Positions 1 to 64,000 of a stretch of DNA of 64,000 nt are shown piece by piece. The position numbers and the translations under genes were made by a program. Numbering within the stretch: position 1 is the stretch's first letter; the number at the start of each line of letters is the position of its first letter. Source of the DNA: a virus (lineage: Duplodnaviria; Heunggongvirae; Uroviricota; Caudoviricetes); the IMG/VR virus record IMGVR_UViG_2609459856_000007, positions 28,436 to 92,435 of that record. One strand, given 5' to 3'. The notes below the pieces were generated by a model that ran no database searches, was not told the origin of the DNA, and saw only the letters and a list, made by a program, of their open reading frames with translations.

Positions 1-239
1 GTCATACCCGAGTTTTCGTAAATCTTCATGACCTTTTCACGAGCCTTTGCAGTAGTCTCTAATGACGTAGCTATCTTATCAAAATCACCCATCGTCATAT
101 TGGACAGCACCAGATTGATGATGTCTGCCTTTGACAGTTTTATGCTGCGTTCACGCAGTCGATTCTGAAAGGTCTCTAGTTTATCGTTTGCTTTTTCGGT
201 TAACTGAACCTGGCAGTGTATAGCGCGTTTCTCGCTCAT
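1..239 (-). CDS. hypothetical protein, partial (start in window, runs off left edge); start 2 nt after helicase stop
   Basis: Reverse-strand ATG at 237-239; translation MSEKRAIHCQVQLTEKANDKLETF... open to position 1. Confidence 0.4.
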   Translation of the reverse strand, partial: MSEKRAIHCQVQLTEKANDKLETFQNRLRERSIKLSKADIINLVLSNMTMGDFDKIATSLETTAKAREKVMKIYENSGM

Positions 240-241
240 GC

Positions 242-1801
242 TTACTCTCTATTTAAAACAGTGAAATCGAATGTGCTGCCAACCGGCAAGACCCCCTCGG
301 CAAACCCAGGCGTCGTGTCGATAATGTGTTTCCGCTCATATGAATGCGACATGAGGTATTTGTTGCTCACGTCGATGAAGTCGGTAATAAAGCACACGTT
401 AGCCTGATTCTTTTTGGCTCGAAGACCGCGACCCACACGTTGACGCATCTCCACTTCGGCTTTGCCGCCACCACCCAGAATCACCGCGCCTACGCTTGGA
501 ACGTCGACACCAACATCCAGAATGGTTGAACCAATGAGAACATCTATCTTGCCTGCCGCCAGACTATTAAGTTTTGCTTGTCGGGTAGTCTGGTTTGATT
601 CTCCGTAGATGAAATCGACCTTGAGGCCACTCTCTTTCATCATTTCCATCAAGATCTGACCATGACGCTTCAGACGAACCAATGTCATACAGTTCAGACC
701 GTGACTCTTGTACATTAGCGCTTCACGCACAATAGCTTCGTTGCGGCCCAGATTATAGACGATGCCTAACTGATAGGCTTTCTGGTAAGCCGTGCTCATT
801 CCAACCCGAAAATTCAGGTGTTTTGAAGCAAGTTCGGCTCTAATCCGCGCCTCATCTGGAGTGTACGCGATTTTATGATATAAAAAGTATGGTTTCGCTA
901 AAATACCTCTGTCGATCAAATATTTCTCCGTTACTTTTATCTCGATGCGACCCGCAACGGCCATGAGACGCATATTTGCTTCAGTCGAGTCCTTCATGAA
1001 CGGCGTTGCTGTCAGCGCCAGACGGTAGTCGGCATTGATGCACAACCGGGCGATGTCGTAGAAGTTAGAACCAGATGATTCGTGTGCCTCTTCCAGAATC
1101 AGCAGAGAAACGCTGGACAGGAAGCGTTTAACCAGTTCCCGGCGCTTCAGGTGGTACTGTTTTTTCTCCGGTGATGCGTCGCGCGGTGGCTCTTCGAGAA
1201 AACTGGCCAGGGTCTGCACCGTGGCAACGTTGATATGGCGCGAGACCTGGAACTCACCCGATCCAATCACCCCAACTCTCTGACCTTTCAGCCACGGCTC
1301 GCCATTCTCCGCGCGGTAGTCGATGGATTTCTGGAAGTTCTCTGCCATCTGGAACATCAGAACCGATCGCGTGGTTAAAAACAGCGTCATACGACCAATG
1401 CGAGCAGCAGCCTTACACGCTACGTTCGATTTACCGCCACCCGTCGCAATCTGGGCAATCATCATCCCTTCGCGCACCAGTGTTTCCACTGTCTGATCCT
1501 GATACGCGTAGTCCGGGTTATACGGGAATGGGTTAACCACCGGATTCGGCTTACCCAGCGCGGGAGCTTTTTCCTTGCGAACATGCACGCATTTGATGCC
1601 AGCTTTCAGAAGATTGGTCGCAACTGGCTTCGCAAACCCAGCCGGGAACGCGTTTTTACTCCAGTTGAACATCGTGCTGGTCCCTTTCCAGTCACCAGCC
1701 TCCACTTCATAGCTCAACATCTCCTGAACAAGCCGTTTCACGTTGTCATCAGCGCCAGAAATCAGCGCATTGACTGCATTTGATACAATCCGAACAGTCA
1801 T
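242..1801 (-). CDS. superfamily 2 DEAD/DEAH-box DNA helicase
   Basis: Motif I GGGKS, motif II LEEAH, motif III TATP, motif VI QRVGRGLR; RBS GGAAAGAGG upstream of ATG. Confidence 0.85.
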   Translation of the reverse strand: MTVRIVSNAVNALISGADDNVKRLVQEMLSYEVEAGDWKGTSTMFNWSKNAFPAGFAKPVATNLLKAGIKCVHVRKEKAPALGKPNPVVNPFPYNPDYAYQDQTVETLVREGMMIAQIATGGGKSNVACKAAARIGRMTLFLTTRSVLMFQMAENFQKSIDYRAENGEPWLKGQRVGVIGSGEFQVSRHINVATVQTLASFLEEPPRDASPEKKQYHLKRRELVKRFLSSVSLLILEEAHESSGSNFYDIARLCINADYRLALTATPFMKDSTEANMRLMAVAGRIEIKVTEKYLIDRGILAKPYFLYHKIAYTPDEARIRAELASKHLNFRVGMSTAYQKAYQLGIVYNLGRNEAIVREALMYKSHGLNCMTLVRLKRHGQILMEMMKESGLKVDFIYGESNQTTRQAKLNSLAAGKIDVLIGSTILDVGVDVPSVGAVILGGGGKAEVEMRQRVGRGLRAKKNQANVCFITDFIDVSNKYLMSHSYERKHIIDTTPGFAEGVLPVGSTFDFTVLNRE

Positions 1802-1846
1802 AAACCTCTTTCCTTCGTGCCTTTTGTATGGTAATTGGCTATTATG

Positions 1847-1864
1847 TTAAGTAAGTGCTTACAC
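1847..1864. promoter_or_regulatory. palindromic TAAGTA-n-TACTTA motif in divergent helicase/ParB intergenic region
   Basis: ttaagtaagtgcttacac; family recurs at 11 sites. Confidence 0.35.
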
Positions 1865-1865
1865 A

Positions 1866-2564
1866 ATGTATTGTATCAAAAATATGGATGTGAAAATTAC
1901 GATTCTACAGGTGGAAGTCGCGAACCTGCGTCCGAACCCCTGGAATACCAACTCCGTTGGGGCGCAAAACTTCGAAAAACTGAAAGGTTCCATCGAAAAG
2001 TTGGGCTTTTTTAAGCCAATTCTGGCGCGAGAGCTGGACGGCGGCATTTTTGAGATTCTCGGTGGCGAACATCGCTGGCGTGCCGCGATGGAGCAGGGCA
2101 TTTCAACGGTTCCCGTCATCTCCGTGGGCAAAATTAACGACCTGGTGGCCAAACAGATGTCCCTCGTCGACAACGAGCGCTACGGCGAAGACGATCAGGT
2201 CGCTTTGCAGCGCTTAATCGAAGAAATCCAGTCTGAAATCGACTACCGGTTGTCCGATATCGCCCCGTATGACGACGAAATGGCGGCAACACTCGCCAAA
2301 GCGTCCGTTATCGATCTTGAAGCGCTGGAAGCGCTCTCCCGTGGCGATGACGAGCCGGTCGATGAGGACAAACGCGAGAAAACCGAGCGAGTCGGCGCTG
2401 AACACCAGACGATGCGCTTCAAGGTGACGTTTGATGCGTCAGATCGGGTCGCCGACACCATCAAAACCATCATCAAAGAGCAGGGAATCAATACCGGTAA
2501 CGAAATGGAGAACGCCGGGGAAGCCCTGGTGTGGCTGGTCGACTACTACAAGGAGCGTATGTAA
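1866..2564 (+). CDS. ParB/Srx-like nuclease domain protein
   Basis: ILGGEHRWRAA motif typical of ParB N-terminal domain; start could be 1884. Confidence 0.7.
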   Translation: MYCIKNMDVKITILQVEVANLRPNPWNTNSVGAQNFEKLKGSIEKLGFFKPILARELDGGIFEILGGEHRWRAAMEQGISTVPVISVGKINDLVAKQMSLVDNERYGEDDQVALQRLIEEIQSEIDYRLSDIAPYDDEMAATLAKASVIDLEALEALSRGDDEPVDEDKREKTERVGAEHQTMRFKVTFDASDRVADTIKTIIKEQGINTGNEMENAGEALVWLVDYYKERM

Positions 2565-3232
2565 TGACCAAAAACTTTGAAATCGTCTATCGAAACCCGG
2601 CAGAACTCATCCCGTATGAGATGAACGCCAAAAAACATGACGAACAGCAGATCCGCGATCTGGCGGCCGCCATCAAAAAGCGCGGTTTTGACCAGCCGAT
2701 CACGGTCGACAAGCACGACGTCATCATTACTGGCCACGGTCGTCGCGAGGCGGCTCTTCTGGCTGGTCTGGAGCGTGTGCCGGTCATTGTTCGCGACGAT
2801 CTGAGCGAAGAAGAAGTGAAGGCTAAGCGTCTGGAAGACAACCGCCTGGCCAGTATTGACTACGACGCCATCAAATTGCAGCAGGAACTGGAATCCCTGG
2901 TGCTGGGCGACGTCGAGGTCTTCGGTTTTGAAGAGCGCGAGCTGAACGTGCTTGTCGGCAGCATGACCGAAGAGATGGAAACCGGCTCTCTGGTGCTCGA
3001 TCTGGGCGAAGAGACGGAGCGCCAGAAGGAAGAGCACACCGAGATCAGTCGCGAAGTGGCCTCTGAAGAAGTCCGCGTCATCGACGTATTGGGCTTTAAA
3101 ACGCTCCCTGCTGGCTCTGCCATTGTGGTTGGGGATTTGCTTGCCCACATGGAAGAAATCACGGGAGAGAGCGGGGTAGACGCTTTCGTGGCGTATGCGG
3201 AGAAAGTTTCTTCTGGTGAGCTGGCCGCATGA
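2564..3232 (+). CDS. ParB-like nuclease domain protein (second copy)
   Basis: ITGHGRREAA motif; ATG overlaps upstream stop (TAATG); ORF track start 2531 is an upstream GTG. Confidence 0.7.
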   Translation: MTKNFEIVYRNPAELIPYEMNAKKHDEQQIRDLAAAIKKRGFDQPITVDKHDVIITGHGRREAALLAGLERVPVIVRDDLSEEEVKAKRLEDNRLASIDYDAIKLQQELESLVLGDVEVFGFEERELNVLVGSMTEEMETGSLVLDLGEETERQKEEHTEISREVASEEVRVIDVLGFKTLPAGSAIVVGDLLAHMEEITGESGVDAFVAYAEKVSSGELAA

Positions 3233-3867
3233 GCAAATACACCATCAACGTATCGTTTCAGACCCGCGTGAACAAAACCACGCGCACGCTGGAGATTGCC
3301 GAATCGTTCGGTCTTGGCCTGGACGAAAAAGAGTGGACGCTTTACGACAATCTGGAGCTGGAAGTGAAGCAGGGCGATGTGGTGTACATCACCGGCCAAT
3401 CCGGTTCCGGTAAATCCGTTGTGCTGCGCGAGCTGCAACGCCAGATGAAGGATGAAGGGCTTTCTGTAGCCTCCATCGATGACTTTGCCTTCGACAATGA
3501 GGTTAACGTCATTGACCAGCTGGGCAAAACCACCAGCGAAGCGCTGGGGCTGCTGTCTATGGCCGGATTGAATGACGCCTATCTCTTTGTGCGTAAGCCA
3601 TCCGAGATGTCTGACGGCCAGAAATACCGTCTCAAGATCGCCAAGCTGATCGAGTCCGGCGCGAAAGTCTGGGCTGCCGACGAATTTGGCGCTGTTCTCG
3701 ACCGTGTAACCGCCCAGGTTGTGGCGTCGAACCTCCAGCGTGCCGCCCGTAAGGTTGGTGCGACGGTAATGGTGGCGACGACCCACGAAGACCTGAAGAA
3801 CGCGCTGCGCCCGGATATGCAGATCACCAAGCACTACAAAGAACGCGTGAAGGTGGAATATGCCTGA
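3229..3867 (+). CDS. minimal ABC-type ATPase domain protein
   Basis: Walker A GQSGSGKS, signature-like SDGQKYR, Walker B VWAADEF, H-loop TTHE; ATGA overlap with upstream gene. Confidence 0.65.
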   Translation: MSKYTINVSFQTRVNKTTRTLEIAESFGLGLDEKEWTLYDNLELEVKQGDVVYITGQSGSGKSVVLRELQRQMKDEGLSVASIDDFAFDNEVNVIDQLGKTTSEALGLLSMAGLNDAYLFVRKPSEMSDGQKYRLKIAKLIESGAKVWAADEFGAVLDRVTAQVVASNLQRAARKVGATVMVATTHEDLKNALRPDMQITKHYKERVKVEYA

Positions 3868-4114
3868 TTTGAAGATCGTAGAGCTGAAGCCATCGAAAGA
3901 GGCTGACAACAACAACGTTGAAGTCATCCGCCTGCTGGAAGAAGCACTCCAGTACGCCAGAGAAGGCAAAAGCCAGAGCCTGGCACTGCTGATGATCAAC
4001 AACGACGGCAGTGTGCTGGATTGCTGGCATAACGGTGGGCGTCCATACGTCATGGTTGGGGCGATGGAATCGCTTCGCCTGGACTTCATCAATGCCAATA
4101 TCGAGCGTAGGTGA
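3860..4114 (+). CDS. hypothetical protein
   Basis: 84-aa ORF translationally coupled in operon. Confidence 0.4.
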   Translation: MPDLKIVELKPSKEADNNNVEVIRLLEEALQYAREGKSQSLALLMINNDGSVLDCWHNGGRPYVMVGAMESLRLDFINANIERR

Positions 4115-4119
4115 TCGAC

Positions 4120-5037
4120 ATGACAGGCATCATCATCAAACGCTACCGCCCGGAAGAGTTCCCGCGTCATCTGGACTTTCTGGAGCGTATGACCGTTACC
4201 AAAGGCACGGTTGAAGACTGGCACGCGCTGAAGTCGCTGCACTACAAGACGGATGGTAAGCCGTTTGCGCCAACGTATTATCGCTGCGAACTGGACGACC
4301 GGCTGGTGGGCGTCGTGGTTATGGCTTACCCGAAACTGCTGCTGGCGCCTCGCCATCGCATGTTTCCTAAGCTGAAGCCAACCACCAATACCACCGTGGC
4401 CAACCAGTATTGGGGGCGGTACGTGAACAACAACTTTGCGGTGATCAGCCGTTCCGTTGTGGACACTCAGTACCGCGGTGTCGGCGTCTCCTATCGAATG
4501 ATTAACCTGGTTAGCAGGATGCACGACCGGCCAATCATCGAGATCCAGTCGTCGATGAGCAAATACAACCCGTTCGCCATGAAAGCAGGGTTCCAGTTCA
4601 TCCGTCCGGAGCGTCCGAAGAGCTATGAGAGTGCGTTGCGTGTCTTCCAGCGTCATTTCCGTTCCGACCCTGGCGACAACGAAGCGATCGTCAAAGAGCT
4701 GTTTGCCATGAGTGAGTCTCGCCGTCGTCGTGCGCTGCGTGATCTGGTCGCTGACTACCACAAGAACAGTTCCCTGGCCAAAGCCGGGCGTAATCGTGGC
4801 ACGACGATTCAGGACATTGCCGACAGCCTGGTGGACGAGGCCAGCATCGTGAAGCTGCTCAAGGACATTCACAACCTGAGCTTCACGTCTCCGCTGTATG
4901 GCGTGTACCGAAACCCGGACTTTGGTCGTCAGCTGCCGGACACGCTGCCACTGCTGGCATTCGACAAACAGCCTTTGAATAACCCTCTTGAAATTGCATT
5001 ATCCGAAGAAGCCCCCGCCGATCGCAGACCGTGTTAA
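4120..5037 (+). CDS. hypothetical protein, possible GNAT-like fold
   Basis: AGGTGA RBS before ATG 4120; YRGVGVSYRMINLV resembles acetyl-CoA binding motif A (weak). Confidence 0.4.
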   Translation: MTGIIIKRYRPEEFPRHLDFLERMTVTKGTVEDWHALKSLHYKTDGKPFAPTYYRCELDDRLVGVVVMAYPKLLLAPRHRMFPKLKPTTNTTVANQYWGRYVNNNFAVISRSVVDTQYRGVGVSYRMINLVSRMHDRPIIEIQSSMSKYNPFAMKAGFQFIRPERPKSYESALRVFQRHFRSDPGDNEAIVKELFAMSESRRRRALRDLVADYHKNSSLAKAGRNRGTTIQDIADSLVDEASIVKLLKDIHNLSFTSPLYGVYRNPDFGRQLPDTLPLLAFDKQPLNNPLEIALSEEAPADRRPC

Positions 5038-5258
5038 CGCAGTGAACCGCATGTTGATGAGTGCCTCGGGCGAAACCCGGTTGTACATCGATCCGAAGTG
5101 CAAACACCTCATCGACTCGCTGGAGAAGGTGATCTACAAGCCAGGCTCACGCGATATGGATAAGACTGGCGGCATCGAACACAGTGCGGATGCGTTAGGT
5201 TATCCGGTTCATCGTAGGTATCCGGTGAAAAATCGTGTTATTCTTGGTGGATCTAGAT

Positions 5259-5274
5259 AGGTAAGTACTTACCT
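5259..5274. promoter_or_regulatory. perfect 16-bp palindrome AGGTAAGTACTTACCT upstream of portal-like gene
   Basis: Member of recurring TAAGTA-n-TACTTA motif family. Confidence 0.4.
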
Positions 5275-5293
5275 AATAGGAAAAGAAAATCAA

Positions 5294-6868
5294 ATGGAAT
5301 TGACTGACAAGCAAATCAAAGACCTTGTGGCACGACGCCACCCAGAATATGAGAAGAAAAAAGAACATTGGGACTTCCTCGCCAGCACCTACGCTGGCGG
5401 GCGTGCCTGGTTCAACGACAATATCTTCCGTTACTTCAAAGAGGGCGATCAGGAGTTCAAAGAGCGCCTGGAACGCGCTTATCGCTTCAACCATACGCGC
5501 GAAGTGGTAAACCTCATCAACAAATACCTCTTCAAAGAGGTCATTCACCGCAACACTGATGAAGCACCGGAGCAGATCCGCAATTTCTGGAAGCGAGCCA
5601 CGCGCCAGAACGCCTCCATCGATGCGTTTATGGCGGCTATCGATCTGCAATCATCCATTTATGGCCGTATCTGGGTTGTCGTGGATAGCACGATGAACGT
5701 CGATGTTGAGTCTGTTGCAGACGAGAAGAAAAATGATGCGCGTGCCTACGCTTACTGGATTTCGCCGCAGCAGCTGCTTGATGTTGCCTGGGATGAAGAC
5801 GGCAATATGTTGTGGGCGCTGATTGTTGAAATCGCGCGCGACGACGAAGATCCGTTCACTTCAACCGGGCAGGAATACCAGCGTTACCGTCTGTGGACGC
5901 AAAACGAGTGGTATCTGTTCCGTGAAGAAGTGAAGAAGGGTTCCGGAAATAGCGGTCGCCGTCAGGCCAAAGTCGTTCTGGAGGATAGCGGCCAGCATAA
6001 TCTGGGCGTGGTGCCGGTGTTCCCGGTGGATTGCATTGGTGAAAGCGAGTCTCCGTATTTTAGCCCGTCGTTGATTGACGATATTGCCTATCTTGATCGC
6101 GCCGTGGCCAACTACCTGTCGAACCTTGACGCGATTATTCAGGATCAGACATTCAGCCAGTTAGCGATTCCGGTTCAGTCCCTGCTGCCGGGCGATGAAA
6201 ACCACACCAAAGTGCTCGAAATGGGGACAAAACGTGTCTTCACCTTCGATTCTGAGAGCGGTAATCAGCCATTCTATCTGTCTCCAGACCCGAAACAGGC
6301 TCAGATGATCATCACCACGATTAAGACGGTGATTAATGAGATCTACCATTCCGTTGGTGTGGCTGGTGAGCGAACCAAGCAGGATAACGCGCAGGGTATC
6401 GACAACTCTTCGGGGGCAGCGAAGATGTACGACTTCCAACGTATTAACAGTCTGTTGGTGACAAAAGCAGAGCGCCTCGAAAGGGCAGAACGCCAAATGA
6501 TGGAGTTGGCTGCGAAATGGATGGGCATCGAATTGGATGAAGACCACTCTCTGATCGCTTACCCGGAGAGTTTCGATATTCGTGGTCTGACTGACGAATT
6601 TGCCGTCGCTGAGAAATTGTCGCTGTTACAGGCGCCTGATTCTGTACGTCGTCATCAGATGGAAATGCTCATAGAAAAGATCTTCCCGAATATTTCCGAA
6701 GCGATGCAAAAGGAATTTAAAAAAGATCTCTTGAAATTTCCTCTAAAAAATGCTCCTGGCGCCCTTGAAAATAAGTCAGTACTTACTTATGATCGAGATA
6801 CAGTCCAAGAAAGCGGACAAGATCAACCCCGAGGGAATGGGGACTCATCTACTCAAGAGACCGAGTGA
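5294..6868 (+). CDS. putative portal protein
   Basis: 524 aa, no NTPase motif, immediately upstream of scaffold-like and capsid-like genes; assignment by size and position only. Confidence 0.5.
   Translation: MELTDKQIKDLVARRHPEYEKKKEHWDFLASTYAGGRAWFNDNIFRYFKEGDQEFKERLERAYRFNHTREVVNLINKYLFKEVIHRNTDEAPEQIRNFWKRATRQNASIDAFMAAIDLQSSIYGRIWVVVDSTMNVDVESVADEKKNDARAYAYWISPQQLLDVAWDEDGNMLWALIVEIARDDEDPFTSTGQEYQRYRLWTQNEWYLFREEVKKGSGNSGRRQAKVVLEDSGQHNLGVVPVFPVDCIGESESPYFSPSLIDDIAYLDRAVANYLSNLDAIIQDQTFSQLAIPVQSLLPGDENHTKVLEMGTKRVFTFDSESGNQPFYLSPDPKQAQMIITTIKTVINEIYHSVGVAGERTKQDNAQGIDNSSGAAKMYDFQRINSLLVTKAERLERAERQMMELAAKWMGIELDEDHSLIAYPESFDIRGLTDEFAVAEKLSLLQAPDSVRRHQMEMLIEKIFPNISEAMQKEFKKDLLKFPLKNAPGALENKSVLTYDRDTVQESGQDQPRGNGDSSTQETE
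6773..6790. promoter_or_regulatory. TAAGTA-n-TACTTA motif inside 3' end of portal-like gene, upstream of scaffold gene
   Basis: taagtcagtacttactta. Confidence 0.3.
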
Positions 6869-6890
6869 TAAGTAACGAAAAGGTATTTCT

Positions 6891-7787
6891 ATGAATCTGT
6901 GGCAAATGCTTATGGCCCGTCGTGGCCTGATGGATGTAGCCGAAGCGCATGAGCGCGGCGGCGCTGGTGGCGGTGCTCCTGCTGGAGACAATGAGCAGAG
7001 CATTCAAGACCCAGGCAAACAGGGCGAGCAAAAAGAGCAACCGAAGGGTGACGACGATGAGTATGCCGGTATGACTCAGGAAGAGTTGCTGGCAGAACTG
7101 CGTAAGTCTAAGAAAGCCGGTGCTGATCTGTTGAAAGAGAACATGAAGCGCAAGGAGAAAGAGCGCACATTGGCCGATCAGCTGGCTCAGTACGGTGATA
7201 TTGACCCGACGCGTGCTCGTCAGCTTCTCGAAGCTGAACAAGCCGCAGAAACCGCACGTCGGGAGGCGGAGCAGGCTGAACTGGAACGTCGTGGTGAGTT
7301 CGATGCTGTGAAAAAGCAGATGATCGAAGCACACCAGACTGAACTGGCACAGCGCGACGAACGCTACTCCGCTCTGGAGAGCGAGAACGCCGCACTGAAG
7401 GCTCAACTGGTCGAAATGACTGTTGGTGTTTCCTTCAGCAGTTCTGCTTTCCTGCGTGACAAAGTTCTGATGACTCCGGCTAAGGCACGCGTTATCTACG
7501 GCTCTCATTTCGAAGTGGGTGAAGACGGTAGTGTTGTGGGCTTTGATAAGCCAGCCGGTCAGAAAGAACGTGCAGTTCTGGTTGACGGTGAAGGCAAGCC
7601 GTTACCGTTCGAATCCGCGATTGAGCGCATTCTGCGTGCAGATCCGGAAGCTGACGCACTGTTGCGTAGCGAAGCCAAGCAGGGTGCTGGTTCCAATAGC
7701 AAACCGACCCACAAAGTAAGCCAGCCGAAGAGCAAGTCGACTATGGATAAGTTGACCTCCGGTCTGGGAAAAATCGGACTCAAGTAA
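6891..7787 (+). CDS. putative scaffolding protein
   Basis: Acidic N-terminus, long Ala/Glu/Gln-rich predicted coiled coil, located between portal-like and capsid-like genes. Confidence 0.5.
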   Translation: MNLWQMLMARRGLMDVAEAHERGGAGGGAPAGDNEQSIQDPGKQGEQKEQPKGDDDEYAGMTQEELLAELRKSKKAGADLLKENMKRKEKERTLADQLAQYGDIDPTRARQLLEAEQAAETARREAEQAELERRGEFDAVKKQMIEAHQTELAQRDERYSALESENAALKAQLVEMTVGVSFSSSAFLRDKVLMTPAKARVIYGSHFEVGEDGSVVGFDKPAGQKERAVLVDGEGKPLPFESAIERILRADPEADALLRSEAKQGAGSNSKPTHKVSQPKSKSTMDKLTSGLGKIGLK

Positions 7788-7813
7788 CATCTTAAATCAT
7801 AGGGAAATGAAAG

Positions 7814-8689
7814 ATGCCATTACTGCGTGATGAAGCTGAAAAGCTGTCTAATAACGAACTTGAGCAGGGTGTGATCGAGACCATCATCGATCGCGATGAC
7901 CTGTTCGCTATTCTGCCTTTCATGAAGATTAATTCTAAGGCATACCTTTACAACCGCGAAGCTACCCTGAGCGAAGCTACCTTCATTGATGTGAACGACA
8001 CCATCACTGAAGGCGCAGCAACCTTCAGCGAACACGTTGCGAAGCTACGTATCCTGGCAGGCGACGTAGACGTCGACAAATTCCTGGCGACCACTATGTC
8101 CGACACCAACAACCAGCTGGCAATCCAGGTTCGTCAGAAGGTGAAAGGTCTGGCTCGCGCATTCCGCCGCAATCTGATTCTGGGCGACTCCAGCACCAAC
8201 ACCAAAGCGTTCGACGGTATTCCGAAACTGATGCACGACGATCAGAAGATCGACATCGAAGGCGCTTCCATGACCTTCTCCATGTTCGACGAACTGGTCG
8301 ACGCGGTGAAAGATCTGGGTGCGGACTGCATCATGATGCGCTCCGAGCATCTGCGTGCTTATCGCGCTCTGCTGCGTACCGTTAATATCGGCCCGTCCGA
8401 AATTATGATGGAAAACTTCGGTCGACCGATGTTGTGCCACAACGGTGTACCTTTCATCGTGAACGACTTCATCCCGACTGACGCGGGCAAAGCAAGCATC
8501 TACTGTCTGCACCTGTCCGAAGAGAACGGTGTGACCGGTCTGTATGGCGGTGAAAACGCTGGTATCGTTGTTGAGAACATCGGTACTGTTCAGAACAAAG
8601 ACGCAACCCGTACCCGCGTTAAGTGGTACTGCTCTCTGGCGAACAAGCACGACAAAGCTATCGCCGCGCTGACCAATGTAAAAATTTGA
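7814..8689 (+). CDS. putative major capsid protein
   Basis: 291 aa, position after scaffold, followed by strong terminator; no motif-level confirmation. Confidence 0.5.
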   Translation: MPLLRDEAEKLSNNELEQGVIETIIDRDDLFAILPFMKINSKAYLYNREATLSEATFIDVNDTITEGAATFSEHVAKLRILAGDVDVDKFLATTMSDTNNQLAIQVRQKVKGLARAFRRNLILGDSSTNTKAFDGIPKLMHDDQKIDIEGASMTFSMFDELVDAVKDLGADCIMMRSEHLRAYRALLRTVNIGPSEIMMENFGRPMLCHNGVPFIVNDFIPTDAGKASIYCLHLSEENGVTGLYGGENAGIVVENIGTVQNKDATRTRVKWYCSLANKHDKAIAALTNVKI

Positions 8690-8702
8690 TCAGAATGATA
8701 GG

Positions 8703-8720
8703 TAAGTAGTTATCTACTTA
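8703..8720. promoter_or_regulatory. TAAGTA-n-TACTTA motif
   Basis: taagtagttatctactta. Confidence 0.35.
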
Positions 8721-8723
8721 ATA

Positions 8724-8751
8724 TGGGTGGGCTATACGCCCACCTTTTTTG
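8724..8751 (+). terminator. rho-independent terminator after capsid gene
   Basis: GGGTGGGC-tatac-GCCCACC stem followed by TTTTTT. Confidence 0.65.
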
Positions 8752-8763
8752 TAGGAGCGATAA

Positions 8764-9090
8764 ATGCCAGAACAAAAGATGAAAATCATGGAGGAGACGT
8801 TTGCGGATTTCACAGGGCATATGTGCCGTGCCGGATTCACCAACTCCGTCTCCAACGAGCCTCTGAGCGAGCGCCAGCAGAACCATCTTGCGGCTTGCTT
8901 CCGGACAGTTCCGTTCACGCAGTCTGTCAGCGTGGAGTCTGTTGCTCTGACTCCTGATTCTGTCTCTGTTGAGAAGGGGAAGTCAGTCAAATTGCGAGTT
9001 GATGTGCAACCGTCAAACGCAACCAATCAAAAAGTCACCTGGACTTCTCAAAATAGCGACAAAGCGACCGTGGATCAGAACGGTATCTGA
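8764..9090 (+). CDS. bacterial Ig-like (Big_2) domain protein
   Basis: RBS GGAG; C-terminal SVSVEKGKSVKLRVDVQPSNATNQKVTWTSQNSDKATVDQNG matches Big_2 pattern. Confidence 0.65.
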   Translation: MPEQKMKIMEETFADFTGHMCRAGFTNSVSNEPLSERQQNHLAACFRTVPFTQSVSVESVALTPDSVSVEKGKSVKLRVDVQPSNATNQKVTWTSQNSDKATVDQNGI

Positions 9091-10252
9091 AGAAAAAAAC
9101 GCCCGAGCAACTGCCGACGAATCTTTGGCACAACAGATAACTACATTGAAGAGTCAAACGGGCAAGGATATTAAGGCGGCTGTAGCTGAAGAGACGAAAG
9201 CCAGAACTGATGCTGATTCCGCTTTGGCTTCTAATATCACTAATCTACAGGCTCAAACGAGCAAAGATATTCATGCTGCGATTACATCTGAAGCGACTGC
9301 GCGTACAAGCGCCGACAATGCACTAAGTGGGAGAGTTGACACCTTAAAAGCATCAGTAGATGGAAATACAGCAACAATTCAACAACAGGCCACAGCTATT
9401 GCTGATACGAACAAGAAGGTATCAACAGCCTGGACGCTGAAAATGGAAACCTCCACCAGCGGAGGCCAAAAATATGTTGCCGGCATAGCGTTGGGCATCG
9501 ACACAACAGGTCTATCGCAGTTTTTGGTGCAGGCAGATCGCTTTGGTTTGGTGAACTCCGTTAATGGGAAAATTACAACGCCATTCGTTATTGATGCCGG
9601 TGTGGCTTATATGAACGGAGCTTATATCAAGAACGGCACCATTGATAACGCCAAAATAGGCAACTTCATTCAGTCCAACGATTACTCAAGCGGGATGACG
9701 GGGTGGCATATTAATAAAAACGGGAACTCAGAGTTTAACAATGTAACTGTTAGAGGCACCGTTTACGCAACGAATGGCAAATTCACAGGAGAAATACAGG
9801 CTACCAGCGGAACATTCAGAGGCACGGTACAAGCAGATCACTTCGTAGGCGATGTCGCTAACATGTATGTGGGCAATGACTTCTCAGTTCGTTACAACGG
9901 CACATATACAATGACATATACAGACTCTTCTTCGTCTGCATTGCCCAAAAATATTTATGTGGCAATAAATGTATATACGGGGGGCGTCGGCCCTGTTGCA
10001 GCCCAATTTACCTGCAATGGAGTGACGAAGACCGCAACCACTGGTAAGGGGACAACATACAGAGACCCTGATCTTAATTCAACAAGATCTACAGGCGTCG
10101 GTGGCACTCTTTACGCTGCTTTTAACAATGTTACCTCAAGAACTGTTGCTGTTACGGTAAAAGTGACCAGTTCATCACAGACACATATTTATTCGCCCGT
10201 GATGCTAATCAGCCGTGGAAGTGGCGCATTTTCCATGTCGGGCATCAGTTAA
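9086..10252 (+). CDS. fibrous virion protein ORF with no start codon of its own (+1 frame relative to 8764..9090); fusion by frameshift or disrupted gene
   Basis: Coiled-coil-like TxADxALA repeats then beta-rich C-terminal domain; no ATG/GTG/TTG with RBS in frame near 9086; A7 run at 9093-9099. Confidence 0.45.
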   Translation, partial: SEEKNARATADESLAQQITTLKSQTGKDIKAAVAEETKARTDADSALASNITNLQAQTSKDIHAAITSEATARTSADNALSGRVDTLKASVDGNTATIQQQATAIADTNKKVSTAWTLKMETSTSGGQKYVAGIALGIDTTGLSQFLVQADRFGLVNSVNGKITTPFVIDAGVAYMNGAYIKNGTIDNAKIGNFIQSNDYSSGMTGWHINKNGNSEFNNVTVRGTVYATNGKFTGEIQATSGTFRGTVQADHFVGDVANMYVGNDFSVRYNGTYTMTYTDSSSSALPKNIYVAINVYTGGVGPVAAQFTCNGVTKTATTGKGTTYRDPDLNSTRSTGVGGTLYAAFNNVTSRTVAVTVKVTSSSQTHIYSPVMLISRGSGAFSMSGIS

Positions 10253-10323
10253 TTGATGGGAATAATGAGCAGCAATGTATACAGCGTGTTTTCTTAGTGC
10301 AAAAGGATTTTGTATCATGGATA

Positions 10324-10344
10324 ATAAGTAAGTATATACCTATT
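10324..10344. promoter_or_regulatory. ATAAGTAAGTAnATACCTATT motif, followed by hairpin 10346-10367
   Basis: Near-identical 21-mer also at 17735-17755. Confidence 0.4.
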
Positions 10345-10387
10345 TGTGTGGGCAAGGACGCCCACACTTCAAGGAGTGAAAAAGAAC

Positions 10388-13300
10388 ATGTGGTACAGGG
10401 AAGGTACTGTTACATTTACAAAAGGAAGCGACACAATATCAGGCATCGGAACACGTTGGAATTTGACCGAAAACGGCGTGTTACCGGGCATGATTGTCAT
10501 TGGTCCTGACAATAAGTTGTATGAGGTCAAGCGCGTAACCAGTGATACGGTCATTGTCCTCTCAGAACCTTATACCGGCGAAACTCAATCTAAAGTTCCG
10601 TGCCGAATCATTACGACCTATGAAGGCGACTTAACTCAGTTTAGTGCGCGCTTTACTGCACTAATGTCGCGTATGTCGGCTGATTCCAAGTCCATGCGCA
10701 GTTGGTTGACCGCTCTGGATGATGTGACAATCGAGCGTGAAGACGGTACAGAAGTGACCGTTAAGCCGCTAATGCAGATCGTCAACGAGCATAACGAAAA
10801 CGTTGAGTGGTATAAAAATAACACCGATGCGATTGAGGCCGCTGGAGACAAAGCTCGGGAGGCGGCGGCCAGTGCTGTCGCTGCGGCAGAAAGTGCCAAC
10901 ACTGCTGTAGAAAAAGCCTCTCAGGCATCTCAAAGTGCATCCGCTGCGGTATCTTCACAAAGTGCGGCGAGTGAGAGTGCAGCTGCTGCGGAAAAATCTG
11001 AAACAAACGCAGAAGCGGCAAAAGAAGCGGCAGCAGAATCAGCATCTGTGGCGTCGACTAAAGCATCGGAGGCAGCCACATCAGCGTCCAGTGCCTCTGC
11101 ATCTAAGGATGCGGCTAAATTATCAGAGACTAACGCTTCATCGAGTGCAAACGCGGCAGCATCATCAGCTACAGAAGCTGCAAATTCATGTAAGGCAGCA
11201 AAAGCATCAGAGACAAACGCAAAAGCGTCTGAAGCTGCTGCCGAACAGAGTGCATTGTCTGCAAACAGTTCGAAATCTGCGGCAGAAACGTCAGCGAGCG
11301 CGGCCTCAGTAAGCGCGGATAGTGCTTCATCAAGTGCAACGTCGGCAGAAAAGTCTGCGGAAAGCGCTTCGTTATCCGCGGCAAATGCCACCGCTAAAGC
11401 GACAGAGGCGACGAAACAGGCAACAGCTGCGGAAAAGTCAGCAGAGGCGGCAAAATCTTCTGAAACCAATGCAAAGACTTCAGAAGACAATGCCGCTGCT
11501 TCTAAGGAGACAGCAGCCGAATCTGCAAGCTCTGCCTCTGTTTCAGCTTCCTCGGCGTCATCTTCAAAAGATGAGGCCGCTCGCCAGGCGTCAGCGGCAG
11601 CAGAGAGTGCGACAACGGCATCAACGAAGGCGACGGAAGCGGCAGACAGTGCGACGGCGGCTGCGCAGAGCAAAAATGCGGCAGAATCCGCGGCAACACG
11701 CTCTGAGACAGCGGCAAAACGAGCTGAGGATATTGCATCCGCCGTGGCGCTTGAGGATGCAAGCACGACGAATAAGGGAATAGTACAACTTAGTAGCTCA
11801 ACTAATAGCGAATCGGAGTCATTTGCAGCCACCCCAAAAGCAGTAAAGACAGCATATGATCTTGCTAATGGCAAATACACTGCACAGGACGCCACCACGT
11901 CGCAAAAGGGGCTTGTTCAGCTTAACAGTGATACCAACAATAGCAGTGAAAGTTATGCGGCCACATCAAAGGCCGTGAAGGCCGCATACGACAATGCTGA
12001 AACACGCCTTCGGAAAGACCAGAATGGCGCGGATATACCTAGCAAAGACACCTTCGCAAAAAATATTGGCGCAGCGAAAGCTGCTGGCGGCAGTATCAGT
12101 ATTGGGGGAGACAGCAACAACTGGACGACGGCGCAATTTATTGAGTGGTTGGAGTCTCAGGGGGCATTCAATTATCCATACTGGATGTGCAAAGGCTCTT
12201 GGTCTTACGCTGCCAATAAAATCATCACGGATACCGGTTGTGGGAATATACAACTCGCTGGCGCTGTAGTTGAAGTTATGGGGGTTCGGGATGCTATGAC
12301 GATTCGCGTCACTACCCCCACGACGGCAACGAATGGCGGAACCGTCAAGGCTCAGTTTACCTACATCAACCACGGTGACTCTTATGCGCCAGGCTGGAGG
12401 CGCGACTTTAATCGAGCTGGCGATTCAATGTCAGGCCAATTGACTTTGGCGAATATGTCGCAGCCATTAAGATCACCTGGTGGTGGTATATTTGCCAATG
12501 ATGGCAACGTGTATATCAATAAACCGGGTTTCGCTGGATGGATTGATGCACTCTTTTTGAAATTAACCGGAGGAACTTTAACCGGGTCACTTGGATTTCA
12601 AAATTCAAACGGGAAAGTATTCAGGGTGCAGACTACTGAAACTCCGTCACTGAATACTTATATGCAGGTATGGGGAAATTCTTCAAGGCCAACGGTAATT
12701 GAATTCAAAGACGATCAAGGCTATCACTTTTACAGTCAGAGAAACACTGACAATACTATTACAATGAGTATAAATGGAGAGGTGGTTTCCGAAACAGCAA
12801 ATGCTTTCCGTGCAGTATATGGGAATTATGGCTTCTTCATTCGAAATGATGGGGCGAATACTTACTTTCTGTTGACAAATTCAGGTGATCAACATGGAAG
12901 TTGGGGACCTTTACGTCCACTATATATTAGCAATACAACAGGACGAGTGACACTTGGAAATGGCGTTGATATTAGTAATGGGGCAGTAATTAACGGTAGC
13001 GTCGGATTAGGGGTGTCGAATGCGCTTGGCGGAAACTCTATCGTATTAGGCGATAATGATACTGGCTTAAAACAGAATGGTGATGGCATTCTTGATGTTT
13101 ATGCAAATAATGCCCATGTTTTTCGGTTCACTAATGGCACGTTGCAAAGTCTTAAGCCGTTGAGTGTAACGGGGGATATCACGTCAAGTGCATGGGTTTA
13201 TGCCAACAGCTACTCTATCAACAGCGGTTCTGGCGCATGGATCGATATGCGGAGCCAGAACGTCATCTTCGGGAAGAATGCTGTAAGCACAAGCTCTGCA

Positions 13301-13777
13301 CAAGCGTTGTTGAGACAAGACCACGCGGATCGCAAATTCTTTGTGGGTGGCTTGGGAAACAGTCAGTTTGGTTTTTACATGATCAACAACTCACGTACCG
13401 CGAATGGCACGGATGCGAACGCATATCTTCAAAATGATGGTACTTGGGTTTGTGGAGGTAATGGTAACTTTAACGATGTTTATATCCGCTCTGATGCCAG
13501 ACTTAAAAGTAACTTCGCACCGATTAAAAATGCTCTGAGTAAGGTGAAAGTACTGAGCGGATTAATTTACGATAAAAAGGAAAATTTTCAATCTAGTACG
13601 GTTCGTCGTGAGGCGGGTGTTGTTGCTCAGGAACTCCAAAAGGTTTTACCGGAAGCTGTTTCAGCTTACAAAGATGCAAATGGCGAAGATGTTCTGACTA
13701 TTTCAAATTCTGCACAAATAGCACTTCTTATTGAGGCTGTTAAAGAGCTGGCAGCAATCATTGAACAAAAAATATGA
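10388..13777 (+). CDS. tail fibre protein with C-terminal intramolecular chaperone (peptidase S74-like) domain
   Basis: RBS AAGGAG before ATG 10388; long Ala/Ser-rich low-complexity region; fibre repeats (TNKGIVQLSSSTNSESESFAATPKAVKTAYD, twice); C-terminal DARLKSNF...VAQELQKVLPEAV...IALLIEAVKELAAIIEQ. Confidence 0.8.
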   Translation: MWYREGTVTFTKGSDTISGIGTRWNLTENGVLPGMIVIGPDNKLYEVKRVTSDTVIVLSEPYTGETQSKVPCRIITTYEGDLTQFSARFTALMSRMSADSKSMRSWLTALDDVTIEREDGTEVTVKPLMQIVNEHNENVEWYKNNTDAIEAAGDKAREAAASAVAAAESANTAVEKASQASQSASAAVSSQSAASESAAAAEKSETNAEAAKEAAAESASVASTKASEAATSASSASASKDAAKLSETNASSSANAAASSATEAANSCKAAKASETNAKASEAAAEQSALSANSSKSAAETSASAASVSADSASSSATSAEKSAESASLSAANATAKATEATKQATAAEKSAEAAKSSETNAKTSEDNAAASKETAAESASSASVSASSASSSKDEAARQASAAAESATTASTKATEAADSATAAAQSKNAAESAATRSETAAKRAEDIASAVALEDASTTNKGIVQLSSSTNSESESFAATPKAVKTAYDLANGKYTAQDATTSQKGLVQLNSDTNNSSESYAATSKAVKAAYDNAETRLRKDQNGADIPSKDTFAKNIGAAKAAGGSISIGGDSNNWTTAQFIEWLESQGAFNYPYWMCKGSWSYAANKIITDTGCGNIQLAGAVVEVMGVRDAMTIRVTTPTTATNGGTVKAQFTYINHGDSYAPGWRRDFNRAGDSMSGQLTLANMSQPLRSPGGGIFANDGNVYINKPGFAGWIDALFLKLTGGTLTGSLGFQNSNGKVFRVQTTETPSLNTYMQVWGNSSRPTVIEFKDDQGYHFYSQRNTDNTITMSINGEVVSETANAFRAVYGNYGFFIRNDGANTYFLLTNSGDQHGSWGPLRPLYISNTTGRVTLGNGVDISNGAVINGSVGLGVSNALGGNSIVLGDNDTGLKQNGDGILDVYANNAHVFRFTNGTLQSLKPLSVTGDITSSAWVYANSYSINSGSGAWIDMRSQNVIFGKNAVSTSSAQALLRQDHADRKFFVGGLGNSQFGFYMINNSRTANGTDANAYLQNDGTWVCGGNGNFNDVYIRSDARLKSNFAPIKNALSKVKVLSGLIYDKKENFQSSTVRREAGVVAQELQKVLPEAVSAYKDANGEDVLTISNSAQIALLIEAVKELAAIIEQKI

Positions 13778-13839
13778 TAATGTTGGAGAGGCTAAGACCT
13801 CTCCCATAATAAACTGTCATAATATTTGAGAGGGTTATT

Positions 13840-14097
13840 GTGTCAATTTCAAATGTTCCAGGATGGATAGGATCATCAGCGGTTTCCGAAACAGGGCAAC
13901 GTTGGATGAGTGCTGCCCGTATTGGCCTTGCACAAATTGCTGACGTTATGCCTCAAGTTTCTGCCGCAATGGATAAAGCGCAAGGCAATATCTCCAGTGG
14001 AGATACGGTACGCATCATCTTTGGCGTAGCTACCATTCTTGTGGCAGCATTCATTGCCTGGTCCCAGGTTCGCAAGCACCAGAAAGGATTAGTGTAA
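13840..14097 (+). CDS. small membrane protein, possible holin
   Basis: GTG start; one TM helix IIFGVATILVAAFIAW; directly upstream of spanin genes. Confidence 0.35.
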   Translation: MSISNVPGWIGSSAVSETGQRWMSAARIGLAQIADVMPQVSAAMDKAQGNISSGDTVRIIFGVATILVAAFIAWSQVRKHQKGLV

Positions 14098-14099
14098 GT

Positions 14100-14351
14100 A
14101 TGTTCGACGGCCTGTTGTTCAAAATGAAATCCGCTTTGTTCACTCTGGCCGCCGTCATTCTAGTCCTTGTCGGCGCATACTCCTATGGCGGGGATATGGC
14201 CAGACGCAGTATGGAAGAGAAAGAACGGCGGGAAGATAACAAGCGTCTTCAAAGCACAGTGGAAGTGGTGAATGAGACGAACAGTGAAATACGTCAGAAA
14301 GATGCTTCTGCCATTCATCGTGAGCTGCATGATAAGTGGGTGCGTAATTAA
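14100..14351 (+). CDS. Rz-like inner-membrane spanin (i-spanin)
   Basis: N-terminal TM anchor, charged coiled-coil periplasmic region; embedded overlapping lipoprotein ORF. Confidence 0.6.
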   Translation: MFDGLLFKMKSALFTLAAVILVLVGAYSYGGDMARRSMEEKERREDNKRLQSTVEVVNETNSEIRQKDASAIHRELHDKWVRN

Positions 14352-14487
14352 GCCACAGACCACCAGCGTGTTGTTCTGCGATGGCGCTGAACCTATTTAT
14401 ATCAGCAATGACGATGTAATGACCGAAGAAACCGAACGCCAAATCCTTTTTCACAATACGATGGGAGAGAGAGTTTGCGGTTGGTGA
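14302..14487 (+). CDS. Rz1-like outer-membrane lipoprotein spanin (o-spanin), overlapping Rz in +1 frame
   Basis: Lipobox MISGC; starts inside Rz and extends past its stop (overlapped architecture). Confidence 0.5.
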   Translation: MLLPFIVSCMISGCVIKPQTTSVLFCDGAEPIYISNDDVMTEETERQILFHNTMGERVCGW

Positions 14488-14519
14488 TGTCGAAGTTCCC
14501 CTCAAATGAGGGGGACACA

Positions 14520-15041
14520 TTATTCTTCGAACAATTTTTCGATAGATTTTGTTGGATAGAACAAAGAACGATCGTTGTTACCAACCAGCTGGATAAAGCC
14601 CAAACTTTTATAAAACGCCCTGGCTTTATCGTTCAACGCCTCAACGAAAAGCCCATGAATGCCTACCGCAAGAGATGCATTGTACACAACACGCATTGCG
14701 TGAGTTACAAGCATTGAGCCAAGCCCCTGACCTTGAAGAGATTTGTCCAAAGCCAGTCTGCCTAAAGTGATACTTGGGACATGCCGATAAGGCACTTTCT
14801 TTTGCTGACTCTTTGAAGGTAAGTTTTCTTTCTCAAAGCAGCTGCCTGACAAAGTGTAATAACCTAATACCTTTGGTATTTCTTCTTTAGTGCAAAGCAC
14901 ATAAGCGCGAAGAATTTTTCCTTCATGCTGTCTTTTTAAGTGGTTGGTCAAAAATGCGTTTAGTGACTCTTCGCCGCAATCAAAACCGTTTAGATCATAA
15001 TCTTTCTCTCCAGAGAAAATCTCGATCGTCGTATTGCTCAC
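14520..15041 (-). CDS. GNAT-family acetyltransferase toxin (TacT-like)
   Basis: GNAT motif A QGQGLGSMLV; 7 nt downstream of DUF1778-type antitoxin gene; GTG start. Confidence 0.75.
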   Translation of the reverse strand: MSNTTIEIFSGEKDYDLNGFDCGEESLNAFLTNHLKRQHEGKILRAYVLCTKEEIPKVLGYYTLSGSCFEKENLPSKSQQKKVPYRHVPSITLGRLALDKSLQGQGLGSMLVTHAMRVVYNASLAVGIHGLFVEALNDKARAFYKSLGFIQLVGNNDRSLFYPTKSIEKLFEE

Positions 15042-15048
15042 GAGTAAA

Positions 15049-15318
15049 TTACTCCATGCTTTTCAGACGATTGGCAGCTCGTTTCAGCTTGTCGTTCGGT
15101 GCCGGAGGATTGCTTATAGCATCCATAACCAGATTCCAGGACTCTTCACTTAGAACCAGTCTACGGTGTTGCTCTATCACCTTCACGGCACGTTCGGATG
15201 CACTGCTAACCATGAACTGGGTAATGCTCTGGTTAGACATTGCGGCAGCTTCCTCGATGATGCTTTTATCGTCATCGGTTAATCTCAAATCGATGCGCTG
15301 CTTTTTCAGTGCGGACAT
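15049..15318 (-). CDS. DUF1778-family antitoxin (TacA-like)
   Basis: 89 aa; RIDLRLTDDDKSIIEEAAAMSNQSITQFMV... matches DUF1778 pattern. Confidence 0.75.
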   Translation of the reverse strand: MSALKKQRIDLRLTDDDKSIIEEAAAMSNQSITQFMVSSASERAVKVIEQHRRLVLSEESWNLVMDAISNPPAPNDKLKRAANRLKSME

Positions 15319-15329
15319 GTGTACCCCCT

Positions 15330-15357
15330 GATGGCCGGTGATGTAGGAAGGCCATCA
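15330..15357. promoter_or_regulatory. inverted repeat GATGGCC-n-GGCCATC just upstream of tacA-like start, candidate operator
   Basis: Palindrome adjacent to antitoxin start codon. Confidence 0.3.
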
Positions 15358-15437
15358 TTGCTCTCTATTTAAACTGAGTTTTCGACTCAAAGGTTATTTA
15401 ACTGGGCTATAGCCCATTGCGTATGTGTCATCAAATT

Positions 15438-15460
15438 GTGTACGGCAATTTACCGTACAC
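15438..15460. promoter_or_regulatory. inverted repeat GTGTACGG-caattta-CCGTACAC in partition/TA intergenic region
   Basis: Perfect 8-bp arms, 7-bp spacer; candidate centromere or operator. Confidence 0.3.
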
Positions 15461-15637
15461 GTAATATAGAGATGATTGTCACTTTTTTCAACAGACAAAT
15501 GAAAACAGTTACTAGCAATAGGCAATAACAACCTACTAAATAACCTTTACACCGCAGCCGTAGGCATTTAGGCTATATCACATATAAGAAAACAAGTTGT
15601 TTCAGACGATAATTATATACGCAAAGGGAACTCTCCA

Positions 15638-16306
15638 ATGACCAAGATCTTTGTGGTTGGCGGCACAAAGGGCGGGCCTGGCAAATCCACTGTTGCCCAG
15701 CAAATTGCCGTTTGCCTGAAAGTCAAAAAGAAGAAGAAGGTTTATATCACTGATATAGATATTCAGCGCACGACAACAAGCTGGTGTGAAGACCGTCGAC
15801 AGAACGAAGACCTTGAGCTGATTCCTTTTGCATACGTTCAGGATGACATCATTAAGCACCTAAAATCGCTTCAGGGTAGAGCTGAGTTTGTAGTGGTAGA
15901 TGCTGGTGGCTTTGACTCCGAAATTCAGCGACAAGCGATGCTGATGGCCGACGTTATCATTATCCCGCTTCGTCCTAAGCGTCGTGATTTGAAATCTCTG
16001 CGTGACATCGATCCTATTATCGACAATGTTCGTAATGTAAACGATAAAGTGAAGGTCCGCGCGGTCATGAACCAGTGCCCGGCTTTGCCATCACAAGTGT
16101 CTCGCATTTTGGCGGCTAAAGAGATTGTCGAGACGGTTGGCATCGAGTCTGCGCCAGTCAATTTATATAACCGCAACGTCTATGATGATGCGGAAGAGTC
16201 TGGTCGTTCTATCTTTGAAATGACCGGTAGCGAGCGCGACAAAAAGGCGGAAGCCGAGTTTGAAGAATTTGTAGATTATCTGTTGAGTCTGGAGGAAGAA
16301 GAATAA
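15638..16306 (+). CDS. parA: ParA-family partition ATPase (small, type Ib)
   Basis: Deviant Walker A GGTKGGPGKST; RBS AAAGGGA. Confidence 0.8.
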   Translation: MTKIFVVGGTKGGPGKSTVAQQIAVCLKVKKKKKVYITDIDIQRTTTSWCEDRRQNEDLELIPFAYVQDDIIKHLKSLQGRAEFVVVDAGGFDSEIQRQAMLMADVIIIPLRPKRRDLKSLRDIDPIIDNVRNVNDKVKVRAVMNQCPALPSQVSRILAAKEIVETVGIESAPVNLYNRNVYDDAEESGRSIFEMTGSERDKKAEAEFEEFVDYLLSLEEEE

Positions 16307-16665
16307 TGTCCATGAAAATGGGTGACCTAGCAAAGCGCAAAGAGCCTGATGCACCGGCCAAGAACACAACTCCTTTGCGCCAACCAGTCAGACCACAGGG
16401 ACGCCCGACTCGTGGCAAAGAGAAAATTAAAAGCCGCACAATGTCACTGGAGGACGAATACTTCGAACTGCTGGAAATGATGAAGTTCATCCCTCGTTTC
16501 GAGAAGTTCACCCGTTCTGACGTGATTCGCGCAGCCATTTTCCATCTGGCAGAGAAGTCACCGCAGGAAATCGAGGACATCGTGAAACTTAACGAGGCGA
16601 TCACAGCTGCCGATGTCACGATGCGTACCGATGAAATCAAACGAGAGTTGATGAAGAAAGGTTAA
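16306..16665 (+). CDS. partition centromere-binding protein (ParG/ParB-like)
   Basis: Small basic protein coupled to parA (start overlaps parA stop). Confidence 0.5.
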   Translation: MSMKMGDLAKRKEPDAPAKNTTPLRQPVRPQGRPTRGKEKIKSRTMSLEDEYFELLEMMKFIPRFEKFTRSDVIRAAIFHLAEKSPQEIEDIVKLNEAITAADVTMRTDEIKRELMKKG

Positions 16666-16717
16666 AAATTATGCATTGGCGCAATGTACGCGCCAATGCA
16701 TAAGTACAGTGTCAGCT

Positions 16718-17485
16718 TTATGCCGCGCTAACACTATGTTCATTCCTAACCACCCCAACCTTCACAAAAGGGCTGCCGTAGCTTGGTGGCTTCTTGATTA
16801 ATTTGCCTACATACAGTTTTCTAATATGCTCATCGGCTATTCTGCCAACAAATTCATAACGTTTTGTGTCGGGGCCAAGAGCTATATCCCTTGTAAAGTA
16901 CTGCTGAGAACCGGCTTTGACCCAGCATTCAATCTGATAAACTTCCATTATCAGGCCCCCATATGTAGCGTAGGCATATTTGAGATTCTCGTCTCTTGGA
17001 ACCTTTGCCCATACGCCACGCGTAGCTTCATATAATGCCAGAGCGGACATTCCTGACTTGTAGGTGCTGTTTAGCAGGAAGGCAAGACCGGCGTGCTCAG
17101 GAGCAATTTCAGTTTCCTCTTGCAGCACTAAGTGATGGTAGGCGTCCAGTGATATTCTGCCCATCATGGAACCACTTCCTCGTACCTTATTCGTAAGCTC
17201 TCCGACCCCCATAAGGTCGATGCATGTCGCCTCAACAAGTTTGGCTGTGGTTTCATCCATACCATGACGAAGAATATCTATGCCTAATTTTTTATTAGCC
17301 AAAAGTTCTTTGATCCGCATGGATTTGGGAGAGTCATCGGGATACTTGATGTGATCGAGACAACGAGTCGATTTGCCTTTTCCTATGTAAAACGGTCTTT
17401 TCATCTTGTCTTCTGTATCATAGAGACAGTAAACATAGTATTTAGCCTTATCCAATGATTTCGCGTATACCGATAAATCGTCCAT
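16718..17485 (-). CDS. GIY-YIG nuclease domain protein
   Basis: N-terminal YYVYCLYD...PFYIGKGKSTR with downstream Glu/Asn; 255 aa, unknown C-terminal domain. Confidence 0.7.
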   Translation of the reverse strand: MDDLSVYAKSLDKAKYYVYCLYDTEDKMKRPFYIGKGKSTRCLDHIKYPDDSPKSMRIKELLANKKLGIDILRHGMDETTAKLVEATCIDLMGVGELTNKVRGSGSMMGRISLDAYHHLVLQEETEIAPEHAGLAFLLNSTYKSGMSALALYEATRGVWAKVPRDENLKYAYATYGGLIMEVYQIECWVKAGSQQYFTRDIALGPDTKRYEFVGRIADEHIRKLYVGKLIKKPPSYGSPFVKVGVVRNEHSVSAA

Positions 17486-17734
17486 TATTGCATCTCTTAG
17501 CTACTGACTAATGCGTTCTATTTTACACATAAGTGTTTAATCAATTTTACAGGCTCAAAGTGTAGAGCTTCTGGGTGTCTAAGACGACAAGTTATGCCTG
17601 TTTCTGTATATAAATAATAAGTAACTTATTAAATATATACGGAAGCAGGTCTTTTAAAAGACACCCACCAGAACAACTCCCTTCCGTTTCCACTTCCCAA
17701 AAATATCTCCAGTCGCTATGATTCGCTAACTTAG

Positions 17735-17755
17735 ATAAGTAAGTACATACCTATT
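17735..17755. promoter_or_regulatory. ATAAGTAAGTAnATACCTATT motif upstream of Toprim gene
   Basis: ataagtaagtacatacctatt. Confidence 0.4.
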
Positions 17756-17858
17756 AAAGGGAATCATGTGAGCCAGATCTTCTTCAACACTATCGACAAT
17801 GACCAGTACGATTTCATGACAGAGTGGAATACTGATACCGGTTTACGATCTGGATGGC

Positions 17859-18401
17859 GTGATGAAGACCTTCCAGGGTCGTGACATTACCGGTGCAGCA
17901 GAACGCCGGTATCTGTTCCCCATGCAGCTGCCAGCATCGGGTAAATTTCTCTACAACGGCCACAATGCAGTCGGCAAACAGACTGTAGTTGTCTGTGAGG
18001 GGGCGTTCGATGTTATGGGGGTTAAACGAGCTATTTTTGATGAAGAAACATTACGCGATTACGTGGAACCGATAGGAACGTTCGGGATGCATCTATCTGG
18101 TAACACCACTCAGGATGCAGAAGATCAGTTGGGCGCGTTCCTGACGCTCAAGGCGCGTGGATTACGTAATGTGATTATGATGTGGGATAGTGAAAAGCAA
18201 GCTATACGCAACACGATGGCCGCAGCCAGGCGACTGACCAGTATCGGTCTTAATGTCAAAGTAGCGTGTTTGGGCGAGGAAGGACTCGACCCCGGCGATG
18301 CGACACCGGGGCAGATTATCAAAGCCTACTATTGCGCAAAACCTTATTCACGACAGCTTGAACTTTTAAGCAAGGTAAAAGGCATAGCTGCATTAGTTTG
18401 A
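17859..18401 (+). CDS. Toprim domain protein (primase C-terminal-like, no zinc-finger/RNA-polymerase domain)
   Basis: VVVCEGAFDVMG and MMWDSE Toprim motifs; 180 aa. Confidence 0.6.
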   Translation: MMKTFQGRDITGAAERRYLFPMQLPASGKFLYNGHNAVGKQTVVVCEGAFDVMGVKRAIFDEETLRDYVEPIGTFGMHLSGNTTQDAEDQLGAFLTLKARGLRNVIMMWDSEKQAIRNTMAAARRLTSIGLNVKVACLGEEGLDPGDATPGQIIKAYYCAKPYSRQLELLSKVKGIAALV

Positions 18402-19538
18402 ACCAGTATTAGTCACATACACATTGACCGAAAATGATTTAACTTCAGTATTGAAGTTGTCAGTCATTACCGCGAGGTAGGCATTCTTGGTATCTCTGAA
18501 TTGCTTCAGGATGATTTGAACGTTATCGGTGCAAACAAACGAGGTAGCCAGATTGCCTCCTTTCTCTGAAAAATCCTTCAGGAAGGTGCAGTCAACTTTG
18601 CCATCATTAGCGGTGAAGGTAGCATCATCACCCTGCCAGGTAAATGTAGCGTTAACGCCCTTATCAATGGATTTAGCAATAAGTCGCTGGGTGGCGGATT
18701 TTGTTTTGGCTTTGGAAGCCGGCGCTCGATATTTGCCGCTTTCTTTCAGTTCAGCAATGTATTTACAGCCGCTTTTATCTCCTTTATCGCAAGCGGCCTG
18801 ATAAAAATCGGCTGCTTTTTTATAATCCTTTTTAACACCCTCGCCATTCTCATACATAATGCCAAGATTTGTCATGGCATCGACGTTTCCGAGTTCAGCA
18901 GCTTTTTTATACCACTTAATTGCTTCGGCATCGTTTCGTTTAACACCTAAACCATCATCGTATAAGGTGCCTAATGCGAACATACCATCTGAACTACCTT
19001 GATCCGCCGCTTTTTTGTAATAAGCAAAAGCCTTTTTATAACTCTTTTGTACATTTTTACCATGTTGGTAATACACCCCAAGAAGGTAAGTAGCCTTAAC
19101 ATACCCGGCATCAGAGGCTAATTTGAAGTATTTAATGGCGAGTGCATGATCTACTTTACCAAGCATCCCCTTTTGATAAATAGCACCAAGATTGTTGTAG
19201 GCTCTACCTTCACGGGCATCTCCCGCAAGTTTGTAGTACTCAACAGCTTTATTTAGGTCTTTATCTACACCCTCGCCAAATGTGTACATAACTCCAAGTG
19301 CATAATATGCTACTTTATCTCCCTTTTCTGCAGCTAGATCAATCCACTTCTTGGCCTCAACTACATCCTTATCAAAACCATTGATACCATCAAAATAATT
19401 TGTCCCTAACTCACTTTGTGCTGCGGTATCCCCTGCGTTAGCGGCTTCTATCAGCGTTTGTTTATTGTCTGCGTTAACGAATCCAGAGCTAAAAAGCAAA
19501 GTTAATGCCAGCAACGATGAAGATTTTATGTATTTCAT
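18393..19538 (-). CDS. secreted Sel1-like repeat protein
   Basis: Signal peptide MKYIKSSSLLALTLLFSSGFVNA; at least six Sel1 repeats (AxxWYxKAAxxG); ~110-aa non-repeat C-terminus. Confidence 0.75.
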   Translation of the reverse strand: MKYIKSSSLLALTLLFSSGFVNADNKQTLIEAANAGDTAAQSELGTNYFDGINGFDKDVVEAKKWIDLAAEKGDKVAYYALGVMYTFGEGVDKDLNKAVEYYKLAGDAREGRAYNNLGAIYQKGMLGKVDHALAIKYFKLASDAGYVKATYLLGVYYQHGKNVQKSYKKAFAYYKKAADQGSSDGMFALGTLYDDGLGVKRNDAEAIKWYKKAAELGNVDAMTNLGIMYENGEGVKKDYKKAADFYQAACDKGDKSGCKYIAELKESGKYRAPASKAKTKSATQRLIAKSIDKGVNATFTWQGDDATFTANDGKVDCTFLKDFSEKGGNLATSFVCTDNVQIILKQFRDTKNAYLAVMTDNFNTEVKSFSVNVYVTNTGSN

Positions 19539-19770
19539 ATTTTTTGTTCTGTTGATATAGGATGAACAGTTTAGACGCGGCAAGCGTCAAGTGTGCGAAA
19601 AGGGTACTTAAATTTAGTTAATATGTCAGCTTTGTTGATTTAGTTTATGGTCGGTAAAGTTACTGGGAAACTAATAACCATAAGAAATAGTACGCCATTT
19701 AATTATTGTGGCACTGCTCGTGTTTTGATTAACTAATACCTGCGATAAATATAAATAAAGGGAAGCCAAC

Positions 19771-20184
19771 ATGAGCAAAAATAAGCTGATTTTAACAGGA
19801 GCTTTATTGTCTTTGTTTGCTTTAGTGGGGTGTAAGCCTACAGACGAGAAGGCTATTGCTCTGGGCCAACAAGCAATTGCGGATGATATGAAAGATCCCA
19901 CGTCGGTGATGTTTAGGAAAGATAAGTTTGTCAGGACTGATCATAATGACGGGAGAGTTACCGGTTTTGTGTGTGGTGAATTAAACGCCAAAAATGGCTT
20001 TGGTGCATACGTGGGCTACCACTCATATGTTGTCGAACTTGAAATGAAACCAAAGGGCATGTTTTCTAAAGGTGTGGAATACAAAATCCTCATGAAGTCA
20101 TTGGCACCAAACGAGCCTCATGATTTACAGCGTTATAAGCAGGTCTACAGAGAGATGTGCAACAGTGAGGCTGTAGCTCATTAA
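19771..20184 (+). CDS. putative lipoprotein
   Basis: Lipobox LVGC after hydrophobic signal; RBS AAAGGGAAG. Confidence 0.55.
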   Translation: MSKNKLILTGALLSLFALVGCKPTDEKAIALGQQAIADDMKDPTSVMFRKDKFVRTDHNDGRVTGFVCGELNAKNGFGAYVGYHSYVVELEMKPKGMFSKGVEYKILMKSLAPNEPHDLQRYKQVYREMCNSEAVAH

Positions 20185-20247
20185 TGTGAATGCCGGGCTT
20201 ATCGTCTGCCTGGCTTCTTCGTATAGCAGACTATTGCGCCCGATATA

Positions 20248-20267
20248 ATAAGTAGATACTTACTTAT
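20248..20267. promoter_or_regulatory. TAAGTA-n-TACTTA motif
   Basis: ataagtagatacttacttat. Confidence 0.35.
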
Positions 20268-20308
20268 TTTTCTGAAAGAATACTTTCATCTGTTAGTCAG
20301 GAGTTGCT

Positions 20309-21121
20309 ATGAAAGAAGAATTTCAGAAGTTAGTCTGCGACATCATCGACAAATCCGGCGTAGAAATTGATGCAGAAGAGCGCCAGAAGATTATCGACGA
20401 GGCGATCCAAACTGCGCTGGAGCATATCGCCACGTCCGTGAGCGCCGCACCTCTTTCGGAAGGCTCGAAATACATGCAGGTCTGGGTTCGTTTTGGAGAG
20501 TCCCCGGAGTTGCCAGGTGTTAAGCAGAAACGCGCGGCACTTGTGGCGTTCTCTCGCGAGATGAAAGACGCAACGGTCGAAGTGAGTACCGGTGCATGGT
20601 ACGACGGCCGCATTGTCTACACTAATCAGGCTGTCTACACCAATCAGACTGTGTGCAATGAAGGTGAACGGTTTGAGGATATTGTCGACGCAACTCTTCG
20701 CACGCTCAAAGTCAGAGCTGAAGTGGCGGATGACCCGTCCATCGCGGCGTTCCTGAGTATTGTCGAACAGTCTGAAGTTACCGAGCGCGTAACAGATCTG
20801 ACAACTCCACCTGGTTTGCTGGAATTGGTGGTCAGTGGCGATATCAAAAAAGCCGTTGAGCGCATTCGTGAGGTGGAATACGGCATTATCTGCGATATGT
20901 GCCGCAGCGACTTAGACCTGGTGCGCATCATTGTCGACGCGGGTCAGGCATGTGACGGAGTACTCGCCAGTTTTGCAGGGCAAGTGGCTCGTCTGGCCAA
21001 CGAATTACCCATGATTAAACAAGAAGCCAAATCCTACGCCGTCCACCATGCCAACGATTTACTGGACCCATACCGGTTCGAAGCTGCTCAGGACAAAATG
21101 ACTGGCTGGGCGACCTGGTAA
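20309..21121 (+). CDS. hypothetical protein
   Basis: RBS CAGGAG; contains 18-bp tandem duplication (VYTNQAVYTNQTV). Confidence 0.5.
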   Translation: MKEEFQKLVCDIIDKSGVEIDAEERQKIIDEAIQTALEHIATSVSAAPLSEGSKYMQVWVRFGESPELPGVKQKRAALVAFSREMKDATVEVSTGAWYDGRIVYTNQAVYTNQTVCNEGERFEDIVDATLRTLKVRAEVADDPSIAAFLSIVEQSEVTERVTDLTTPPGLLELVVSGDIKKAVERIREVEYGIICDMCRSDLDLVRIIVDAGQACDGVLASFAGQVARLANELPMIKQEAKSYAVHHANDLLDPYRFEAAQDKMTGWATW

Positions 21122-21138
21122 GCCTCGATAAAACATTT

Positions 21139-21161
21139 AGCCCCCTCGTGGGGCTTCTTTA
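21139..21161 (+). terminator. putative rho-independent terminator
   Basis: AGCCCC-ctcgtg-GGGGCT then TCTTT. Confidence 0.45.
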
Positions 21162-21172
21162 AACTGCGATTA

Positions 21173-21184
21173 ATAAGTAAGTAC
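21173..21184. promoter_or_regulatory. TAAGTA motif variant (ataagtaagtac)
   Basis: Upstream of 21203 gene. Confidence 0.3.
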
Positions 21185-21202
21185 AAGATTACGGTTAGAA
21201 GC

Positions 21203-21679
21203 ATGTCCACAAGAACAGATTTGTCGAAAATCCCGTCTATCTCCGGAAACAACGGTTATTCGCTGCGCTGCCCGGAAGTGAAGCTCAACGGCCATGAGGC
21301 TCATTGCAGCTATACAGTCTGCCAACACACGATCCTCGCCTATAAAGAAAAACGTCTCCCGGCTACATCGTTCCAGTCCTGTGCTGCGGCTATTGCTGCT
21401 GGTAAATGTCAGGCACTGAAAATGATGGTCGAAGAGATCCGCAAAGGCGAACAGCTCTACTTCATCGATATGTCTTCACTTATCAAAGAAGTGGAAGAGC
21501 AAAACGACCATGCCAGAACGCTCCCCCGGAAGCGAAACACCGCGACAATTGACAGTCTTATTCATCGCACGAAGAAAACAGAACCTGCTAAATCCGAAAC
21601 CAAGCCCACCGATTCACTGGCGCCGGTCACTGACGTGTACGCGGCACTCATTGAAGAAGCAACCAAAGAAAACACATGA
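21203..21679 (+). CDS. hypothetical protein
   Basis: 158-aa ORF. Confidence 0.45.
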   Translation: MSTRTDLSKIPSISGNNGYSLRCPEVKLNGHEAHCSYTVCQHTILAYKEKRLPATSFQSCAAAIAAGKCQALKMMVEEIRKGEQLYFIDMSSLIKEVEEQNDHARTLPRKRNTATIDSLIHRTKKTEPAKSETKPTDSLAPVTDVYAALIEEATKENT

Positions 21680-21713
21680 AAACTCCCGAGCGACCGATGG
21701 AGGTTAAACACTA

Positions 21714-23036
21714 ATGGAAAAACTGATCGCCCTAAAGCACAAGCTAGATGCTATTAAAACGATGGGAACCAACGCCAAGAAAGAGGCGCTGGCCAATCTG
21801 GATGAATTTGAACAGAGCATGGTCTCGCTAATGCTCAATCCATTCATTCGATTCGGTGTGAAGAAGTACAAAGTGGCCGAGCCACTCGATACTTCCGTAC
21901 CCAGCGACCAGAAGGTAGTAGATCTGCTGGAGAAGCTGGCAGCGCGCGAACTGACCGGGAACATCGCTATTGCTGCTGTCGAATCACTCGTTGCCTCGAT
22001 GTGCGCTGACGGGCAGGACGTGTTTCGTCGCTTCCTGCTGAAAGATCCGAAAGCCGGTGTCGGCATCAGCCTGTGCAACAAGGTGTTCGCAAACCCAATT
22101 CCGAAGTTTGAGGTACAGCTGGCGTCTCCGTACAAGGAGAAAGGCGACAAATACCCATTTAAACCAAATCCAAAGGCCAAGTGGCCAATGATCGGCAGTC
22201 TCAAACTCGATGGTCTCCGGGTTATCTGCGAAGTCATCGTGGACGAGGGTGAGGTCAATTTCCTGACGCGCACCGGCAATCCGATTACGTCACTCGATCA
22301 CCTTAAACCAGCCATGCTGGAGCGGGGCAGACTCTCCGGCTTCAATCACATCTTCTTCGATGGAGAGGGCACTGCAGATACATTCAACCAGTCAGTGTCG
22401 GCGCTTCGTAAGAAGAACGTGAAAGCCATTGGTGCCGTTTACCACATTTTCGATTTCTTCTTACCGGAGTGGCGTGCTCAGGCAAAAAGCAAAGAGTACC
22501 TGAAGACCGGTATGAAGCTGAAAGAGCGCCTGGCTATGCTGGTGGCGTTGTTCCGCAACACTTGCGTGGAAGATTATGCGCAAGATATCCACCTTCATCC
22601 GTTCTACATCATCCATAACCATGAAGACTTTATCGAACGCTTCATGAAGCGCCTGGACGAGAACGAAGAGGGAGAGATGGGCAAAGATCCGGATTCTGTT
22701 TACGAGTTCAAACGCACCCGCAGCTGGTGGAAGCTGAAAGACGAGGATTCAGAAGACGGTGAAATCATCGACTTCGAGCCTGGCGATCCGGATTCTGGAT
22801 TTGCGCATACGCTAGGCAAGATAGTGATTCGTCTGGAGAACGGCGTCATCGTTCGTGCCAGCGGTATCAAGCATAAATACCTGGATGAAATCTGGAACAA
22901 TCAGGAGAAGTATCGTGGACGCATCGTTGAGGTTCACTGCCATGAGAAAACGCCAGATGGTAGCTTGCGTCATCCACGTCTGAAGTGGCCTAAATGTCTT
23001 CGAGATACCGAAGATCGTATTGGAGATAAGGAATGA
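21714..23036 (+). CDS. ATP-dependent DNA ligase
   Basis: Motif I SLKLDGLR (KxDG), FFDGEG, WWKLK; RBS GGAGG. Confidence 0.8.
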   Translation: MEKLIALKHKLDAIKTMGTNAKKEALANLDEFEQSMVSLMLNPFIRFGVKKYKVAEPLDTSVPSDQKVVDLLEKLAARELTGNIAIAAVESLVASMCADGQDVFRRFLLKDPKAGVGISLCNKVFANPIPKFEVQLASPYKEKGDKYPFKPNPKAKWPMIGSLKLDGLRVICEVIVDEGEVNFLTRTGNPITSLDHLKPAMLERGRLSGFNHIFFDGEGTADTFNQSVSALRKKNVKAIGAVYHIFDFFLPEWRAQAKSKEYLKTGMKLKERLAMLVALFRNTCVEDYAQDIHLHPFYIIHNHEDFIERFMKRLDENEEGEMGKDPDSVYEFKRTRSWWKLKDEDSEDGEIIDFEPGDPDSGFAHTLGKIVIRLENGVIVRASGIKHKYLDEIWNNQEKYRGRIVEVHCHEKTPDGSLRHPRLKWPKCLRDTEDRIGDKE

Positions 23037-23212
23037 TGCTCGGCTGGATGTTTGTATTTTTAGTCGTCGGCATTGTTATCGGAAGTCTGGTTATGTCCAG
23101 CTGTATCCACGATTACGTAAAAGCCGGTGTCATGCAAAGGCGAGGTCGTATTTATCGCATAGTAGATATCACGGACACACTGAAGGAGATTAAGGATGAT
23201 CATGTTAAGTAA
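23033..23212 (+). CDS. small membrane protein (59 aa), translationally coupled to ligase
   Basis: ATG overlaps ligase stop; TM LGWMFVFLVVGIVIGSLVM; below ORF-track size cutoff. Confidence 0.35.
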   Translation: MMLGWMFVFLVVGIVIGSLVMSSCIHDYVKAGVMQRRGRIYRIVDITDTLKEIKDDHVK

Positions 23213-23408
23213 ACGAGAGAAGGAAACCCTGCGTGAAATCAGCAAGTGGAAGGAGTTCTACGCCAACTGGAAGCCGAAGACCAGAGCCAAACTGGAGCGC
23301 ATGAATCTTGTCGCCAACGTTTCTCCAAAGGGATGTATTGAGAACTATCAACTGACTGAAAAAGGTTATTTGTTGTTGCAGCAATTGACTGAGGCGGGGG
23401 CATACTGA
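23196..23408 (+). CDS. hypothetical protein
   Basis: 70-aa ORF in coupled series. Confidence 0.35.
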   Translation: MIMLSKREKETLREISKWKEFYANWKPKTRAKLERMNLVANVSPKGCIENYQLTEKGYLLLQQLTEAGAY

Positions 23409-23560
23409 TGATTCCATACATCATTTTATCATTCACTGGTGGCGTGGGCCTCGGCCTCGCAATCTGCCGCGCCCTGGTCCAGCAGGAACTGAAAACCAAA
23501 ACACTTCGTGTCGGTAAGCGTGTGTATCGGGTTGTTCACGAGACGGGAGTGCGAAAATGA
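23408..23560 (+). CDS. small membrane protein (50 aa)
   Basis: ATGA overlaps on both sides; MIPYIILSFTGGVGLGLAICRAL. Confidence 0.3.
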   Translation: MIPYIILSFTGGVGLGLAICRALVQQELKTKTLRVGKRVYRVVHETGVRK

Positions 23561-23862
23561 GCAATTTGACTTCCTTCGACTGGTGGCTGGCAACCTACCT
23601 TGTTGCGGCCGGCTTCGGATTTGCCTTTTACGTTGGTCAGTTAATCGTAAAGCTACTGCTGATCAGATTCCCCAGCCATAAACGCATAGACGACGGTCTG
23701 TGGCGTCTGGGGTCCCTGTTAGAGACGCATTACGGCGAACTCAAGGAAAACGAAACTATCACTATTCAAGCGAAGCGTTTTACCGCCATCATCACGAGAA
23801 CTCCGGAACAAAAGGGGAGCCTGATCAAAAAGATAGCAACTAAACGCATTACAGATAGATAA
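23557..23862 (+). CDS. membrane protein
   Basis: TM WWLATYLVAAGFGFAFYVGQLIVKLLLI. Confidence 0.4.
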   Translation: MSNLTSFDWWLATYLVAAGFGFAFYVGQLIVKLLLIRFPSHKRIDDGLWRLGSLLETHYGELKENETITIQAKRFTAIITRTPEQKGSLIKKIATKRITDR

Positions 23863-23880
23863 GTATTTACTTACTTATCT
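23857..23880. promoter_or_regulatory. TAAGTA-n-TACTTA palindromic motif
   Basis: agataagtatttacttacttatct. Confidence 0.35.
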
Positions 23881-24605
23881 AATATGTATAAGATCACTTT
23901 GTTTTCGTTGAGATGCGACTGTTTGAACGTTAAATATAACTGCAAACGAAGATGCATACCTGGCAGTAGCCTAAGAAGCCAAACACCAGCGAGGTCAGTT
24001 TCCAGCCTCGTTACCAAAATGGGACACACTGAGCGAGTGTGATTGCAGAACGCAGAATAGGGCATATTGCACCATCCATGCCCTATTCAATGAAGTAACA
24101 GAATGGGCGGTTGGTTTCATCATTCCATTCATCCATCCCGGTTTCAGCTGACCGTCCATTCTGTTACGTCATTTCCATTACTTATGTCGTTTATACTTGG
24201 GTTAAAAGCGGCGACGTAACCCGGCTGACTTGGTTAGTCAGCACATAACGTTGAGATCACTGATTTTTCTTAAAATCATACAGGCGATTCCACATAGCTG
24301 TAGCGACTGATCAATATGTTGGGTTGAACATTAATCGGTTCAGTGATCTCAACGTTGTGAAAGCAGGATTAATTAACCCTCTAGTGAAAACATTGTTGCC
24401 TTTATTGCCCCTGGCTTCACAACATGTATGATTCCATACATCCAATAAGATCGAAGAATCTAACGGCAATCAACCACCGAGAAAGATTCCAGATCTTCGC
24501 TCATATGAGCGAGCCACATGCCTCGTCTGGTACTAACGTAAAGTGCAAGTTGCGGGAAAGTTTCTGGCTGCCTGGTTGTCCATAAGCTAGTACCGCCGCG
24601 AAAAT

Positions 24606-24680
24606 GATGGTGTAGCTCAGTGGTAGAGCGGTTGACTGTTAATCAACTGGTCGGTGGTTCGAGTCCACCCACCATCGCCA
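24606..24680 (+). tRNA. tRNA-Asn (anticodon GTT), CCA encoded
   Basis: Cloverleaf: acceptor GATGGTG/CACCATC, D-arm GCTC..GAGC, anticodon stem GTTGA/TCAAC with loop CTGTTAA, T-arm GGTGG-TTCGAGT-CCACC, discriminator G, CCA. Confidence 0.9.
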
Positions 24681-24684
24681 ACAT

Positions 24685-24759
24685 AGCGCTGAACGGTTTG
24701 GATTCGCCACCACCGTCCGAACGAAAGACTCCGCAAATGTCGCCAGACCGTTCAGCGCT
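24685..24759 (+). other. large imperfect hairpin immediately 3' of tRNA-Asn
   Basis: AGCGCTGAACGGT...ACCGTTCAGCGCT (13-bp perfect arms, about 49-nt loop). Confidence 0.4.
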
Positions 24760-24873
24760 GTGATAGACACGGCAGACGTTTTTTAACCATTGCTTCTAAG
24801 CATCGTAGCAACACTTTTTTCAGCGCAAAATCCAAAGGGGCTTCGGCCCCTTTTTGCTATCTTATCTCTTGGT

Positions 24874-25653
24874 AATATGGGAAACAAACGTAAACAGGCG
24901 CGTCGCGCAGTCCGACAGGCACTGAAGTCAAAGCCACGTATCCAGGACTACGAAATTGATACAATCATCGTTAACGAGCAGGCTGTACACCCTACTCTGC
25001 CACCCACCAAGCCTAAACGCGACAAATCCCCCATCGAAGCGCTTAACGAGGCCCAGGCTCACTATCTTATCTCCCTAGATACCAAAGCTCTGACTTTCGC
25101 CACTGGTGAAGCAGGTTGCGGTAAGACTTACCTGGCTGCCACCGTCGCTGCGCAGCGTCTGTTGGATAAGGAAGTCGAGAAGATCATCGTTACGCGTCCC
25201 GTATTGCAAGCAGAAGAAGATCTGGGCTTCCTTCCGGGTGACATGAGCGAGAAGTTCGCTCCGTTCTTTCGTCCCGTTTATGACGTGCTAAAGAAGCGTT
25301 TGGGTGGCTCATTCCTTGAATATTGCTTAAAGCCAGAGGTGGCCAAAGTAGAAATTGCTCCCTTCGCTTATATGCGTGGGCGCACGTTCGAGAACGCAGT
25401 AGTCATTCTTGATGAGGCGCAAAACGTTACAGCGTCACAAATGAAAATGTTCCTGACCCGTATGGACGAGAATGTTACCGTCATTGTGAACGGTGATATT
25501 ACTCAATGTGATCTGCCCGGTAACGTTAAGTCTGGTCTGGAAGATGCTCTGGCTCGTTTTAGACCTTCCGCCCATGTTGGCCTTGTTGAGTTTACGACCG
25601 AAGACTGCGTGCGATCAGAACTATGCAAAATCGCACTGGAAGCCTATCAGTAA
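24874..25653 (+). CDS. phoH: PhoH-family ATPase
   Basis: Walker A GEAGCGKT, Walker B-like VVILDEAQ; ORF track start 24790 is upstream of likely ATG 24874. Confidence 0.8.
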   Translation, partial: NMGNKRKQARRAVRQALKSKPRIQDYEIDTIIVNEQAVHPTLPPTKPKRDKSPIEALNEAQAHYLISLDTKALTFATGEAGCGKTYLAATVAAQRLLDKEVEKIIVTRPVLQAEEDLGFLPGDMSEKFAPFFRPVYDVLKKRLGGSFLEYCLKPEVAKVEIAPFAYMRGRTFENAVVILDEAQNVTASQMKMFLTRMDENVTVIVNGDITQCDLPGNVKSGLEDALARFRPSAHVGLVEFTTEDCVRSELCKIALEAYQ

Positions 25654-25712
25654 GAGAGTTATACAGCCTCGATATCCAGCCATTTGGTGGCTCTCCCAGA
25701 TTAAACCCAACA

Positions 25713-25745
25713 AAAAGCCCCTTACGGGGCTTATTTATTTTTGGC
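25713..25745. terminator. bidirectional rho-independent terminator between convergent genes
   Basis: A-run, AAGCCCC-ttac-GGGGCTT, T-run. Confidence 0.65.
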
Positions 25746-26228
25746 TGTTACTAGAACGCGTCGTTTCTGTCTACCAAAACCTCTAGTAGTAACGACTCTG
25801 ACTTTCTGAGCGACATCACTTTCATTTACAGGAACCATCTGCCCCGTACTTGCATCATAAGTAAAAAGCTGCCCATCTCGAGGCTCATTCGGTGAGATCA
25901 ATGCCGCAGCTTTAACATTCATATGTGGTCTAAATGCGTACGCAACACCTGTAGCGGTTGCACTTTTGCGTCCCCGACCATCAGTAATCAAGCCAGTAAA
26001 CATTCCAAATTTTCTCGGTACAATTCGGCGACGAAATTTTGGTGTAGAATTTTCAATGATTGTTTTTATGGCAGAGGTAGTAGTGCGGGCAGGCTCCGCA
26101 TTTTCAGAAGAGGATGCGACTACTGTAGTTTGGCCCGCATCGATGGCTCGATTCATAGCATCGATACGTTCAGCCTGGCGAGCACGATATTGCTCAAGCC
26201 GTGTAGAATTTTGGCGTTCGTAAGACAT
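25731..26228 (-). CDS. hypothetical protein
   Basis: Strong RBS GAGGGGAAGG before ATG at 26228. Confidence 0.5.
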   Translation of the reverse strand: MSYERQNSTRLEQYRARQAERIDAMNRAIDAGQTTVVASSSENAEPARTTTSAIKTIIENSTPKFRRRIVPRKFGMFTGLITDGRGRKSATATGVAYAFRPHMNVKAAALISPNEPRDGQLFTYDASTGQMVPVNESDVAQKVRVVTTRGFGRQKRRVLVTAKNK

Positions 26229-26667
26229 TCGCCTTCCCCTCTGGTTCTAGGCCTACTTCAATAGTAAACCCTCTGTGTTTCTTCATGGTTACAAATCGAC
26301 AGTAAACGCCTGAAAGTTTTAGATCTGCTGGCGCAAATGTGTAAAGTGCCACGTTGAATGTATTATAGTGGTCAATAATTATTCTTTCAACGCACTTTAG
26401 GACTCTGGTTCCAGCGCCATTTGGCAGGTTTTCCATTCTTTTAAAATGAGTCTTTTCCTTCCAGTTCTGAACAGAATCGAACACTACGTCGTAATGGTTG
26501 CCGTATTCTGGGAAAATAAAATCCAGCGGAAACTCGGCAGCACAATCATACATGTTTGCTTTGGTGATTTGCGTAAAATACACACGGTATTCAACTCCGG
26601 CTACTGCAAATGTTGCTGAATGTGAACGCGGTTCGCCGTATGGAGCAAGCTCGTCAAAGTTAGTCAT
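26194..26667 (-). CDS. hypothetical protein
   Basis: Start uncertain (TTG 26712 or ATG 26667). Confidence 0.4.
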   Translation of the reverse strand: MTNFDELAPYGEPRSHSATFAVAGVEYRVYFTQITKANMYDCAAEFPLDFIFPEYGNHYDVVFDSVQNWKEKTHFKRMENLPNGAGTRVLKCVERIIIDHYNTFNVALYTFAPADLKLSGVYCRFVTMKKHRGFTIEVGLEPEGKANVLRTPKFYTA

Positions 26668-26802
26668 GATTAATGGGTTAATTGTCCTTTTTAAATATGA
26701 TACCAGATTCAATTAGACCGCGTAAAAACGCCTTACATTTGCTCCCCTTATATTAGCGGTAGATTTCACGCCGACGGCTACTTTTTTTAAAAATAGCGGC
26801 CT

Positions 26803-26837
26803 AAATGATTCCATACTTGTAAGGTATGGAATCATTT
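26803..26837. promoter_or_regulatory. perfect 14-bp inverted repeat with 7-bp spacer, candidate recombinase core site or operator
   Basis: AAATGATTCCATAC-ttgtaag-GTATGGAATCATTT, about 100 bp upstream of tyrosine recombinase gene. Confidence 0.45.
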
Positions 26838-26935
26838 TCAAAAACAGTCTATTTTACTGTTGATCATACAAAAACTGAGGCCTAACACACTGTTTATAAA
26901 TACAGTAAAAACAGGCTTCACTCAGTGAGTGGACT

Positions 26936-28039
26936 ATGAAAAACACTTTTGATAAAGCACGCGCAGCAGAAAACACCTCTAGAGAAGCCATCGAGTATCT
27001 CGAACGCGCTTCCGGTTTGTCAGCAGTGTCGACCACCAATTTCGACGGTGACATGTCGTTTTCTTCCGCATTCATGTTATTCACTCGCTTATCTTTGCTG
27101 ATAACGAGACGTCGACCTGAAATAGCTGTTCATTGTATTTTGATACATGTAATGCCGCATATCTGTGAAGTAAAAGTAAGTGACATTAGTAGGGTTTTAG
27201 TCAACCAGCTGGTGAACCCATTAATACTTGAGGGCAAGATCGTCCAGGGCAGACGTGTGTTCTCGCTGATGAAGCAGTTTCTCAGTTGGTGTGCATTTCA
27301 GGGCTTAATTGATACATCCCCATTGAACGATATGTCGCTTAACAGAGTAGCCGGTGGCGCGAAGCCCACGCCGCGCGAGCGCAAACTGACCGACGCAGAG
27401 GTCTGGGTCTTTTGGAATGTATGGGACTACTTCAACGTATGTGAGGGTACAAAGTGGGCGGCCAGATTATGCCTTGTAGCGGCCAGACGACCAGATGAAG
27501 TGCTCCGAGCTAAAAGATCAGAATTCAACCTCGAATATAATTTATGGAATCAAGGAACGAGGAATAAATCGGCTCGCCAGCACTCGTTACCATTAAGCCC
27601 GCTAATGCGCAAATGTGTTGAGGAGCTGATCAAATACGGAAAAGGCAGCCAGTGGCTTGTTCCTTCAAACAAGAAACAGGGGGAGGATGTGCCAATGTCT
27701 AAGGTGGCCATATCACAGGCGTTGAGAAGGATTTTAGAACGTCCAGAGTTGATGGAGCTTGAGCCATTTACCCCCCGAGATTTGCGTCGTACTGCGCGTA
27801 GTTACTTCCCCGCGTTAGGCATAAGTCAGGAGGTATCCCGCAAAATTATGAACCATAGTCTTGAGGGGATAGATCGAGTATACGATCGGCACGATTATAT
27901 AGACGAGATGCGAGACGCCTTAAACAGTTTTTCGGCGTACATCGCATCAATCGTAGAGAAACAGGATTTAGAGGAGATAGATCATAAGTTCAAGGGAGAT
28001 CGACTCGCTACTGAGCTAATCCGTGTAAATTTCTCATAG
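26936..28039 (+). CDS. tyrosine recombinase / phage integrase family protein
   Basis: C-terminal catalytic region with conserved Arg, LRRTA box, MNHS and RVYDRHDY. Confidence 0.75.
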   Translation: MKNTFDKARAAENTSREAIEYLERASGLSAVSTTNFDGDMSFSSAFMLFTRLSLLITRRRPEIAVHCILIHVMPHICEVKVSDISRVLVNQLVNPLILEGKIVQGRRVFSLMKQFLSWCAFQGLIDTSPLNDMSLNRVAGGAKPTPRERKLTDAEVWVFWNVWDYFNVCEGTKWAARLCLVAARRPDEVLRAKRSEFNLEYNLWNQGTRNKSARQHSLPLSPLMRKCVEELIKYGKGSQWLVPSNKKQGEDVPMSKVAISQALRRILERPELMELEPFTPRDLRRTARSYFPALGISQEVSRKIMNHSLEGIDRVYDRHDYIDEMRDALNSFSAYIASIVEKQDLEEIDHKFKGDRLATELIRVNFS

Positions 28040-28423
28040 CGACTTGATTGCCTCAACAACCCGCTCCGACGCACCACGTTGGTCACCGAAACGTCGACGG
28101 AAGGCTTCCAGAACTAGTTTTTCATCTTTAGTCAGAGGGGCTGTGCCTTCGTCGCGAAAAAACGCTAACAGCTCTGGATGACGCTCTTCCAGCACCATTA
28201 GCATCAATCGGACCGAATCGGCATCCAATGCTTTAGCCAACGCTCTGACCTTGTCGATCGGAAGCGGGATTTTGCCGCTCTTGATAAGTGAAAGATTGTT
28301 AGGATTTTTATAGCCTGCTTCTTTCGCGATGGTCGCCTGGCTTTTCGGAGAAATCGCGATTAAAGCGTCAATGTAAGCAGCGTAGCGACCTACTTTAGCT
28401 TCTGTTATTTCGTTGGTAGCCAT
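28034..28423 (-). CDS. helix-turn-helix transcriptional regulator (XRE-like), possible repressor
   Basis: ATIAKEAGYKNPNNLSLIKSGK HTH; divergent from small ORF 28680. Confidence 0.6.
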   Translation of the reverse strand: MATNEITEAKVGRYAAYIDALIAISPKSQATIAKEAGYKNPNNLSLIKSGKIPLPIDKVRALAKALDADSVRLMLMVLEERHPELLAFFRDEGTAPLTKDEKLVLEAFRRRFGDQRGASERVVEAIKSL

Positions 28424-28455
28424 AATTATCAACCTGCGTGTTTTGATTTTATATG

Positions 28456-28469
28456 GTAAGTGCTTACTG
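28456..28469. promoter_or_regulatory. TAAGTG-CTTAC palindromic motif upstream of HTH gene
   Basis: ggtaagtgcttact. Confidence 0.35.
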
Positions 28470-28679
28470 ATATTACATCAAAGGTTAGTGTTGTAAAGAC
28501 TTATCTATTTTTTTTCGTAGAGTTATTGACCACAAAAGGCTTAATTAATAGACAACTATCTAAAAAACAACTCATTTAAGAACTTAAAACTAAGTTGTAT
28601 TTGATATATAAGTATTCCGTATTGATACAATAGGTAGTAGTATTGCAAGGCATTTACGTGTTCAGTTGGATGATATGAA

Positions 28680-28892
28680 ATGAAAAAAATAACTTCTAAT
28701 TTGATCGCCCTTGAGGTCGGACATACGGTTTCAATTGACGATGATGGGGCAGCAGCCATACTCACTGAACTGCCAACAAAGTCTTTGTTACTTGACATGA
28801 AAGACGCAACCGCATACATCTTTGAGCTAAAGGGCAAGTGCTTCACTCTCATCAATACCGGCTGCGGTTCAGTAGCCGTCCGCACTATTTAA
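28680..28892 (+). CDS. hypothetical small protein
   Basis: 70-aa ORF divergent from regulator gene. Confidence 0.3.
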   Translation: MKKITSNLIALEVGHTVSIDDDGAAAILTELPTKSLLLDMKDATAYIFELKGKCFTLINTGCGSVAVRTI

Positions 28893-29004
28893 CACCCCCC
28901 TCCCATCCTCTCTAGCGCCTGTACGAACAGATTAGATGCCTGTTCGTACAGTGATAAATTACGCACATCAGAAAACAAATTGTTTTAACAACAAGGAAAT
29001 TCTA

Positions 29005-29103
29005 ATGTCCAAAAAAACCACCAAAGCTGTACTGAAAGAGGTGCAGGATTTTCGCGACTGTGTAAAACGAGTTGTAGCGATGCTTTCAGGTAAACAGATA
29101 TGA
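29005..29103 (+). CDS. 32-aa ORF translationally coupled to vWA gene
   Basis: RBS AAGGAAA; stop TGA overlaps ATG of 29100 gene. Confidence 0.3.
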   Translation: MSKKTTKAVLKEVQDFRDCVKRVVAMLSGKQI

Positions 29104-30650
29104 AAGACAAGCCAGAGGGCAAATTACCAGAACTTAAATCATCTGCCAGAAAGCCGTCGGAGAGCAAAGACGAGTCCGAGGAAACGCCAGAATCAGGTGA
29201 CGAGCCGTCTCATGGTGACTCTGCATCTAAGCCTGCCAAAGGCGAAGGCGATGACAAGGAAGAACGAGAAGATGATGCATCAGAAGAGGAAGATTCTGGG
29301 GATTCCGATTTGCCTGATTCGTTAGATAAGGACTTACCTACACACGTTAAAGATATTAGTGATACAGAAAGTAAATATACAGAAGCAGGCCACGAAGAGT
29401 CAGGAGACACCCCAGAATCCGATGCTATCGGCATGAAATCAAGTGACTCTGACACCGATGGTGATGACGGTGAGGACTCCGATACTGATCGTGGGGAAAC
29501 TGAAGAAGACGTCGAAGGCAAAAAAAATAAAGATGGTGCGGAAGTGCCCAAAGACAGTGAGTCTGGCTTTGTTCCTGCGCCGGATGAAATGACTCTGGAG
29601 GAGGCGCTAAAGGCGCTCGACGAGATGGAAGACGGAATCGGTGAAATGACCGAAGACGCACTGTCGGCCACCATCAGCAAAGAGCTTATGAGCGTCTCAC
29701 CTTCTGATTATCGGCCATACGATCGATCATACGACTTTATCGGGTTGATTGATGGAGCCGAAGAGCATGTGAAGCGCACCAGAAAGACGTTCGGTGCAAT
29801 ACCAATGCACTCACCAGTCGACCGCTACCGTATGGTGCCAGAAGGCAGAAAACTCTTTGAACTGAAAATCGAAAAACATCTGTCTGCAGGCGTTTCTTCG
29901 ACGCTGGCCAAAGACCTGGAGCGGGCCATCGCCAGCCGCAACCGAGTTCAGTTTATACCTGGTCAGAGGCGTGGGCGGATACATGGCGCGAGCCTGTATC
30001 GTCTGGCAATGAACGACGACCGAGTGTTCCGCAAGAAGGAAGACCATAGAGCGGTGAACGCGTGTGTCCAGCAGGTCATCGACTTGTCCGGCTCAATGGA
30101 TGGCGTGAAGATTCAACTGGCCCTAGCCAGTGCCTATACCATTGCGGATGCTTTAGATCGTATCAATGTCCCCAACATCATCACCGGCTTTACCACGTTC
30201 GGTAGCCCAGATTATGAAACCAGGTCGAAGCGCGGGTTTACACGCTTCGAGGCGCTCATGCTGCCCATTATCAAAAACTGGAATGAGAAAGCAAACTCTC
30301 CAGAGATCCGTGCTCGCATGGGATGCGTATGTGAGACGTTCCCCCTGCTCAATAACGTCGATGGTGAGAGTGTCGCGCAACTGGCTACCCTGTTTGCAGG
30401 GCGAATGGAGGACAAAAAGATCATGCTGGTTATGAGTGATGGGGAGCCATGTGCTACAGGTAGTGGATTCCATCAGCATTTACGAACCGTCACCAAAGAA
30501 ATTGAGACCTTGAGCGACATCGAACTGATGGCTATCGGCATTCTGACCGACGAACCACGGCGTTACTACAAAAATTACGCACTGGTTAACAGTGTTGAAG
30601 AGTTAGGGCCGTCAGTCGTCACTGAGTTATCTCGTATCATTCTTGGGTAA
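29100..30650 (+). CDS. von Willebrand factor A domain protein (CobT-like)
   Basis: About 180-aa acidic N-terminal region; MIDAS-like DLSGSM; vWA fold. Confidence 0.75.
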   Translation: MKDKPEGKLPELKSSARKPSESKDESEETPESGDEPSHGDSASKPAKGEGDDKEEREDDASEEEDSGDSDLPDSLDKDLPTHVKDISDTESKYTEAGHEESGDTPESDAIGMKSSDSDTDGDDGEDSDTDRGETEEDVEGKKNKDGAEVPKDSESGFVPAPDEMTLEEALKALDEMEDGIGEMTEDALSATISKELMSVSPSDYRPYDRSYDFIGLIDGAEEHVKRTRKTFGAIPMHSPVDRYRMVPEGRKLFELKIEKHLSAGVSSTLAKDLERAIASRNRVQFIPGQRRGRIHGASLYRLAMNDDRVFRKKEDHRAVNACVQQVIDLSGSMDGVKIQLALASAYTIADALDRINVPNIITGFTTFGSPDYETRSKRGFTRFEALMLPIIKNWNEKANSPEIRARMGCVCETFPLLNNVDGESVAQLATLFAGRMEDKKIMLVMSDGEPCATGSGFHQHLRTVTKEIETLSDIELMAIGILTDEPRRYYKNYALVNSVEELGPSVVTELSRIILG

Positions 30651-30667
30651 TAGCTTTACCCTTAAAA

Positions 30668-30685
30668 ATAAGTAACTGCTTACTA
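30668..30685. promoter_or_regulatory. TAAGTA-n-CTTACT motif
   Basis: ataagtaactgcttacta. Confidence 0.35.
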
Positions 30686-30745
30686 TACAGCATAATATAT
30701 TTCTATAAGATATACCCCACAAACGACAAACAGTAAGGAAAAAAC

Positions 30746-31981
30746 ATGACCGCTACTGCACTACAGCAAGAAGAACATTTGCCGGAAGCCATCGTCTGCA
30801 AGTGGTGTGGCAAATCCTTTCATTACCTGAAATCCCATATCTCTATGGGCCGTTGCGAGAATATTCCTGAGTCTGCGAAGGGTCTGGACGTGGACGAAGT
30901 GGTGAAGATGTACACCTCTGCGTTTCCAGATGAACCAACGATCTCTCGCACGGCACTGGCCAAACTCAATGAGAAGCGTGCCGAAAAAAATTCATGCGAA
31001 GGAAAGGTAGCGGAGATTAGCGCACATCCGGGCTACGCAGGAACGGTCGAATACAAGACCGAACTGGTGGCCGCGCACGAGCTGCTTGGCGTAACGATCA
31101 AAGAGCTGGGAACGTCACGCGGAAAGCCACTACAGGTGACAGTCAACGTCAACACGCCCTATCCGGAGTTCGTACCGGAAGCGAAGAAAAACTATGTGTA
31201 TGGCGACTTCGACCTGATCAAAGACATCTTTATGATGCTGGAAATCGGAATCCCGGGTTATCTCTGGGGCCATGCAGGAACCGGTAAATCTTCTCTTCCT
31301 ACGCAGCTATGTGCCCTGCTAAATCGACCACTGATCCGCGCCCAGCATACGGCATCTATGGAGGAAGCGCACGTTACAGGCCAGATCCTCGCTCGCGATG
31401 GTTCCACCTATTTCGAACCGGGTTTACTAGCGCTGGCGATGAAAAATGGTTGGGTTTACCTCGCTGATGAATATGACTTCGCGTTCCCGCAGATTCTGGG
31501 TGTGTATCAGCCAGTTCTTGAAGGAGAGCCGCTGATCATCAAAGAGGCAACTGCGGACTGGCGCCGCATCACCCCGCATAAACGCTTTGCCTTCATTGGC
31601 ACTGGCAACACTAACGGCTCTGGCGACGAAACAGGTCTCTATCAAGGCACAAACATCCAGAACGCAGCGAACTTCTCGCGTTTTGGCATTGTTTCAAACG
31701 TGAAGTACATGAGTACGAAGGCAGAAGTCAACATGCTGGCTGAAGCAGGCGTCATCCGCGAATACGCCGAGAAGATGGTGAAGTTCGCGAATCTTATCCG
31801 TGAAGGTTATGAAAAGCATCAGATTAGCCAGCCAATCGGGCCTCGTGAGCTGCTGCTGTCCGCCAAAATCGGAATGATGCGCGGTGATTTCTCTGCCGGC
31901 ATCGAAAAGTCGTTTATCAATAAACTTCCATCCACGTCTGCACAGGCAGCGCGTGAAGTGGTTCAGAAGATCTTTGGTTAA
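30746..31981 (+). CDS. AAA+ ATPase, MoxR/CobS-like
   Basis: Walker [10 protein letters not shown], Walker B VYLADEYD; N-terminal [20 protein letters not shown] zinc-finger-like motif. Confidence 0.8.
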
Positions 31982-31983
31982 TC

Positions 31984-32385
31984 GTGCGTAACTGGCTAAT
32001 GAATGGCGGACAATGGTTCTTCATGCTGGACACTGATCAGGAAATATTAGCCTGGGCGCTGGTGGAGCTGGTAAAGCGTCTGCCCTATATCATTGAGTTG
32101 AACACCGGGCAAGAAACTATCGTTATAGCCCATGCCGACTATCCGGATAATGAATACCAATTCGGTAAGGAGGTGCCGCTTTTCAACGTTGTCTGGGCGC
32201 GCGAGCGTATCAGTGATTCGATGGATGATATTGGTGGCGAAATTTCGGGCGCAGATCGTTTTATCTTTGGTCACACTCCGGTGAAAAGCCCGAAGACATT
32301 CTGGAATCAGCAGTATATCGACACTGGTGCCGTATTTTGCGGAAACCTGACATTGATGAAAGTGAAAGGTGATGGTGCAGCATGA
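31984..32385 (+). pseudogene. ppp: 5'-truncated lambda-type Ser/Thr protein phosphatase (C-terminal half only)
   Basis: [10 protein letters not shown]...IVIAHADYP...FIFGHTP...[15 protein letters not shown] aligns to C-terminal half of lambda phosphatase; GDxHG/GDxxDR/GNHE motifs absent; GTG start 3 nt after AAA+ stop. Confidence 0.6.
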
Positions 32386-33083
32386 AGATTGCTTTAGTTT
32401 TTCGCTCTGGTGGTGACTATAACGCTTCCGATGTGCAGTGGCTGGTTAATCAACTGCCAAAAGGCTATGAAATTATTTGCCTGACAGACCTGAAGCGTTT
32501 ACATGTACCTGGCGTCAAAGTTGTCCCATTGATCAACCAGTGGCAAAAGTGCCGTGGCTGGTGGGCGAAAATAGAGTTGTTCCGACCGGATATAACCGAT
32601 GATCTGTTCTATCTGGATTTGGACACGGTTATTGCCGGTGATATACGCCCAATCCTAGAGCATCCACCAACCAGCTTCACCATGCTTAGGGATTTTTACC
32701 ATCCACAATATCGTGGCAGCGGTGCCCTGTGGATACCAAATAGTGTTAAAGCGCATATCTGGAGTTCATTCTGGCAAGATCCGGAAGGTTGGATTTCTCG
32801 TTGTGTCACTACTGAGTGCTGGGGTGACCAGGGGTTCTTACGAAAGGTTATGGGCGATGATACACCAGCATTTCAGGATCTGTATCCAGGATGGTTTGTA
32901 AGTTACAAGGCCGATGTTGTGGAACCTGGTTCAAAATATGCGAGCGCGCGTTACTCCAGGGGGAATGGGGCATTACCAAAAGACTGCCGAATAATCTTTT
33001 TCCACGGCAAACCGCGACCTCGCGAAGTGTCAGAGGATTGGCTTCCCCTTATCAGCTCATTTTTTGAGCGAGAATCAGAATAA
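32382..33083 (+). CDS. hypothetical protein, possible DxD glycosyltransferase-like
   Basis: [11 protein letters not shown] motif. Confidence 0.45.
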
Positions 33084-33111
33084 TATTACTCTAATAATTC
33101 CATATTTTTAA

Positions 33112-33141
33112 AACGTGATGTACGCTCATCACGTTTTTTAT
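33112..33141 (+). terminator. rho-independent terminator
   Basis: AACGTGATG-tacgct-CATCACGTT then TTTTTT. Confidence 0.6.
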
Positions 33142-33150
33142 TAGAGCAAT
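33134..33150. promoter_or_regulatory. C1-operator-like site
   Basis: Reverse complement ATTGCTCTAATAAAAAA vs P1 Op consensus ATTGCTCTAATAAATTT. Confidence 0.4.
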
Positions 33151-33164
33151 CTACAAGGTGCACT

Positions 33165-33383
33165 ATGTGGCCATTCCGACGGAAATATCACTACTGGCTG
33201 ATCGCCTTTGTTACGCCGACCGGCGGTATCAGGCATGTCATCACCAGGTATAGCAACAAGAGACTCACCTTAGCCAGAATTTTACAGGCTGCCATAGGTG
33301 AGGGACTGGATACAAATTGCGTAGTCCTTCCTCCTTCATACTTAGGAAAAATGACCGAAGCACAAGCTAATACGGAACTTTGA
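33165..33383 (+). CDS. hypothetical protein
   Basis: 72-aa ORF. Confidence 0.4.
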   Translation: MWPFRRKYHYWLIAFVTPTGGIRHVITRYSNKRLTLARILQAAIGEGLDTNCVVLPPSYLGKMTEAQANTEL

Positions 33384-33384
33384 A

Positions 33385-34647
33385 ATGATCACTTCAGCAC
33401 AAAACCAATCAATCGAAAATGTATCTATCCCTGACGTCCTGAATGCCGGTATCCCGGCCATTATCCAGAACATCCGGGCCGCGCAACGCCGCGTTAGTTG
33501 TGATGACCTCACAGCGCGTTTTTTTGATAATGCGGTTCAGTCAGCGGAGATGCTTCACGCACTGCTTATTGATGTTTATAACGCAGAAGCTGATAGCCAT
33601 AACTCCCTGGTAGATGCAGCTGAAAATATGCAGTTGGATCTCGGTCTGAAGGGTAAAGAAATTGAAGAGCTTCAGCTGGAAATTGAACATTTGAAACGCC
33701 AGCAACAGGACGCGATCGACGATGCGACGCATGACGCCAACCAGCGTGCTGATAATGCCGAACGTATAAGCATTGAGCTGGAAACAAAACTCAATGAAAT
33801 GACCGCGATGGTTGAACTGCGGAACTCACAGATTTCAACGCTAAAATCTCAATATAAAGAGATCATGAAACTTGATCCTTTTAACCTTGAGAAACGCTAT
33901 AACAAAGCTAAAAGCGAGCGACAGGAACTGCGTAAGCAGGTCGCCGACCTTAACCAACAGCTCAAAAAAACTATTAAAGATGCAAGCGAAGCGCGTGTGG
34001 CATTTGCTAATAAAAAAGCAGAGGTTACCGCGCTGGTTAATGAGAATGCCAAATTTGCGACGCTCAAGAAGGAAATGTATGGCATTACTGAGCGCCGTTT
34101 CCCTGCAAGCAAACTTCATCCGACGTTAGGGCAAATCTCCTTCTTCCCGCGCCTCCTGGCTTATGGGATCTCATCGCCTAAAGAGTTCAATAACGAGCGT
34201 CCTTATATCGTTTCTAAGCTGGGCTTTGCTTATCAGCTCTGCTGCGACATGGGCTATGCCATTGATATCCGGATCAATGAATGGTTGATGCCAAACTTCC
34301 AGCCGTTGGCCATTTTCCGCGAGTTCCAGCCGGAAGGTTGGGTAGAGTTCTTCCATGAATTGATCTGTAAAGAGATGGAAAGCCGCCGCCCGGAACTGGT
34401 CCGTCGAGTTGAGTGGGCGCAAGAGGTTATGTTGGCAGAGGCAGAGCTGCCGTTCGAACCGGAATTTATTGATGATCTGGCAGCTAAAGGGCTGCATACC
34501 CTGTTTGATGTGGTTACCCGCCGTCATGAGCAGTTGGTTGTCGAATTGGGTTTAGAGGAAACAGCGGCAAGAAGACTTCTCGATGTTTGCTATGCACGTA
34601 GCGATGCATGGGAAAAAGAGAACGGCGGCACTATTTACGTTCGCTGA
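33385..34647 (+). CDS. hypothetical coiled-coil protein
   Basis: Central long charged heptad-rich segment. Confidence 0.5.
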   Translation: MITSAQNQSIENVSIPDVLNAGIPAIIQNIRAAQRRVSCDDLTARFFDNAVQSAEMLHALLIDVYNAEADSHNSLVDAAENMQLDLGLKGKEIEELQLEIEHLKRQQQDAIDDATHDANQRADNAERISIELETKLNEMTAMVELRNSQISTLKSQYKEIMKLDPFNLEKRYNKAKSERQELRKQVADLNQQLKKTIKDASEARVAFANKKAEVTALVNENAKFATLKKEMYGITERRFPASKLHPTLGQISFFPRLLAYGISSPKEFNNERPYIVSKLGFAYQLCCDMGYAIDIRINEWLMPNFQPLAIFREFQPEGWVEFFHELICKEMESRRPELVRRVEWAQEVMLAEAELPFEPEFIDDLAAKGLHTLFDVVTRRHEQLVVELGLEETAARRLLDVCYARSDAWEKENGGTIYVR

Positions 34648-34720
34648 TAGTTACAGTGTCACTTTTAATGCTGGTGGAGTGCGTCCCACCAGCATTTTTT
34701 TCGTCCAATGAGGAGGGCAT

Positions 34721-34993
34721 TTGAGTATTTTCAATAAACACGCACACCAGGAACGTCCGTATATCGTCATAGTAGATATTGATGGGACGATAACTCCGGA
34801 TAGTTGGATAAGCTGTAGTGAGCGAATGCCCGCTCAAGATGATTGGATTTTAATTTATTCAAAGCACGGTGAGTATATGGCAGGACAGGTGCAAGGGGAA
34901 TACGTGGAGTTGAGCGATGGCACTTTATCGTGGTTAGGGAATGCCTTGTTCTGGATGCCGCTACCAGAACCGCCGCAGGAGGTGAATCAATGA
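34721..34993 (+). CDS. hypothetical protein
   Basis: 90-aa ORF. Confidence 0.4.
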   Translation: MSIFNKHAHQERPYIVIVDIDGTITPDSWISCSERMPAQDDWILIYSKHGEYMAGQVQGEYVELSDGTLSWLGNALFWMPLPEPPQEVNQ

Positions 34994-35073
34994 GCTGGCC
35001 TGAAGCATTCACCACGGTAGGAATTGTGATGGCGGCAGCACTGGGTTTGTATTCAATTTGTCGCTGGTGGTAA
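34990..35073 (+). CDS. 27-aa hydrophobic peptide ORF, translationally coupled
   Basis: MSWPEAFTTVGIVMAAALGLYSICRWW; ATGA overlap with upstream gene. Confidence 0.25.
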   Translation: MSWPEAFTTVGIVMAAALGLYSICRWW

Positions 35074-35075
35074 CG

Positions 35076-35309
35076 ATGGGAAAAATAACTTTTGTAGTCG
35101 AATTTGAGGATGGTAAAGAGCCACCTGTTAGCGCCAATCTTGATGTTGCTGGTGGCAGGCTTGTTTCGGTTCTATTTGGTGACTACCGAGATGATTTCTT
35201 CCAACCAGAAGAAGTTGATGTGGTGCGAGAGGCATTAAACGAGTTAAGTGTTGATAACGATGATGCTCATGCGGAAATCATCCAAAAAATGGAACTGCTA
35301 ACTCACTAA
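35076..35309 (+). CDS. hypothetical protein
   Basis: ORF track 35058..35309; ATG at 35076. Confidence 0.4.
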   Translation: MGKITFVVEFEDGKEPPVSANLDVAGGRLVSVLFGDYRDDFFQPEEVDVVREALNELSVDNDDAHAEIIQKMELLTH

Positions 35310-35400
35310 ATTATCAATTATGGTGCTATCACCTACGACACCAAGAGAAAATTTATAATGTCAAAAGTAAATGTTTTGATTTTTTCAGTAATTGTAGGTT

Positions 35401-35781
35401 TTGGTTTTTCTGCTGGAGTGCATATTTATATTACGTGGGAAAAAATCATCAACTACGTATGGAGTTGTTTTATTAAGTGAGGTAAGTATGTGGAGAGGTA
35501 ATAGTCATGGCAAAAGCCAGATGATACTTACCGAATATCAGTTTGACCATAAAACCAACAAATCACGTTCAGTATATTTGCTTCGGCACAATAGCCGCGT
35601 AAGGAATACCGTGCTGGAGCAAAATCTGACTGTTGAAATGGATAATTACGGGGGCTTCAAGCCAACAATTTCGCTTGATGATTTTCCTCGTGGTTTAAGC
35701 GAAAGAGAAGCAATGCTGAAATTAGCAGAATGGCTACAAAGATTAAGCATTGCTATTGAAGATAACTGGTCTGAACCTTAA
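35401..35781 (+). CDS. hypothetical protein
   Basis: 126-aa ORF; start uncertain. Confidence 0.4.
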   Translation: MVFLLECIFILRGKKSSTTYGVVLLSEVSMWRGNSHGKSQMILTEYQFDHKTNKSRSVYLLRHNSRVRNTVLEQNLTVEMDNYGGFKPTISLDDFPRGLSEREAMLKLAEWLQRLSIAIEDNWSEP

Positions 35782-35787
35782 ATTTAT

Positions 35788-36162
35788 ATGATGACACTAA
35801 AACATTATCTTGACCGCCCATTATGGACGGCAGCCGCAGGCTATGACTTTAATTATATGGATTGCATGTCTTATACCGCCAATGCATACGACCATTCCTT
35901 CAGTCTGCTGTTTAATTCTTTAAGAATATTGCCGCAAACAGAAGTTGGAGAGCTTCATTTATGGCTATTGGGCTTTATCGCGGCTGGAGTTGGTATTGCT
36001 GTATGGCCTTTTATTTTCTGGCTGGTGGCTGTTGTAGTGTGGTTTAAGTGCAAGACGTACCGGAAAAAGTATTTCTTAGGTGATGGAATGACTGATATTG
36101 CCAAAATGAACATTGAAAAATGGACTAAGGAATGTGAAAAGAAATGGCGCAAAAAGAAATGA
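35788..36162 (+). CDS. membrane protein
   Basis: TM LWLLGFIAAGVGIAVWPFIFWLVAVVVWF. Confidence 0.45.
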   Translation: MMTLKHYLDRPLWTAAAGYDFNYMDCMSYTANAYDHSFSLLFNSLRILPQTEVGELHLWLLGFIAAGVGIAVWPFIFWLVAVVVWFKCKTYRKKYFLGDGMTDIAKMNIEKWTKECEKKWRKKK

Positions 36163-36818
36163 CTACTCTAACGACAGCATACTTACAGCAATTGGTATTT
36201 TTTGCAGGCGAGGCTACTTGTCATCCTGACGCAAACTATTTATTGGAATTTGAGAGGTTAGCGTCACCCGGTATCGTTCTGGAACTGGCCCAACAGGTGC
36301 TGGCCTTAAGACAAAAAGAGCAACATGAAAGTAATACGTGTAGATTGAATTTTGAGCAGTGGCTGGAACAGCAACGCGGAAAAATCGATGTGGACTGTGG
36401 TTGTGTGTCCACTGAAACATTCATGCACTGGCTGCGGGTAGCTTACGAGGCTGGCAACTATCCGGATATTCCGGATAGTTCGGTGCCAGCGCCAGGAAAG
36501 GGCGTCACCGGTGAACGTATCCGCATTAAGCCGCATGTTTATCGCGAACTGGTTAACCGTCTCCACGATACAGCGATCAAGTGTGCTGGCACCCAGCAAT
36601 TACGAGAAAGAATTAGCCGTGTTTTGGGCGACGTTATTACGCCATATCATCATAAACAAGCTGAGAAAAGCGGTCTGGAAAGGTGTCATCTTGAGGCAGC
36701 ATTAAACATTAAGCCGGGGCATACGCTTGGCATTATTGATGCACTGTTGGTTCATAAGATGGCCAGGGCTTTATTGTCGTTGGTGGACGCTGGTGATACA
36801 AGCGAGGGTGAAGTATGA
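36144..36818 (+). CDS. hypothetical protein
   Basis: 224-aa ORF. Confidence 0.45.
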   Translation: MAQKEMTTLTTAYLQQLVFFAGEATCHPDANYLLEFERLASPGIVLELAQQVLALRQKEQHESNTCRLNFEQWLEQQRGKIDVDCGCVSTETFMHWLRVAYEAGNYPDIPDSSVPAPGKGVTGERIRIKPHVYRELVNRLHDTAIKCAGTQQLRERISRVLGDVITPYHHKQAEKSGLERCHLEAALNIKPGHTLGIIDALLVHKMARALLSLVDAGDTSEGEV

Positions 36819-37177
36819 GAGTTGCAGATCACATTAAACACCTTGAAAGAATTATCGAAAACGGTGAACTCTTAAGAGATCAGATGAGACGCACGGCAGA
36901 AGCCAGGGAGGCGATAATCCGCAGTCAGGCTGGTAAATTAAAGCAATTGTCAGAGATTAACACGCTATACAAGAACAGACGTAACCGGGCGGTGATGCGG
37001 CTTCAGAAAGCACGTAATGAAATTAAATTGGTGGAGGCAAAACTGAAAAAACAGATCCAGCGTTACGATCAGCAAGATGCTTTTTATGCCGCCATCAAGG
37101 CGGCTGCTAATGAAATAGGCATCTGGAAGTTGCTGGTGGAGAAAGCAAAGACGAAGTTAAATGCCAACGAAAGCTGA
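36815..37177 (+). CDS. hypothetical coiled-coil protein
   Basis: 120-aa ORF, ATGA overlap. Confidence 0.45.
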   Translation: MRVADHIKHLERIIENGELLRDQMRRTAEAREAIIRSQAGKLKQLSEINTLYKNRRNRAVMRLQKARNEIKLVEAKLKKQIQRYDQQDAFYAAIKAAANEIGIWKLLVEKAKTKLNANES

Positions 37178-37253
37178 ACTACAGGCGCCCACCAGCACAT
37201 ACAGAAAATGATTGTTTCCACATCAAGGAGATTTTAATGTTTCACTGAAACAT

Positions 37254-37391
37254 TAAGTAAGCCAGTGCATAATTCCATTTTTTACTGACCTTAAAAGCAA
37301 AATCAAAACGATGATGAGGATAATAGCCAGAATCTGGCTAATAATAGGCGCATCTAAAAATGCACTCAGGAACTGAAAAAAAGCGTTCATT
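37254..37391 (-). CDS. 45-aa hydrophobic peptide ORF
   Basis: MNAFFQFLSAFLDAPIISQILAIILIIVLILLLRSVKNGIMHWLT; isolated in about 1 kb gene-poor region. Confidence 0.25.
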
Positions 37392-38255
37392 CAGGTGGTT
37401 CCTTGTCAAATGTAAAGGTGCACTTGCTCACGTTGACGTAGAAACCCAACCCCTATATAGTTGGATTCGGTGAATGAAAGTCGTTAACGTGAGCTTACGG
37501 CACATGTTTTCGGAAAAACATCAGGGAACGGCTAATTCCTTGATGCGGGTGGGGTCTGTAATGCAGACCCTATCTATTAACGTCATGATTGCATCTCAAA
37601 TTTTCTCCTTATCTTCAATTAATCTACATACATTCATTTTATCTGTTAGCCACCACAATATGTAGAAAATGGCCCTCTTGCAAGTGCATAACTTTGTGGA
37701 TAACTCAGGAAGGAAAAAGTGGCTTTCGCGCACCTTCGGTCAGACAAGGTGTCCGGGAAAGTCAACGCAAAGAAAAAAATTGTTAAAAATAACGTTTGTT
37801 GGAATTGTATATTTTTATCCCCTTCAATGGTTAGCATTCTATTAACATCTTTTTTTAGAGACAGAAAAACATATCGTAACAACATATATACAGTATTAAG
37901 AGGCGAGTATTATCCTGCGGTGGGAATTCTGGGCGCTGTTAGATTCGACTTTCTCAGCAGGATTACATCGTCAACTTGCGACGTTGCCGTATGACTTTCG
38001 TGTAATAGGTGACAATGATGCGGCTAGTGAGTTACTTGTGAAGTTTTTCGGAAAAGGTTTTGTGGCCTCGGATCTTGATGAGCTACAGCAACATGAAGTG
38101 TCTAATTTGATTTTTAGCCATAGCCAATAAGCATCTCTCCCCTTTGAGGCCACAATTTGTGACCTTAAACAATTTGTTTTCTGCTTTTTCTTATTTGAGA
38201 AAATAACGTTGTTGACAGCTAATAGGCTCGTTGTTGTTATACATGCCTGTATAGA

Positions 38256-38612
38256 TTATGACCGTAAATTATTAGCGGATTTTAAGCCATATTCACCGTT
38301 GTAGAAATTACTCATGTTCCATTCATTAGGAAGTTCTTTTCTGTCCAATGTATAGTGGCGCACGATATAACGATCTTCATCTTCTTCGATGGACAGGCGG
38401 ACATAGCCAATGTGAATCACCGATACGGGCGGTGTTCGTATTGCATAGATGTCGCGGAGATATACCGGCAGCTCGACAAATGCATCAGGTGCATCTGTGA
38501 TGCTCGTTTTTTCACAGTATTCATATAACGCATCGTTGATATCGTTAAGAGATTCATGATCGTATATTTCCAGGTAATTACCGCGATCGCGATTGTACTC
38601 GATTTTAGCCAT
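38256..38612 (-). CDS. hypothetical protein (second gene of LexA-box operon)
   Basis: 118-aa ORF immediately after 38613..39197. Confidence 0.45.
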   Translation of the reverse strand: MAKIEYNRDRGNYLEIYDHESLNDINDALYEYCEKTSITDAPDAFVELPVYLRDIYAIRTPPVSVIHIGYVRLSIEEDEDRYIVRHYTLDRKELPNEWNMSNFYNGEYGLKSANNLRS

Positions 38613-39197
38613 TCAAAATCCCCTGTTATCGTTTTGCATTTCTCTAATCCGGTTCAGAACTACTTCGTGCTGGATTTGGATAGCGGCTTTTTCGTTTTCA
38701 AGCCGGGAAATAGACATCTCTAATTCTTTGCTGTACCAGGCGAGCTGGGCCAGGTTCATCCGGTTGTGGTCGAGAGTTGGAGACACTTCGACGCGATCCC
38801 TTTCTTCCTGCTTTAATGAGAAGAGATTCATCTCATCCCTTGAGGAAAATTCAGCAACAATTTCTTGTTGATGATCCGGTCGCTGCGGCATCCTCGCCAG
38901 TATAAATGGCGGTTCTTTTGAAAACATGAATGTCGGTTCAGACCGTGTTTTTACCCAGCTTGCCTGCTGTCTTTCGGCAAGTTCACAGGCTTCATCATAG
39001 TTATCTGCCAAACAAAGCACGGATGGACGGTCCCACGCCCCACCATTCAGACAATAAACTACAATTTTCCCGTCAGGTTGTGTAACCCCATATGGATGGT
39101 CCCACCAGGCGTCCAGCTGAGCTTTAGAGCGTTTCTCGTTAGGAGTGCAGTCAAAATTTTTGGGCAATACAGGATCGAGAGGAATGCGATTAGGCAT
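38613..39197 (-). CDS. hypothetical protein, likely LexA-regulated
   Basis: Divergent from humD across LexA box. Confidence 0.5.
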   Translation of the reverse strand: MPNRIPLDPVLPKNFDCTPNEKRSKAQLDAWWDHPYGVTQPDGKIVVYCLNGGAWDRPSVLCLADNYDEACELAERQQASWVKTRSEPTFMFSKEPPFILARMPQRPDHQQEIVAEFSSRDEMNLFSLKQEERDRVEVSPTLDHNRMNLAQLAWYSKELEMSISRLENEKAAIQIQHEVVLNRIREMQNDNRGF

Positions 39198-39333
39198 AGC
39201 TAATTCCTTATTAACTGATTGGCAACGAGGTTACGCTGATCCCGCGGTGATGAATAGTAGCAAAGCGCACAAAAATCATCAGCGGTGGTTGATGTACATA
39301 ACGTGTTTGCACCAAAGGTGCTTCTTTAATGTA

Positions 39334-39353
39334 TACTGTGCAGATAAACAGTA
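39334..39353. promoter_or_regulatory. LexA (SOS) box
   Basis: TACTGTgcagataaACAGTA = CTGT-N8-ACAG. Confidence 0.75.
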
Positions 39354-39371
39354 TTTTTGAGGTAAAACGCT

Positions 39372-39761
39372 ATGGGTTTCCCTTCTCCTGTGGCGGATTA
39401 TGTTGAAAACCGAATTTCTCTTGATCAGCAGATAATTAGGCATCCATCAGCAACCTACTTCATGCGGGCAGCTGATAGCCATCACCGTGAGGGAATATTG
39501 CAGGGTGCTTTGCTGGTGGTTGATTCTTCGCTTACTCCAGTTGATGGTTCGCTGCTTGTGTGCGCTATGGAGGGTGAATATCGCATAAAGAGATACAGGA
39601 AGTATCCGCGCCAGCACCTGGAGGATTTAAGCACCGGGAAGAAAGAGGCGTTACCAGTAGATGACGATGGATACACGGGCAGTAATGCTGTTTTTGGTGT
39701 GATCACTCATGTCATCAATGATGCCCGAAGTGGGGAGTTTGATGATTGTCCGGTTATTTAA
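39372..39761 (+). CDS. humD: UmuD'-like protein (S24 peptidase fold, no N-terminal arm)
   Basis: Aligns with UmuD C-terminal region (GFPSPVADYVE..., HPSATYF, Ser in AADS, Lys in RIKRYRK); LexA box upstream. Confidence 0.8.
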   Translation: MGFPSPVADYVENRISLDQQIIRHPSATYFMRAADSHHREGILQGALLVVDSSLTPVDGSLLVCAMEGEYRIKRYRKYPRQHLEDLSTGKKEALPVDDDGYTGSNAVFGVITHVINDARSGEFDDCPVI

Positions 39762-39827
39762 GCTGCAAAGGGCTGGTGCTTTATGCCTGTGAGGTTTATA
39801 ATTGTGTACACATAACGAGTACACGAG

Positions 39828-40055
39828 GTGTTTATGCAATCCATTAACTTCCGTACCGCGCGCGGCAACCTTTCTGAAGTGCTCAACAATGTTGAAGCCG
39901 GGGAAGAGGTTGAAATCACCCGCAGAGGCCGTGAGCCAGCAGTAATTGTCAGCAAGGCTACTTTCGAAGCCTACAAAAAAGCGGCGCTGGATGCTGAATT
40001 TGCATCCCTGTTTGACACCCTGGACTCCACCAACAAGGAACTGGTTAACCGATAA
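39828..40055 (+). CDS. phd: Phd antitoxin
   Basis: 75-aa Phd/YefM-type; stop overlaps doc start by 1 nt (TAATG). Confidence 0.85.
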
Positions 40056-40435
40056 TGAGGCATATATCACCGGAAGAACTTATTGCGCTTCATGATGCGA
40101 ATATAAGCCGCTACGGCGGCCTGCCGGGAATGTCAGATCCGGGTAGGGCAGAGGCCATTATCGGGAGAGTTCAGGCCAGAGTTGCCTACGAAGATATCAC
40201 CGACCTTTTCGAAGTCTCCGCCACCTACCTGGTGGCTACAGCGAGAGGGCATATATTCAATGATGCCAATAAGCGTACCGCGCTAAACAGCGCGCTGCTA
40301 TTTCTACGCCGTAACGGGGTGCAGGTATTTGATTCACCTGAACTGGCAGACCTTACTGTAGGGGCTGCGACTGGCGAGATATCTGTATCTTCTGTCGCCG
40401 ACACGTTACGTAGATTGTATGGTTCTGCGGAGTAG
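40055..40435 (+). CDS. doc: Doc toxin (Fic/Doc family)
   Basis: Fic motif [11 protein letters not shown]. Confidence 0.9.
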
Positions 40436-40619
40436 ATTAATGGCACGCAAATACAACAAATTGTCCCGTGAAGCGTTAAAGATGCTTCTTGATGGCGTGA
40501 GTCGCCGCGAGGTAAAGCAATACCTGGTTGGTAAGCAAATTGGAGCCAGGACTGCTATTGCTGTGTTATGCCGTCAGGAAATGGTTGTGCTTAAACAGAG
40601 AATGCCGGGCAGCAGATAA
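40419..40619 (+). CDS. small hypothetical protein
   Basis: 66-aa ORF; position matches first post-doc gene in P1. Confidence 0.35.
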
Positions 40620-40646
40620 AGCCCAATCAGTGATGAAAGGTGTGAT

Positions 40647-41690
40647 GTGAAAGCCGTAATTACTCCCTTTGTACAAAAAGAGCTTGGCGTCGCCACATTC
40701 AAAGTGGATCAGGAAGTCAGAAAGCTGGTGGAGGCTGGCCGTAAATTTATTATGGAGCCGGTGCCGCGTGAGTTAATCGAGCACATGGACGACGGCCTCG
40801 TTGTTTCCGAGCAAACTATGGCAACAAATGAGGCGTTGCAGCCGTTTTTTAACAGCGATGAACTGTTTCGCCGTATTGGTGGAATTGACGCGCTGGTGGC
40901 GTGGTTGCGCAGGAAAGAGGGGCAATGCCAGGCCGCAGATCGTAGCTGGTGTGACAACCATATTGTCCACGCAGAACGAGACAATAGCGCGGTGTTGTTG
41001 TGCTGGCATCACGATAACCATTACCGGATGCGTGGTTTTAATGAGCTGAAAGAAACGCTGCATAATAATCGCGTTAACTGGATACTGGATGTCGCCCGTC
41101 AGGAAATGGGGCTTTCAGATGGCCATGATTTAAGTATTCAGGAACTGTGCTGGTGGGCTTTCATGCGCAACATGATGCACCTGATGCCGGAAGAAGTTTG
41201 CCGTATATCAATAAATAAGATGAAAGCCGCAACGCAGGATAGCGGACCTCTGAAAGAGGCGGATATTCGCCCGTATGACGATCGCGCTACAGCATATGTT
41301 CAGATGATGGAAGAACGCGCCGCGCCGATGCGTGCAAAAGTATGCCCTGTGGATGTTGACTCTGACCCTGGCATGGCGCATTTCAAAATACCAAAACTGC
41401 AATCGCTAAAATTACCTGAGTACATGGACTTTGTTGCTTCCCGTCCATGCTGTGGGTGTGGAGCGGCGGGAGCTGGCGCTCACATTACGCCTTATATCGT
41501 TCGTCATAGTCGATTATGCGCGCATGACATTTACCCAATTCCTCTGTGCCAGTCATGCCAGCGTGATATTGAGCGTGACCGCGATAATTGGGAGAAGACG
41601 CACGGTAGGCTGGCGATGCATCAACGATTGTTCTTTGATTACGCGCTTGGAGTCGGCGCTATCACAAGTCACTCGTCGAGCGTTAGATAA
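40647..41690 (+). CDS. hypothetical protein with Cys-rich C-terminus
   Basis: 347 aa; CCGCG...CxxC cluster; position matches second post-doc gene in P1. Confidence 0.5.
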
Positions 41691-41691
41691 A

Positions 41692-41708
41692 ATTGCTCTA
41701 ATGTATTG
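41692..41708. promoter_or_regulatory. C1 operator upstream of lpa
   Basis: ATTGCTCTAATGTATTG vs Op consensus. Confidence 0.55.
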
Positions 41709-41778
41709 CTATTTCTTTAATCGAGGGTATTATATTCCACGTTGATTAGTTGACATGGGCTAATCAGTAGGTGACAGG

Positions 41779-42231
41779 ATGTTACTTAACTGGCAGGGAC
41801 GCCACTTCATGGAAATAAATCACTCACGAATAACATCGTACGAGATTGCGGATTACATGATCCGCACTAAATCTCTTCTGTCAGCGAAAGAACTCGCAGC
41901 AATTCTTGAAAAGGAATACCCGCATCTGGATGTCGATAAGCGCGATGTTTATCTGCGCTTAAAGGCTATCGCTGTGTCTAAGTATTCGTCTGTTTTGATT
42001 GATGACAGTACACGCCCACGTAGATTTCAGATCCACTCTCTGAATCCTGAATTCTTTCGCCGCAGCCGCGCTCCGCGCCGGTTTGATGAAAAACTCCAGA
42101 ACGAACTCTATATGACGCAGGACGAAAAGGAACGCCGGGAGCACCAGCCTTGGGTGATGGCGCGTCAACTTTTCAATAAGGTGGTCCGTCAGCACCGTCA
42201 TTACGGTAATGCCACATCCGCACGTATCTGA
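41779..42231 (+). CDS. lpa: late promoter activator-like protein
   Basis: 150-aa ORF between C1 operator and pacA, as in P1; assigned by position. Confidence 0.5.
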   Translation: MLLNWQGRHFMEINHSRITSYEIADYMIRTKSLLSAKELAAILEKEYPHLDVDKRDVYLRLKAIAVSKYSSVLIDDSTRPRRFQIHSLNPEFFRRSRAPRRFDEKLQNELYMTQDEKERREHQPWVMARQLFNKVVRQHRHYGNATSARI

Positions 42232-42317
42232 TTGATTGCTTGCCCGTTCCGGGCCTTTTGACATGTGACTTTCGTTACCCTCGCGTCAAAAAGAGTTTTA
42301 TACGAAAGGAAGCATAA

Positions 42318-43511
42318 GTGACCTGGGACGATCACAAGAAGAATTTTGCTCGCCTGGCGCGAGATGGTGGTTACACCATCGCACAATATGCCGCCGAGTT
42401 TAATCTCAACCCAAACACCGCACGTCGTTATCTCCGTGCATTCAAAGAAGACACCGGAACAGCGGACAGCCGTAAGCCAAATAAGCCTGTCAGAAAACCA
42501 CTAAAAAGCATGATCATTGATCACGCTAATGATCAACGTGCAGGTGATCACATTGTGGCTGAAATGGCTGAAAAACAAAGAGTTAATGCTGTTGTCAGTG
42601 CCGCAGTCGAGAACGCGAAGCGCCAGAATAAGCGCATAAATGATCGTTCTGATGATCATGACGTGATCACCCGCGCCCACCGGACCTTACGTGATCGCCT
42701 GGAACGCGACACCCTGGATGATGATGGTGAACGCTTTGAATTCGAAGCTGGCGATTACCTGATAGATAACGTTGAAGCGCGGAAGGCCGCGCGCGCTATG
42801 TTGCGTCGGTCCGGGGCTGATGTTCTGGAAACCACTCTTCTGGAAAAGTCTCTCTCTCATCTCCTTATGCTGGAGAACGCCAGGGATACGTGTATTCGCT
42901 TGGTTCAGGAAATGCGCGATCAGCAAAAAGACGATGATGAAGGAACTCCGCCTGAATACCGTATCGCGAGCATGCTAAACAGCTGTTCCGCGCAGATAAG
43001 CAGCCTGATCAACACCATTTACAGCATCCGGAATAACTATCGAAAAGAAAGCCGGGAGGCGGAAAAGCACGCTTTGTCTATGGGGCAAGCTGGCATTGTT
43101 AAGCTGGCATACGAACGAAAGCGTGAAAACAACTGGTCAGTGCTGGAGGCAGCTGAATTCATCGAGGCGCATGGAGGGAAAGTACCGCCCCTGATGCTGG
43201 AGCAAATCAAAGCCGATCTGCGTGCTCCTAAGACCAATACCGATGATGAGGAAAGGCAAACAGCCGTCGGTGGCCCTTCTCTTGAAGATCTGGACAAAGT
43301 TGCGCGAGAACGGGCCGCCAACCGCCGCGCCGATGCCGCATTGTGGATTGAGCAGCGTAGGGAAGAAATCGCCGATATCGTTGATACAGGCGGTTATGGA
43401 GATGTTGATACTGAAGGTGTATCAAACGACCCATGGCTGGAACAAGACCTGGACGAAGACGAGGAGGAAGACGAAGAAGTTACCCGCAAGCTATACGGGG
43501 ATGATGATTAA
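42318..43511 (+). CDS. pacA: terminase small subunit PacA
   Basis: 397 aa; contains pac hexamer cluster; followed by pacB. Confidence 0.75.
42511..42669. promoter_or_regulatory. pac: pac packaging site (TGATCA/G hexamers, 4 + 3, Dam GATC sites)
   Basis: TGATCA at 42511, 42518, 42530, 42545; TGATCG 42641; TGATCA 42653, 42664. Confidence 0.75.
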
Positions 43512-44995
43512 TGGCCAGAAGTTGCGTAACGGATCCACGTTGGCGCGAGCTGGTGGCGCTATATCGTTATGACTGGATTGCGGCCGCTGATGTTTTGTTC
43601 GGCAAAACACCTACCTGGCAGCAGGATCTGATTATTGAGTCTGTGCAGGAACAGGGTAGCAAGACATCTGTTTCGTCTGGTCACGGTACCGGGAAATCAG
43701 ACATGACTTCTATCATGATCATGTTGTTCATAATCATGTATCCCGGTGCCCGCGCCATTATCGTTGCGAACAAAATTCAGCAGGTAATGACCGGTATATT
43801 CAAGTACATCAAGATAAACTGGGCTACTGCCACCAGCCGTTTTCCATGGCTTGCTGATTATTTTGTTCTGACAGAAACCGCTTTCTATGAGGTTACTGGT
43901 AAAGGTGTATGGACTGTAGTACCGAAGGGCTTTCGTCTGGGAAGTGAAGAAGCTCTCGCCGGTGAACACGCAGATCATCTTCTGTATATTATCGATGAAG
44001 CCTCCGGTGTCAGTGATAGAGCTTTCGGTATCATCACCGGTGCTCTTACCGGACAGGATAACCGCATCTTATTACTGTCACAGCCTACACGCCCAAGCGG
44101 CTATTTCTACGATACTCACCATAAACTGGCCAAGCGTCCTGGTAACCCTGATGGCGTTTATACGGCGATCACGCTTAATAGTGAGGAATCACCGCTGGTA
44201 ACGCCAGCATTTATCAAAATGAAGCTGGCGGAGTACGGCGGGCGTGATAACCCTATGTACATGATTAAGGTACGCGGACTATTCCCTAAATCACAGGATG
44301 GCTTCCTTCTTGGACGTGATGAGGTTGAACGTGCGACGCGGCGGAAAGTCAAGATTGCAAAAGGATGGGGCTGGCTTGCATGTGTGGACGTTGCTGGTGG
44401 TACGGGACGGGATAAGTCCGTTATCAATATCATGATGGTGTCCGGCCAGCGAAATAAACGCCGTGTAATCAACTATCGAATGCTGGAATACACAGACGTT
44501 ACAGAAACGCAGCTTGCCGCCAAAATTTTCGCAGAATGTAATCCTGAGCGATTCCCAAATATCACCATAGCGATAGACGGCGATGGCCTGGGTAAAGCAA
44601 CGGCGGATCTGATGTACGAGTATTATGGTATTACCGTACAGCGTATACGCTGGGGTAAAAAGATGCATAGCCGTGAAGATAAGAGCCTGTACTTTGATAA
44701 ACGTGCTTATGCCAACGTTCAAGCCGCAGAGGCCGTAAAATCTGGTCGTATGAGACTGGATAAGGGTAATGAAACTATTGAGGAAGCGTCGAAAATCCCT
44801 GTAGGGATTAACTCCGCAGGTCAATGGAAGGTGATGAGTAAGGAGGATATGAAGAAAAAACTCAACCTGCACTCACCAGACCATTGGGATACATATTGTT
44901 TCGCTATGCTGGCGGATTATGTTCCCCAGGATGAAGTGCTTAGCGTCGAAGACGAAGCGCAGGTTGATGAAGCTCTGGCATGGCTTAATGAATAA
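43511..44995 (+). CDS. pacB: terminase large subunit PacB
   Basis: 494 aa; ATGA overlap with pacA; P1 gene order. Confidence 0.75.
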
Positions 44996-45019
44996 CTCAT
45001 TGACCATGCCGGATGGAAA

Positions 45020-45871
45020 CTATTGCGCGCTTTCGGGGTTGTCGTTTACTGGCTGCCCCTTCTTAGTTTTACGGCTGCGCGTAACTGATGCGGCTGATTT
45101 GACCTTTTTCTCTTCGCGAGTGATGGCAATTTGTTTTTTTACATTTTCAATATCTGCCAGGCGATATATTTTTGCCTGCGGCCAGCGGTCGCAGATGATC
45201 GGTTCTATAGAGTCATAAAGGCTAAATTTTGCTTTCTCGAATTCACCGTTGATGATAATTCCATCACGGAGAGTTTCATCGCAGATAAACACACCACATA
45301 GCGGCACATGGTAACTAACTGATTTACCATCATTGTAGTTAGGGCTACTAGAAATGTAATGGACGCGCAGCATTGTCTCGCTAAAGCCGTGTACGCGCAT
45401 ACGGAATTTTTCATCCTCCGGGTACTGCTTCATTAGCTCTTTTGTTGCTTCCAGGTTCTCTATGTATTTCGCACTGTGCTCATTGATCCCTGCGCTTTTC
45501 TGGATGCGAATGTCCTTATCAATCAGATGAATAATGCGGCCAGCGGTCATGTTGACGCTGTTCACAGCTTCTGTCTGATAAGTCGTAACCTTACGCACAC
45601 CGCGAAGGATGTTAGGCACTGGATATAAAATAGTCTTTGGGATATTGAGGTCTGGGTACTGTTCCAGTTCCCGCGCCATTAAAGTCCATTTATCAATTTC
45701 AGCCTGAATGCTGTCAGTTTCTTTGAACGGCAGAACGACAACCGGGCGTACAGGACGACCGTCGCTGGCGGCATCAACGTGTTGGGCGCGTGCAACAGCT
45801 TTTTTTAGAAAGAGATCCCTGAAGCTGACGAACTCCTGGTACAGTTGTTCGCCGTAGACATAATTTATCAT
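45020..45871 (-). CDS. c1: C1 repressor of lysogeny
   Basis: 283 aa as in P1; flanked by operators matching ATTGCTCTAATAAATTT; adjacent coi. Confidence 0.85.
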   Translation of the reverse strand: MINYVYGEQLYQEFVSFRDLFLKKAVARAQHVDAASDGRPVRPVVVLPFKETDSIQAEIDKWTLMARELEQYPDLNIPKTILYPVPNILRGVRKVTTYQTEAVNSVNMTAGRIIHLIDKDIRIQKSAGINEHSAKYIENLEATKELMKQYPEDEKFRMRVHGFSETMLRVHYISSSPNYNDGKSVSYHVPLCGVFICDETLRDGIIINGEFEKAKFSLYDSIEPIICDRWPQAKIYRLADIENVKKQIAITREEKKVKSAASVTRSRKTKKGQPVNDNPESAQ

Positions 45872-45981
45872 TGATCCTCCTCCAGAATTGACATGGCCAA
45901 CAACTCACAGCGGATTACACTGGGAGTTGTTGGCCACCATTATAGAAGGATCCAACGAAAATAATAGATTTATTAGTGCAT

Positions 45982-46191
45982 TTATTGTGAGTCTGGCTGG
46001 TTAGTGGCCATGAGATATTCGATTGTGTCAGTGAGATCATCCAGGTCGTCTTGGGTGATGCGGTACTCCTGATTGGATATCTTTGAGTAGTGTTCAGCAA
46101 TGGCGCGGGCAGCGTCGGTTTCGGCGGGGTCTACAGATAAAGCGTTAGAGCAATGTCTAACGTCGTCGATGGTTGGTGGAATGAAAGCCAT
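45982..46191 (-). CDS. coi: C1 inactivator Coi
   Basis: 69-aa ORF upstream of c1 on same strand. Confidence 0.65.
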   Translation of the reverse strand: MAFIPPTIDDVRHCSNALSVDPAETDAARAIAEHYSKISNQEYRITQDDLDDLTDTIEYLMATNQPDSQ

Positions 46192-46429
46192 AATTATGCC
46201 TCACTGTATTGACAACACAGAGCCTGAAGCTCTGACCTACTGTTTCACCCATGATCCATGCTGGGGTAATCTAACAACATTGCGCTGTGTGTAAGATGAG
46301 CAATGCATAGCTGTAATGCCGTTGTATAAGGTTTCCCTGTTTGCTCATTTCCTTCTGAGCCGCTCTACAACGCTGAAGACACATTAAATAGTGAATCCAA
46401 AGTCGTATTACGAAACGGCGGCAAAACTA

Positions 46430-46446
46430 TAATTTATTAGAGCAAT
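46430..46446. promoter_or_regulatory. C1 operator
   Basis: Reverse complement ATTGCTCTAATAAATTA. Confidence 0.6.
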
Positions 46447-46512
46447 TGTCAAACAACTATGAAAAACAATCCAGTTTTTGGCTGGTGGAGTGGGATTTTT
46501 CTCTCAAAATTT

Positions 46513-46529
46513 ATTGCTCTAATAATTCT
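46513..46529. promoter_or_regulatory. C1 operator
   Basis: ATTGCTCTAATAATTCT. Confidence 0.6.
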
Positions 46530-46573
46530 TGATTTTTATGCGCAGCTGGACGTAAACTCCTCTTCAGACCTAA

Positions 46574-46607
46574 TAACTTCGTATAGCATACATTATACGA
46601 AGTTATC
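46574..46607. other. loxP: loxP site-specific recombination site
   Basis: Exact ATAACTTCGTATA-GCATACAT-TATACGAAGTTAT (13-bp inverted arms, 8-bp spacer). Confidence 0.97.
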
Positions 46608-47016
46608 TTAAGGGTTATTGAACATGATCAATTTACCTGTAAATCCATACAGTTCAATACCTTATCAGGTCAAATAGTGATCATTTGATCAAGGTTGCGC
46701 TACGTAAAATCTGCGAAATGTTGGCAGTGTTAGTGCTCCAGATTTCGCGTAGCGCACTTAGCACCACCAATCAATCAGAGGTGAAAAATGGGATATTCAG
46801 CTGCTAAAGTGTCCACTCATATTGAGCTTGAGAAAAACCGTGGTTACTGGCGGGCAAAAGGGGTTGATTGTGATAGTTGTCAACTGTCATTATCGCGCGG
46901 TGAAGAGAAAATAGAACGCACGCGCGGTCGCTGGCGTTTCTATGACGAGAACCATAAACAGGTAAAGGCAGAGCCGATCCTGTACACTTTACTTAAAACC
47001 ATTATCTGAGTGTTAA

Positions 47017-48048
47017 ATGTCCAATTTACTGACCGTACACCAAAATTTGCCTGCATTACCGGTCGATGCAACGAGTGATGAGGTTCGCAAGAATCTGATG
47101 GACATGTTCAGGGATCGCCAGGCGTTTTCTGAGCATACCTGGAAAATGCTTCTGTCCGTTTGCCGGTCGTGGGCGGCATGGTGCAAGTTGAATAACCGGA
47201 AATGGTTTCCCGCAGAACCTGAAGATGTTCGCGATTATCTTCTATATCTTCAGGCGCGCGGTCTGGCAGTAAAAACTATCCAGCAACATTTGGGCCAGCT
47301 AAACATGCTTCATCGTCGGTCCGGGCTGCCACGACCAAGTGACAGCAACGCTGTTTCACTGGTCATGCGGCGGATCCGAAAAGAAAACGTTGATGCCGGT
47401 GAACGTGCAAAACAGGCACTAGCGTTCGAACGCACTGATTTCGACCAGGTTCGTTCACTCATGGAAAATAGCGATCGCTGCCAGGATATACGTAATCTGG
47501 CATTTCTGGGGATTGCTTATAACACCCTGTTACGTATAGCCGAAATTGCCAGGATCAGGGTTAAAGATATCTCACGTACTGACGGTGGGAGAATGTTAAT
47601 CCATATTGGCAGAACGAAAACGCTGGTTAGCACCGCAGGTGTAGAGAAGGCACTTAGCCTGGGGGTAACTAAACTGGTCGAGCGATGGATTTCTGTCTCT
47701 GGTGTGGCTGATGATCCGAATAACTACTTGTTTTGCCGGGTCAGAAAAAATGGTGTTGCCTCGCCATCATCCACCAGCCAGCTATCAACTCGCGCCCTGG
47801 AAGGGATTTTTGAAGCAACTCACCGATTGATTTACGGGGCTAAGGATGACTCTGGTCAGAGGTACCTGGCCTGGTCTGGACACAGTGCCCGTGTCGGAGC
47901 CGCGCGAGATATGGCCCGCGCCGGAGTTTCAATACCGGAGATCATGCAAGCTGGTGGCTGGACCAACGTAAATATTGTCATGAACTATATCCGTAATCTG
48001 GATAGTGAAACGGGGGCAATGGTGCGCCTGCTGGAAGATGGTGATTAG
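47017..48048 (+). CDS. cre: Cre tyrosine recombinase
   Basis: 343 aa; MSNLLTVHQNLPALPVDATSDEVRKNLMDMFRDRQAFSEHTWKMLLSVCRSWAAWCK... matches P1 Cre. Confidence 0.97.
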   Translation: MSNLLTVHQNLPALPVDATSDEVRKNLMDMFRDRQAFSEHTWKMLLSVCRSWAAWCKLNNRKWFPAEPEDVRDYLLYLQARGLAVKTIQQHLGQLNMLHRRSGLPRPSDSNAVSLVMRRIRKENVDAGERAKQALAFERTDFDQVRSLMENSDRCQDIRNLAFLGIAYNTLLRIAEIARIRVKDISRTDGGRMLIHIGRTKTLVSTAGVEKALSLGVTKLVERWISVSGVADDPNNYLFCRVRKNGVASPSSTSQLSTRALEGIFEATHRLIYGAKDDSGQRYLAWSGHSARVGAARDMARAGVSIPEIMQAGGWTNVNIVMNYIRNLDSETGAMVRLLEDGD

Positions 48049-48065
48049 CCGTCAACGCATAATAA

Positions 48066-48082
48066 ATTGCTCTAATTATTTG
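48066..48082. promoter_or_regulatory. C1 operator
   Basis: ATTGCTCTAATTATTTG. Confidence 0.55.
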
Positions 48083-48098
48083 ATATTTATGGTGGCAT

Positions 48099-48410
48099 AT
48101 GAGAAAGGATTTCAACATCGACGGAAAATATGTAGTGCTGTCTGTAAGCACTAATATTCAGTCGCCAGCCGTCATTGTCACTGTAAAGCTGAGCGATAGA
48201 ATGCCTGATATTGACTCAATATCCGTTGCGTTTCCTGTCAAAAGTATGCGTAGTGCTGAACATTTCGTAATGAATGCCACCGAGGAAGAAGCACGGCGCG
48301 GTCTTGGTAAAGTGATGTCTGAGTTTGTCGAATTTCTGGGGCTCGTTAACAAAGCCCTCACAATCAGTTCAGCAAGGTCCAAAGCGTTAACAGCTTCCAT
48401 GATGAAATAA
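48099..48410 (+). CDS. hypothetical protein (cre-adjacent gene)
   Basis: 103-aa ORF between cre and ref. Confidence 0.5.
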   Translation: MRKDFNIDGKYVVLSVSTNIQSPAVIVTVKLSDRMPDIDSISVAFPVKSMRSAEHFVMNATEEEARRGLGKVMSEFVEFLGLVNKALTISSARSKALTASMMK

Positions 48411-48542
48411 AAAAAAGCCTGGCAAGGAGCCAGGCTGCACAAAAGAGCGGGTTTGTATTCCGCATCCAATCAATCAAGAAGGAGTATAGCACACAGGTAC
48501 TGAAGTGAAAAAATGTGATTCGCGATAAACAAAATATCTACC

Positions 48543-48559
48543 ATTGCTCTAATTGATTG
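48543..48559. promoter_or_regulatory. C1 operator overlapping promoter upstream of ref
   Basis: ATTGCTCTAATTGATTG followed by TATAAT at 48561-48566. Confidence 0.6.
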
Positions 48560-48625
48560 CTATAATTGAGCCGCAGTTTTTGTCAACTACGAAGACGTGC
48601 CATTACTTAACTCCTTGACATCATA

Positions 48626-48650
48626 GGCGGCCATTAGGCCGCCTTTTTTT
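48626..48650 (+). terminator. rho-independent terminator-like hairpin in ref leader
   Basis: GGCGGCC-atta-GGCCGCC then TTTTTTT. Confidence 0.5.
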
Positions 48651-48656
48651 GACCAT

Positions 48657-49217
48657 ATGAAAACAATCGAACAAAAAATTGAACAGTGCCGCAAGTGGCA
48701 GAAGGCAGCCAGAGAACGAGCGATCGCTCGGCAACGGGAGAAGTTGGCTGATCCGGTCTGGCGAGAATCTCAATATCAGAAAATGCGAGATACTATCGAC
48801 CGCCGTATCGCTAAACAGAAAGAGCGCCCACCAGCCAGCAAAACGCGGAAAAGCGCTGTAAAAATAAAATCTCGTGGCTTGAAGGGGAGAACACCAACGG
48901 CGGAGGAACGGCGCATCGCCAATGCTCTTGGCGCTCTCCCCTGCATTGCCTGCTATATGCATGGAGTAATATCTAATGAGGTGTCTCTGCACCATATCGC
49001 TGGTCGTACCGCGCCGGGTTGTCATAAAAAGCAATTGCCACTTTGTAGATGGCACCACCAGCATGCAGCACCGGCTGAAGTAAGAGCAAAATACCCCTGG
49101 CTGGTCCCTGTTCATGCCGATGGTGTGGTTGGAGGCAAGAAAGAATTCACCCTGCTGAACAAGTCAGAGATGGAGTTACTGGCTGACGCCTATGAGATGG
49201 CAAACATCATGCACTAA
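48657..49217 (+). CDS. ref: recombination enhancement function Ref (HNH endonuclease)
   Basis: 186 aa; HNH-like Cys/His cluster CIACYMHG...SLHHIAGR...LCRWHHQ; C1 operator upstream. Confidence 0.8.
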   Translation: MKTIEQKIEQCRKWQKAARERAIARQREKLADPVWRESQYQKMRDTIDRRIAKQKERPPASKTRKSAVKIKSRGLKGRTPTAEERRIANALGALPCIACYMHGVISNEVSLHHIAGRTAPGCHKKQLPLCRWHHQHAAPAEVRAKYPWLVPVHADGVVGGKKEFTLLNKSEMELLADAYEMANIMH

Positions 49218-49405
49218 TAAATATATTATTTTTAATGATAAATGATTGACAACTGACAAGTGACTTCAGTCAGAATCATCACACGCCCGGTACGGATGGA
49301 TCCCTTTTCAAATATTCCATGGACGGCACAGTCTGAGTACCGGGCGCTACCTTCAGTTGTATTGCTAAGCCGCCGCTGGTGGCTTTTCTTTTTTGTAGGG
49401 GCGCT

Positions 49406-50047
49406 ATGGATAAGAAAATATGCGTTGTTTCGATGAGCGTCGGCAAACCGGCGTCAATGACTGCTGCATGGATCAATAACGAGCTGATAATGGCTGAGCG
49501 GACCAGCTACCCTGAACGCCGCCGCGACATGGAACTCCAGCTGCTGCGCGAATTGCGAGAAAAAGAGGAAAAGGGTTTTATCGTGCTGGTGGAAGAGGAA
49601 AACAGCTTTATTACTGGTCGAGTTGGCCAGCGTGTAAGGTTGCGCGATCCCTTCATGAACGGCAGGCCGGTACTAATTGAGGCAATGCAGATTTATAAGG
49701 AGCTGGAACGCCAGAAAGCAATCAAGTTACCGCGCAAGGAATCCGGCAAATACATCCTCCACCAAAGCATCTTCGATTCCGAACACGATAAAAAAGGCGA
49801 TGAATTTTTCAACATCAATTGGAGCGAAATAACGACAGAGCATGTTCTGACGTTACTCTGTTGCTTTGCGACGGAATACAACAACGTTGCCAGCGCCGAC
49901 TACATCAGGGCAATGGCTTGTGAAGTGGATAGTCGTGATGACTCATCGCTGATAGCGTCATATATAAACATCATCAAGAAAACTCAAATTATGGGATGCG
50001 CTAGAGTTCCTCAAGGAATACTCACCGGAAAGAATAATATTCTATAA
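49406..50047 (+). CDS. hypothetical protein at P1 mat position
   Basis: RBS GGGG before ATG 49406; ORF track start 49379 is an upstream GTG; assigned by position. Confidence 0.45.
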   Translation: MDKKICVVSMSVGKPASMTAAWINNELIMAERTSYPERRRDMELQLLRELREKEEKGFIVLVEEENSFITGRVGQRVRLRDPFMNGRPVLIEAMQIYKELERQKAIKLPRKESGKYILHQSIFDSEHDKKGDEFFNINWSEITTEHVLTLLCCFATEYNNVASADYIRAMACEVDSRDDSSLIASYINIIKKTQIMGCARVPQGILTGKNNIL

Positions 50048-50144
50048 CCTACGAAGGTTATTTGTTACTTTCTGCGTAAACCTACAACTAACCTTCCTAA
50101 GTTAAGGAAGGTATTTATCATGAAGTGTAGACATAAGCGTATTA

Positions 50145-51155
50145 TTACATGGGCTTAACCACAACCTTTCCGTATATATCAAGTTTTGAATGTAATACGT
50201 TGACGTGAGACAATTCTTTATTCGAACTAACTTTATCTAAAATTATATTTTTATCTTTTTCAGTCATGTTATACCCTAAGGTAATTTGCTTGAATGCAGA
50301 AAAAGGAATTTTCTTTAAGTTAATTTCATGATAGTCATGAAAAACATCAGGATACTCATTTAATAGGCAGTCATCAATCGATGGAGAGACAATGCTTCCT
50401 ATTTTTCTCTCGCAATCAGCCAATGGAAAAATAATTCTACTTTCATTTTCAGGAAGCCACTCTTCACCTTTTGTATAAAGAAGCCTATTAATAAAAAGCT
50501 CGCGAACTGAATCTCGATTTAAGATCCCATGCAATGTATTATCTTTATTCTTTATATCTATATTCCTCGATGGCGCAGGATAGCCATTAAATCGCACAGC
50601 GCCTTTATAATAGGTTACAGATGCTCTATCTTCTGGATTATAACTAACATCACACGGCCGATATATTTTGAAAAAATCGTGTGTTTCATCGAAAACTACA
50701 GCAAACCCCTTTCCTATCGATGCATAATGATTCCACATGTGTAGATTGCAATCACTTTTTGATAGAGAGAACACACCAAGATGACAGCTTACGGCTTCTA
50801 CTAAATAATCGTTAAGGTACGTTACTATTTCTTGGAGTTTAGATTCATCATATGAATCCATTGAGGTAAAACCTTCATTGATTAACAAGTGTGGAAAATC
50901 CTCTCCGTATCGTTTCCCGCAAGGTTTTAAATAATACTCTAACTCTTGTATAGATGGGACATAAGATGGATCTCGTTGCATTTTCTTAAATTCATTTCTA
51001 GCCCATGCGTAATCGGCTGGTGAAAATTTATTAAAAAATGGAAGAAGTCGCGACTCACTCGACGGATCATTAAGATACTTTGGTTGCGTTGCTCTAAAGA
51101 AACCATCCTCCAGACAAGATGTTCTAATGTGCATGCCCGGCCAAGGTTTATCCAT
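50145..51155 (-). CDS. DUF2971-like protein, candidate abortive-infection/defence protein
   Basis: KYLNDPSSE and LGVFSLS...LHMWNHYA...KGFAVVFD resemble DUF2971 signature; visibly AT-rich relative to flanks. Confidence 0.5.
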   Translation of the reverse strand: MDKPWPGMHIRTSCLEDGFFRATQPKYLNDPSSESRLLPFFNKFSPADYAWARNEFKKMQRDPSYVPSIQELEYYLKPCGKRYGEDFPHLLINEGFTSMDSYDESKLQEIVTYLNDYLVEAVSCHLGVFSLSKSDCNLHMWNHYASIGKGFAVVFDETHDFFKIYRPCDVSYNPEDRASVTYYKGAVRFNGYPAPSRNIDIKNKDNTLHGILNRDSVRELFINRLLYTKGEEWLPENESRIIFPLADCERKIGSIVSPSIDDCLLNEYPDVFHDYHEINLKKIPFSAFKQITLGYNMTEKDKNIILDKVSSNKELSHVNVLHSKLDIYGKVVVKPM

Positions 51156-51237
51156 ATAACTCTCGCCTATATATTTAACTAACACTGTATGTCGATCCTG
51201 TTGTTTAAGCCCATATCATATGGGCTTTAAATGATTA

Positions 51238-51486
51238 TTAATCAGCATTCAGAAGCAATGCGTTATCTATGATGATCTGCTCCCATTCTTCGAATGCCCG
51301 ATCGCGGACACCTTGGGGAACACTGTTAGTTTTGAAATCGACGACCGTCCGCCATTTCCCGTCCGGGCGGTACATGCGCAGAGCTTTACTTCCCCCTTCC
51401 CTGCGCACCTCAACGTTATGCTTGTCAGCAAACTCTTGTAATGCTCGTAGCGTCCCATGCTTTACTGTGTAGTATCGCTTTTTCAA
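51238..51486 (-). CDS. small HicA-like fold protein lacking the catalytic His
   Basis: NVEVRREGGSKALRMYRPDGKWRTVVDF resembles HicA core with His replaced by Ala; TTG start with GGAGAG RBS. Confidence 0.35.
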   Translation of the reverse strand: MKKRYYTVKHGTLRALQEFADKHNVEVRREGGSKALRMYRPDGKWRTVVDFKTNSVPQGVRDRAFEEWEQIIIDNALLLNAD

Positions 51487-51584
51487 GTTTTCTCTCCAGC
51501 CTGTGCCAAGGCTTCAACTTCCAAATCGTAAGACTCAAACTCATAGTCCTGGTCGTCAACTTCTTCAGGCACTGGCAGTAAATG

Positions 51585-51923
51585 CTAGGCTGAGTATATC
51601 TGACCATTATCAAAACGCTCCTGGCTGTAGAGCGTCGCGGCTATGAGTGTTAGCGCCGGGCGGTCATAACGGTAAATTTTGCGAACGTCACGGTCAACGA
51701 GACGACCGAAATTACCATAACCGCGCTCCAGTAATAATTTTTTAATTTCCGGCCAGTATGGGCCATAGCTGCGGTACAGACGGGGATTTTTCAGTAATCG
51801 CCCGCGTAGCCCTGACAGGAAGAAATCAACGTATTCGTCTTCTGTCTTTCCTAACAACGCTGTACGGAGTACCGCTTCAAGATATGTTTTATTCGGTTTT
51901 ATTGTATCAGATAGTGTGGCCAT
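51585..51923 (-). CDS. hypothetical protein
   Basis: 112-aa ORF in same-strand cluster. Confidence 0.4.
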   Translation of the reverse strand: MATLSDTIKPNKTYLEAVLRTALLGKTEDEYVDFFLSGLRGRLLKNPRLYRSYGPYWPEIKKLLLERGYGNFGRLVDRDVRKIYRYDRPALTLIAATLYSQERFDNGQIYSA

Positions 51924-51956
51924 ATTATGCGACGCCCGGCGAACCGGGCGCTCCTG

Positions 51957-53324
51957 TTATGCGTATTGTTGGATGACGGCCAGAACGTCCGCCACGTTGT
52001 GTTTTGTCTCGATAATCCACCAGTTACCCGGGAAATCGCTGTTCTTTGCCTTCGCTGGCAGCCAGCGAGCGCCGAATTTCGCCTTGATTGCGTCTTTCGC
52101 ACGGAAAAGAATGCCTTTCATGCCGGACGCCTCCTGAAGCCCAAATACCTCGCCAGCGGCGAATTTTGGTGCGTACATCATCTTCAGGTCGGCGGTGGAT
52201 ACGCGATAATTCAGACCAAGAGACTGAGCTATGCTGGTGGCATCACCCTGTATTGATGATAACTCTTCTTGTTTCTCGTTTCTGGCGGCAATTTCTTCCT
52301 CCGTGATGTTGCCAAGGGCCAGGTTTATCCGATCAGCGTCGGCCTGTTTCTCTTCATCGGTGCGCCCGGCAAGAACCGTGTTAATTCTCTGCAATATCTC
52401 CACATGATTCTTGCGCATGCTGAGCAATTCCGGCGTAACATCGTTAAGAGCCACCAGCCCAAGGATGGCAAGGTCGGAAAACATTGATACCAGGTTGTAG
52501 GTCATGCGATAGCTGAGTTGGCCATAGGCTGATGGCAACTGCACCGCATCCATTTGATAGGCATCCATAAATTTAGAGCCGTCGTTTACGACATCCGCAA
52601 TTGCCGGTGTGATTTTCCCTGTGGTGGCGGCCTCCCTGATTGCTGTTACCCACGATTGAGTCAGCGCGGCGACTGCATGATTCAGATTGGCTTTCCGTTC
52701 TGCTGCAATGCGCGCGCTTGCTGCGTCCATTGCCTGCTTGATCTCGTCTTTATTGCTGTAAATGCCAATGGGACCAAACTGTGTTGTGGTGATCTCATAA
52801 TCTGACGCCCGGAACTCATTGGTACCGAAAATGGCATTGGTGACCTCAAGTTCAGAATCCCCGTTACGAGTAGCCCCCTGACTTGTTTTCTCCGGCATTT
52901 TTGCGATCGCATCCGCTATTTTCTCCTGAATTGCTTCAGGGGATAGCGTATCTCCGTATGACGCGATTACATCGCTATAATTGGATCCAAACAGTTCAGT
53001 CAGGAATACTTCTGCCAAACGGACCTGGCGGTTATTCCCTTCCGACATCATACCAAGCACCCATTTAGCAATTGACGACTTCAGCGCGCCGTCACGGCGA
53101 TCCGGGTAAACCGCATGCTTCAGTGGGTCCGTATAGGTACCAACAAAATCAATGCTATAGCCTGACTCTGTAGTCTGAACGCCGTATGAGTCAGTGATTT
53201 TGATCATGCCGCGCTGCTGGAAACGGTAGAAATCGTCACAGGAAATGATGTCGTTAATCCCGGCGATGGAGACGCCACCACTGATTTTCTGCATAACAGC
53301 ATCTTCATCGGGAGTTACATCCAC
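51957..53324 (-). CDS. hypothetical protein (455 aa)
   Basis: No nucleotide-binding or nuclease motif seen; start overlaps upstream gene by 10 nt. Confidence 0.5.
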   Translation of the reverse strand: MDVTPDEDAVMQKISGGVSIAGINDIISCDDFYRFQQRGMIKITDSYGVQTTESGYSIDFVGTYTDPLKHAVYPDRRDGALKSSIAKWVLGMMSEGNNRQVRLAEVFLTELFGSNYSDVIASYGDTLSPEAIQEKIADAIAKMPEKTSQGATRNGDSELEVTNAIFGTNEFRASDYEITTTQFGPIGIYSNKDEIKQAMDAASARIAAERKANLNHAVAALTQSWVTAIREAATTGKITPAIADVVNDGSKFMDAYQMDAVQLPSAYGQLSYRMTYNLVSMFSDLAILGLVALNDVTPELLSMRKNHVEILQRINTVLAGRTDEEKQADADRINLALGNITEEEIAARNEKQEELSSIQGDATSIAQSLGLNYRVSTADLKMMYAPKFAAGEVFGLQEASGMKGILFRAKDAIKAKFGARWLPAKAKNSDFPGNWWIIETKHNVADVLAVIQQYA

Positions 53325-54046
53325 CTGTTATCCAGCGTCTTCACATCCCAGTTACCCGATTTGGTGCCTTTGAAGGTAAAGATGATCTCCACGTCTGCGC
53401 GCTGGCTGTCGAAGTCCAGCGACTTAATGCGAACGATATCACCGGCACAATCGTAGTATTGGCCTACACGCCATGAGCGATCGCCGATAACAAGGAACTC
53501 ACTCGCATGGTTAACCAGGTCAGGATCAACATCCAGAATGCCTTTATTTATTGCATCCTCCACCAGCGGGCGCAGGCGTTTGATATCCGTCGCGGCCTTC
53601 TGAGTACGGTTCAATAATTTCTCATAGCGGGAGATGGCTTGAGAGATATTAGCCTTGCGCTGAATGGCGCTTTTCAACGACGCGCGATACTGTGCTAACA
53701 ACATACGGTCTGTGTGATGGACACTCCCCCAGCGGGCCTTCCAGTCTGCGTTATCAGCTGCTTTGGCCATTACCGCCTGTTTGAATTTAGCTACCTCGGC
53801 GGTGGTCTTTTCAAATTCCGCTTTGCTTCGCTCTAATTCAGCGGTAAGTACCTCCACATCCTCACCAGCTGCGTGCTGCGCCTTGATGTAGTTCTGAAGG
53901 TCGATAGTAGCCTGTTCTTTCTGGCGAGCGCGTTGCGCGGCTTTCGCCTTATCCATTTGAACCTGCATCATTGCCAGACGTTCACCGTCATCCTTCGCGG
54001 TATACATCTGCATTTCGATCATATCATTGGCGTCGGCGTTCTCCAT
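53315..54046 (-). CDS. hypothetical protein with N-terminal coiled coil
   Basis: ORF track 53315..54106 (TTG); first ATG at 54046. Confidence 0.45.
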   Translation of the reverse strand: MENADANDMIEMQMYTAKDDGERLAMMQVQMDKAKAAQRARQKEQATIDLQNYIKAQHAAGEDVEVLTAELERSKAEFEKTTAEVAKFKQAVMAKAADNADWKARWGSVHHTDRMLLAQYRASLKSAIQRKANISQAISRYEKLLNRTQKAATDIKRLRPLVEDAINKGILDVDPDLVNHASEFLVIGDRSWRVGQYYDCAGDIVRIKSLDFDSQRADVEIIFTFKGTKSGNWDVKTLDNRWM

Positions 54047-54093
54047 TTCTGACTTATCTGAACGGAGGATATCGGAGATCCTGGGCTTCGTTT

Positions 54094-54116
54094 GGGAAAC
54101 GTACAATATTGTACGG
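54094..54116. repeat. left copy of imperfect inverted repeat, contains perfect 16-bp palindrome CGTACAATATTGTACG
   Basis: GGGAAACGTACAATATTGTACGG; inverted partner at 54282-54305. Confidence 0.4.
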
Positions 54117-54281
54117 TTGCGCTATTGCGGTAGGGTGTACTCCAACGCTATACGGTCTTTGGCAGACCTTTAGGGAAATGAGATAAGCTAAATGCGATAA
54201 GAGAAAAGCAATAACTTAAAGGCAATAGCTGATTACGATAAATCAATCAGTTACTTATCAGTATCGATTAAAAAATGCTCC

Positions 54282-54305
54282 TAACGTACAATAATTTCCG
54301 TTTCC
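54282..54305. repeat. right copy of imperfect inverted repeat
   Basis: CTAACGTACAATAATTTCCGTTTCCC; shares CGTACAATA and inverted GGGAAACG/CGTTTCCC with 54094-54116. Confidence 0.4.
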
Positions 54306-54731
54306 CAAACCGCCCCCTCCGATCCCGCGCCGGTCTACCCGCAGACGCATCTGAGTTTTCTGGCAAACGTCTATAACCAGAAGGCGCGTGAGTTCTACCA
54401 TTGTTATGGCGTACAGTTGATCGACGCGGCGTATGAAGCGCATCAAGAAAAGGGCGATGTGCCTGTGATGATCACCAAGCATTGCCTGCGTTTTGCCTTT
54501 AATCTTTGCCCGAAACAGGCGAAAGGTAACATCAAAAGCTGGAAAGCGACGCCAATGCAACTGGTCAACGGTGATGAGGTGCTGACGCTGAAATTTGGCT
54601 GTCGCCCGTGTGAAATGCACGTTATCGGCAAGATTAAAGATCACATTCTTAAAATGCCGCTGCCGGGCAGCGTGGTGGGTTCCGTCAGTCCGGAAGATCC
54701 GATGAAAACGCTGCCGAAGCGTAAACCTTAA
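54285..54731 (+). pseudogene. C-terminal fragment of a peptidase U32-family protein (5'-truncated)
   Basis: Frame open from 54285 without credible start; resembles U32 C-terminal region from memory (HCYGVQLIDAAYEAHQEKGDVPVMITKHCLRFAFNLCPKQAKGNIKSW); N-terminal catalytic part absent. Confidence 0.4.
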
Positions 54732-54835
54732 TCCTTTGCGACATCAGCCCGGTGGCGTTTACCGGGCCTTTGTGTTGGTATTTATTTCCGCCGGTTAACG
54801 CCTGGCCCAAAGCCGACATCCGGCGAGGTGTCCGC

Positions 54836-54964
54836 TTAATGCGCTTTAAACCCCGCCGCAGTCATGAGCAGGCGAAAAAACATGCCCACCGCCGCCAGCG
54901 CCAACACGCTGCCGCCCCAAAGGATGACCAGCCACATCAGGCGTTTCCAGAGAGAATGTTGCAT
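54836..54964 (-). CDS. CydX-like small membrane subunit (42 aa)
   Basis: MQHSLWKRLMWLVILWGGSVLALAAVGMFFRLLMTAAGFKAH; start overlaps subunit II stop by 1 nt. Confidence 0.5.
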   Translation of the reverse strand: MQHSLWKRLMWLVILWGGSVLALAAVGMFFRLLMTAAGFKAH

Positions 54965-55974
54965 CAGTGATACCCCTCGCCATGTTGCACTTTGCCGCGA
55001 AACACATAGTAACTCCAGAAGGTGTACACCAAAATCACCGGAATGATGAGCAGCGCACCGACCAGCATAAACCCCTGACTCTGGGCGGGGGCGGCTGCCT
55101 GCCAGAGGGTAACCGAAGGCGGAATAATGTGCGGCCAGATACTGATGCCCAGGCCGCTGAAACCAAGGAAGATTAGCCCGAGCGTCAGCACAAACGGAAA
55201 CGTGTGGTTTTCCGGACGACCCAGTGTGCGCCATAACCAGACGCTGAACGCGATCACCAGCACCGGAACCGGCAGCAGATAGCCCAGGTTGGGAAGCGTA
55301 AACCAACGGTCGGCGATCGCCGGATGCGCTAACGGTGTCCAGAGGCTGATTATCGCAATTGACAACAGCAGGGCCAGCAGCAGTTTTTTCGCGACGCTGC
55401 GCATTTTATCCTGAAGCGGATTTTCGCTTTTCATCACCAGCCAGGTTGCGCCTAAGAGCGCATAGGCAACGACCAGTCCGACGCCACAGAACAGAGTGAA
55501 GGGGGTTAACCAGTCGAACGGCCCGCCGCTGTAGCTGCGACCGGTCACCGGGAAACCGTTGATCACTGCGCCAACCACGATCCCTGGGGCGAAGGTAGCC
55601 AGAATCGACCCGCCGAGAAAAGCATGGTCCCAAAATGGGCGGTGGGCTGGCGTGGCCTTGAAGCGAAACTCGAAGGCCACGCCGCGAAAAATCAGTCCGA
55701 TCAGCATCAGCGTCAACGGAATGGTCAGCGCATCGATAATAACCGCATAGGCCATCGGGAAAGCCCCAAACAGCCCCGCGCCGCCCAGCACCAGCCAGGT
55801 TTCATTACCGTCCCACACCGGCGCGACGCTATTGACCATCACATCACGATCCTCTGCGTTTCGTGTGACAGGAAACAGAATGCCAATACCCAAATCGAAT
55901 CCATCCATCACGATATACATTAGCGTGGCGAAAACGATGATCACAAACCAGATAACCGATAAATCAATACCCAT
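54964..55974 (-). CDS. cytochrome bd-type quinol oxidase subunit II (CydB/CioB-like)
   Basis: 336-aa polytopic membrane protein coupled to subunit I. Confidence 0.8.
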   Translation of the reverse strand: MGIDLSVIWFVIIVFATLMYIVMDGFDLGIGILFPVTRNAEDRDVMVNSVAPVWDGNETWLVLGGAGLFGAFPMAYAVIIDALTIPLTLMLIGLIFRGVAFEFRFKATPAHRPFWDHAFLGGSILATFAPGIVVGAVINGFPVTGRSYSGGPFDWLTPFTLFCGVGLVVAYALLGATWLVMKSENPLQDKMRSVAKKLLLALLLSIAIISLWTPLAHPAIADRWFTLPNLGYLLPVPVLVIAFSVWLWRTLGRPENHTFPFVLTLGLIFLGFSGLGISIWPHIIPPSVTLWQAAAPAQSQGFMLVGALLIIPVILVYTFWSYYVFRGKVQHGEGYH

Positions 55975-57374
55975 TAGCGATGTGCCTTATGTTGAGAATC
56001 GAGGACGGCGGCGGAAAGCGGCCTGGCGGGGGTGCCCGGCGGCGGCGCGGAATCATCTTCCAGCGGGCCTTTGCGGATCAGGCGAATCATATAGCTGTAG
56101 CCGACGCCAAAGACTGAGCTGTAGACAACAAAGAAAGCGAGCAACGAAATGCTCATATGTAAATCGCCGTGGGCCGACACCGCGTCGGCAGTACGCTGTA
56201 AACCGTACACCACCCACGGCTGGCGTCCGACCTCAGTGGTCACCCAGCCCGCGAGAATGGCGATGAGCCCCGAGGGTCCCATCCATAGCGCAAAGCGCAG
56301 GAACGGGCGCGAGGTGTAGAGGCGCTGCCTGTAGCGCAGCCAGAGCGCACAGAGCCCTAGCAGGATCATTAACATGCCCAGGCCGGCCATGATGCGAAAC
56401 GACCAGAACACGATCGTCGAGTGAGGGCGATCCTCTTTGGCGAATTCTTTTAGCGCCGGAACCTGTTTATCCAGACTGTGCGTCAGGATCAGGCTTCCCA
56501 GCGCCGGGATCGCCAGTCCATAGCGGGTGCGTTCCTGTTCCATATCCGGCCAGCCAAACAGCAGCAGCGGCGTGGGCTCACCCGGCGGGTTTTCCCAGTG
56601 ACCTTCAATCGCGGCGATTTTGGCTGGCTGATGTTTCAGGGTGTTCAGCCCATGCATATCGCCGATTAACGCCTGCACCGGCGCGACAATAAGCGTCATC
56701 CACAACGCCATGGAAAACATCGTGCGAATGGCTGGCGTTGCGTTGCCGCGCAGCAGATGCCAGGCTGCCGAAGCGCCGACAAACAGCGCGCTACTGAGAA
56801 ATGCGGCGACGGACATATGCAGCAGCCGATAAGGGAACGAAGGATTGAAGATAACGGCGAACCAGTCCACGGGCACAACCTGGCCGTTGACGATCTCAAA
56901 CCCCTGCGGCGTTTGCATCCAACTGTTAGACGCCAGGATCCAGAAGGTGGAAATGAGGGTGCCAAGCGCCACCATGCAGGTTGAGAAGAAATGCAAACCC
57001 GGACCGACTTTATTCCAGCCAAACAGCATCACCCCGAGGAATCCGGCTTCAAGGAAGAAAGCGGTCAGCACCTCATAGGTAAGCAACGGCCCGGTAATAC
57101 TGCCTGCGAATTCCGAAAAACCGCTCCAGTTGGTGCCGAACTGATAGGCCATCACCAGACCGGAAACCACGCCCATGCCGAAATTTACGGCGAATATTTT
57201 TGACCAGAAGTGGTACAACGAGCGCCAGACCGGATTTTTGCTTTTTAGCCAAAGGCCTTCCAGCACCGCCAGATAACTGGCAAGCCCAATGGTGATCGCC
57301 GGAAAGATAATGTGAAATGAAACTGTAAAGGCGAACTGGATCCTTGCCAGGTGATACGCATCAAGACCAAACAT
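55974..57374 (-). CDS. cytochrome bd-type quinol oxidase subunit I, short Q-loop form (CydA/CioA-like)
   Basis: N-terminus MFGLDAYHLARIQFAFTVSFHIIFPAITIGLA; GWxxxExGRQPW near C-terminus; 466 aa. Confidence 0.85.
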   Translation of the reverse strand: MFGLDAYHLARIQFAFTVSFHIIFPAITIGLASYLAVLEGLWLKSKNPVWRSLYHFWSKIFAVNFGMGVVSGLVMAYQFGTNWSGFSEFAGSITGPLLTYEVLTAFFLEAGFLGVMLFGWNKVGPGLHFFSTCMVALGTLISTFWILASNSWMQTPQGFEIVNGQVVPVDWFAVIFNPSFPYRLLHMSVAAFLSSALFVGASAAWHLLRGNATPAIRTMFSMALWMTLIVAPVQALIGDMHGLNTLKHQPAKIAAIEGHWENPPGEPTPLLLFGWPDMEQERTRYGLAIPALGSLILTHSLDKQVPALKEFAKEDRPHSTIVFWSFRIMAGLGMLMILLGLCALWLRYRQRLYTSRPFLRFALWMGPSGLIAILAGWVTTEVGRQPWVVYGLQRTADAVSAHGDLHMSISLLAFFVVYSSVFGVGYSYMIRLIRKGPLEDDSAPPPGTPARPLSAAVLDSQHKAHR

Positions 57375-57497
57375 GCCTGACTCCGCATTAAAAATTGATT
57401 CAGCGCAATTCTAAGCGTGTGAGGCAATGAGGGGCAGAAACAGAACAGACATATTTAACCATAACAGTTTGCAAATCGTTGTGAATTTTATTCACTG

Positions 57498-57956
57498 TTA
57501 TACACTGCGAGGCTCACCTGCATTGACCGACGAGAAACCAGAATAAAAAATACCAGCGTCTGGCTGAACAACTTTGCGAACAGATCGCCTCTGGCGTCTG
57601 GCGACCCGGCGACGCGCGGCCTCTTTGCGGTGGGAGTCGGAGTCCATTGCGCTGGCTACGCGCCCGGCAGCAACGAAGTCATAAAGCATATCCTGTGCAT
57701 GCTCATCTACGGTGTCATCACGTAGCGGAATGCGGGCGTATTGTTCTTTGGTAAACACGACTGCACGGTAATTTGAGTGCGGGATTGCATTCATACGTGC
57801 CGTGATAGTGGCTTCATCTGCCAGTTTAAGGGCATCGCGCATAACTGGAGTGCCATCAGTACCAAGAACAGGAGCACCTCCCACGCTAACGCGCGGGCCC
57901 CGAATCTCACCGTTCTGAAACCACAACAAAAAAACATCAGGAATAAAAAACACCAC
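57498..57956 (-). CDS. hypothetical protein (start uncertain)
   Basis: ORF-track ORF; Arg-rich C-terminus. Confidence 0.3.
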   Translation of the reverse strand: MVFFIPDVFLLWFQNGEIRGPRVSVGGAPVLGTDGTPVMRDALKLADEATITARMNAIPHSNYRAVVFTKEQYARIPLRDDTVDEHAQDMLYDFVAAGRVASAMDSDSHRKEAARRRVARRQRRSVRKVVQPDAGIFYSGFSSVNAGEPRSV

Positions 57957-58454
57957 ACAAACACAGCACTGTACCCCCCCTCATAACTGAAAAGCGCCGC
58001 CGCCCCCGCCCGAAGGGCGGGAACAACATCGCTTTTAATTATGAATGTTGTAAGTACATTGTCATCGCTGTCAGTCTTCTGGCTGGAAGTCCTCAGTACA
58101 CGCTCGTAAGCGGCCCTCACGGCCCGCTAACGCGGAGATACGCCCCAACTTCGGGTAAACCCTCGTCGGGACCACTCCGACCGCGCACAAAGGCTCTGTC
58201 ATGGCTGAAAACGGGTATGGCTTAGCAGGGCCGGGGGTGGGTAAGGTGAAATCTATCAGTCAGTACCGGCTTACGCCGGGCTTCGGCGGTTTTACTCCGG
58301 TATCATATGAAACAACAGAGTGCCGCCTTCCATGCCGCTGGCGCGGCATCAGGACAACTGAAGAGTGACGGCGCACATTAACATCAAACAGACTTGTTAA
58401 GCAGTCTTTCAGGGTGTAATCTGAAGACCTGTTAAATAGTCTCAGAGGTGTGTT

Positions 58455-58706
58455 ATGCCCAGTATCATTTTGTCTGACACCAGTGCAAGCGTCAGTGAGC
58501 TGAAAAAAAATCCGATGGCAACTGTCAGTGCCGGAGAGGGGTATCCTGTTGCCATTCTTAACCGGAATCAGCCAGCATTCTACTGTGTCCCTGCTGAGCT
58601 CTATGAAAGAATGCTTGATGCCTTGGATGACCAAGAGCTGGTAAAACTGGTTACTGAACGCAGCAGTCAGCCTCTGCATGATGTGGACCTGGACAGTTAT
58701 TTATGA
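58455..58706 (+). CDS. stbD: RelB/StbD-family antitoxin
   Basis: 83 aa, MPSIILSDTSASVSELKKNPMATV...; RBS AGAGG; coupled to toxin. Confidence 0.7.
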   Translation: MPSIILSDTSASVSELKKNPMATVSAGEGYPVAILNRNQPAFYCVPAELYERMLDALDDQELVKLVTERSSQPLHDVDLDSYL

Positions 58707-58990
58707 CTTATACAGTAAAATTCCGGGATGATGCACTGAAAGAATGGCTCAGACTGGACAAGACCATTCAGCAGCAGTTCGCAAAAAAACTGAAAAAATG
58801 CAGTGAAAATCCTCATATAGCTTCTGCAAAACTACGTGGATTAAAGGACTGCTATAAAATCAAACTTCGCGCATCAGGTTTTCGTCTGGTTTATCAGGTT
58901 ATTGATGATATGTTAATTATTGCGGTCGTCGCAGTAGGTAAACGTGAACGCAGCAACGTTTATCATCTCGCCAGTGAACGGATGAAATAA
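58703..58990 (+). CDS. stbE: RelE/StbE-family toxin
   Basis: 95 aa; FRLVYQVIDDMLIIAVVAVGKRERSNVY RelE/ParE-fold pattern; ATGA overlap. Confidence 0.7.
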   Translation: MTYTVKFRDDALKEWLRLDKTIQQQFAKKLKKCSENPHIASAKLRGLKDCYKIKLRASGFRLVYQVIDDMLIIAVVAVGKRERSNVYHLASERMK

Positions 58991-59849
58991 TATCCTGGTC
59001 AGCACTCTTTCTTACCTGCTTCCATTTTTTCAGTGATTCTTTTCCTGCATGCAGAAAAAAAGCCTACCCTGTGGGCAGGCATAACAGACAATCGCACAGT
59101 CAGTGTTGAAATTAATGATGTCACGCATTATACCCGGTGGATACACAAACCATCCCTGCAAATGCACTGGCATCCTAATCAACGTCTGAAACAACTGCAA
59201 TGGCCGGACCTGTGATTTCAGAGAAAGTTATTATGTTTATTGAATATAACCGAAGTGATAAATAAAAGTATTATCACCTTTAATATTTATGCTTATTGCG
59301 TGGTTTTATCTGGTTATATAAAGCACAGATGTTCTTATTATTTTCTGAAAAATAACCATATGGATCGATTTCCCCCACCCAGCCGAAGCGGTTCGGCTCG
59401 TTCGGCGTGTCGTCGACACTGAAGCGCTTATCCACTTCGTTCCAGCGGTAAGAGTTGTCGCTGTCGCTGACGAATGCCATCGGGTCGCTAAACAGCGTGA
59501 TCCGCCATGCGATCAAAAAGCGTAAGTGTTTCCGACAGACGAGCCGGTGAAAAAAGTGGTGTGTCTGGCAATACAGGCATCGTCCCCGAAATGGACGATG
59601 CCGTTGAAGGACTGGGGTATGGCAATAAGCCGCTTTATTATCGGATTCAGTGACCGCCTGGACGGTTACTTTTGAGAAAAGGCATTTACACACAATCCTA
59701 AACAGACTCCTATATTTCAGATTTTGTTATCAACGCATTTCAAATCTCTTAGAAATCATTACTGTCGTCATATTTTCCGAGGCAGCTCACCACCTAACCA
59801 TGTCTTATCAACAATATTTTGTGAAGGATATTTATAATGTAAAGACACA

Positions 59850-62800
59850 TCAGAAACGATATTCCACACTCAACATGGCAGATGTATTATGGTATCCATG
59901 TTCTCCAAGTTGAATGCCTGCATCAGCCCGGAATGCTACTTCTGGTGTTATCATTCCCACAACACCACCATTTATTTCTCCGATATCACGCGCACCATCC
60001 TGGTATATACTTACACCATTCATACTGGTGCCGAAAACACGACTATTGTGCAACCAGTGTGCCTCCACAAATGGTCTGAACGGAACCGCATACCGCGTAT
60101 TTTTACCGTTTTTGCTGGTAAGCCATGTTCTTGCTCCCAGGCGGGTGAGAATATTTCCGTTACCGGTATTTTCAATACTGGTTCCGTTACTTTCATGATA
60201 TTTGTCTGATTTTACATTCATCCGGACAACCTGAAGCTGCGGCTGAACATACCATTCATGACTTCCCTTGTAATTGTCGGTAAACTCTCCAGCCTTCCAT
60301 GAATATCCTGCTTCCAGAGATACCGTAAACCCTTTTGACTTCCATGACTCAGCAGGCAGCCGTTCTCCATTTATATGATTATCAAACCAGCTGTATTGCA
60401 GCCAGCTATCAAGATAAGAACCATTGTGTGTTTCATCATTGGCATACCATGTTGCATAAAGACCCGCTGTGTATCCATTCATTCTTCCTTCCGAATGGTA
60501 TCCGGTGCTCAGGGCATTCGTACTGTTATTATTATGACCATAGCCAGCCATCATACCTGTATGCCAGCGATCGGTACCATTCAGGCTCCACTGAGCTATA
60601 TCTCCCCCTATTAACACAACGTAGCTATTCCCCCGGGTTCTCAGCTGACTACTGTTGTCACGCCAGCGATTATGTTTTCCTTTATTATACATCCAGATAC
60701 CTGCTTCATTTTCTTCTCCTGTCATGTGGCTGATATACAACTCCTGTCCCTGTCGTTCATACAGATTCGTTACAAACAGATTATTTGCAGCAGCAATACT
60801 GGCAACATAGCTACCTGCCTCAGGACGCAAATTATTATCATGGCTTTCCGGTACAGCTTCAGGTTGTGGTACAGGAATGTCTTTTCTGCTAATCAGATAC
60901 CAGTTAGTGCTGTTAATCCCCTGACCACGTTTCAGTATGTAATCATAAGCTCCGGCTGTAATACGTTCCGTCTGAATGAATTCAGCATTATCAGCATTGC
61001 CACTGACGTGAATCACTTCAATCCCATTAAGTGTCTCTGCACCAGTACCACCGGCCTGAGTAACAGCGACACGGGTACGGCCACTGGCATTACCTTTAAT
61101 CACCAGACGATCTGTTTTCGAATTGTCACCACCTGTTTCTGTCTGGAGGAGAATAAGTCCATTTCTGCCAGTGTAATTCCCTCCGACAGTCAGTATATTA
61201 CCCGGCATATATGTAGTGAGATCGACTATACCACTATTGCTCAGATTTCCTGCAACGCCCCCAAACCCGGAGAGTTTGCCCTGCTCTTCAACAATGACCT
61301 GGTTACTGCCGAGCATCACCGGTGAATCTGCGTTCCCCAGTATCACTGTCCCCTGAATAATATCTGTCATCCCGGTCCATTTTGCGTTATCGCTAATGTT
61401 CAGTGCACCTGCTCCCGTCTTGCGAACATTACCATAACCACTGATATTGTTGGTAAGCTGCCATGCTGATGTACTGTTCAGAGTTAATGTGCCATAGTTA
61501 TCAACAAAGGCTGTCCCCAGATTATCAGCCGTGGATACAGCCAAATGAGCCCCCTTATTCACGGTAAAAACACCGGAAAAATTACGATTATTACCCGTTA
61601 TATCAAGCATTCCCCCATTTATGTTCAGAGAACCATCCCCTGCAATAGTACCTGCAGATTCTCCTCCATTATTCAGTATCAGACTTCCGCCATGAATGTT
61701 CAGCACAGAGCCTGCAGCCGTCAGTAGTTTGCTTATTGTCTGAGGATACCCATTCATATCCAGTTCTGCGCCACGGGATAAATATAAATACTCAGTCCGA
61801 CCAAGAGCATCAGGTGCAGCAAGAATTAATACGCCAGATTTAACCTCTGTATTTCCTGTATAATTGTTTGTTGCAGAAAGTATAAGAGTACCATTACCTG
61901 ATTTTGTCAGACTTTTGCCGTCCCAGCCATCATATAATAAAGGTGAAAGATTATCGGAAAGAGAAACGCCTATGTTCAGAGTGGCATCTTTTTCTATATT
62001 AAAGGTTCCATATCCCATCCCTTTTGTATTATTCCATCTCAGCATGGATATCAGTTTGTTATCGTCGTCATTTAAAGACGTATAAACATAACTTTCAGCA
62101 CCTTCTGTCAGTAATACATTGTATTGTACAATGTGACTATTATCAGCGATCGAGATACCTGTGTCTGACGACAATAATGTGTAATAGTCCTGAGTCCAGT
62201 TCTTAATTGATGTGTCTATATTAAGCCATGAATCACTTTTTAATGTAATAGTATTTGCGTGAACATTAGCATTTCCTACAGACAGGTTCATAGATGCGTC
62301 TTCATCAATACTTATATTTCCGTTAAAAATGGAGTTCTTGCCTGACAGATAAACAGATGAGCCATTCCCAATCATTAGCCCACCATTAATTGCTGTTGCG
62401 TTATTGATGTTTTTAATAATTAATTCATTTGTACCATTAACAGGTATACTAGCTAGTTTAATATCACCATTAATCACAGAATCTGAATAAATATCTAATG
62501 AATTATACCCGCCAGAAAAAATCATTGATGTATTATAAGCATCTTTTTGGCTATTATATAATCCTGAAAGATTACCATGATTATTAATATGGATATCTTC
62601 TCCATAAACAGAGCAACCACCGTCGGGGCCATATCCCCCCTGAACAATACCGTTATTATTCAAAGTGATTTGATTTCCAGAAATAGCATCTCCCCCTTGT
62701 TTTATTCCATATCCTCCAGATATCATGTTGTCGTTAGTAATGAAAAGATTACTACCATTAATACCATCACCACCGTTTACGCCATTACCGCCCAATATTC

Positions 62801-63347
62801 CTCCGGAATTATGCACTGTAATATTGCTACCGGTTACACCGGAACCACCTGTCCCACCTACATCATCACCTCCGTATATACTTCTGTAATTATCAACTAT
62901 AATATCATCCCCGCTTAACCCTGCACCTCCGCTACTTCCTGAGCCACCAAGACCATTACCCCCATATACATTTCTGTAATTGTTTATAGATATTTTGTTG
63001 CCACTAACAGCAATTCCACCATTATATCCATCTCCTCCCCAAACACTACCATTATTATTTAGCGTAAAGTTTTCACCGTAGACACCTGCACCACCGATTG
63101 ATGTATTGCTTGTTCCTCCTTTGATGTTAATACTGCTTTCAACAGATAGTATATTTTGAGTATAACTTGTTTTATACGGCACGCTGATATTAAGCGCCGC
63201 GTTTCCATCAACACCTGTAATACTCCTGGTTATACTTTCAGGTATACCATTACCATTCAGTTGTATTGTTTGCGCACCAGAAAAATGAGACTGCACAGAA
63301 TAAAGTATACTGACCAGAAATTGTAAAATTCGTATATTCTTATTCAT
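59850..63347 (-). CDS. autotransporter adhesin (type Va)
   Basis: Signal peptide MNKNIRILQFLVSILYSVQSHFSGAQT; Gly/Asn-rich beta-helical passenger repeats; C-terminal beta-barrel ending ...SVEYRF. Confidence 0.85.
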   Translation of the reverse strand: MNKNIRILQFLVSILYSVQSHFSGAQTIQLNGNGIPESITRSITGVDGNAALNISVPYKTSYTQNILSVESSINIKGGTSNTSIGGAGVYGENFTLNNNGSVWGGDGYNGGIAVSGNKISINNYRNVYGGNGLGGSGSSGGAGLSGDDIIVDNYRSIYGGDDVGGTGGSGVTGSNITVHNSGGILGGNGVNGGDGINGSNLFITNDNMISGGYGIKQGGDAISGNQITLNNNGIVQGGYGPDGGCSVYGEDIHINNHGNLSGLYNSQKDAYNTSMIFSGGYNSLDIYSDSVINGDIKLASIPVNGTNELIIKNINNATAINGGLMIGNGSSVYLSGKNSIFNGNISIDEDASMNLSVGNANVHANTITLKSDSWLNIDTSIKNWTQDYYTLLSSDTGISIADNSHIVQYNVLLTEGAESYVYTSLNDDDNKLISMLRWNNTKGMGYGTFNIEKDATLNIGVSLSDNLSPLLYDGWDGKSLTKSGNGTLILSATNNYTGNTEVKSGVLILAAPDALGRTEYLYLSRGAELDMNGYPQTISKLLTAAGSVLNIHGGSLILNNGGESAGTIAGDGSLNINGGMLDITGNNRNFSGVFTVNKGAHLAVSTADNLGTAFVDNYGTLTLNSTSAWQLTNNISGYGNVRKTGAGALNISDNAKWTGMTDIIQGTVILGNADSPVMLGSNQVIVEEQGKLSGFGGVAGNLSNSGIVDLTTYMPGNILTVGGNYTGRNGLILLQTETGGDNSKTDRLVIKGNASGRTRVAVTQAGGTGAETLNGIEVIHVSGNADNAEFIQTERITAGAYDYILKRGQGINSTNWYLISRKDIPVPQPEAVPESHDNNLRPEAGSYVASIAAANNLFVTNLYERQGQELYISHMTGEENEAGIWMYNKGKHNRWRDNSSQLRTRGNSYVVLIGGDIAQWSLNGTDRWHTGMMAGYGHNNNSTNALSTGYHSEGRMNGYTAGLYATWYANDETHNGSYLDSWLQYSWFDNHINGERLPAESWKSKGFTVSLEAGYSWKAGEFTDNYKGSHEWYVQPQLQVVRMNVKSDKYHESNGTSIENTGNGNILTRLGARTWLTSKNGKNTRYAVPFRPFVEAHWLHNSRVFGTSMNGVSIYQDGARDIGEINGGVVGMITPEVAFRADAGIQLGEHGYHNTSAMLSVEYRF

Positions 63348-63593
63348 ACTGTTTTTTCTTTAGTGATGCATTTTTTATCAACCACACAAGCACATTATTT
63401 CATTGATACTAATCACATCAGGATGAATGTTTTTTCTCAATAGAAATAAGTGTCTTTATTCCTTACCAATTTATTCTGGTTATTCCTCTTATCCAGACGT
63501 CTCGTGATACTCCCTGTATTTATTATAGAGTATATATATGTACTGCGTTTAAATCATGAAGACGACAACCTGTTTTACATAAATTATTCCTAA

Positions 63594-64000
<407 letters not shown>

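Follow-up and report, generated by a model that had tools for sequence, protein, structure and literature searches.

The question raised by this locus is what a palindrome that recurs ahead of one phage gene after another does for the element that carries it, and which protein would read it. The window, i.e. the whole stretch of 64,000 nucleotides that we analysed, consists of an SSU5-like part (1-31,990) and a P1-like remainder, and about a dozen (12) copies were counted in it, all within the SSU5-like part. The palindrome in the window reads TA(A/G)GTA-N6-TAC(C/T)TA, the core of a palindrome of 20-28 bp, with ATAAGTAAGTACTTACTTAT as the consensus of the full palindrome and (A/G)ATA(A/G)GTAAGTACTTAC(C/T)TAT(C/T) as the extended consensus. 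An earlier note had named eleven coordinates, and the element is present at every one of them; the pattern as first written there, TAAGTA-n(2-4)-TACTTA, gives only two matches (20249 and 23860). The two copies that it called near-identical 21-mers, at 10324 and 17735, do agree at 20 of 21 positions. The exact form TARGTA-N6-TACYTA occurs six times (5258, 8703, 10325, 17736, 20249 and 23860) as against 0.00 in 100 shuffles, so that the motif is well above compositional expectation, and with up to two mismatches there are 23 matches where 4.08 +/- 2.25 are expected, a number that none of the 100 shuffles reached. A symmetric 28-column PWM found 11-13 matches left of 31,990 and 0 to its right, with 0.1-0.5 matches per 103 kb in block-shuffled SSU5 as control. 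The P1 segment, from which the motif had been said to be missing, has only chance-level two-mismatch matches, at 37254 and 40509; this absence, together with the ~28 copies of the same motif found in SSU5 and in Cyrano each, bears out its specificity for the module. The copies are the following.

1847..1866, copy TTAAGTAAGTGCTTACACAA, flanked by the divergent helicase operon (242-1801, minus strand) on the left and by the ParB-like gene (1884-2564) on the right; PWM score 20.9
5257..5276, copy ATAGGTAAGTACTTACCTAA, 17 nt upstream of the portal gene start (5294); exact match, PWM score 28.8
6771..6790, copy ATAAGTCAGTACTTACTTAT, within the 3' end of the portal gene
8702..8721, copy GTAAGTAGTTATCTACTTAA, 12 nt 3' of the capsid gene stop and followed by a hairpin (8725-8745); exact match
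10324..10343, copy ATAAGTAAGTATATACCTAT, upstream of the tail-fibre gene and followed by a GC-rich hairpin (10346-10367); exact match, PWM score 29.0
17735..17754, copy ATAAGTAAGTACATACCTAT, upstream of an SSU5_038-like gene remnant; exact match, PWM score 32.0
20248..20267, copy ATAAGTAGATACTTACTTAT, upstream of gene 20309-21121; exact match, PWM score 30.9
21173..21192, degenerate copy ATAAGTAAGTACAAGATTAC, left half intact, upstream of gene 21203-21679; PWM score 12.4
23859..23878, copy ATAAGTATTTACTTACTTAT, sharing bases with the stop codon of gene 23557-23862 and preceding the tRNA/PhoH block; exact match, PWM score 29.5
28452..28471, copy TATGGTAAGTGCTTACTGAT, directly 3' (minus strand) of the -10 of the predicted promoter of the putative repressor gene
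29322..29341, degenerate copy TTAGATAAGGACTTACCTAC, within cobT; absent from the earlier list
30668..30687, copy ATAAGTAACTGCTTACTATA, between cobT and cobS; PWM score 20.1

Ten of the 12 sites are intergenic in a region (1-31,990) that is 88% coding (binomial P = 2e-8), and the usual position is directly 3' of a stop codon and 10-100 nt 5' of the next plus-strand gene. That most copies lie 30-80 bp upstream of start codons is true for 8 of the 11, measured from the motif start (10-58 nt from the motif end at these eight), the overall distance running from 10 to >900 nt. Both GC-rich hairpins described downstream of copies are there, the first of them terminator-like with a T run. Sigma70 consensus promoters overlap only 3 of 11 sites, and a promoter scan found a conserved or recognisable -35 to be absent at most sites. 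Hexamers resembling a -10 stand at a fixed position at both motif edges (mean scores 2.4-3.9 bits); these flanks are mirror-symmetric, and their strand bias is not significant.

Many of the copies can be followed into relatives. Orthologues of copy 1847, which is abutted by a sigma70-like promoter on the minus strand (1894-1865), are found at SSU5 99794, Cyrano 105103 and in Acinetobacter pDETAB4, where it is the top-scoring site; those of copy 5257 are at SSU5 2027, Cyrano 2016 and Klebsiella L009 19962. Copy 6771, which lies in a near-consensus sigma70 promoter (TTGAAA-17-TATGAT, 6765-6793) and fills its spacer, is kept at SSU5 3540, Cyrano 3523 and Klebsiella L009 21465, and at SSU5 55691 a palindrome likewise lies within a sigma70 promoter spacer. 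The order of stop, palindrome and terminator at copy 8702 is kept in SSU5, Cyrano, Klebsiella and Acinetobacter. In SSU5, copies 10324, 17735, 29322 and 30668 have orthologues at 21933, 33596, 43657 and 45120, and the degenerate copy 21173 corresponds to SSU5 39083 and Cyrano 35603, both half-degenerate too. The core of copy 23859 is 100% identical to Cyrano, and SSU5 homology restarts exactly at the left edge of copy 20248.

Base frequencies are mirror-symmetric over positions 4 to 25, a dyad of 22 bp, and across orthologous sites T6 A7 G9 T10 A11 and T18 A19 are 94-100% conserved, the remaining motif positions varying roughly as much as the flanks do. Changes in one half are independent of those in the other, with 319 pairs of complementary half-site changes observed and 319.5 expected (z = -0.07), and 7 of 11 RNA hairpins are no more stable than -3.2 kcal/mol and have z-scores close to 0. 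Independent halves and mostly weak hairpins fit a duplex-DNA site for a dimer rather than a hairpin, and the best fit to the sequences is a protein-binding regulatory site, probably recognised in its duplex form by a symmetric protein. The suggestion of a module-specific promoter or operator thus gains comparative support, from sites that are intergenic and dyad-symmetric with independent halves and invariant contact-like bases; they may be operators only or also part of a promoter.

As for the protein, the best candidate is the helix-turn-helix regulator that the earlier note had pointed to, judging from its co-occurrence with the motif in five lineages and from the copy at its own predicted promoter.

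28034..28423, minus strand, XRE-type helix-turn-helix protein, the proposed binder; orthologue of CYRAN_45 (putative master repressor), 65% identical
28470..28497, minus strand, predicted sigma70 promoter of this gene, TTTACA-16-TAATAT; both hexamers kept in Cyrano

A structure model shows a five-helix HTH fold over residues 13-81, with Stl, C.AhdI, 434 repressor and SinR as best matches, and the recognition helix, NPNNLSLIKSGK in the window and NANNLSLIKSGK in Cyrano, differs by one substitution (P/A). At the promoter the motif core begins 1-2 nt 3' of the -10, and the core of this copy, GGTAAGTGCTTAC, is conserved in Cyrano as well, despite the 65% repressor identity. The Cyrano orthologue is a putative lysogeny repressor that is expressed in lysogens, where most Cyrano genes are silent (PMC9928086).

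The gene is carried by five lineages, namely E. coli/Salmonella-type elements, Klebsiella DS-1, Pectobacterium Drgb1, Acinetobacter pDETAB4 and Rhizobium phage RHEph10, and the recognition helices are similar across the motif-bearing lineages. In the related palindromes of the Pectobacterium, Klebsiella, Acinetobacter and Rhizobium relatives, GTAA/TTAC stands as far from the dyad as here; the versions found in the five lineages (TAGGTAAGTACTTACCTA, TAGGTATTTACATACCTA, TTAGTAAGCGCTTACTAA and TCAGTMAATATTGACTGA) are dispersed, with GTAA..TTAC in register. RHEph10 has 11 copies in 40 kb where 0.13 are expected, placed 3' of a -10-like GCGCTATTC element and sometimes accompanied by a second partial copy upstream, and the right flank in Acinetobacter is often TATAAT or TAATAT. 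In two virulent relatives that lack the repressor gene, Pseudomonas phage nickie and Stenotrophomonas phage BUCTxx99, the motif was searched for and is absent. Plasmid records with a homologue of the repressor number 1003 and span the same taxa as the 966 with the portal, and the homologue adjoins an integrase in every annotated Enterobacteriaceae record among the matches listed. Since this co-occurrence follows phylogeny, any other gene confined to temperate lineages would match equally.

On balance we lean towards the view that the palindromes are distributed operators of the element's own XRE-type prophage repressor, following the logic of P1 C1; both the binding of the sites by this protein and repression through binding are what we infer from sequence. 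A dimer of the repressor would recognise TA(R)GTA in one half and TAC(Y)TA in the other, GTAA/TTAC being placed 5.5 bp from the dyad on each side. Nearly every lytic unit, whether for packaging, head, tail fibre, replication or nucleotide metabolism, has a copy at its upstream end, and each copy overlaps AT-rich -10-like hexamers, so that occupancy would block RNA polymerase at ~12 places in the window and ~28 in a complete SSU5-type genome. With polymerase blocked at all these sites, we propose, the plasmid prophage would be silent. The repressor gene has a copy just 3' of its own -10, which would bring negative autoregulation, and with the repressor lost or inactivated all lytic units would be released together. 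The geometry would suit repression: copy 6771, like the palindrome at SSU5 55691, fills the spacer of a promoter needing no activator, the core at the repressor gene begins right past the -10, and in RHEph10 the palindrome comes after a -10-like element. Against the operator reading, most sites lack a -35 and only 3 of 11 overlap sigma70 promoters, which would be the look of an activator-dependent promoter class; the immunity region has one full copy only; and the terminator-like hairpin 3' of the site in two places is unexplained by a simple operator model. SSU5 itself has ~28 sites, 25 of 28 intergenic and nearly all preceding plus-strand phage genes (the motif is mostly missing from its minus-strand plasmid and moron genes), and yet it lacks the repressor gene. 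Our explanation is that the stretch from the tRNA to cobT was deleted recently, but the SSU5 sites might instead be needed for lytic transcription.

That possibility belongs to an alternative which we judge unlikely while giving it some weight: the palindrome would be the upstream element of promoters without a -35, on whose dyad, centred at about -20, a phage activator or RNA-polymerase-binding factor docks and so lets the host polymerase use the right-edge TAT(C/T)AT hexamer. The Lpa-dependent late promoters of P1 reportedly have such a build, a -10 with an inverted repeat near -22 that takes the place of the -35, and they too precede many phage operons. The -10-like hexamers at fixed places, often TATAAT or TAATAT on the right in Acinetobacter, the unconserved -35, the palindrome's usual position as first element 3' of the upstream stop codon and the retention of all sites in SSU5 without the repressor gene would suit such a promoter, and a separate palindrome, AAACAAnTTGTTT, marks early and plasmid regions with clear sigma70 hexamers, as would fit a temporal cascade. 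However, the -10-like flanks are symmetric with no significant strand bias, the Rhizobium version lacks them, and a start 7 nt past the right-hand hexamer would remove the Shine-Dalgarno or start codon at five SSU5 sites. Two sites already lie inside promoters with good -35 and -10 hexamers. Unlike the Lpa promoters, which have another sequence, the sites stand before late genes and also before genes for replication and nucleotide metabolism; a search for a candidate activator gave none, and the SSU5 module yielded no Lpa-like gene.

It is a good deal less probable that the sites are read by another conserved phage protein, with the ParB-N-domain protein (1884-2564) as main candidate; it would silence genes globally in the manner of KorB, or else organise the DNA or act as a roadblock at the boundaries between genes. 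RK2 has such a global repressor of the ParB family in KorB, whose palindromic operators, 12 in all, are dispersed over the plasmid, and the arrangement is alike here, with about a dozen dispersed palindromes at promoter regions and a ParB-family gene beside one of them. That gene lies directly 3' of a site in all lineages (the best-scoring one in Acinetobacter), and its product combines a ParB_N domain, in which the motif GGEHRWRAA occurs, with a C-terminus (HQTMRFKVTF...G...ALVWL) that reads like an Arc/Mnt-type, ribbon-helix-helix-like fold. OB is, however, a different sequence (TTTAGCSGCTAAA), read by the HTH domain of KorB, and the protein also occurs in relatives without the motif: the virulent phage nickie conserves it down to the putative DNA-reading strand, and it is annotated in the palindrome-free Stenotrophomonas phage.

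We give very little credence to the copies as repeated cassettes that mainly serve recombination and module exchange, comparable to the promoter-stem-loop cassettes of T4-type phages, and that would be functionless leftovers in this degraded chimera. The SSU5 part of the window is heavily deleted and fused to P1-like DNA, and one SSU5 homology breakpoint (20245) falls exactly at a copy, but some ten others lie away from copies, and the key bases are kept in orthologous sites from lineage to lineage, a sign of selection on sequence-specific binding. Slighter still is the chance that the palindrome acts as an RNA hairpin or cruciform (processing site, 5' stabiliser, terminator element or translational operator), for although it lies in untranslated regions near ribosome-binding sites and a few copies fold well (23855-23882, -10.8 kcal/mol, z = -5.5), compensatory changes are absent, shuffled sequence folds as well as most copies, the distance to the start codon is not fixed and no Rfam family is matched.

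Returning to distributed operators of an XRE-type repressor, the closest parallel is P1 C1, where likewise one prophage repressor serves many single operators scattered before lytic units of a ~100 kb plasmid prophage. The P1 operators are asymmetric 17-mers (ATTGCTCTAATAAATTT) and C1 is a larger, unrelated protein, whereas the motif here is a symmetric dyad of 18-22 bp that is absent from the P1-like half of the window. The modelled protein is, like the Cro/CI-type (XRE) repressors of 434, P22 (C2) and lambda, a short five-helix HTH protein, and in both cases the operators are dyads (14-20 bp in the Cro/CI-type systems) overlapping promoters, including that of the repressor itself; the TAAG...CTTA half-sites presumably recall the P22 C2 operator. 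In the classical systems, though, three to six operators are clustered in one immunity region, while here ~28 are spread with one full copy at the repressor gene, and the protein differs from those systems in having no peptidase domain. The arrangement would amount to a control circuit for the widespread SSU5-type phage-plasmid family that seems to have gone undescribed so far.

An earlier note had listed eleven copies of a palindrome in the window under the formula TAAGTA-n(2-4)-TACTTA. Each of the eleven coordinates does carry the element, but the formula did not hold: read literally, with a spacer of 2-4 nt, it matches at only two places, and a form with six intervening bases was adopted in its stead. 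Alignment on the dyad yields a palindrome of 20 bp, ATAAGTAAGTACTTACTTAT, whose best-conserved columns are a pair of hexamers with six bases between them, TA(R)GTA-N6-TAC(Y)TA. That the motif is more frequent than chance allows was borne out by the window scan, in which this form occurs exactly six times against none in 100 shuffles, and 23 times against 4.08 expected when up to two mismatches are tolerated. A symmetric matrix of 28 columns (its span is called the 28-mer here), with a background of 0.1-0.5 matches per 103 kb of block-shuffled SSU5 DNA, finds 11-13 copies to the left of position 31,990 and none to the right. The earlier claim that the P1 part is free of the palindrome stands, with just two chance-level matches there in the mismatch scan, as do those of a near-identical 21-mer pair and of GC-rich hairpins after two copies. 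Ten of twelve copies are intergenic in a region that is 88% coding (P = 2e-8).

The boundary at ~31,990 is that between two kinds of DNA. The left part is SSU5-type phage-plasmid sequence, in which window 1-5001 matches phage SSU5 97952-102952 at 97% and window 4998-8929 matches SSU5 1772-5702 at 96%, followed beyond 8929 by more blocks that are collinear with SSU5 and have big gaps between them; from ~31,990 on the window is P1-like, with 94-99% identity to P1-group phages and plasmids. It is to the SSU5-derived half, then, that the palindrome finding applies. The window as a whole is chimeric, and its switch from SSU5-type to P1-type lies near 31985-31991, directly past the cobS stop and at the start of an SSU5_051-like ORF; no record spanning this junction was present among the searched plasmid records and complete E. 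coli genomes. Relative to phage SSU5, the SSU5-type part shows several block losses and one gain, at window 4998, 8929-9105, 17828, 24722-28876 and 29100-29507. Missing are the small terminase, the greater part of the large one, every tail gene between the Ig-like gene and the J-like gene's end, the helicase of DnaB type, the front part of the primase and parts of cobT, and gained is a PhoH/integrase/repressor block that SSU5 does not have; this part looks like a defective remnant. At window 20245, precisely where the palindrome copy at 20248 has its left edge, the homology to SSU5 restarts; upstream of this copy a Sel1-repeat gene (18393-19583, minus strand) stands in for SSU5_041. Between the copy at 23859 and PhoH lies a tRNA gene (24606-24677; Rfam, 76 bits), the positional counterpart of the tRNA-Asn of SSU5.

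The palindrome is dispersed over whole elements of this type, with 27-28 copies in phage SSU5 and ~28 in the E. coli LF82 plasmid prophage Cyrano. In SSU5, 25 of the 28 copies are intergenic, and they stand before + strand genes for packaging, head, tail, lysis, replication, recombination and nucleotide metabolism, the minus-strand plasmid and moron genes being mostly without one. The 28-mer there usually starts -11 to +16 nt from the preceding stop codon and 10-180 nt before the next start codon. Past the major capsid gene, four lineages have in common the order of stop codon, palindrome, GC-rich terminator hairpin and next gene, with the hairpin beginning 3-6 nt past the 28-mer (window 8702-8745; SSU5 5467-5520; 23375 in the Klebsiella record L009; 23552 in record L010), and a like hairpin follows the site preceding nrdA at SSU5 67771. 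At window 17597-17655 there is a long AT-rich hairpin, GC-clamped and with a T run (cctgtttctgtatataaataataagtaacttattaaatatatacggaagcagg tctttt), which has like hairpins in SSU5 at ~33460 and 78305; these are weak matrix matches but a different element from the palindrome, probably a terminator.

Related palindromes were found in more distant members of the family. The Acinetobacter phage-plasmid pDETAB4, whose portal protein is 54% identical, carries ~26 copies of AATTATTAGTAAGCGCTTACTAATATTT in syntenic positions; the version of the Pectobacterium plasmid Drgb1 is TAGGTATTTACATACCTA, that of a divergent Klebsiella lineage is GATAAGTAAACACTTATCTATC, and that of the Rhizobium phage RHEph10 is TCAGT(A/C)AATATTGACTGA, 40 kb of which phage hold 11 copies where 0.13 would be expected. 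Every lineage version has GTAA / TTAC at 5.5 bp from the dyad on either side. In RHEph10 the palindrome lies directly downstream of a -10-like element of the type GCGCTATTC, in two cases with a partial second copy ~40 bp upstream. AT-rich -10-like flanks occur in the enteric and Acinetobacter versions and not in RHEph10; on this sequence comparison, the conserved feature is the dyad rather than a fixed -10. Two virulent relatives, the Pseudomonas phage nickie and the Stenotrophomonas phage BUCTxx99, have no enriched dyad, although their gene order matches that of the family. Intergenic regions of nickie instead hold variable GC-rich inverted-repeat arms round a -10-like hexamer, with TCAAAC(A/G) ~5 nt later (for example CAGCGCG-TATACT-CGCGCTG and GTGCGCTC-TATAAACT-GAGCGCAC), a different promoter-like architecture that is apparently undescribed.

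Several features suggest that the palindrome acts as duplex DNA. Among 38 distinct copies, complementary base pairs between the two halves number 319, against 319.5 when the right halves are shuffled among sites (z = -0.07), so that departures from the consensus are independent between the two halves. For seven of the eleven window copies the folds are -3.2 kcal/mol or weaker, with z near zero, and Rfam matched only a tRNA and no palindrome; a structured RNA, an intrinsic terminator or a hairpin was rejected on the lack of compensatory changes, the weak folds and the lack of an Rfam family. Positions 4 to 25 of the 28-mer mirror each other in base frequency, and in alignments of orthologous sites from Cyrano and the Klebsiella plasmid T6, A7, G9, T10, A11, T18 and A19 are conserved at 94-100%, the remaining motif positions being about as variable as the flanks. 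Judged by these patterns, the palindrome is a duplex-DNA site for a symmetric protein and not a hairpin, and it has the form of a Cro/CI-type operator, a dyad of ~14-22 bp with independently read half-sites.

A candidate for that protein is encoded in the window itself, by an XRE-type helix-turn-helix (HTH) ORF of 129 aa at 28034-28423 on the minus strand. It is the orthologue of CYRAN_45 of Cyrano (65% identity), which a study of LF82 described as a putative lysogeny repressor expressed in lysogens (PMC9928086). The window protein has no Pfam or NCBIfam match of its own; its Acinetobacter homologue passes Pfam HTH_3 with 36.1 bits (cut-off 23). An AlphaFold model built with 23 homologues has a confident five-helix HTH domain at residues 13-81 (pLDDT 81-89), and its nearest solved folds are Stl, C.AhdI, C.Esp1396I, 434 repressor, SinR and ClgR. 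By homology and predicted fold, then, a putative cognate HTH repressor is present on the same element. Homologues occur in 1003 plasmid records, with a taxon spread equal to that of the portal protein (966 records), and among the matches listed an integrase adjoins the repressor gene in every annotated row from Enterobacteriaceae. The gene is present in five of five motif-bearing lineages, with related recognition helices:

Recognition helices of the candidate repressor and its homologues
Window: NPNNLSLIKSGK
Cyrano: NANNLSLIKSGK
Klebsiella DS-1: NANNISLIKSGR
Drgb1: HNNVSMLKSGK
Acinetobacter: NQNMVSFIVRGK
RHEph10: QSNMVTMIKKGD

No repressor gene was found in the virulent nickie or BUCTxx99, and so gene and palindrome occur together in five lineages and are jointly missing from two. 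The sole exception is phage SSU5, which has the sites and not the gene; compared with the window and Cyrano it is without the entire tRNA-to-cobT segment, and we infer that it is a recent deletion derivative. On comparative sequence evidence, and with moderate confidence, we take the palindromes to be dispersed operators of the candidate XRE-type repressor, following a logic like that of P1 C1. A repressor dimer would sit on the copy heading each lytic transcription unit and keep the prophage silent genome-wide, a dimer on the copy at its own promoter would provide autoregulation, and inactivation of the repressor would release all lytic units.

The relation of the palindrome to promoters bears on this interpretation. 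Scores for -10 and -35 elements were profiled on both strands at the SSU5 and Acinetobacter sites. Both edges of the 28-mer carry -10-like hexamers (positions 1-6 and 22-27) of equal quality on either strand, a symmetry by which no direction or start of transcription can be derived from the sequence. A consensus -35 is mostly absent at the palindromes; a weak + strand -35-like (TTG) signal 8-9 nt upstream of the 28-mer may be due in part to the stop codons of upstream genes. Sigma70-type promoters from the scan are not enriched (20 against 22.1 expected in shuffles), and those predicted overlap three of eleven sites (6765-6793, 1894-1865 and 28497-28470), the rest having -10-like hexamers only. 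At 6765-6793 the palindrome occupies the spacer of a predicted TTGAAA-17-TATGAT, and likewise at SSU5 55691. The core GGTAAGCACTTACC begins 1-2 nt past the predicted promoter of the HTH gene, TTTACA-16-TAATAT (28497-28470, minus strand), and both hexamers and the core are kept in Cyrano though the repressor proteins are only 65% identical. A protein bound to the palindrome at 6765-6793 or 28497-28470 would be expected to hinder the polymerase. With the right-hand hexamer taken as the -10, the dyad centre falls at about -19.5. It can be envisioned, though we think it unlikely, that the palindrome is the core of a lineage-specific promoter type found throughout the SSU5/AB/Rhizobium supergroup, in which the dyad abuts or embeds the -10 and no -35 is used. 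One and the same 22 bp would then let the polymerase enter in lytic growth and serve as the clamp of the prophage repressor, and copies before terminators would let promoter-proximal transcripts bypass termination.

The main rival explanation, which we consider rather unlikely, makes the dyad a docking element for an activator at promoters without a -35, as in the Lpa late promoters of P1, which combine a -10 with an inverted repeat centred near -22, serve late operons only and depend on the Lpa activator. The missing -35, the fixed positions of the -10-like hexamers and the persistence of the sites in the repressor-less SSU5 would all be accommodated in this way, but the hexamers are strand-symmetric and absent in RHEph10, a start after the right-hand hexamer would cost five SSU5 sites their ribosome-binding site or start codon, and two sites are embedded in promoters that already possess both hexamers. 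The sites also stand before replication genes and not late operons alone, and no candidate activator was found; neither the comparison of gene content among SSU5, Acinetobacter and nickie elements nor Pfam and PHROG scans of conserved unknowns turned up another regulator.

Two adjacent proteins with ParB-N domains are encoded at 1884-2564, beside the site at 1847, and at 2531-3232. The first combines a GGEHRWRAA motif and an acidic linker with a C-terminal HQTMRFKVTF...ALVWLVDYY that reads like a putative ribbon-helix-helix of the Arc/Mnt type, and it is conserved in the Acinetobacter and Pseudomonas relatives. That it binds the palindrome seems improbable to us: KorB/OB-type control would have motif and ParB-family protein distributed together, whereas nickie conserves the protein and is without the motif. 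A phage sigma factor was also considered as the partner and rejected. A sigma70-like gene follows cobS in pDETAB4 and RHEph10 (L011 20634-21299, minus strand; L016 24598-25233), but searches with BLAST, phmmer and a family HMM gave no homologue of it from SSU5, Cyrano, nickie or the window; it cannot account for the motif of the enteric elements. The gene after it codes for a Cys4 (GCFG...C..C....C) protein that is conserved in all lineages and reduced to 67 aa in SSU5 and Cyrano (L001 46442-46645). The FljA-like regulator SSU5_121 / CYRAN_114 was rejected as the binder, since it is confined to enteric elements and so does not match the wider distribution of the motif, and none of the host factors NarL (heptamers), RcsB (box), Fur, TyrR and TrpR appears to fit.

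A second dispersed palindrome, AAACAAnTTGTTT, lies at window 15590-15602, 28973-28985 and 38167-38179, the last in the P1-like half within a 61-bp stretch that is 87% identical to SSU5. SSU5 has 11 copies, Cyrano 9 and 25 kb of the Klebsiella plasmid likewise 9, whereas the Acinetobacter element has none. Upstream of this palindrome is a sigma70-like promoter (..TTGTTA..GATAAT..), and downstream the ribosome-binding site of parA, cobT, terS or one of many small genes; at times two copies 51 bp apart have the promoter between them. It has the look of an operator for some separate regulator. In enteric elements, the 'transcriptional repressor' of the helicase operon is a member of the FljA family (Pfam Flag1_repress, E ~1e-80):

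FljA-family genes of the enteric elements
SSU5_121: L002 46897-47343
CYRAN_114: L006 780-1301

FljA of Salmonella acts on the fliC mRNA leader, and because the AAACAAnTTGTTT sites adjoin ribosome-binding sites one may speculate that the FljA-like regulator is their partner.

Returning to the dispersed operators of the candidate XRE-type repressor, the closest known arrangement is that of P1 C1, whose operators are likewise scattered singly and in number over a plasmid prophage; here there are 12-13 copies in 32 kb. The P1 operator is an asymmetric 17-bp ATTGCTCTAATAAATTT, whereas the palindrome is a symmetric dyad of other sequence and is absent from the P1-like half, and the candidate repressor is an unrelated, XRE-type protein. 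Phage repressors with their operators are a well-known kind of system, to which the present case would add a member whose operators are dispersed as in P1. Our literature search found no paper with the motif string or with an account of SSU5-type operators or lysogeny control, though an earlier description is possible.

Phage-plasmids of the SSU5 type are frequent in clinical Enterobacteriaceae and Acinetobacter, often with resistance genes; among their relatives are pHCM2 of S. Typhi, a large part of the Y. pestis plasmid pMT1, plasmids of Klebsiella and Enterobacter, and the AB group of Acinetobacter. If the candidate repressor does act through these palindromes, an operator sequence and a named repressor candidate would open the lysogeny switch of the group to direct testing, a simple motif scan would annotate the lytic transcription units, and the repressor helix together with the half-site would allow immunity groups to be predicted. 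It might also account for the isolation of SSU5, with its repressor segment apparently lost, as a lytic phage, and the SSU5-derived genes of the P1/SSU5 chimera would probably keep their own silencing circuit, independent of P1 immunity.

Follow-up and report, generated by a model that had tools for sequence, protein, structure and literature searches.

The locus at positions 1866–5037 of the window (the whole stretch of 64,000 nucleotides that was analyzed) is a conserved ParB1-ParB2-ABC-GNAT module, with which the packaging and head operon of SSU5-like phages begins. Its five genes lie on the + strand, encode two ParB-like proteins (ParB1 and ParB2), a 212-aa ABC ATPase, an 84-aa protein and a GNAT-fold protein, and correspond to genes 125–129 of Salmonella phage SSU5. 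We tentatively propose, with a probability of roughly 0.4, that the module performs a ParB-assisted, ATP-driven acylation of phage DNA ahead of packaging. The features of the region are as follows:

242..1801, − strand: DEAD/DEAH (UvsW-like) helicase; Pfam DEAD, ResIII and Helicase_C; phrog_16
1866..2564, + strand: ParB1, 232 aa, SSU5_125; Pfam ParB_N 51.7 bits, E 9e-14; phrog_723, E 3e-86
2564..3232, + strand: ParB2, 222 aa from ATG, SSU5_126; ParB_N 35.7 bits, E 9e-9; phrog_930, E 3e-115
3229..3867, + strand: stand-alone ABC-type ATPase with one nucleotide-binding domain, 212 aa, SSU5_127; ABC_tran 50.3 bits
3860..4114, + strand: 84-aa protein, SSU5_128; phrog_796
4120 (or GTG at 4111)..5037, + strand: GNAT-fold acyltransferase, 305/308 aa (296 aa in relatives), SSU5_129
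4998..5005, no strand: deletion junction, 2,123 bp lost relative to intact relatives; microhomology ATTA; blastn against p.CT29-P1
5006..5260, + strand: 3' stump of the large terminase gene, its final 87 codons, which cover part of the nuclease domain; phrog_10250
5294..8689, + strand: portal, DUF6651 scaffold-like protein and major capsid protein; phrog_145, phrog_206 and phrog_212

Gene order and conservation of the module

Successive genes of the module overlap at their start and stop codons by 1, 4 or 8 nt or are separated by a 5-nt gap, and the term "tightly coupled" used in a first-pass annotation of this DNA is therefore correct; the five genes that it listed, including the ParB pair, the 212-aa ABC ATPase and the GNAT-like gene, were all recovered at the same positions on the + strand. 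That annotation also counted the 84-aa gene as part of the operon, but this gene is a variable passenger and not a core member, as the content of the slot between the ABC and GNAT genes differs between relatives: the slot is empty in Dyella and holds a DUF2829 gene in a Rhizobium phage. The 84-aa family (56 clusters) is confined to Enterobacterales, and a homolog with 54% identity was located among the head-tail genes of Klebsiella prophages, away from any ABC or GNAT gene. An AlphaFold2 model of the 84-aa protein (pLDDT 67) yielded no significant fold match.

The upstream helicase is transcribed divergently and adjoins the module throughout the SSU5-like supergroup, occupying the same place in the relatives L083, L084, L085 and L185; it does not form part of the ParB-ABC-GNAT unit in other lineages. 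On the other side, the order portal, scaffold-like protein and major capsid protein is kept in relatives, and these genes make up the rest of the late operon that includes the module.

Across the five genes, identity is 97% to phage SSU5 and 99% to E. coli plasmids. The four core genes occur in the same order, at 43–48% protein identity, in Dyella, Hyphomonas and Rhizobium-phage genomes, and the arrangement is therefore not due to chance. Since the module is found in an integrated prophage in the chromosome of Dyella telluris as well as in free phages of Rhizobium, Pseudomonas, Stenotrophomonas and Xanthomonas, the ParB-ABC-GNAT unit is shown to be a phage trait and not a plasmid trait. Its place as the first genes of the late operon is tightly kept across proteobacterial classes. 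Related ABC-GNAT genes reach further, into phages of Actinobacteria, Firmicutes, Bacteroidetes, Spirochaetes and Proteobacteria and into metagenomic viral contigs. The synteny is thus strongly conserved, and no ortholog is a characterized small terminase or partition protein. No description of a ParB-ABC-GNAT module was found in the literature searched.

The terminase remnant and the defective element

The absence of a terminase, which the first-pass annotation had treated as a feature of the locus, is the product of a 2,123-bp deletion specific to the window. All intact relatives carry a putative small terminase followed by a 418-aa large terminase (TerL) directly after the module. The lost DNA comprises an 88-aa gene (phrog_900), a gene for a 213-aa DNA-binding protein (phrog_867), which is the putative small terminase (TerS), and TerL codons 1 to ~331. 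What remains is identical in sequence to the C-terminus of the 418-aa TerL of p.CT29-P1 and matches positions 143–225 of the 228-position profile phrog_10250, "terminase large subunit" (E 6e-21). The 90-aa ORF at 4988–5260, a sixth ORF that had been included when the operon was extended to position 5260, is this terminase stump and not a functional gene, and no intact protein in the window combines the ATPase and RNase H-like nuclease domains of a large terminase. With a junction-spanning query, the junction was not found in one piece in 456 PLSDB plasmids and 240 E. coli genomes, and no match to 12 phage records runs across it.

A second deletion of about 14.8 kb has removed the tail genes. 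The element in the window is a defective phage-plasmid that is unable to package DNA. The module itself is intact except for the C-terminal tail of the GNAT-fold protein, where 12 residues translated across the deletion junction take the place of the last 2.

The ParB proteins, the ABC ATPase and the GNAT-fold protein

Both ParB1 and ParB2 exceed the gathering cut-off of the Pfam ParB_N model (PF02195, 26.3 bits), and the top PDB matches of both are Spo0J, ParB and Noc. Against the full-length ParB model TIGR00180 the scores of 39.3 and 46.9 bits fall below the cut-off of 58.45, and scores against the NCBIfam ParB models are far under their cut-offs. The two proteins share only 31% identity. 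Relative to the canonical CTP-binding box II, GERRxRAA with its catalytic Glu, both paralogs diverge: box II reads GGEHRWRAA in ParB1, where the Glu position is occupied by E, E, Q or A among orthologs, and GHGRREAA in ParB2. The ParB1 line is confined to the SSU5-like supergroup, with orthologs of 32–38% identity in L083–L085. In Streptococcus and Pasteurella phages, ABC-GNAT has a single ParB partner, which is of the ParB2 type: identity to ParB2 is 47% for the ParB of Streptococcus prophage 315.4 and 36% for that of Pasteurella phage Pmp13. Families from phages and defence systems that bear a DNA-methyltransferase annotation also have a ParB2-type N-terminal domain, as seen in the matches of ParB2 to phrog_498 "DNA methyltransferase" (E 1.6e-32) and to PADLOC MTase_II (E 6.6e-18).

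These domains and PDB matches, together with the plasmid nature of the element, would suit a plasmid partition system in which the ParB pair binds the centromere and the ABC ATPase serves as the motor. This explanation is effectively refuted by the adjacent ATPase, which is ABC-type and not ParA (ABC_tran E 4.9e-13 versus CbiA/ParA E 0.0019), by the ParA-like gene and small partner gene that SSU5 carries ~30 kb from the module, and by the occurrence of the module in a chromosomal prophage and in free phages and its fusion to a GNAT domain elsewhere. The earlier view that the locus is no ParABS partition system accordingly stands, the neighboring ATPase belonging to ABC_tran and no ParA, with its deviant Walker A, being adjacent. 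The module shares the ParB N-terminal domain with type I ParABS but differs in lacking ParA, in showing no detectable canonical HTH or ParA-binding motif, in residing in non-plasmid phages and in being fused to enzymes elsewhere.

The ABC ATPase scores well above the ABC_tran cut-off of 25 bits and contains a Walker A motif (GQSGSGKS), a signature (SDGQ), a Walker B motif (VWAADEF) and an H-loop (TTHE). Across 30 fused homologs the Walker A, signature and Walker B residues do not vary, and the H-loop His is near-invariant (≥90%). No membrane-protein or permease gene was detected in the operon or in its syntenic relatives, and an ABC transporter was rejected for lack of a permease or transmembrane partner. 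A terminase was likewise rejected, as had been argued before from the size of the protein: no terminase model was matched, and intact relatives encode a canonical TerL of their own as well as a putative TerS. Although the ATPase shares with TerS/TerL a gene neighborhood and the presence of an ATPase, its ABC fold differs from the terminase ATPase fold.

The protein encoded at 4120..5037 has the GNAT fold with a helical insertion of about 90 residues. GNAT motif A (R/Q-x-x-G-x-G/A, acyl-CoA pyrophosphate binding) is present as YRGVGVSY; its residues R119 and G122 are invariant in 36 homologs, as are their counterparts R320 and G323 across the fused family described below. The match to the Pfam GNAT model Acetyltransf_10 stayed under the cut-off (13.6 versus 23.6 bits, E 0.07), and a weak match was obtained for only 6 of the 36 homologs. 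A profile of these homologs searched against PDB chains, including 8bv8 (Mom), returned no match at E≤10 apart from one that was spurious. On these alignments, both the ATPase motifs and the predicted acyl-CoA-type GNAT motifs are shown to be conserved in the unit. The fold of a GNAT does not reveal its donor or its acceptor (PMC13219725).

Gene fusions, gene neighbors and the proposed function

ABC-GNAT proteins of 450–500 aa are common among 914 profile relatives and align colinearly with both window genes, which are orthologs of their two halves: all 212 aa of the ABC ATPase are 49% identical to residues 2–214 of the fusion P0304 (E 3e-67), and the GNAT-fold protein is 26% identical to residues 213–473 (E 1e-14). 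In P0345, P0353, P0338 and P0317, ParB, ABC and GNAT are joined in triple fusions. In other viruses one polypeptide thus contains all three in the same order, by which ParB2, the ABC ATPase and the GNAT-fold protein are shown to form one functional unit. Of the 80 fused ABC-GNAT genes in one large environmental group, none has a ParB gene within 6 kb. The window genes represent the split form of proteins named by JGI "ABC-type ATPase with predicted acetyltransferase domain", which we take to be COG2401-type. This name is a domain-architecture label only, and the same proteins are called "ABC transporter" in PHROGs 293, 886 and 11143, a misleading name because a permease gene is absent.

The fusions and several gene contexts link the unit to DNA metabolism. 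A 1260-aa fusion of a family B DNA polymerase to the same two domains, PolB(exo+pol)-ABC-GNAT, is indexed in 35 collection blocks (24 contigs were read) and lies in a phage replication module. Another ABC-GNAT gene sits among replication genes for YorF- and YorH-family proteins, DnaB helicase, a DHH phosphoesterase and gyrase, and the ABC domain of one homolog contains an intein. In the Mu-like phage phiE255 the ABC-GNAT pair is located after the tail-fibre genes, the position that mom occupies in phage Mu. Neighbors with amine or acyl chemistry adjoin the unit in some lineages: a Formyl_trans_N protein in phiE255, Gordonia phage BiggityBass and a Porphyromonas phage, an aspartate decarboxylase and a family III CoA-transferase in Gordonia phage Jace, an Amidoligase_2 protein in L111, and an ASCH protein in Streptococcus prophage 315.4.

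The strongest recurrent link of the unit is to the terminase gene, which it adjoins in at least seven lineages. It lies directly upstream of putative TerS and TerL in SSU5-like phages, in Streptococcus 315.4 and Javan523 and in Gordonia phage BiggityBass, and has the same upstream position in Leptospira LE4, Pasteurella Pmp13 and the triple-fusion contig L186; at 45 of the 77 environmental loci with an upstream ORF, this ORF is a member of a single family, represented by a TerL (Terminase_6N), and ends at the start of ABC-GNAT. The unit might thus be a packaging accessory, with the ParB proteins bound near pac/cos and ABC-GNAT assisting TerS/TerL in the initiation or control of packaging, for instance through modification of a packaging protein or of the DNA where it is cut. 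We consider this unlikely, although packaging initiation, which had been suggested earlier, is retained here as a rival: the PolB fusion and the replication-module contexts are far from any terminase, the gene follows tail genes in phiE255 and a Porphyromonas phage, the formyltransferase, PanD, CoA-transferase and amidoligase neighbors make no sense in packaging, and intact relatives have their own DNA-binding protein, the putative small terminase, upstream of the large terminase. Late DNA-modification genes may also adjoin terminase genes.

Acylation of a protein or small molecule is a somewhat better candidate, though still improbable. Here the GNAT would serve anti-defence or host takeover by acetylating a host or phage protein or a signaling molecule, with the ABC and ParB proteins as regulators. 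Among the GNAT fold matches listed, most act on such substrates, and anti-defence would be in keeping with the DUF2829 gene in the Rhizobium phage slot, a weak Tad2-like Pfam match nearby in L085 and an "acr candidate" near the unit in a Porphyromonas phage. Against this, the DNA polymerase fusion, the ParB fusions and adjacency and the ABC-domain intein point to DNA metabolism, and so tight a conservation at the head of the late operon would be unusual for an accessory anti-defence gene.

TmcA/NAT10 pairs an ATPase with a GNAT and makes N4-acetylcytidine in RNA. The module resembles it in joining an NTP-hydrolyzing domain to a GNAT predicted to act on a nucleic-acid base, and acetylation of RNA or tRNA on this model, for instance for escape from anticodon nucleases, would agree with the tRNA genes in several of these phages and with the ASCH protein that adjoins the unit in Streptococcus phages such as prophage 315.4. 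ASCH proteins remove N4-acetylcytidine (PMC6972931; bioRxiv 10.64898/2026.02.27.708502). An RNA target nevertheless appears quite improbable: the ATPase is ABC-type and not a RecD-like helicase, the DUF1726 and tRNA-binding domains of TmcA/NAT10 were not detected, the ParB and PolB fusions associate the unit with DNA and not with tRNA, and in the Mom precedent the tRNA is the donor and not the target (PMC13219725).

Acylation of DNA is favored in part because the ParB and PolB fusions, the replication contexts and the DNA-methyltransferase-type ParB domain link the unit to DNA, and in part because of the neighbors with amine or acyl chemistry and the mom-like position in phiE255. The nucleic-acid-processing or anti-defence role suggested in the first-pass annotation is to this extent the one that we also prefer. 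In the mechanism envisaged, the ParB-fold proteins would engage phage DNA as nucleotide-gated DNA-binding partners, a role likened to that of the ParB domains of phrog_498 and PADLOC MTase_II and of the ParB activators of thymine dioxygenases. ATP-driven dimerization of the ABC domain could then supply mechanical work, e.g. for base or duplex access, and the GNAT domain would acylate or aminoacylate a base of the DNA, so that progeny DNA would bear a mark before it is packaged and be shielded from host nucleases. As no tailoring enzyme lies beside the unit in SSU5-like phages, their mark may be a plain acyl group, acetyl for instance; in some other lineages the group could subsequently be formylated, beta-alanine-derived or lengthened by an amidoligase.

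Precedents exist for both parts of this proposal. Mom of phage Mu (PDB 8bv8; PMC13219725, PMC7261163) is a GNAT-fold DNA adenine modifier that moves glycine from Gly-tRNA to DNA adenine (PMC13219725); it differs in working without ABC ATPase and ParB partners and has no detectable sequence relationship to the GNAT family of the module. Some phage thymine dioxygenases require a cognate ParB-like protein, and terminases co-occur in 19% of the contigs mined in the same study (PMC13229309); fusions of ParB-fold domains to methyltransferases and acetyltransferases have been documented (PMC12704722). The module has in common with these systems a ParB-fold protein beside or fused with a class of DNA-acting enzyme and the frequent proximity of terminase genes, whereas its partner is an ABC ATPase plus GNAT instead of a dioxygenase or methyltransferase, and it has two ParB paralogs. 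Several observations weigh against the proposal: no report of a modified base in SSU5-like DNA was found in the literature searched, box II diverges in both ParB paralogs, the GNAT family is not linked by sequence to Mom or to any solved structure, the large environmental group has ABC-GNAT without a nearby ParB gene, and the recurrent terminase link would suit packaging too. More tentatively still, the unit may represent a widespread, unrecognized phage hypermodification system, in which a ParB-fold loader and an ABC ATPase let a GNAT attach its acyl or aminoacyl group to a DNA base shortly before the DNA is packaged.

E. coli, Klebsiella, Salmonella and Enterobacter frequently carry SSU5-like phage-plasmids, which are also vehicles for resistance genes (PMC9600943); about 4–5% of complete E. 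coli genomes contain the region examined here. Should the unit modify DNA, phage DNA hypermodification would gain a new enzyme class, the NTPase-coupled GNAT, together with a new chemistry, and ParB-fold proteins would serve for a second time as cofactors of DNA-modifying enzymes. The DNA packaged by SSU5-like phage-plasmids, common elements in clinical Enterobacteriaceae, would in that case have an undescribed base modification, and a conserved enzyme unit heading the late operon could decide the hosts in which the phage DNA survives.

Gene content of the locus

The first part of the window (1-9000) matches the right end of Salmonella phage SSU5 at 97% identity and E. coli phage-plasmids of ~108 kb at ~99%. 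Within it, the following ORFs make up the locus:

1866-2564, + strand: ParB1; Pfam ParB N-terminal domain above the curated cut-off
2564-3232, + strand: ParB2; Pfam ParB N-terminal domain above the curated cut-off
3229-3867, + strand: ABC ATPase of 212 aa; Pfam ABC domain above the curated cut-off
3860-4114, + strand: 84-aa ORF; phrog_796
4120-5037, + strand: 305-aa ORF, assigned to GNAT by alignment motifs and an AlphaFold2 model
4988-5260, + strand: 90-aa ORF, a stump of the large terminase (TerL); phrog_10250, profile positions 143-225 of 228

The Pfam results bore out the two ParB-like genes and the ABC-type ATPase reported by the first-pass annotation. Translational coupling links the first five ORFs, whose boundaries overlap by 1, 4 or 8 nt or, in one case, leave a 5-nt gap; these ORFs correspond to SSU5_125-129. 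All five belong to established phage families in PHROGs (723, 930, 293, 796 and 886), two of which carry the misnomer "ABC transporter"; a transporter, the name used in both PHROGs and GenBank, was ruled out by the absence of a permease gene. Promoter and terminator scans returned no more matches than were obtained in shuffled sequence, and a homologue search with the ABC protein retrieved near-identical sequences only. PADLOC returned no defence-system match for the locus, its P-loop/ABC matches being generic and its ParB matches being to methyltransferase families. A 670-aa open frame runs antisense to the ParB2, ABC, 84-aa and GNAT genes (2860-4872, - strand) and is probably a side effect of sense-gene composition.

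The 305-aa protein was not recognized by Pfam (best E 0.07). An alignment of 36 homologues revealed GNAT motif A (YRGxGxSY) and motif B (N-x-F-A-x-K-A-G-F), and the AlphaFold2 model was confident (pLDDT 87.5), with a predicted GNAT core at about residues 20-165 and 259-277 and a helical insertion of ~90 residues between them. The motifs and the model together support the assignment of this protein as a GNAT, in agreement with the earlier "GNAT-like" label. The window copy reads across a deletion junction, by which its final 2 residues have been swapped for 12. In some E. coli copies (P0027, 301 aa, and P0031, 257 aa), internal deletions have joined a ParB N-terminus or part of the ABC domain to the C-terminal two thirds of GNAT, so that in some plasmids the module is decaying.

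Terminase linkage and the state of the window element

The same gene order was observed in a chromosomal prophage of Dyella telluris, a Hyphomonas contig and a metagenomic contig, in which GNAT is 43-48% identical to the window protein. A helicase gene on the minus strand is followed by ParB1, ParB2, ABC, a slot for small genes and GNAT, and then by a small gene, a DNA-binding protein, TerL, portal, a DUF6651 protein and capsid; free phages of Rhizobium, Pseudomonas, Stenotrophomonas and Xanthomonas share this order. The module is a trait of a phage lineage and not of plasmid maintenance. A partition system was ruled out since the ATPase adjoining the ParB genes is of the ABC type and not ParA, full-length ParB models scored below their cut-offs, the ParA-like gene of SSU5, which has its own small partner gene, lies ~30 kb away, and the module occurs outside plasmids; we regard partition as having a next to negligible chance of being the function. 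The ABC ATPase as a stand-in terminase was likewise rejected, as the relatives encode a separate, canonical TerL directly downstream, which has been lost in the window. On both points the first-pass annotation had judged correctly, having described the layout as not a standard partition system and the ATPase as not a large terminase. Its premise of a layout lacking a terminase did not hold, being an accident of the window copy.

The loss could be traced by comparison with the plasmid p.CT29-P1, an intact relative. Window segments 1-5005 and 4998-9085 are colinear with this plasmid save for 2,123 missing bases, and the junction has a 4-bp microhomology (ATTA). The deletion removed an 88-aa gene (phrog_900), the gene, overlapping the start of TerL, for a 213-aa DNA-binding protein (phrog_867), which from its position is probably the small terminase, and codons 1 to ~331 of the 418-aa TerL. 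When a junction-spanning query was used, the junction was found in one piece in none of the 456 PLSDB plasmids and none of the 240 E. coli genomes matching the region; no match in the 12 matching phage records crosses it. A second deletion at 9084/9085, of ~14.8 kb relative to p.CT29-P1 and with a TA microhomology, took the connector, tail tube, tape measure and minor tail genes; this junction was also absent from PLSDB. A chimeric ORF at 8969-10252 fuses the region of an Ig-like head-decoration gene to the 3' part of a tail-tip fibre gene.

Alignment of window 11900-31991 to p.CT29-P1 was patchy, with gaps at ~11.9-13.9, 16.7-17.8, 18.4-20.2 and 24.9-26.8 kb, which indicates cargo differences. 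In the relative, the segment aligned between 18.4 and 20.2 kb of the window (8.2-15.6 kb of its record) carries a fimbrial operon and toxin-antitoxin genes. From ~32 kb on (32000-56900) the window is not SSU5-like and showed 97-99% identity to E. coli P1-like phage-plasmids of ~97-100 kb, which carry antirepressor, DUF968, integrase and terminase genes. The two deletions and the P1-like part thus mark the host element as a decayed mosaic in which two phage-plasmid types form a hybrid or cointegrate, or possibly as a mis-assembly.

Fusions, distribution and accessory genes

When 1.84 billion representative proteins were searched with a profile of the GNAT family, 914 relatives emerged. Many of these span 450-500 aa; the GNAT region occupies their C-terminal half and, as determined with Pfam, an ABC domain the N-terminal half. 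Over its full length, the window ABC protein is 49% identical to residues 2-214 of one such fusion (P0304), and the window GNAT protein is colinear with residues 213-473 of the same protein. Thirty fusions share the same Walker A, signature, Walker B and GNAT motif-A residues without exception and the H-loop histidine almost without exception. One 847-aa ABC-GNAT homologue (P0286) has its ABC domain interrupted, immediately past the Walker B region, by an intein with a LAGLIDADG homing-endonuclease domain. By means of an HMM derived from the ParB proteins of the loci analyzed, N-terminal ParB domains were located in four representatives (P0345, P0353, P0338 and P0317), the ABC and GNAT parts of which were confirmed by Pfam; the domain order of these triple fusions is the gene order of the window. 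There is good support for joint action of ParB2, ABC and GNAT. ParB1 and ParB2 form two separately conserved paralogue lines with a mutual identity of 31%, and the lone ParB partner in Streptococcus and Pasteurella phages is a ParB2-type protein (identities of 47 and 36%, respectively).

A tblastn search with a fused homologue yielded 91 phage records spanning many host phyla. A layout of ParB, ABC-GNAT, a few small genes, TerL and portal recurred in Streptococcus prophages 315.4 and Javan523 (with the GNAT part split off as an 89-aa ORF, phrog_7693/11143), Gordonia phage BiggityBass, Leptospira phage LE4, Pasteurella phage Pmp13 and a contig encoding a triple fusion (L186). In IMG/VR, an ORF ends at the start of the fused ABC-GNAT gene at 77 of 80 loci, and 45 of these 77 upstream ORFs constitute one family, whose representative scored as Terminase_6N; these 45 loci may come from a single viral lineage and therefore count as one observation. 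No ParB was located within 6 kb of the fused gene at any of the 80 loci. Genome ends were considered as the reason for the many contigs stopping exactly at ABC-GNAT, and this idea was dropped: 10 contigs end exactly on the stop codon, resembling the trimming of proviruses at gene boundaries, and the remainder are consistent with short contigs. The linkage of the unit to the terminase would fit a packaging accessory as well as it fits the marking of DNA before packaging; we consider a packaging accessory unlikely.

The pair also occurs among replication genes. A 1260-aa protein (P0323; L088 10001-13783) comprises a complete family B DNA polymerase, with exonuclease and polymerase parts, followed by ABC-GNAT. 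This architecture was indexed in 35 collection blocks (24 contigs read) from both ENA and JGI samples, and lies in a phage-like replication module with Prim-Pol, RecA, flap-endonuclease and SbcC-like genes. Another ABC-GNAT is accompanied by YorF- and YorH-family proteins, DnaB helicase, a DHH phosphoesterase and gyrase, and that of Nonlabens phage P12024S is situated in the replication module.

The 84-aa protein was ruled out as a core subunit or carrier protein by its restricted and separable occurrence. Its gene is confined to Enterobacterales and absent from Dyella, and in Rhizobium phage RHph_N1_10 (L185 5633-5935) the place between ABC and GNAT is taken by a gene annotated as DUF2829. 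A 54%-identical homologue in Klebsiella prophages (L182 6001-6255) is located between the capsid/decoration and head-tail connector genes, away from the unit, which may indicate a virion-associated or moron function with no connection to ABC-GNAT. Modeling of the 84-aa protein gave low confidence and no fold match. The slot seems to gather small accessory genes. In one relative (L085 4163-4456), a weak Pfam match to Tad2-like proteins (PF11195) was noted ~3 kb upstream of the module.

Neighboring enzymes and a candidate role in DNA modification

Several genes flanking ABC-GNAT encode enzymes of acyl or amine chemistry. A formyltransferase domain is encoded directly 3' of the pair in Burkholderia phage phiE255 (gp30), Gordonia phage BiggityBass (gp3) and a Porphyromonas phage; in BiggityBass (L093 1823-2473) the match is to the PF00551 N-terminal domain (E 7e-10), and the annotation "tRNA-methyltransferase" is a misnomer. 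In the Mu-like phiE255 the pair is placed after the tail-fibre genes, the position that mom has in Mu. In Gordonia phage Jace, genes 87-88 (L098 6092-7203), directly 3' of ParB and ABC-GNAT, encode an aspartate decarboxylase (E 2e-33) and then a family III CoA-transferase, a pair that could plausibly supply beta-alanyl-CoA to the GNAT. An Amidoligase_2 enzyme (E 1e-59) follows ABC-GNAT directly at another locus (L111). Modification pathways are usually recognizable by such a pattern, in which the core is conserved and the tailoring enzymes vary. In Streptococcus phages, the gene directly 3' encodes an ASCH protein; such proteins hydrolyze N4-acylcytosine derivatives and erase ac4C from tRNA (PMC6972931; bioRxiv 10.64898/2026.02.27.708502). 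An RNA acetylase resembling TmcA appears quite improbable to us.

Mom, an enzyme with a GNAT fold, moves glycine from Gly-tRNA onto DNA adenine (PMC13219725). A cognate ParB-like protein is required by one subclass of the thymine dioxygenases of phages (PMC13229309), and ParB-fold domains are often fused with methyltransferases in phages and with an acetyltransferase in bacteria (PMC12704722). The ParB2-type domain itself matches families annotated as DNA methyltransferase (phrog_498, E 1.6e-32; PADLOC MTase_II, E 6.6e-18). By analogy with these systems, we propose, with a probability of about 0.4, that the unit marks a base of phage DNA before packaging. The ParB proteins would engage the phage DNA, ATP-dependent dimerization of the ABC domain would provide mechanical access, and the GNAT would transfer an acyl or aminoacyl group to the base; expression from the head of the late operon would mark the DNA ahead of packaging. 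Against this proposal, GNAT substrates are not predictable from the fold, and ParB is missing in many ABC-GNAT contexts. By sequence, the GNAT family is linked neither to Mom nor to any solved structure, and our search of the literature on SSU5 DNA modification found no report of a modified base. A GNAT acting on a protein or small molecule in the service of anti-defence is doubtful in our estimation.

The genes are already present in databases as hypothetical protein or "ABC transporter", and the JGI name for the architecture is "ABC-type ATPase with predicted acetyltransferase domain". No description of a ParB-ABC-GNAT unit or of its function was encountered in the literature searched, which covered the domain combination and COG2401, and the unit is not mentioned in the ParB-fold survey or in the papers on Mom and the dioxygenases. 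Judged by analogy, we rate the unit as a candidate for ParB-assisted, phage-encoded nucleic-acid modification in which a GNAT would be the catalyst.

Follow-up and report, generated by a model that had tools for sequence, protein, structure and literature searches.

The overlapping pair of reading frames found at positions 8764 to 10252 of a 64,000-nt stretch of viral DNA, here called the window, is almost certainly the scar of a deletion, in which 14,790 bp were lost from an SSU5-like (pSLy3-type) Escherichia coli phage-plasmid, probably by illegitimate recombination at the dinucleotide TA. The two frames are remnants of different genes, the front of an Ig-like (Big_2) gene and the tail end of a lambda-J-like tail-tip gene, which one deletion would bring side by side, and they form a pseudogene pair in a hybrid phage-plasmid that has become defective; decay of this kind is already known. 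The lost stretch comprised the genes for head completion, for the tail tube, the chaperones and the tape measure, the minor tail genes L, K and I, and three quarters of the J gene. An earlier note on this DNA had taken the same frames for an Ig-like domain fused to a fibre by programmed frameshifting, with a disrupted gene or a base-calling error as alternatives; the idea of disruption pointed in the correct direction, but it is two genes, and not one, that have been hit by a single large deletion.

A query across the junction was searched against PLSDB and the complete RefSeq E. coli genomes, and the locus of the E. coli plasmid pTB212 (NZ_CP033252.1, locus L003) served as the direct reference. 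Positions 1-486 of the query match the capsid and Ig-like genes, at up to 99.6%, and positions 485-1801 match the 3' end of J and the start of the fibre gene, at up to 99.8%; the same break at 485/486 recurs in comparisons with no fewer than 17 plasmids for the right side and no fewer than four for the left, and also with a draft contig (L013). In the alignment to pTB212, window positions 4998-9085 correspond to 1128-5212 of the reference locus (99.6% identity) and positions 9084-11873 to 20001-22790 (98.9% identity), and the 14,790 bp of the intact element lying between the two aligned blocks are missing. The junction is thus placed at 9084-9085, and a three-way alignment shows that the parental flanks have only the TA at these two positions in common. 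Of the 142 codons of the Ig-like gene, the left break interrupts codon 108; the right break interrupts codon 1136 of J, which has 1524. A peptide spanning the join would read ...ATVDQNG/SEEKNARATADE... (...VDQNG-(x)-SEEKNAR...), and the native continuation of the Ig-like gene beyond the left break, taken from the pTB212 alignment, is ...NGNVVGVAVGTATIEV.... As the two genes occupy different frames in the parent and the number of bases lost, 14,790, is divisible by three, the J remnant comes to stand in the +1 frame. Neither a transposase nor a repeat was found at the junction, nor an IS or att site, and the collinear flanks, the absent middle, the few shared bases and the lack of IS or att are those expected of a microhomology-mediated deletion. 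The event would have been an illegitimate, microhomology-mediated recombination, through either replication slippage or end-joining. A homologous Big_2 domain within J was also considered as the substrate of recombination and was rejected, since the flanks share 2 bp only and the intact J has no Big_2 match in Pfam.

In pTB212 and in at least 16 other plasmids (99-99.8% identical), the Ig-like and J parts are separate genes. The Ig-like gene of pTB212 is a complete, stand-alone ORF of 142 aa that adjoins the major capsid gene, while its J-like gene encodes 1524 aa, starts 3.4 kb upstream of the breakpoint and has the 388-codon frame of the window as its final codons. Phage SSU5 (NC_018843.1) and pTB212 have the same order: the major capsid gene is followed by the Ig-like gene, which is separated by about 11-12 kb of genes for head completion, tail tube, tape measure and minor tail proteins from the J-like gene (1385-1524 codons), and the tail-fibre gene comes last. 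No record in PLSDB or among the complete RefSeq E. coli genomes holds 80% or more of the query at one place, and in the records holding both parts, such as pTB212, these lie at two separate sites. In Megablast against phages, the capsid and Ig-like part matches Salmonella phage SSU5 at 92.7%, and the second ORF matches the "host specificity protein J" of other phage-plasmids. The gene order of the window is that of pTB212 and SSU5, and pTB212 is 99-99.8% identical on both sides of the junction; these two elements differ from the window in possessing the 14.8 kb with head-completion and tail genes and a complete terminase, as well as the genes that the SSU5 annotation calls holin and endolysin.

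Upstream of the two remnants lie the portal gene (5294-6868), a scaffold-like DUF6651 gene (6891-7787) and the major capsid gene (7814-8689), all with 96% identity to phage SSU5, and downstream, on the + strand at 10346-13777, an intact long tail-fibre gene of 1143 aa (Phage_fiber_2, Gp34_trimer, Peptidase_S74), which is the natural downstream neighbour of J. Positions 1-31991 of the window align with pTB212 in collinear blocks of 98.6-99.7% identity, and on these sequence grounds this part is a segment of an SSU5-like (pSLy3-type) phage-plasmid of E. coli. A ParA-like gene (15638-16306) and a ParB-like gene are also found within the 64-kb window; the repA region of pTB212 is not in it.

The Ig-like remnant occupies 8764-9090 on the + strand, runs for 108 aa from an ATG start to a TGA stop at 9088-9090 and matches Big_2 in Pfam with E=8.6e-17, so that both the coordinates and the domain given for this ORF in the earlier note are correct. 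It is made up of native codons 1-107, of one Ile codon created by the junction and of the TGA, out of the 142 codons of the intact gene, and its product is identical residue for residue to the pTB212 protein WP_063085588.1 as far as ...VDQNG. This head-associated gene has been cut within its domain: in Pfam, positions 2-52 of the 79 in the Big_2 profile are covered in the window, against 2-79 of 79 in the intact protein. Any translation of the remnant would stop one codon past the join and would be predicted to yield half a Big_2 domain unable to fold. A terminator-like hairpin with a T-run, at 8725-8745 on the + strand between the major capsid and Ig-like genes, lies in a region collinear with the intact relatives and is part of the native gene arrangement.

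The second frame, at 9086-10252 on the + strand, is the 3' remnant of a lambda-J-like tail-tip gene (TipJ / DUF1983), comprising codons 1137-1524 and the stop, as identified by the pTB212 alignment and by a match to Phage_Tail_Tip (PF09327 / DUF1983). It is frame 2, i.e., +1 relative to the Big_2 ORF (8764 mod 3 = 1; 9086 mod 3 = 2), and is open from 8969 to 10252. That a protein-like frame runs on from about 9086, as the earlier note had noticed, is borne out: it encodes 388 aa, of which residues 97-232 match Phage_Tail_Tip with E=5.6e-46, which is far beyond chance. In Pfam the intact 1524-aa relative also has FNIII-A_GpJ, Phage-tail_3 and fn3 domains, of which the 388-aa remnant has none; the latter keeps the C-terminal Phage_Tail_Tip region of TipJ and is missing the N-terminal FNIII-A_GpJ / Phage-tail_3 hub domains. 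The frame had also been described as having no in-frame start codon or ribosome binding site. Literally this does not hold for the start, as two start-type codons, TTG at 8969 and ATG at 9002, stand in the +1 frame upstream of 9086, and a public gene call has a 416-aa product beginning at ATG 9002. Both codons are inside sequence of the Ig-like gene that is read out of frame, and no Shine-Dalgarno motif precedes either of them; the substance of the claim is retained, and the J remnant, which to all appearances has no genuine start or ribosome binding site of its own, is best regarded as a pseudogene. It would be untranslated or, at most, spuriously initiated.

The run of seven A residues noticed at 9093-9099 (+ strand) is indeed present, and it is also found in the intact J gene of pTB212, at 20010-20016 of the reference locus. 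It lies 3 nt past the TGA and reads in frame with J as GAA GAA AAA AAC (E-E-K-N), which marks it as ordinary coding sequence and not as a slippery site.

Programmed frameshifts are known in phage structural genes, as in T7 gene 10A/10B and lambda G/GT, and in genuine cases the overlap is conserved among relatives, a slippery motif is found within it and a complete domain is added; Ig-like domains are also reportedly sometimes added to phage structural proteins in this way. A programmed +1 ribosomal frameshift where the Big_2 ORF ends, producing an Ig-fibre fusion protein, was suggested here by the overlap of two protein-like frames, the second without a proper start, by the nearby A-run and by these Ig-like additions. 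The likeness to T7 10A/10B, lambda G/GT and the Ig-like extensions (overlapping frames, a start-less second frame, an Ig-like domain) is superficial only, and conservation, slippery motif and complete domain are all lacking at this locus. The frames are pieces of different genes, 14.8 kb apart in every intact relative; in pTB212, SSU5, the draft contig L013 and at least 16 other plasmids they belong to separate genes, at a distance of about 11-15 kb from each other. The Big_2 domain is interrupted in mid-fold, and in the collections searched the arrangement is seen in one isolate only. No slippery motif was found in the overlap upstream of the zero-frame stop, the A7 run being downstream of this stop and native to J; the final codons, GGU AUC UGA, leave tRNA-Ile no way to re-pair in +1 (UCU), and no Shine-Dalgarno-like stimulator is present upstream. 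The comparison with orthologues that the earlier note had recommended is decisive: the frameshift is refuted because the Ig-like and J genes are separate in the orthologues, the second with an ordinary start, and the chance that this proposal is correct is vanishingly small.

With the deletion as the preferred reading, it is important to consider whether the junction could be an artefact of assembly or sequencing, either a chimeric join or a homopolymer indel error. The source is in fact a draft short-read assembly: by offset, the window represents positions 28436-92435 of the NCBI contig JNMN01000021.1 (GCA_000700365.1), to which it is identical over window positions 1-15,037 and 20,746-41,981. 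Furthermore, the junction occurs in no other public record among those searched; the exact junction is absent from PLSDB and from the complete RefSeq E. coli genomes, a 34-nt exact search of one genome per species returned none, and as far as these sequence collections extend it appears so far private to one isolate. An artefact is nevertheless very improbable because an independent assembly of the SRR1186779 reads, produced in Logan with a different assembler, has the same junction and crosses four further junctions of the window as well. The Logan contig SRR1186779_124 (32,681 bp), in which the exact 108-aa truncated protein is recorded, spans the junction with 1 mismatch in 14,077 positions over window 5014-19090, and at its other end it differs from window 20746-37694 at two positions, giving 3 mismatches in all over about 32.7 kb; the read-level support thus consists of the NCBI and Logan assemblies, which may derive from the same isolate. 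A 2-bp overlap, moreover, would hardly be bridged by a de Bruijn assembler unless there were spanning reads, and a sister deletion in the same segment (D3, see below) occurs in at least five unrelated samples. The homopolymer version, which includes the base-calling error envisaged in the earlier note, was rejected on other grounds: the TGA precedes the A7 run, so no indel in the run can remove it, intact J genes have exactly this run, and no intact relative has the two halves next to each other.

The deletion at 9084-9085 is not the only one in this element. Comparison of the SSU5-like part (1-31991) with pTB212 and with the plasmid pYLPI6a revealed four further deletions, with microhomology of 3-6 bp. 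The first (D1), at 4998-5001, with ATTA shared, has removed about 2.12 kb, comprising an 88-aa gene, a putative small terminase gene similar to SSU5_001 and 994 nt from the 5' end of the large terminase gene, a TerL remnant of which is left at 4988-5260. At 13919-13921 (D3), with GTA shared, 1,632 bp are lost, that is, the 3' part of a gp38-like adhesin gene, a gene syntenic with the putative holin of SSU5 and the 5' part of a gene syntenic with the SSU5 endolysin, the labels holin and endolysin being those of the SSU5 annotation transferred by position and gene length and not by alignment; the fusion ORF at this scar, of 85 aa, occupies 13840-14097. Two more are found at 17827-17832 (D4; GAATAC shared; 2,765 bp lost, with a hypothetical gene, a DnaB-like helicase gene and the 5' part of a primase gene) and at 29097-29100 (D5; GATA shared; 583 bp lost, in a CobT-like gene). 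The full functional set of phage genes is consequently not present, terminase, tail module, holin-like and endolysin-like genes, DnaB-like helicase and primase being deleted or truncated.

At 31983-31991 a 9-bp overlap links the SSU5-like segment to a P1-like (IncY-type) phage-plasmid, and the Logan contig SRR1186779_124 also crosses this join. The P1-like part carries phd/doc, lpa, two pac terminase-type genes, c1, a Cre-like integrase gene and ref. Gain of a relaxase or an oriT was not seen within the window. Because of the terminase, tail and lysis-region losses, the element would be expected to form no SSU5-type virions, and it would probably persist as plasmid DNA linked to the P1-like element.

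Some indication of the order of these events comes from related contigs. The D3 fusion protein is found in eight contigs from several samples, and in two of the carriers, L023 (GCA_016673895.1) and L025, the flanks are 99.96-100% identical to the window. Both L023 and L025 have a different head/tail deletion, in which window position 4198 is joined to 9183, and L023, which reaches far enough, is without D4. A single burst of breakage and end-joining, responsible for all of the deletions and for the P1 junction, was considered and rejected on this evidence; the deletions accumulated stepwise because D3 is common to contigs that are without D4 and that have a different head/tail deletion. We infer that the loss of the adhesin and of the holin-like and endolysin-like genes was probably the earliest shared event, followed by independent losses of the morphogenesis module. 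A 179-aa product encoded downstream of D4 was tried as a marker of this deletion, but it is also present in an undeleted context (L030) and is not diagnostic.

The conversion of P1-like phage-plasmids to plasmids by loss of phage genes is documented (Pfeifer and Rocha, 2024, PMC10879196), and defective and hybrid phage-plasmids are recognised, the SSU5-like ones of E. coli being known as the "pSLy3" type (PMC12977533). Like the defective elements already described, the present one has a phage-plasmid backbone that has lost essential virion, packaging and lysis genes, probably retains plasmid functions and shows junctions with other elements; it differs from the described decay of P1-like elements in being of the SSU5/pSLy3 type, in having serial deletions at short microhomologies and in being joined to a P1-like phage-plasmid. 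Such a join is plausible because pSLy3-like and P1-like elements have been reported to be co-carried in one E. coli host (bioRxiv 10.1101/2025.09.12.675607). A useful comparison is offered by pYLPI6a (NZ_CP074043.1), which has been named as an SSU5-like element failing the completeness thresholds for phage-plasmids (PMC12977533) and is the PLSDB record closest to window 1-25000 (99.1% over 73%). As in the window, packaging and head genes are missing from pYLPI6a and its J gene is disrupted; unlike the window, it has other breakpoints and an IS3 in J, and its gp38-like adhesin, holin-like and endolysin-like genes are retained. The stepwise erosion observed here fits the published views of phage-plasmids decaying into plasmids. 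Both ORFs should be annotated as pseudogene fragments, and neither as a frameshifted fibre gene nor as "Ig-like" and "DUF1983" proteins, and the element is best placed among the defective hybrid phage-plasmids, as one unable to form SSU5-type virions. Beyond the correct annotation, the significance of the locus is slight, and it may serve as a case study in the stepwise erosion of a phage-plasmid.

The 3' end of J has been a breakpoint more than once in such elements. In other related plasmids, ParB is joined to J at positions equivalent to 9227, 9301 and 9560 of the window, and further truncations of J consist of a break at 10045, the IS3 insertion of pYLPI6a and an in-frame fusion of tail tube and J (P0020). 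The right-hand ends of deletions in J correspond to window positions 9084, 9183, 9227, 9301, 9560 and 10045, to which the fusion of tail tube and J can be added, and the tail-fibre gene is spared in all. These data bear on a further reading of the locus, in which the J remnant, although a product of deletion, is still expressed from ATG 9002 or TTG 9125 as a receptor-binding or fibre-associated protein and is kept by selection. Gene callers predict products of 416 aa and 375 aa, and several independent deletions end within the last roughly 480 codons of J, sparing its 3' end and the tail-fibre gene. Expression of this kind is nonetheless improbable: no Shine-Dalgarno motif precedes ATG 9002 or TTG 9125, no promoter-like site was found in 8500-10500, and the adhesin required by the neighbouring fibre is itself truncated in the window. 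Furthermore, there is no common conserved product because the remnants vary in length between lineages, and the survey of breakpoints is small and partly biased by the query used.

A pseudogene left by the deletion is thus the preferred account of the J remnant, and the distribution of the breakpoints can be considered apart from it. It is doubtful that the right ends of independent head/tail deletions in pSLy3-type elements cluster in the last third of J for a reason, the apparent clustering coming from a small survey with query-linked ascertainment bias. Were there a cause, it might be either a recombination hot spot in repetitive DNA coding for coiled coils or selection, in plasmid-only descendants, that maintains the J C-terminus and the fibre module or a promoter within it. 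If the clustering were true, the scar described here would be one instance of a directed and repeatable route of phage-plasmid domestication.

Besides the Ig/J deletion, which joins the front of the Big_2 (Ig-like) gene to the end of the J tail-tip gene, related plasmids and contigs of E. coli carry at least six further truncations of J that differ from one another. These lie in the loci L014, L015/L023/L025, L020 and L021, in the plasmids CP057716.1 and CP057895.1, and in the protein P0020, an in-frame fusion of tail tube and J. Their right-hand breakpoints fall at the window equivalents of 9183, 9227, 9301, 9560 and 10045, with one more at about residue 870 of J, and the left ends of three of them lie no more than 260 bp apart inside a ParB-like gene. 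In all of these J-truncated relatives the tail-fibre gene is retained. Such a pattern could reflect a hot spot or selection; it could also be the product of ascertainment bias. The tail-fibre gene itself is mosaic in the window: its 3' 2 kb (11873-13913) have no match in pTB212, the intact SSU5-like phage-plasmid used as reference, and are 99.8% identical to the related plasmid pYLPI6a. Many plasmids carry another allele of J, the switch lying at the intergenic boundary between J and the fibre gene (window ~10323).

Downstream of the tail-fibre gene, an 85-aa in-frame fusion ORF (13840-14097, junction 13919-13921) combines the N-terminus of a gp38-like adhesin with the C-terminus of the protein whose gene takes the place of the endolysin gene in the Salmonella phage SSU5. 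At this junction 1,632 bp are gone, including the gene at the position of SSU5's putative holin. The fusion protein is found identical in eight contigs from several samples, which argues that this deletion is older than the Ig/J deletion.

Comparison with pTB212 revealed further losses in the SSU5-like segment. Only the last ~88 codons of the large terminase gene are left (4988-5260), and the deletion junction at 4998-5001, where about 2.12 kb are absent, carries the 4-bp microhomology ATTA; an 88-aa gene, a putative small terminase gene and the 5' end of terL are lost, and the 296-aa gene upstream (ORF 4111-5037) carries an added foreign tail of 11 residues. The Logan contig of SRR1186779, a second assembly nearly identical to stretches of the window, starts at window 5014, 12 nt beyond this junction, and the base directly before its start, 5013, is C in the window and A in pTB212. 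A branch in the assembly graph at 5013-5014 could represent a second, terL-containing variant in the SRR1186779 sample, or it could be no more than an error tip. Two further apparent microhomology deletions are located at 17827-17832 (GAATAC; 2,765 bp absent), removing a hypothetical gene, the gene for a DnaB-like helicase and the 5' end of the primase gene, and at 29097-29100 (GATA; 583 bp absent) within a CobT-like gene.

The SSU5-like backbone stops at 31983-31991, within a metallophosphoesterase gene, in a 9-bp overlap with a P1-like (IncY-type) phage-plasmid segment that extends to ~57900 and includes phd/doc, DUF968, lpa, ref, two pac terminase-type genes (42318-44995), c1 (45020-45871, minus strand) and a Cre-like integrase gene (47017-48048). 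Since the Logan assembly also spans this join, the hybrid SSU5-like/P1-like nature of the contig is genuine.

Cargo genes near the window end, both on the minus strand, are cydAB (54964-57374; cytochrome bd oxidase subunits I and II), in a block inverted with respect to the P1-like plasmid pEcoUTI1e, and a 1165-aa autotransporter (59850-63347) with Autotransporter, AC_1, PATR and Pertactin domains. The site at 18393-19583 is a variable cargo slot in this SSU5-like (pSLy3-type) plasmid family: the window has there a minus-strand Sel1/TPR-repeat gene (396-aa ORF; 381 aa as called), whereas in pTB212 a fimbrial operon lies there together with a toxin-antitoxin pair (Phd/Doc).
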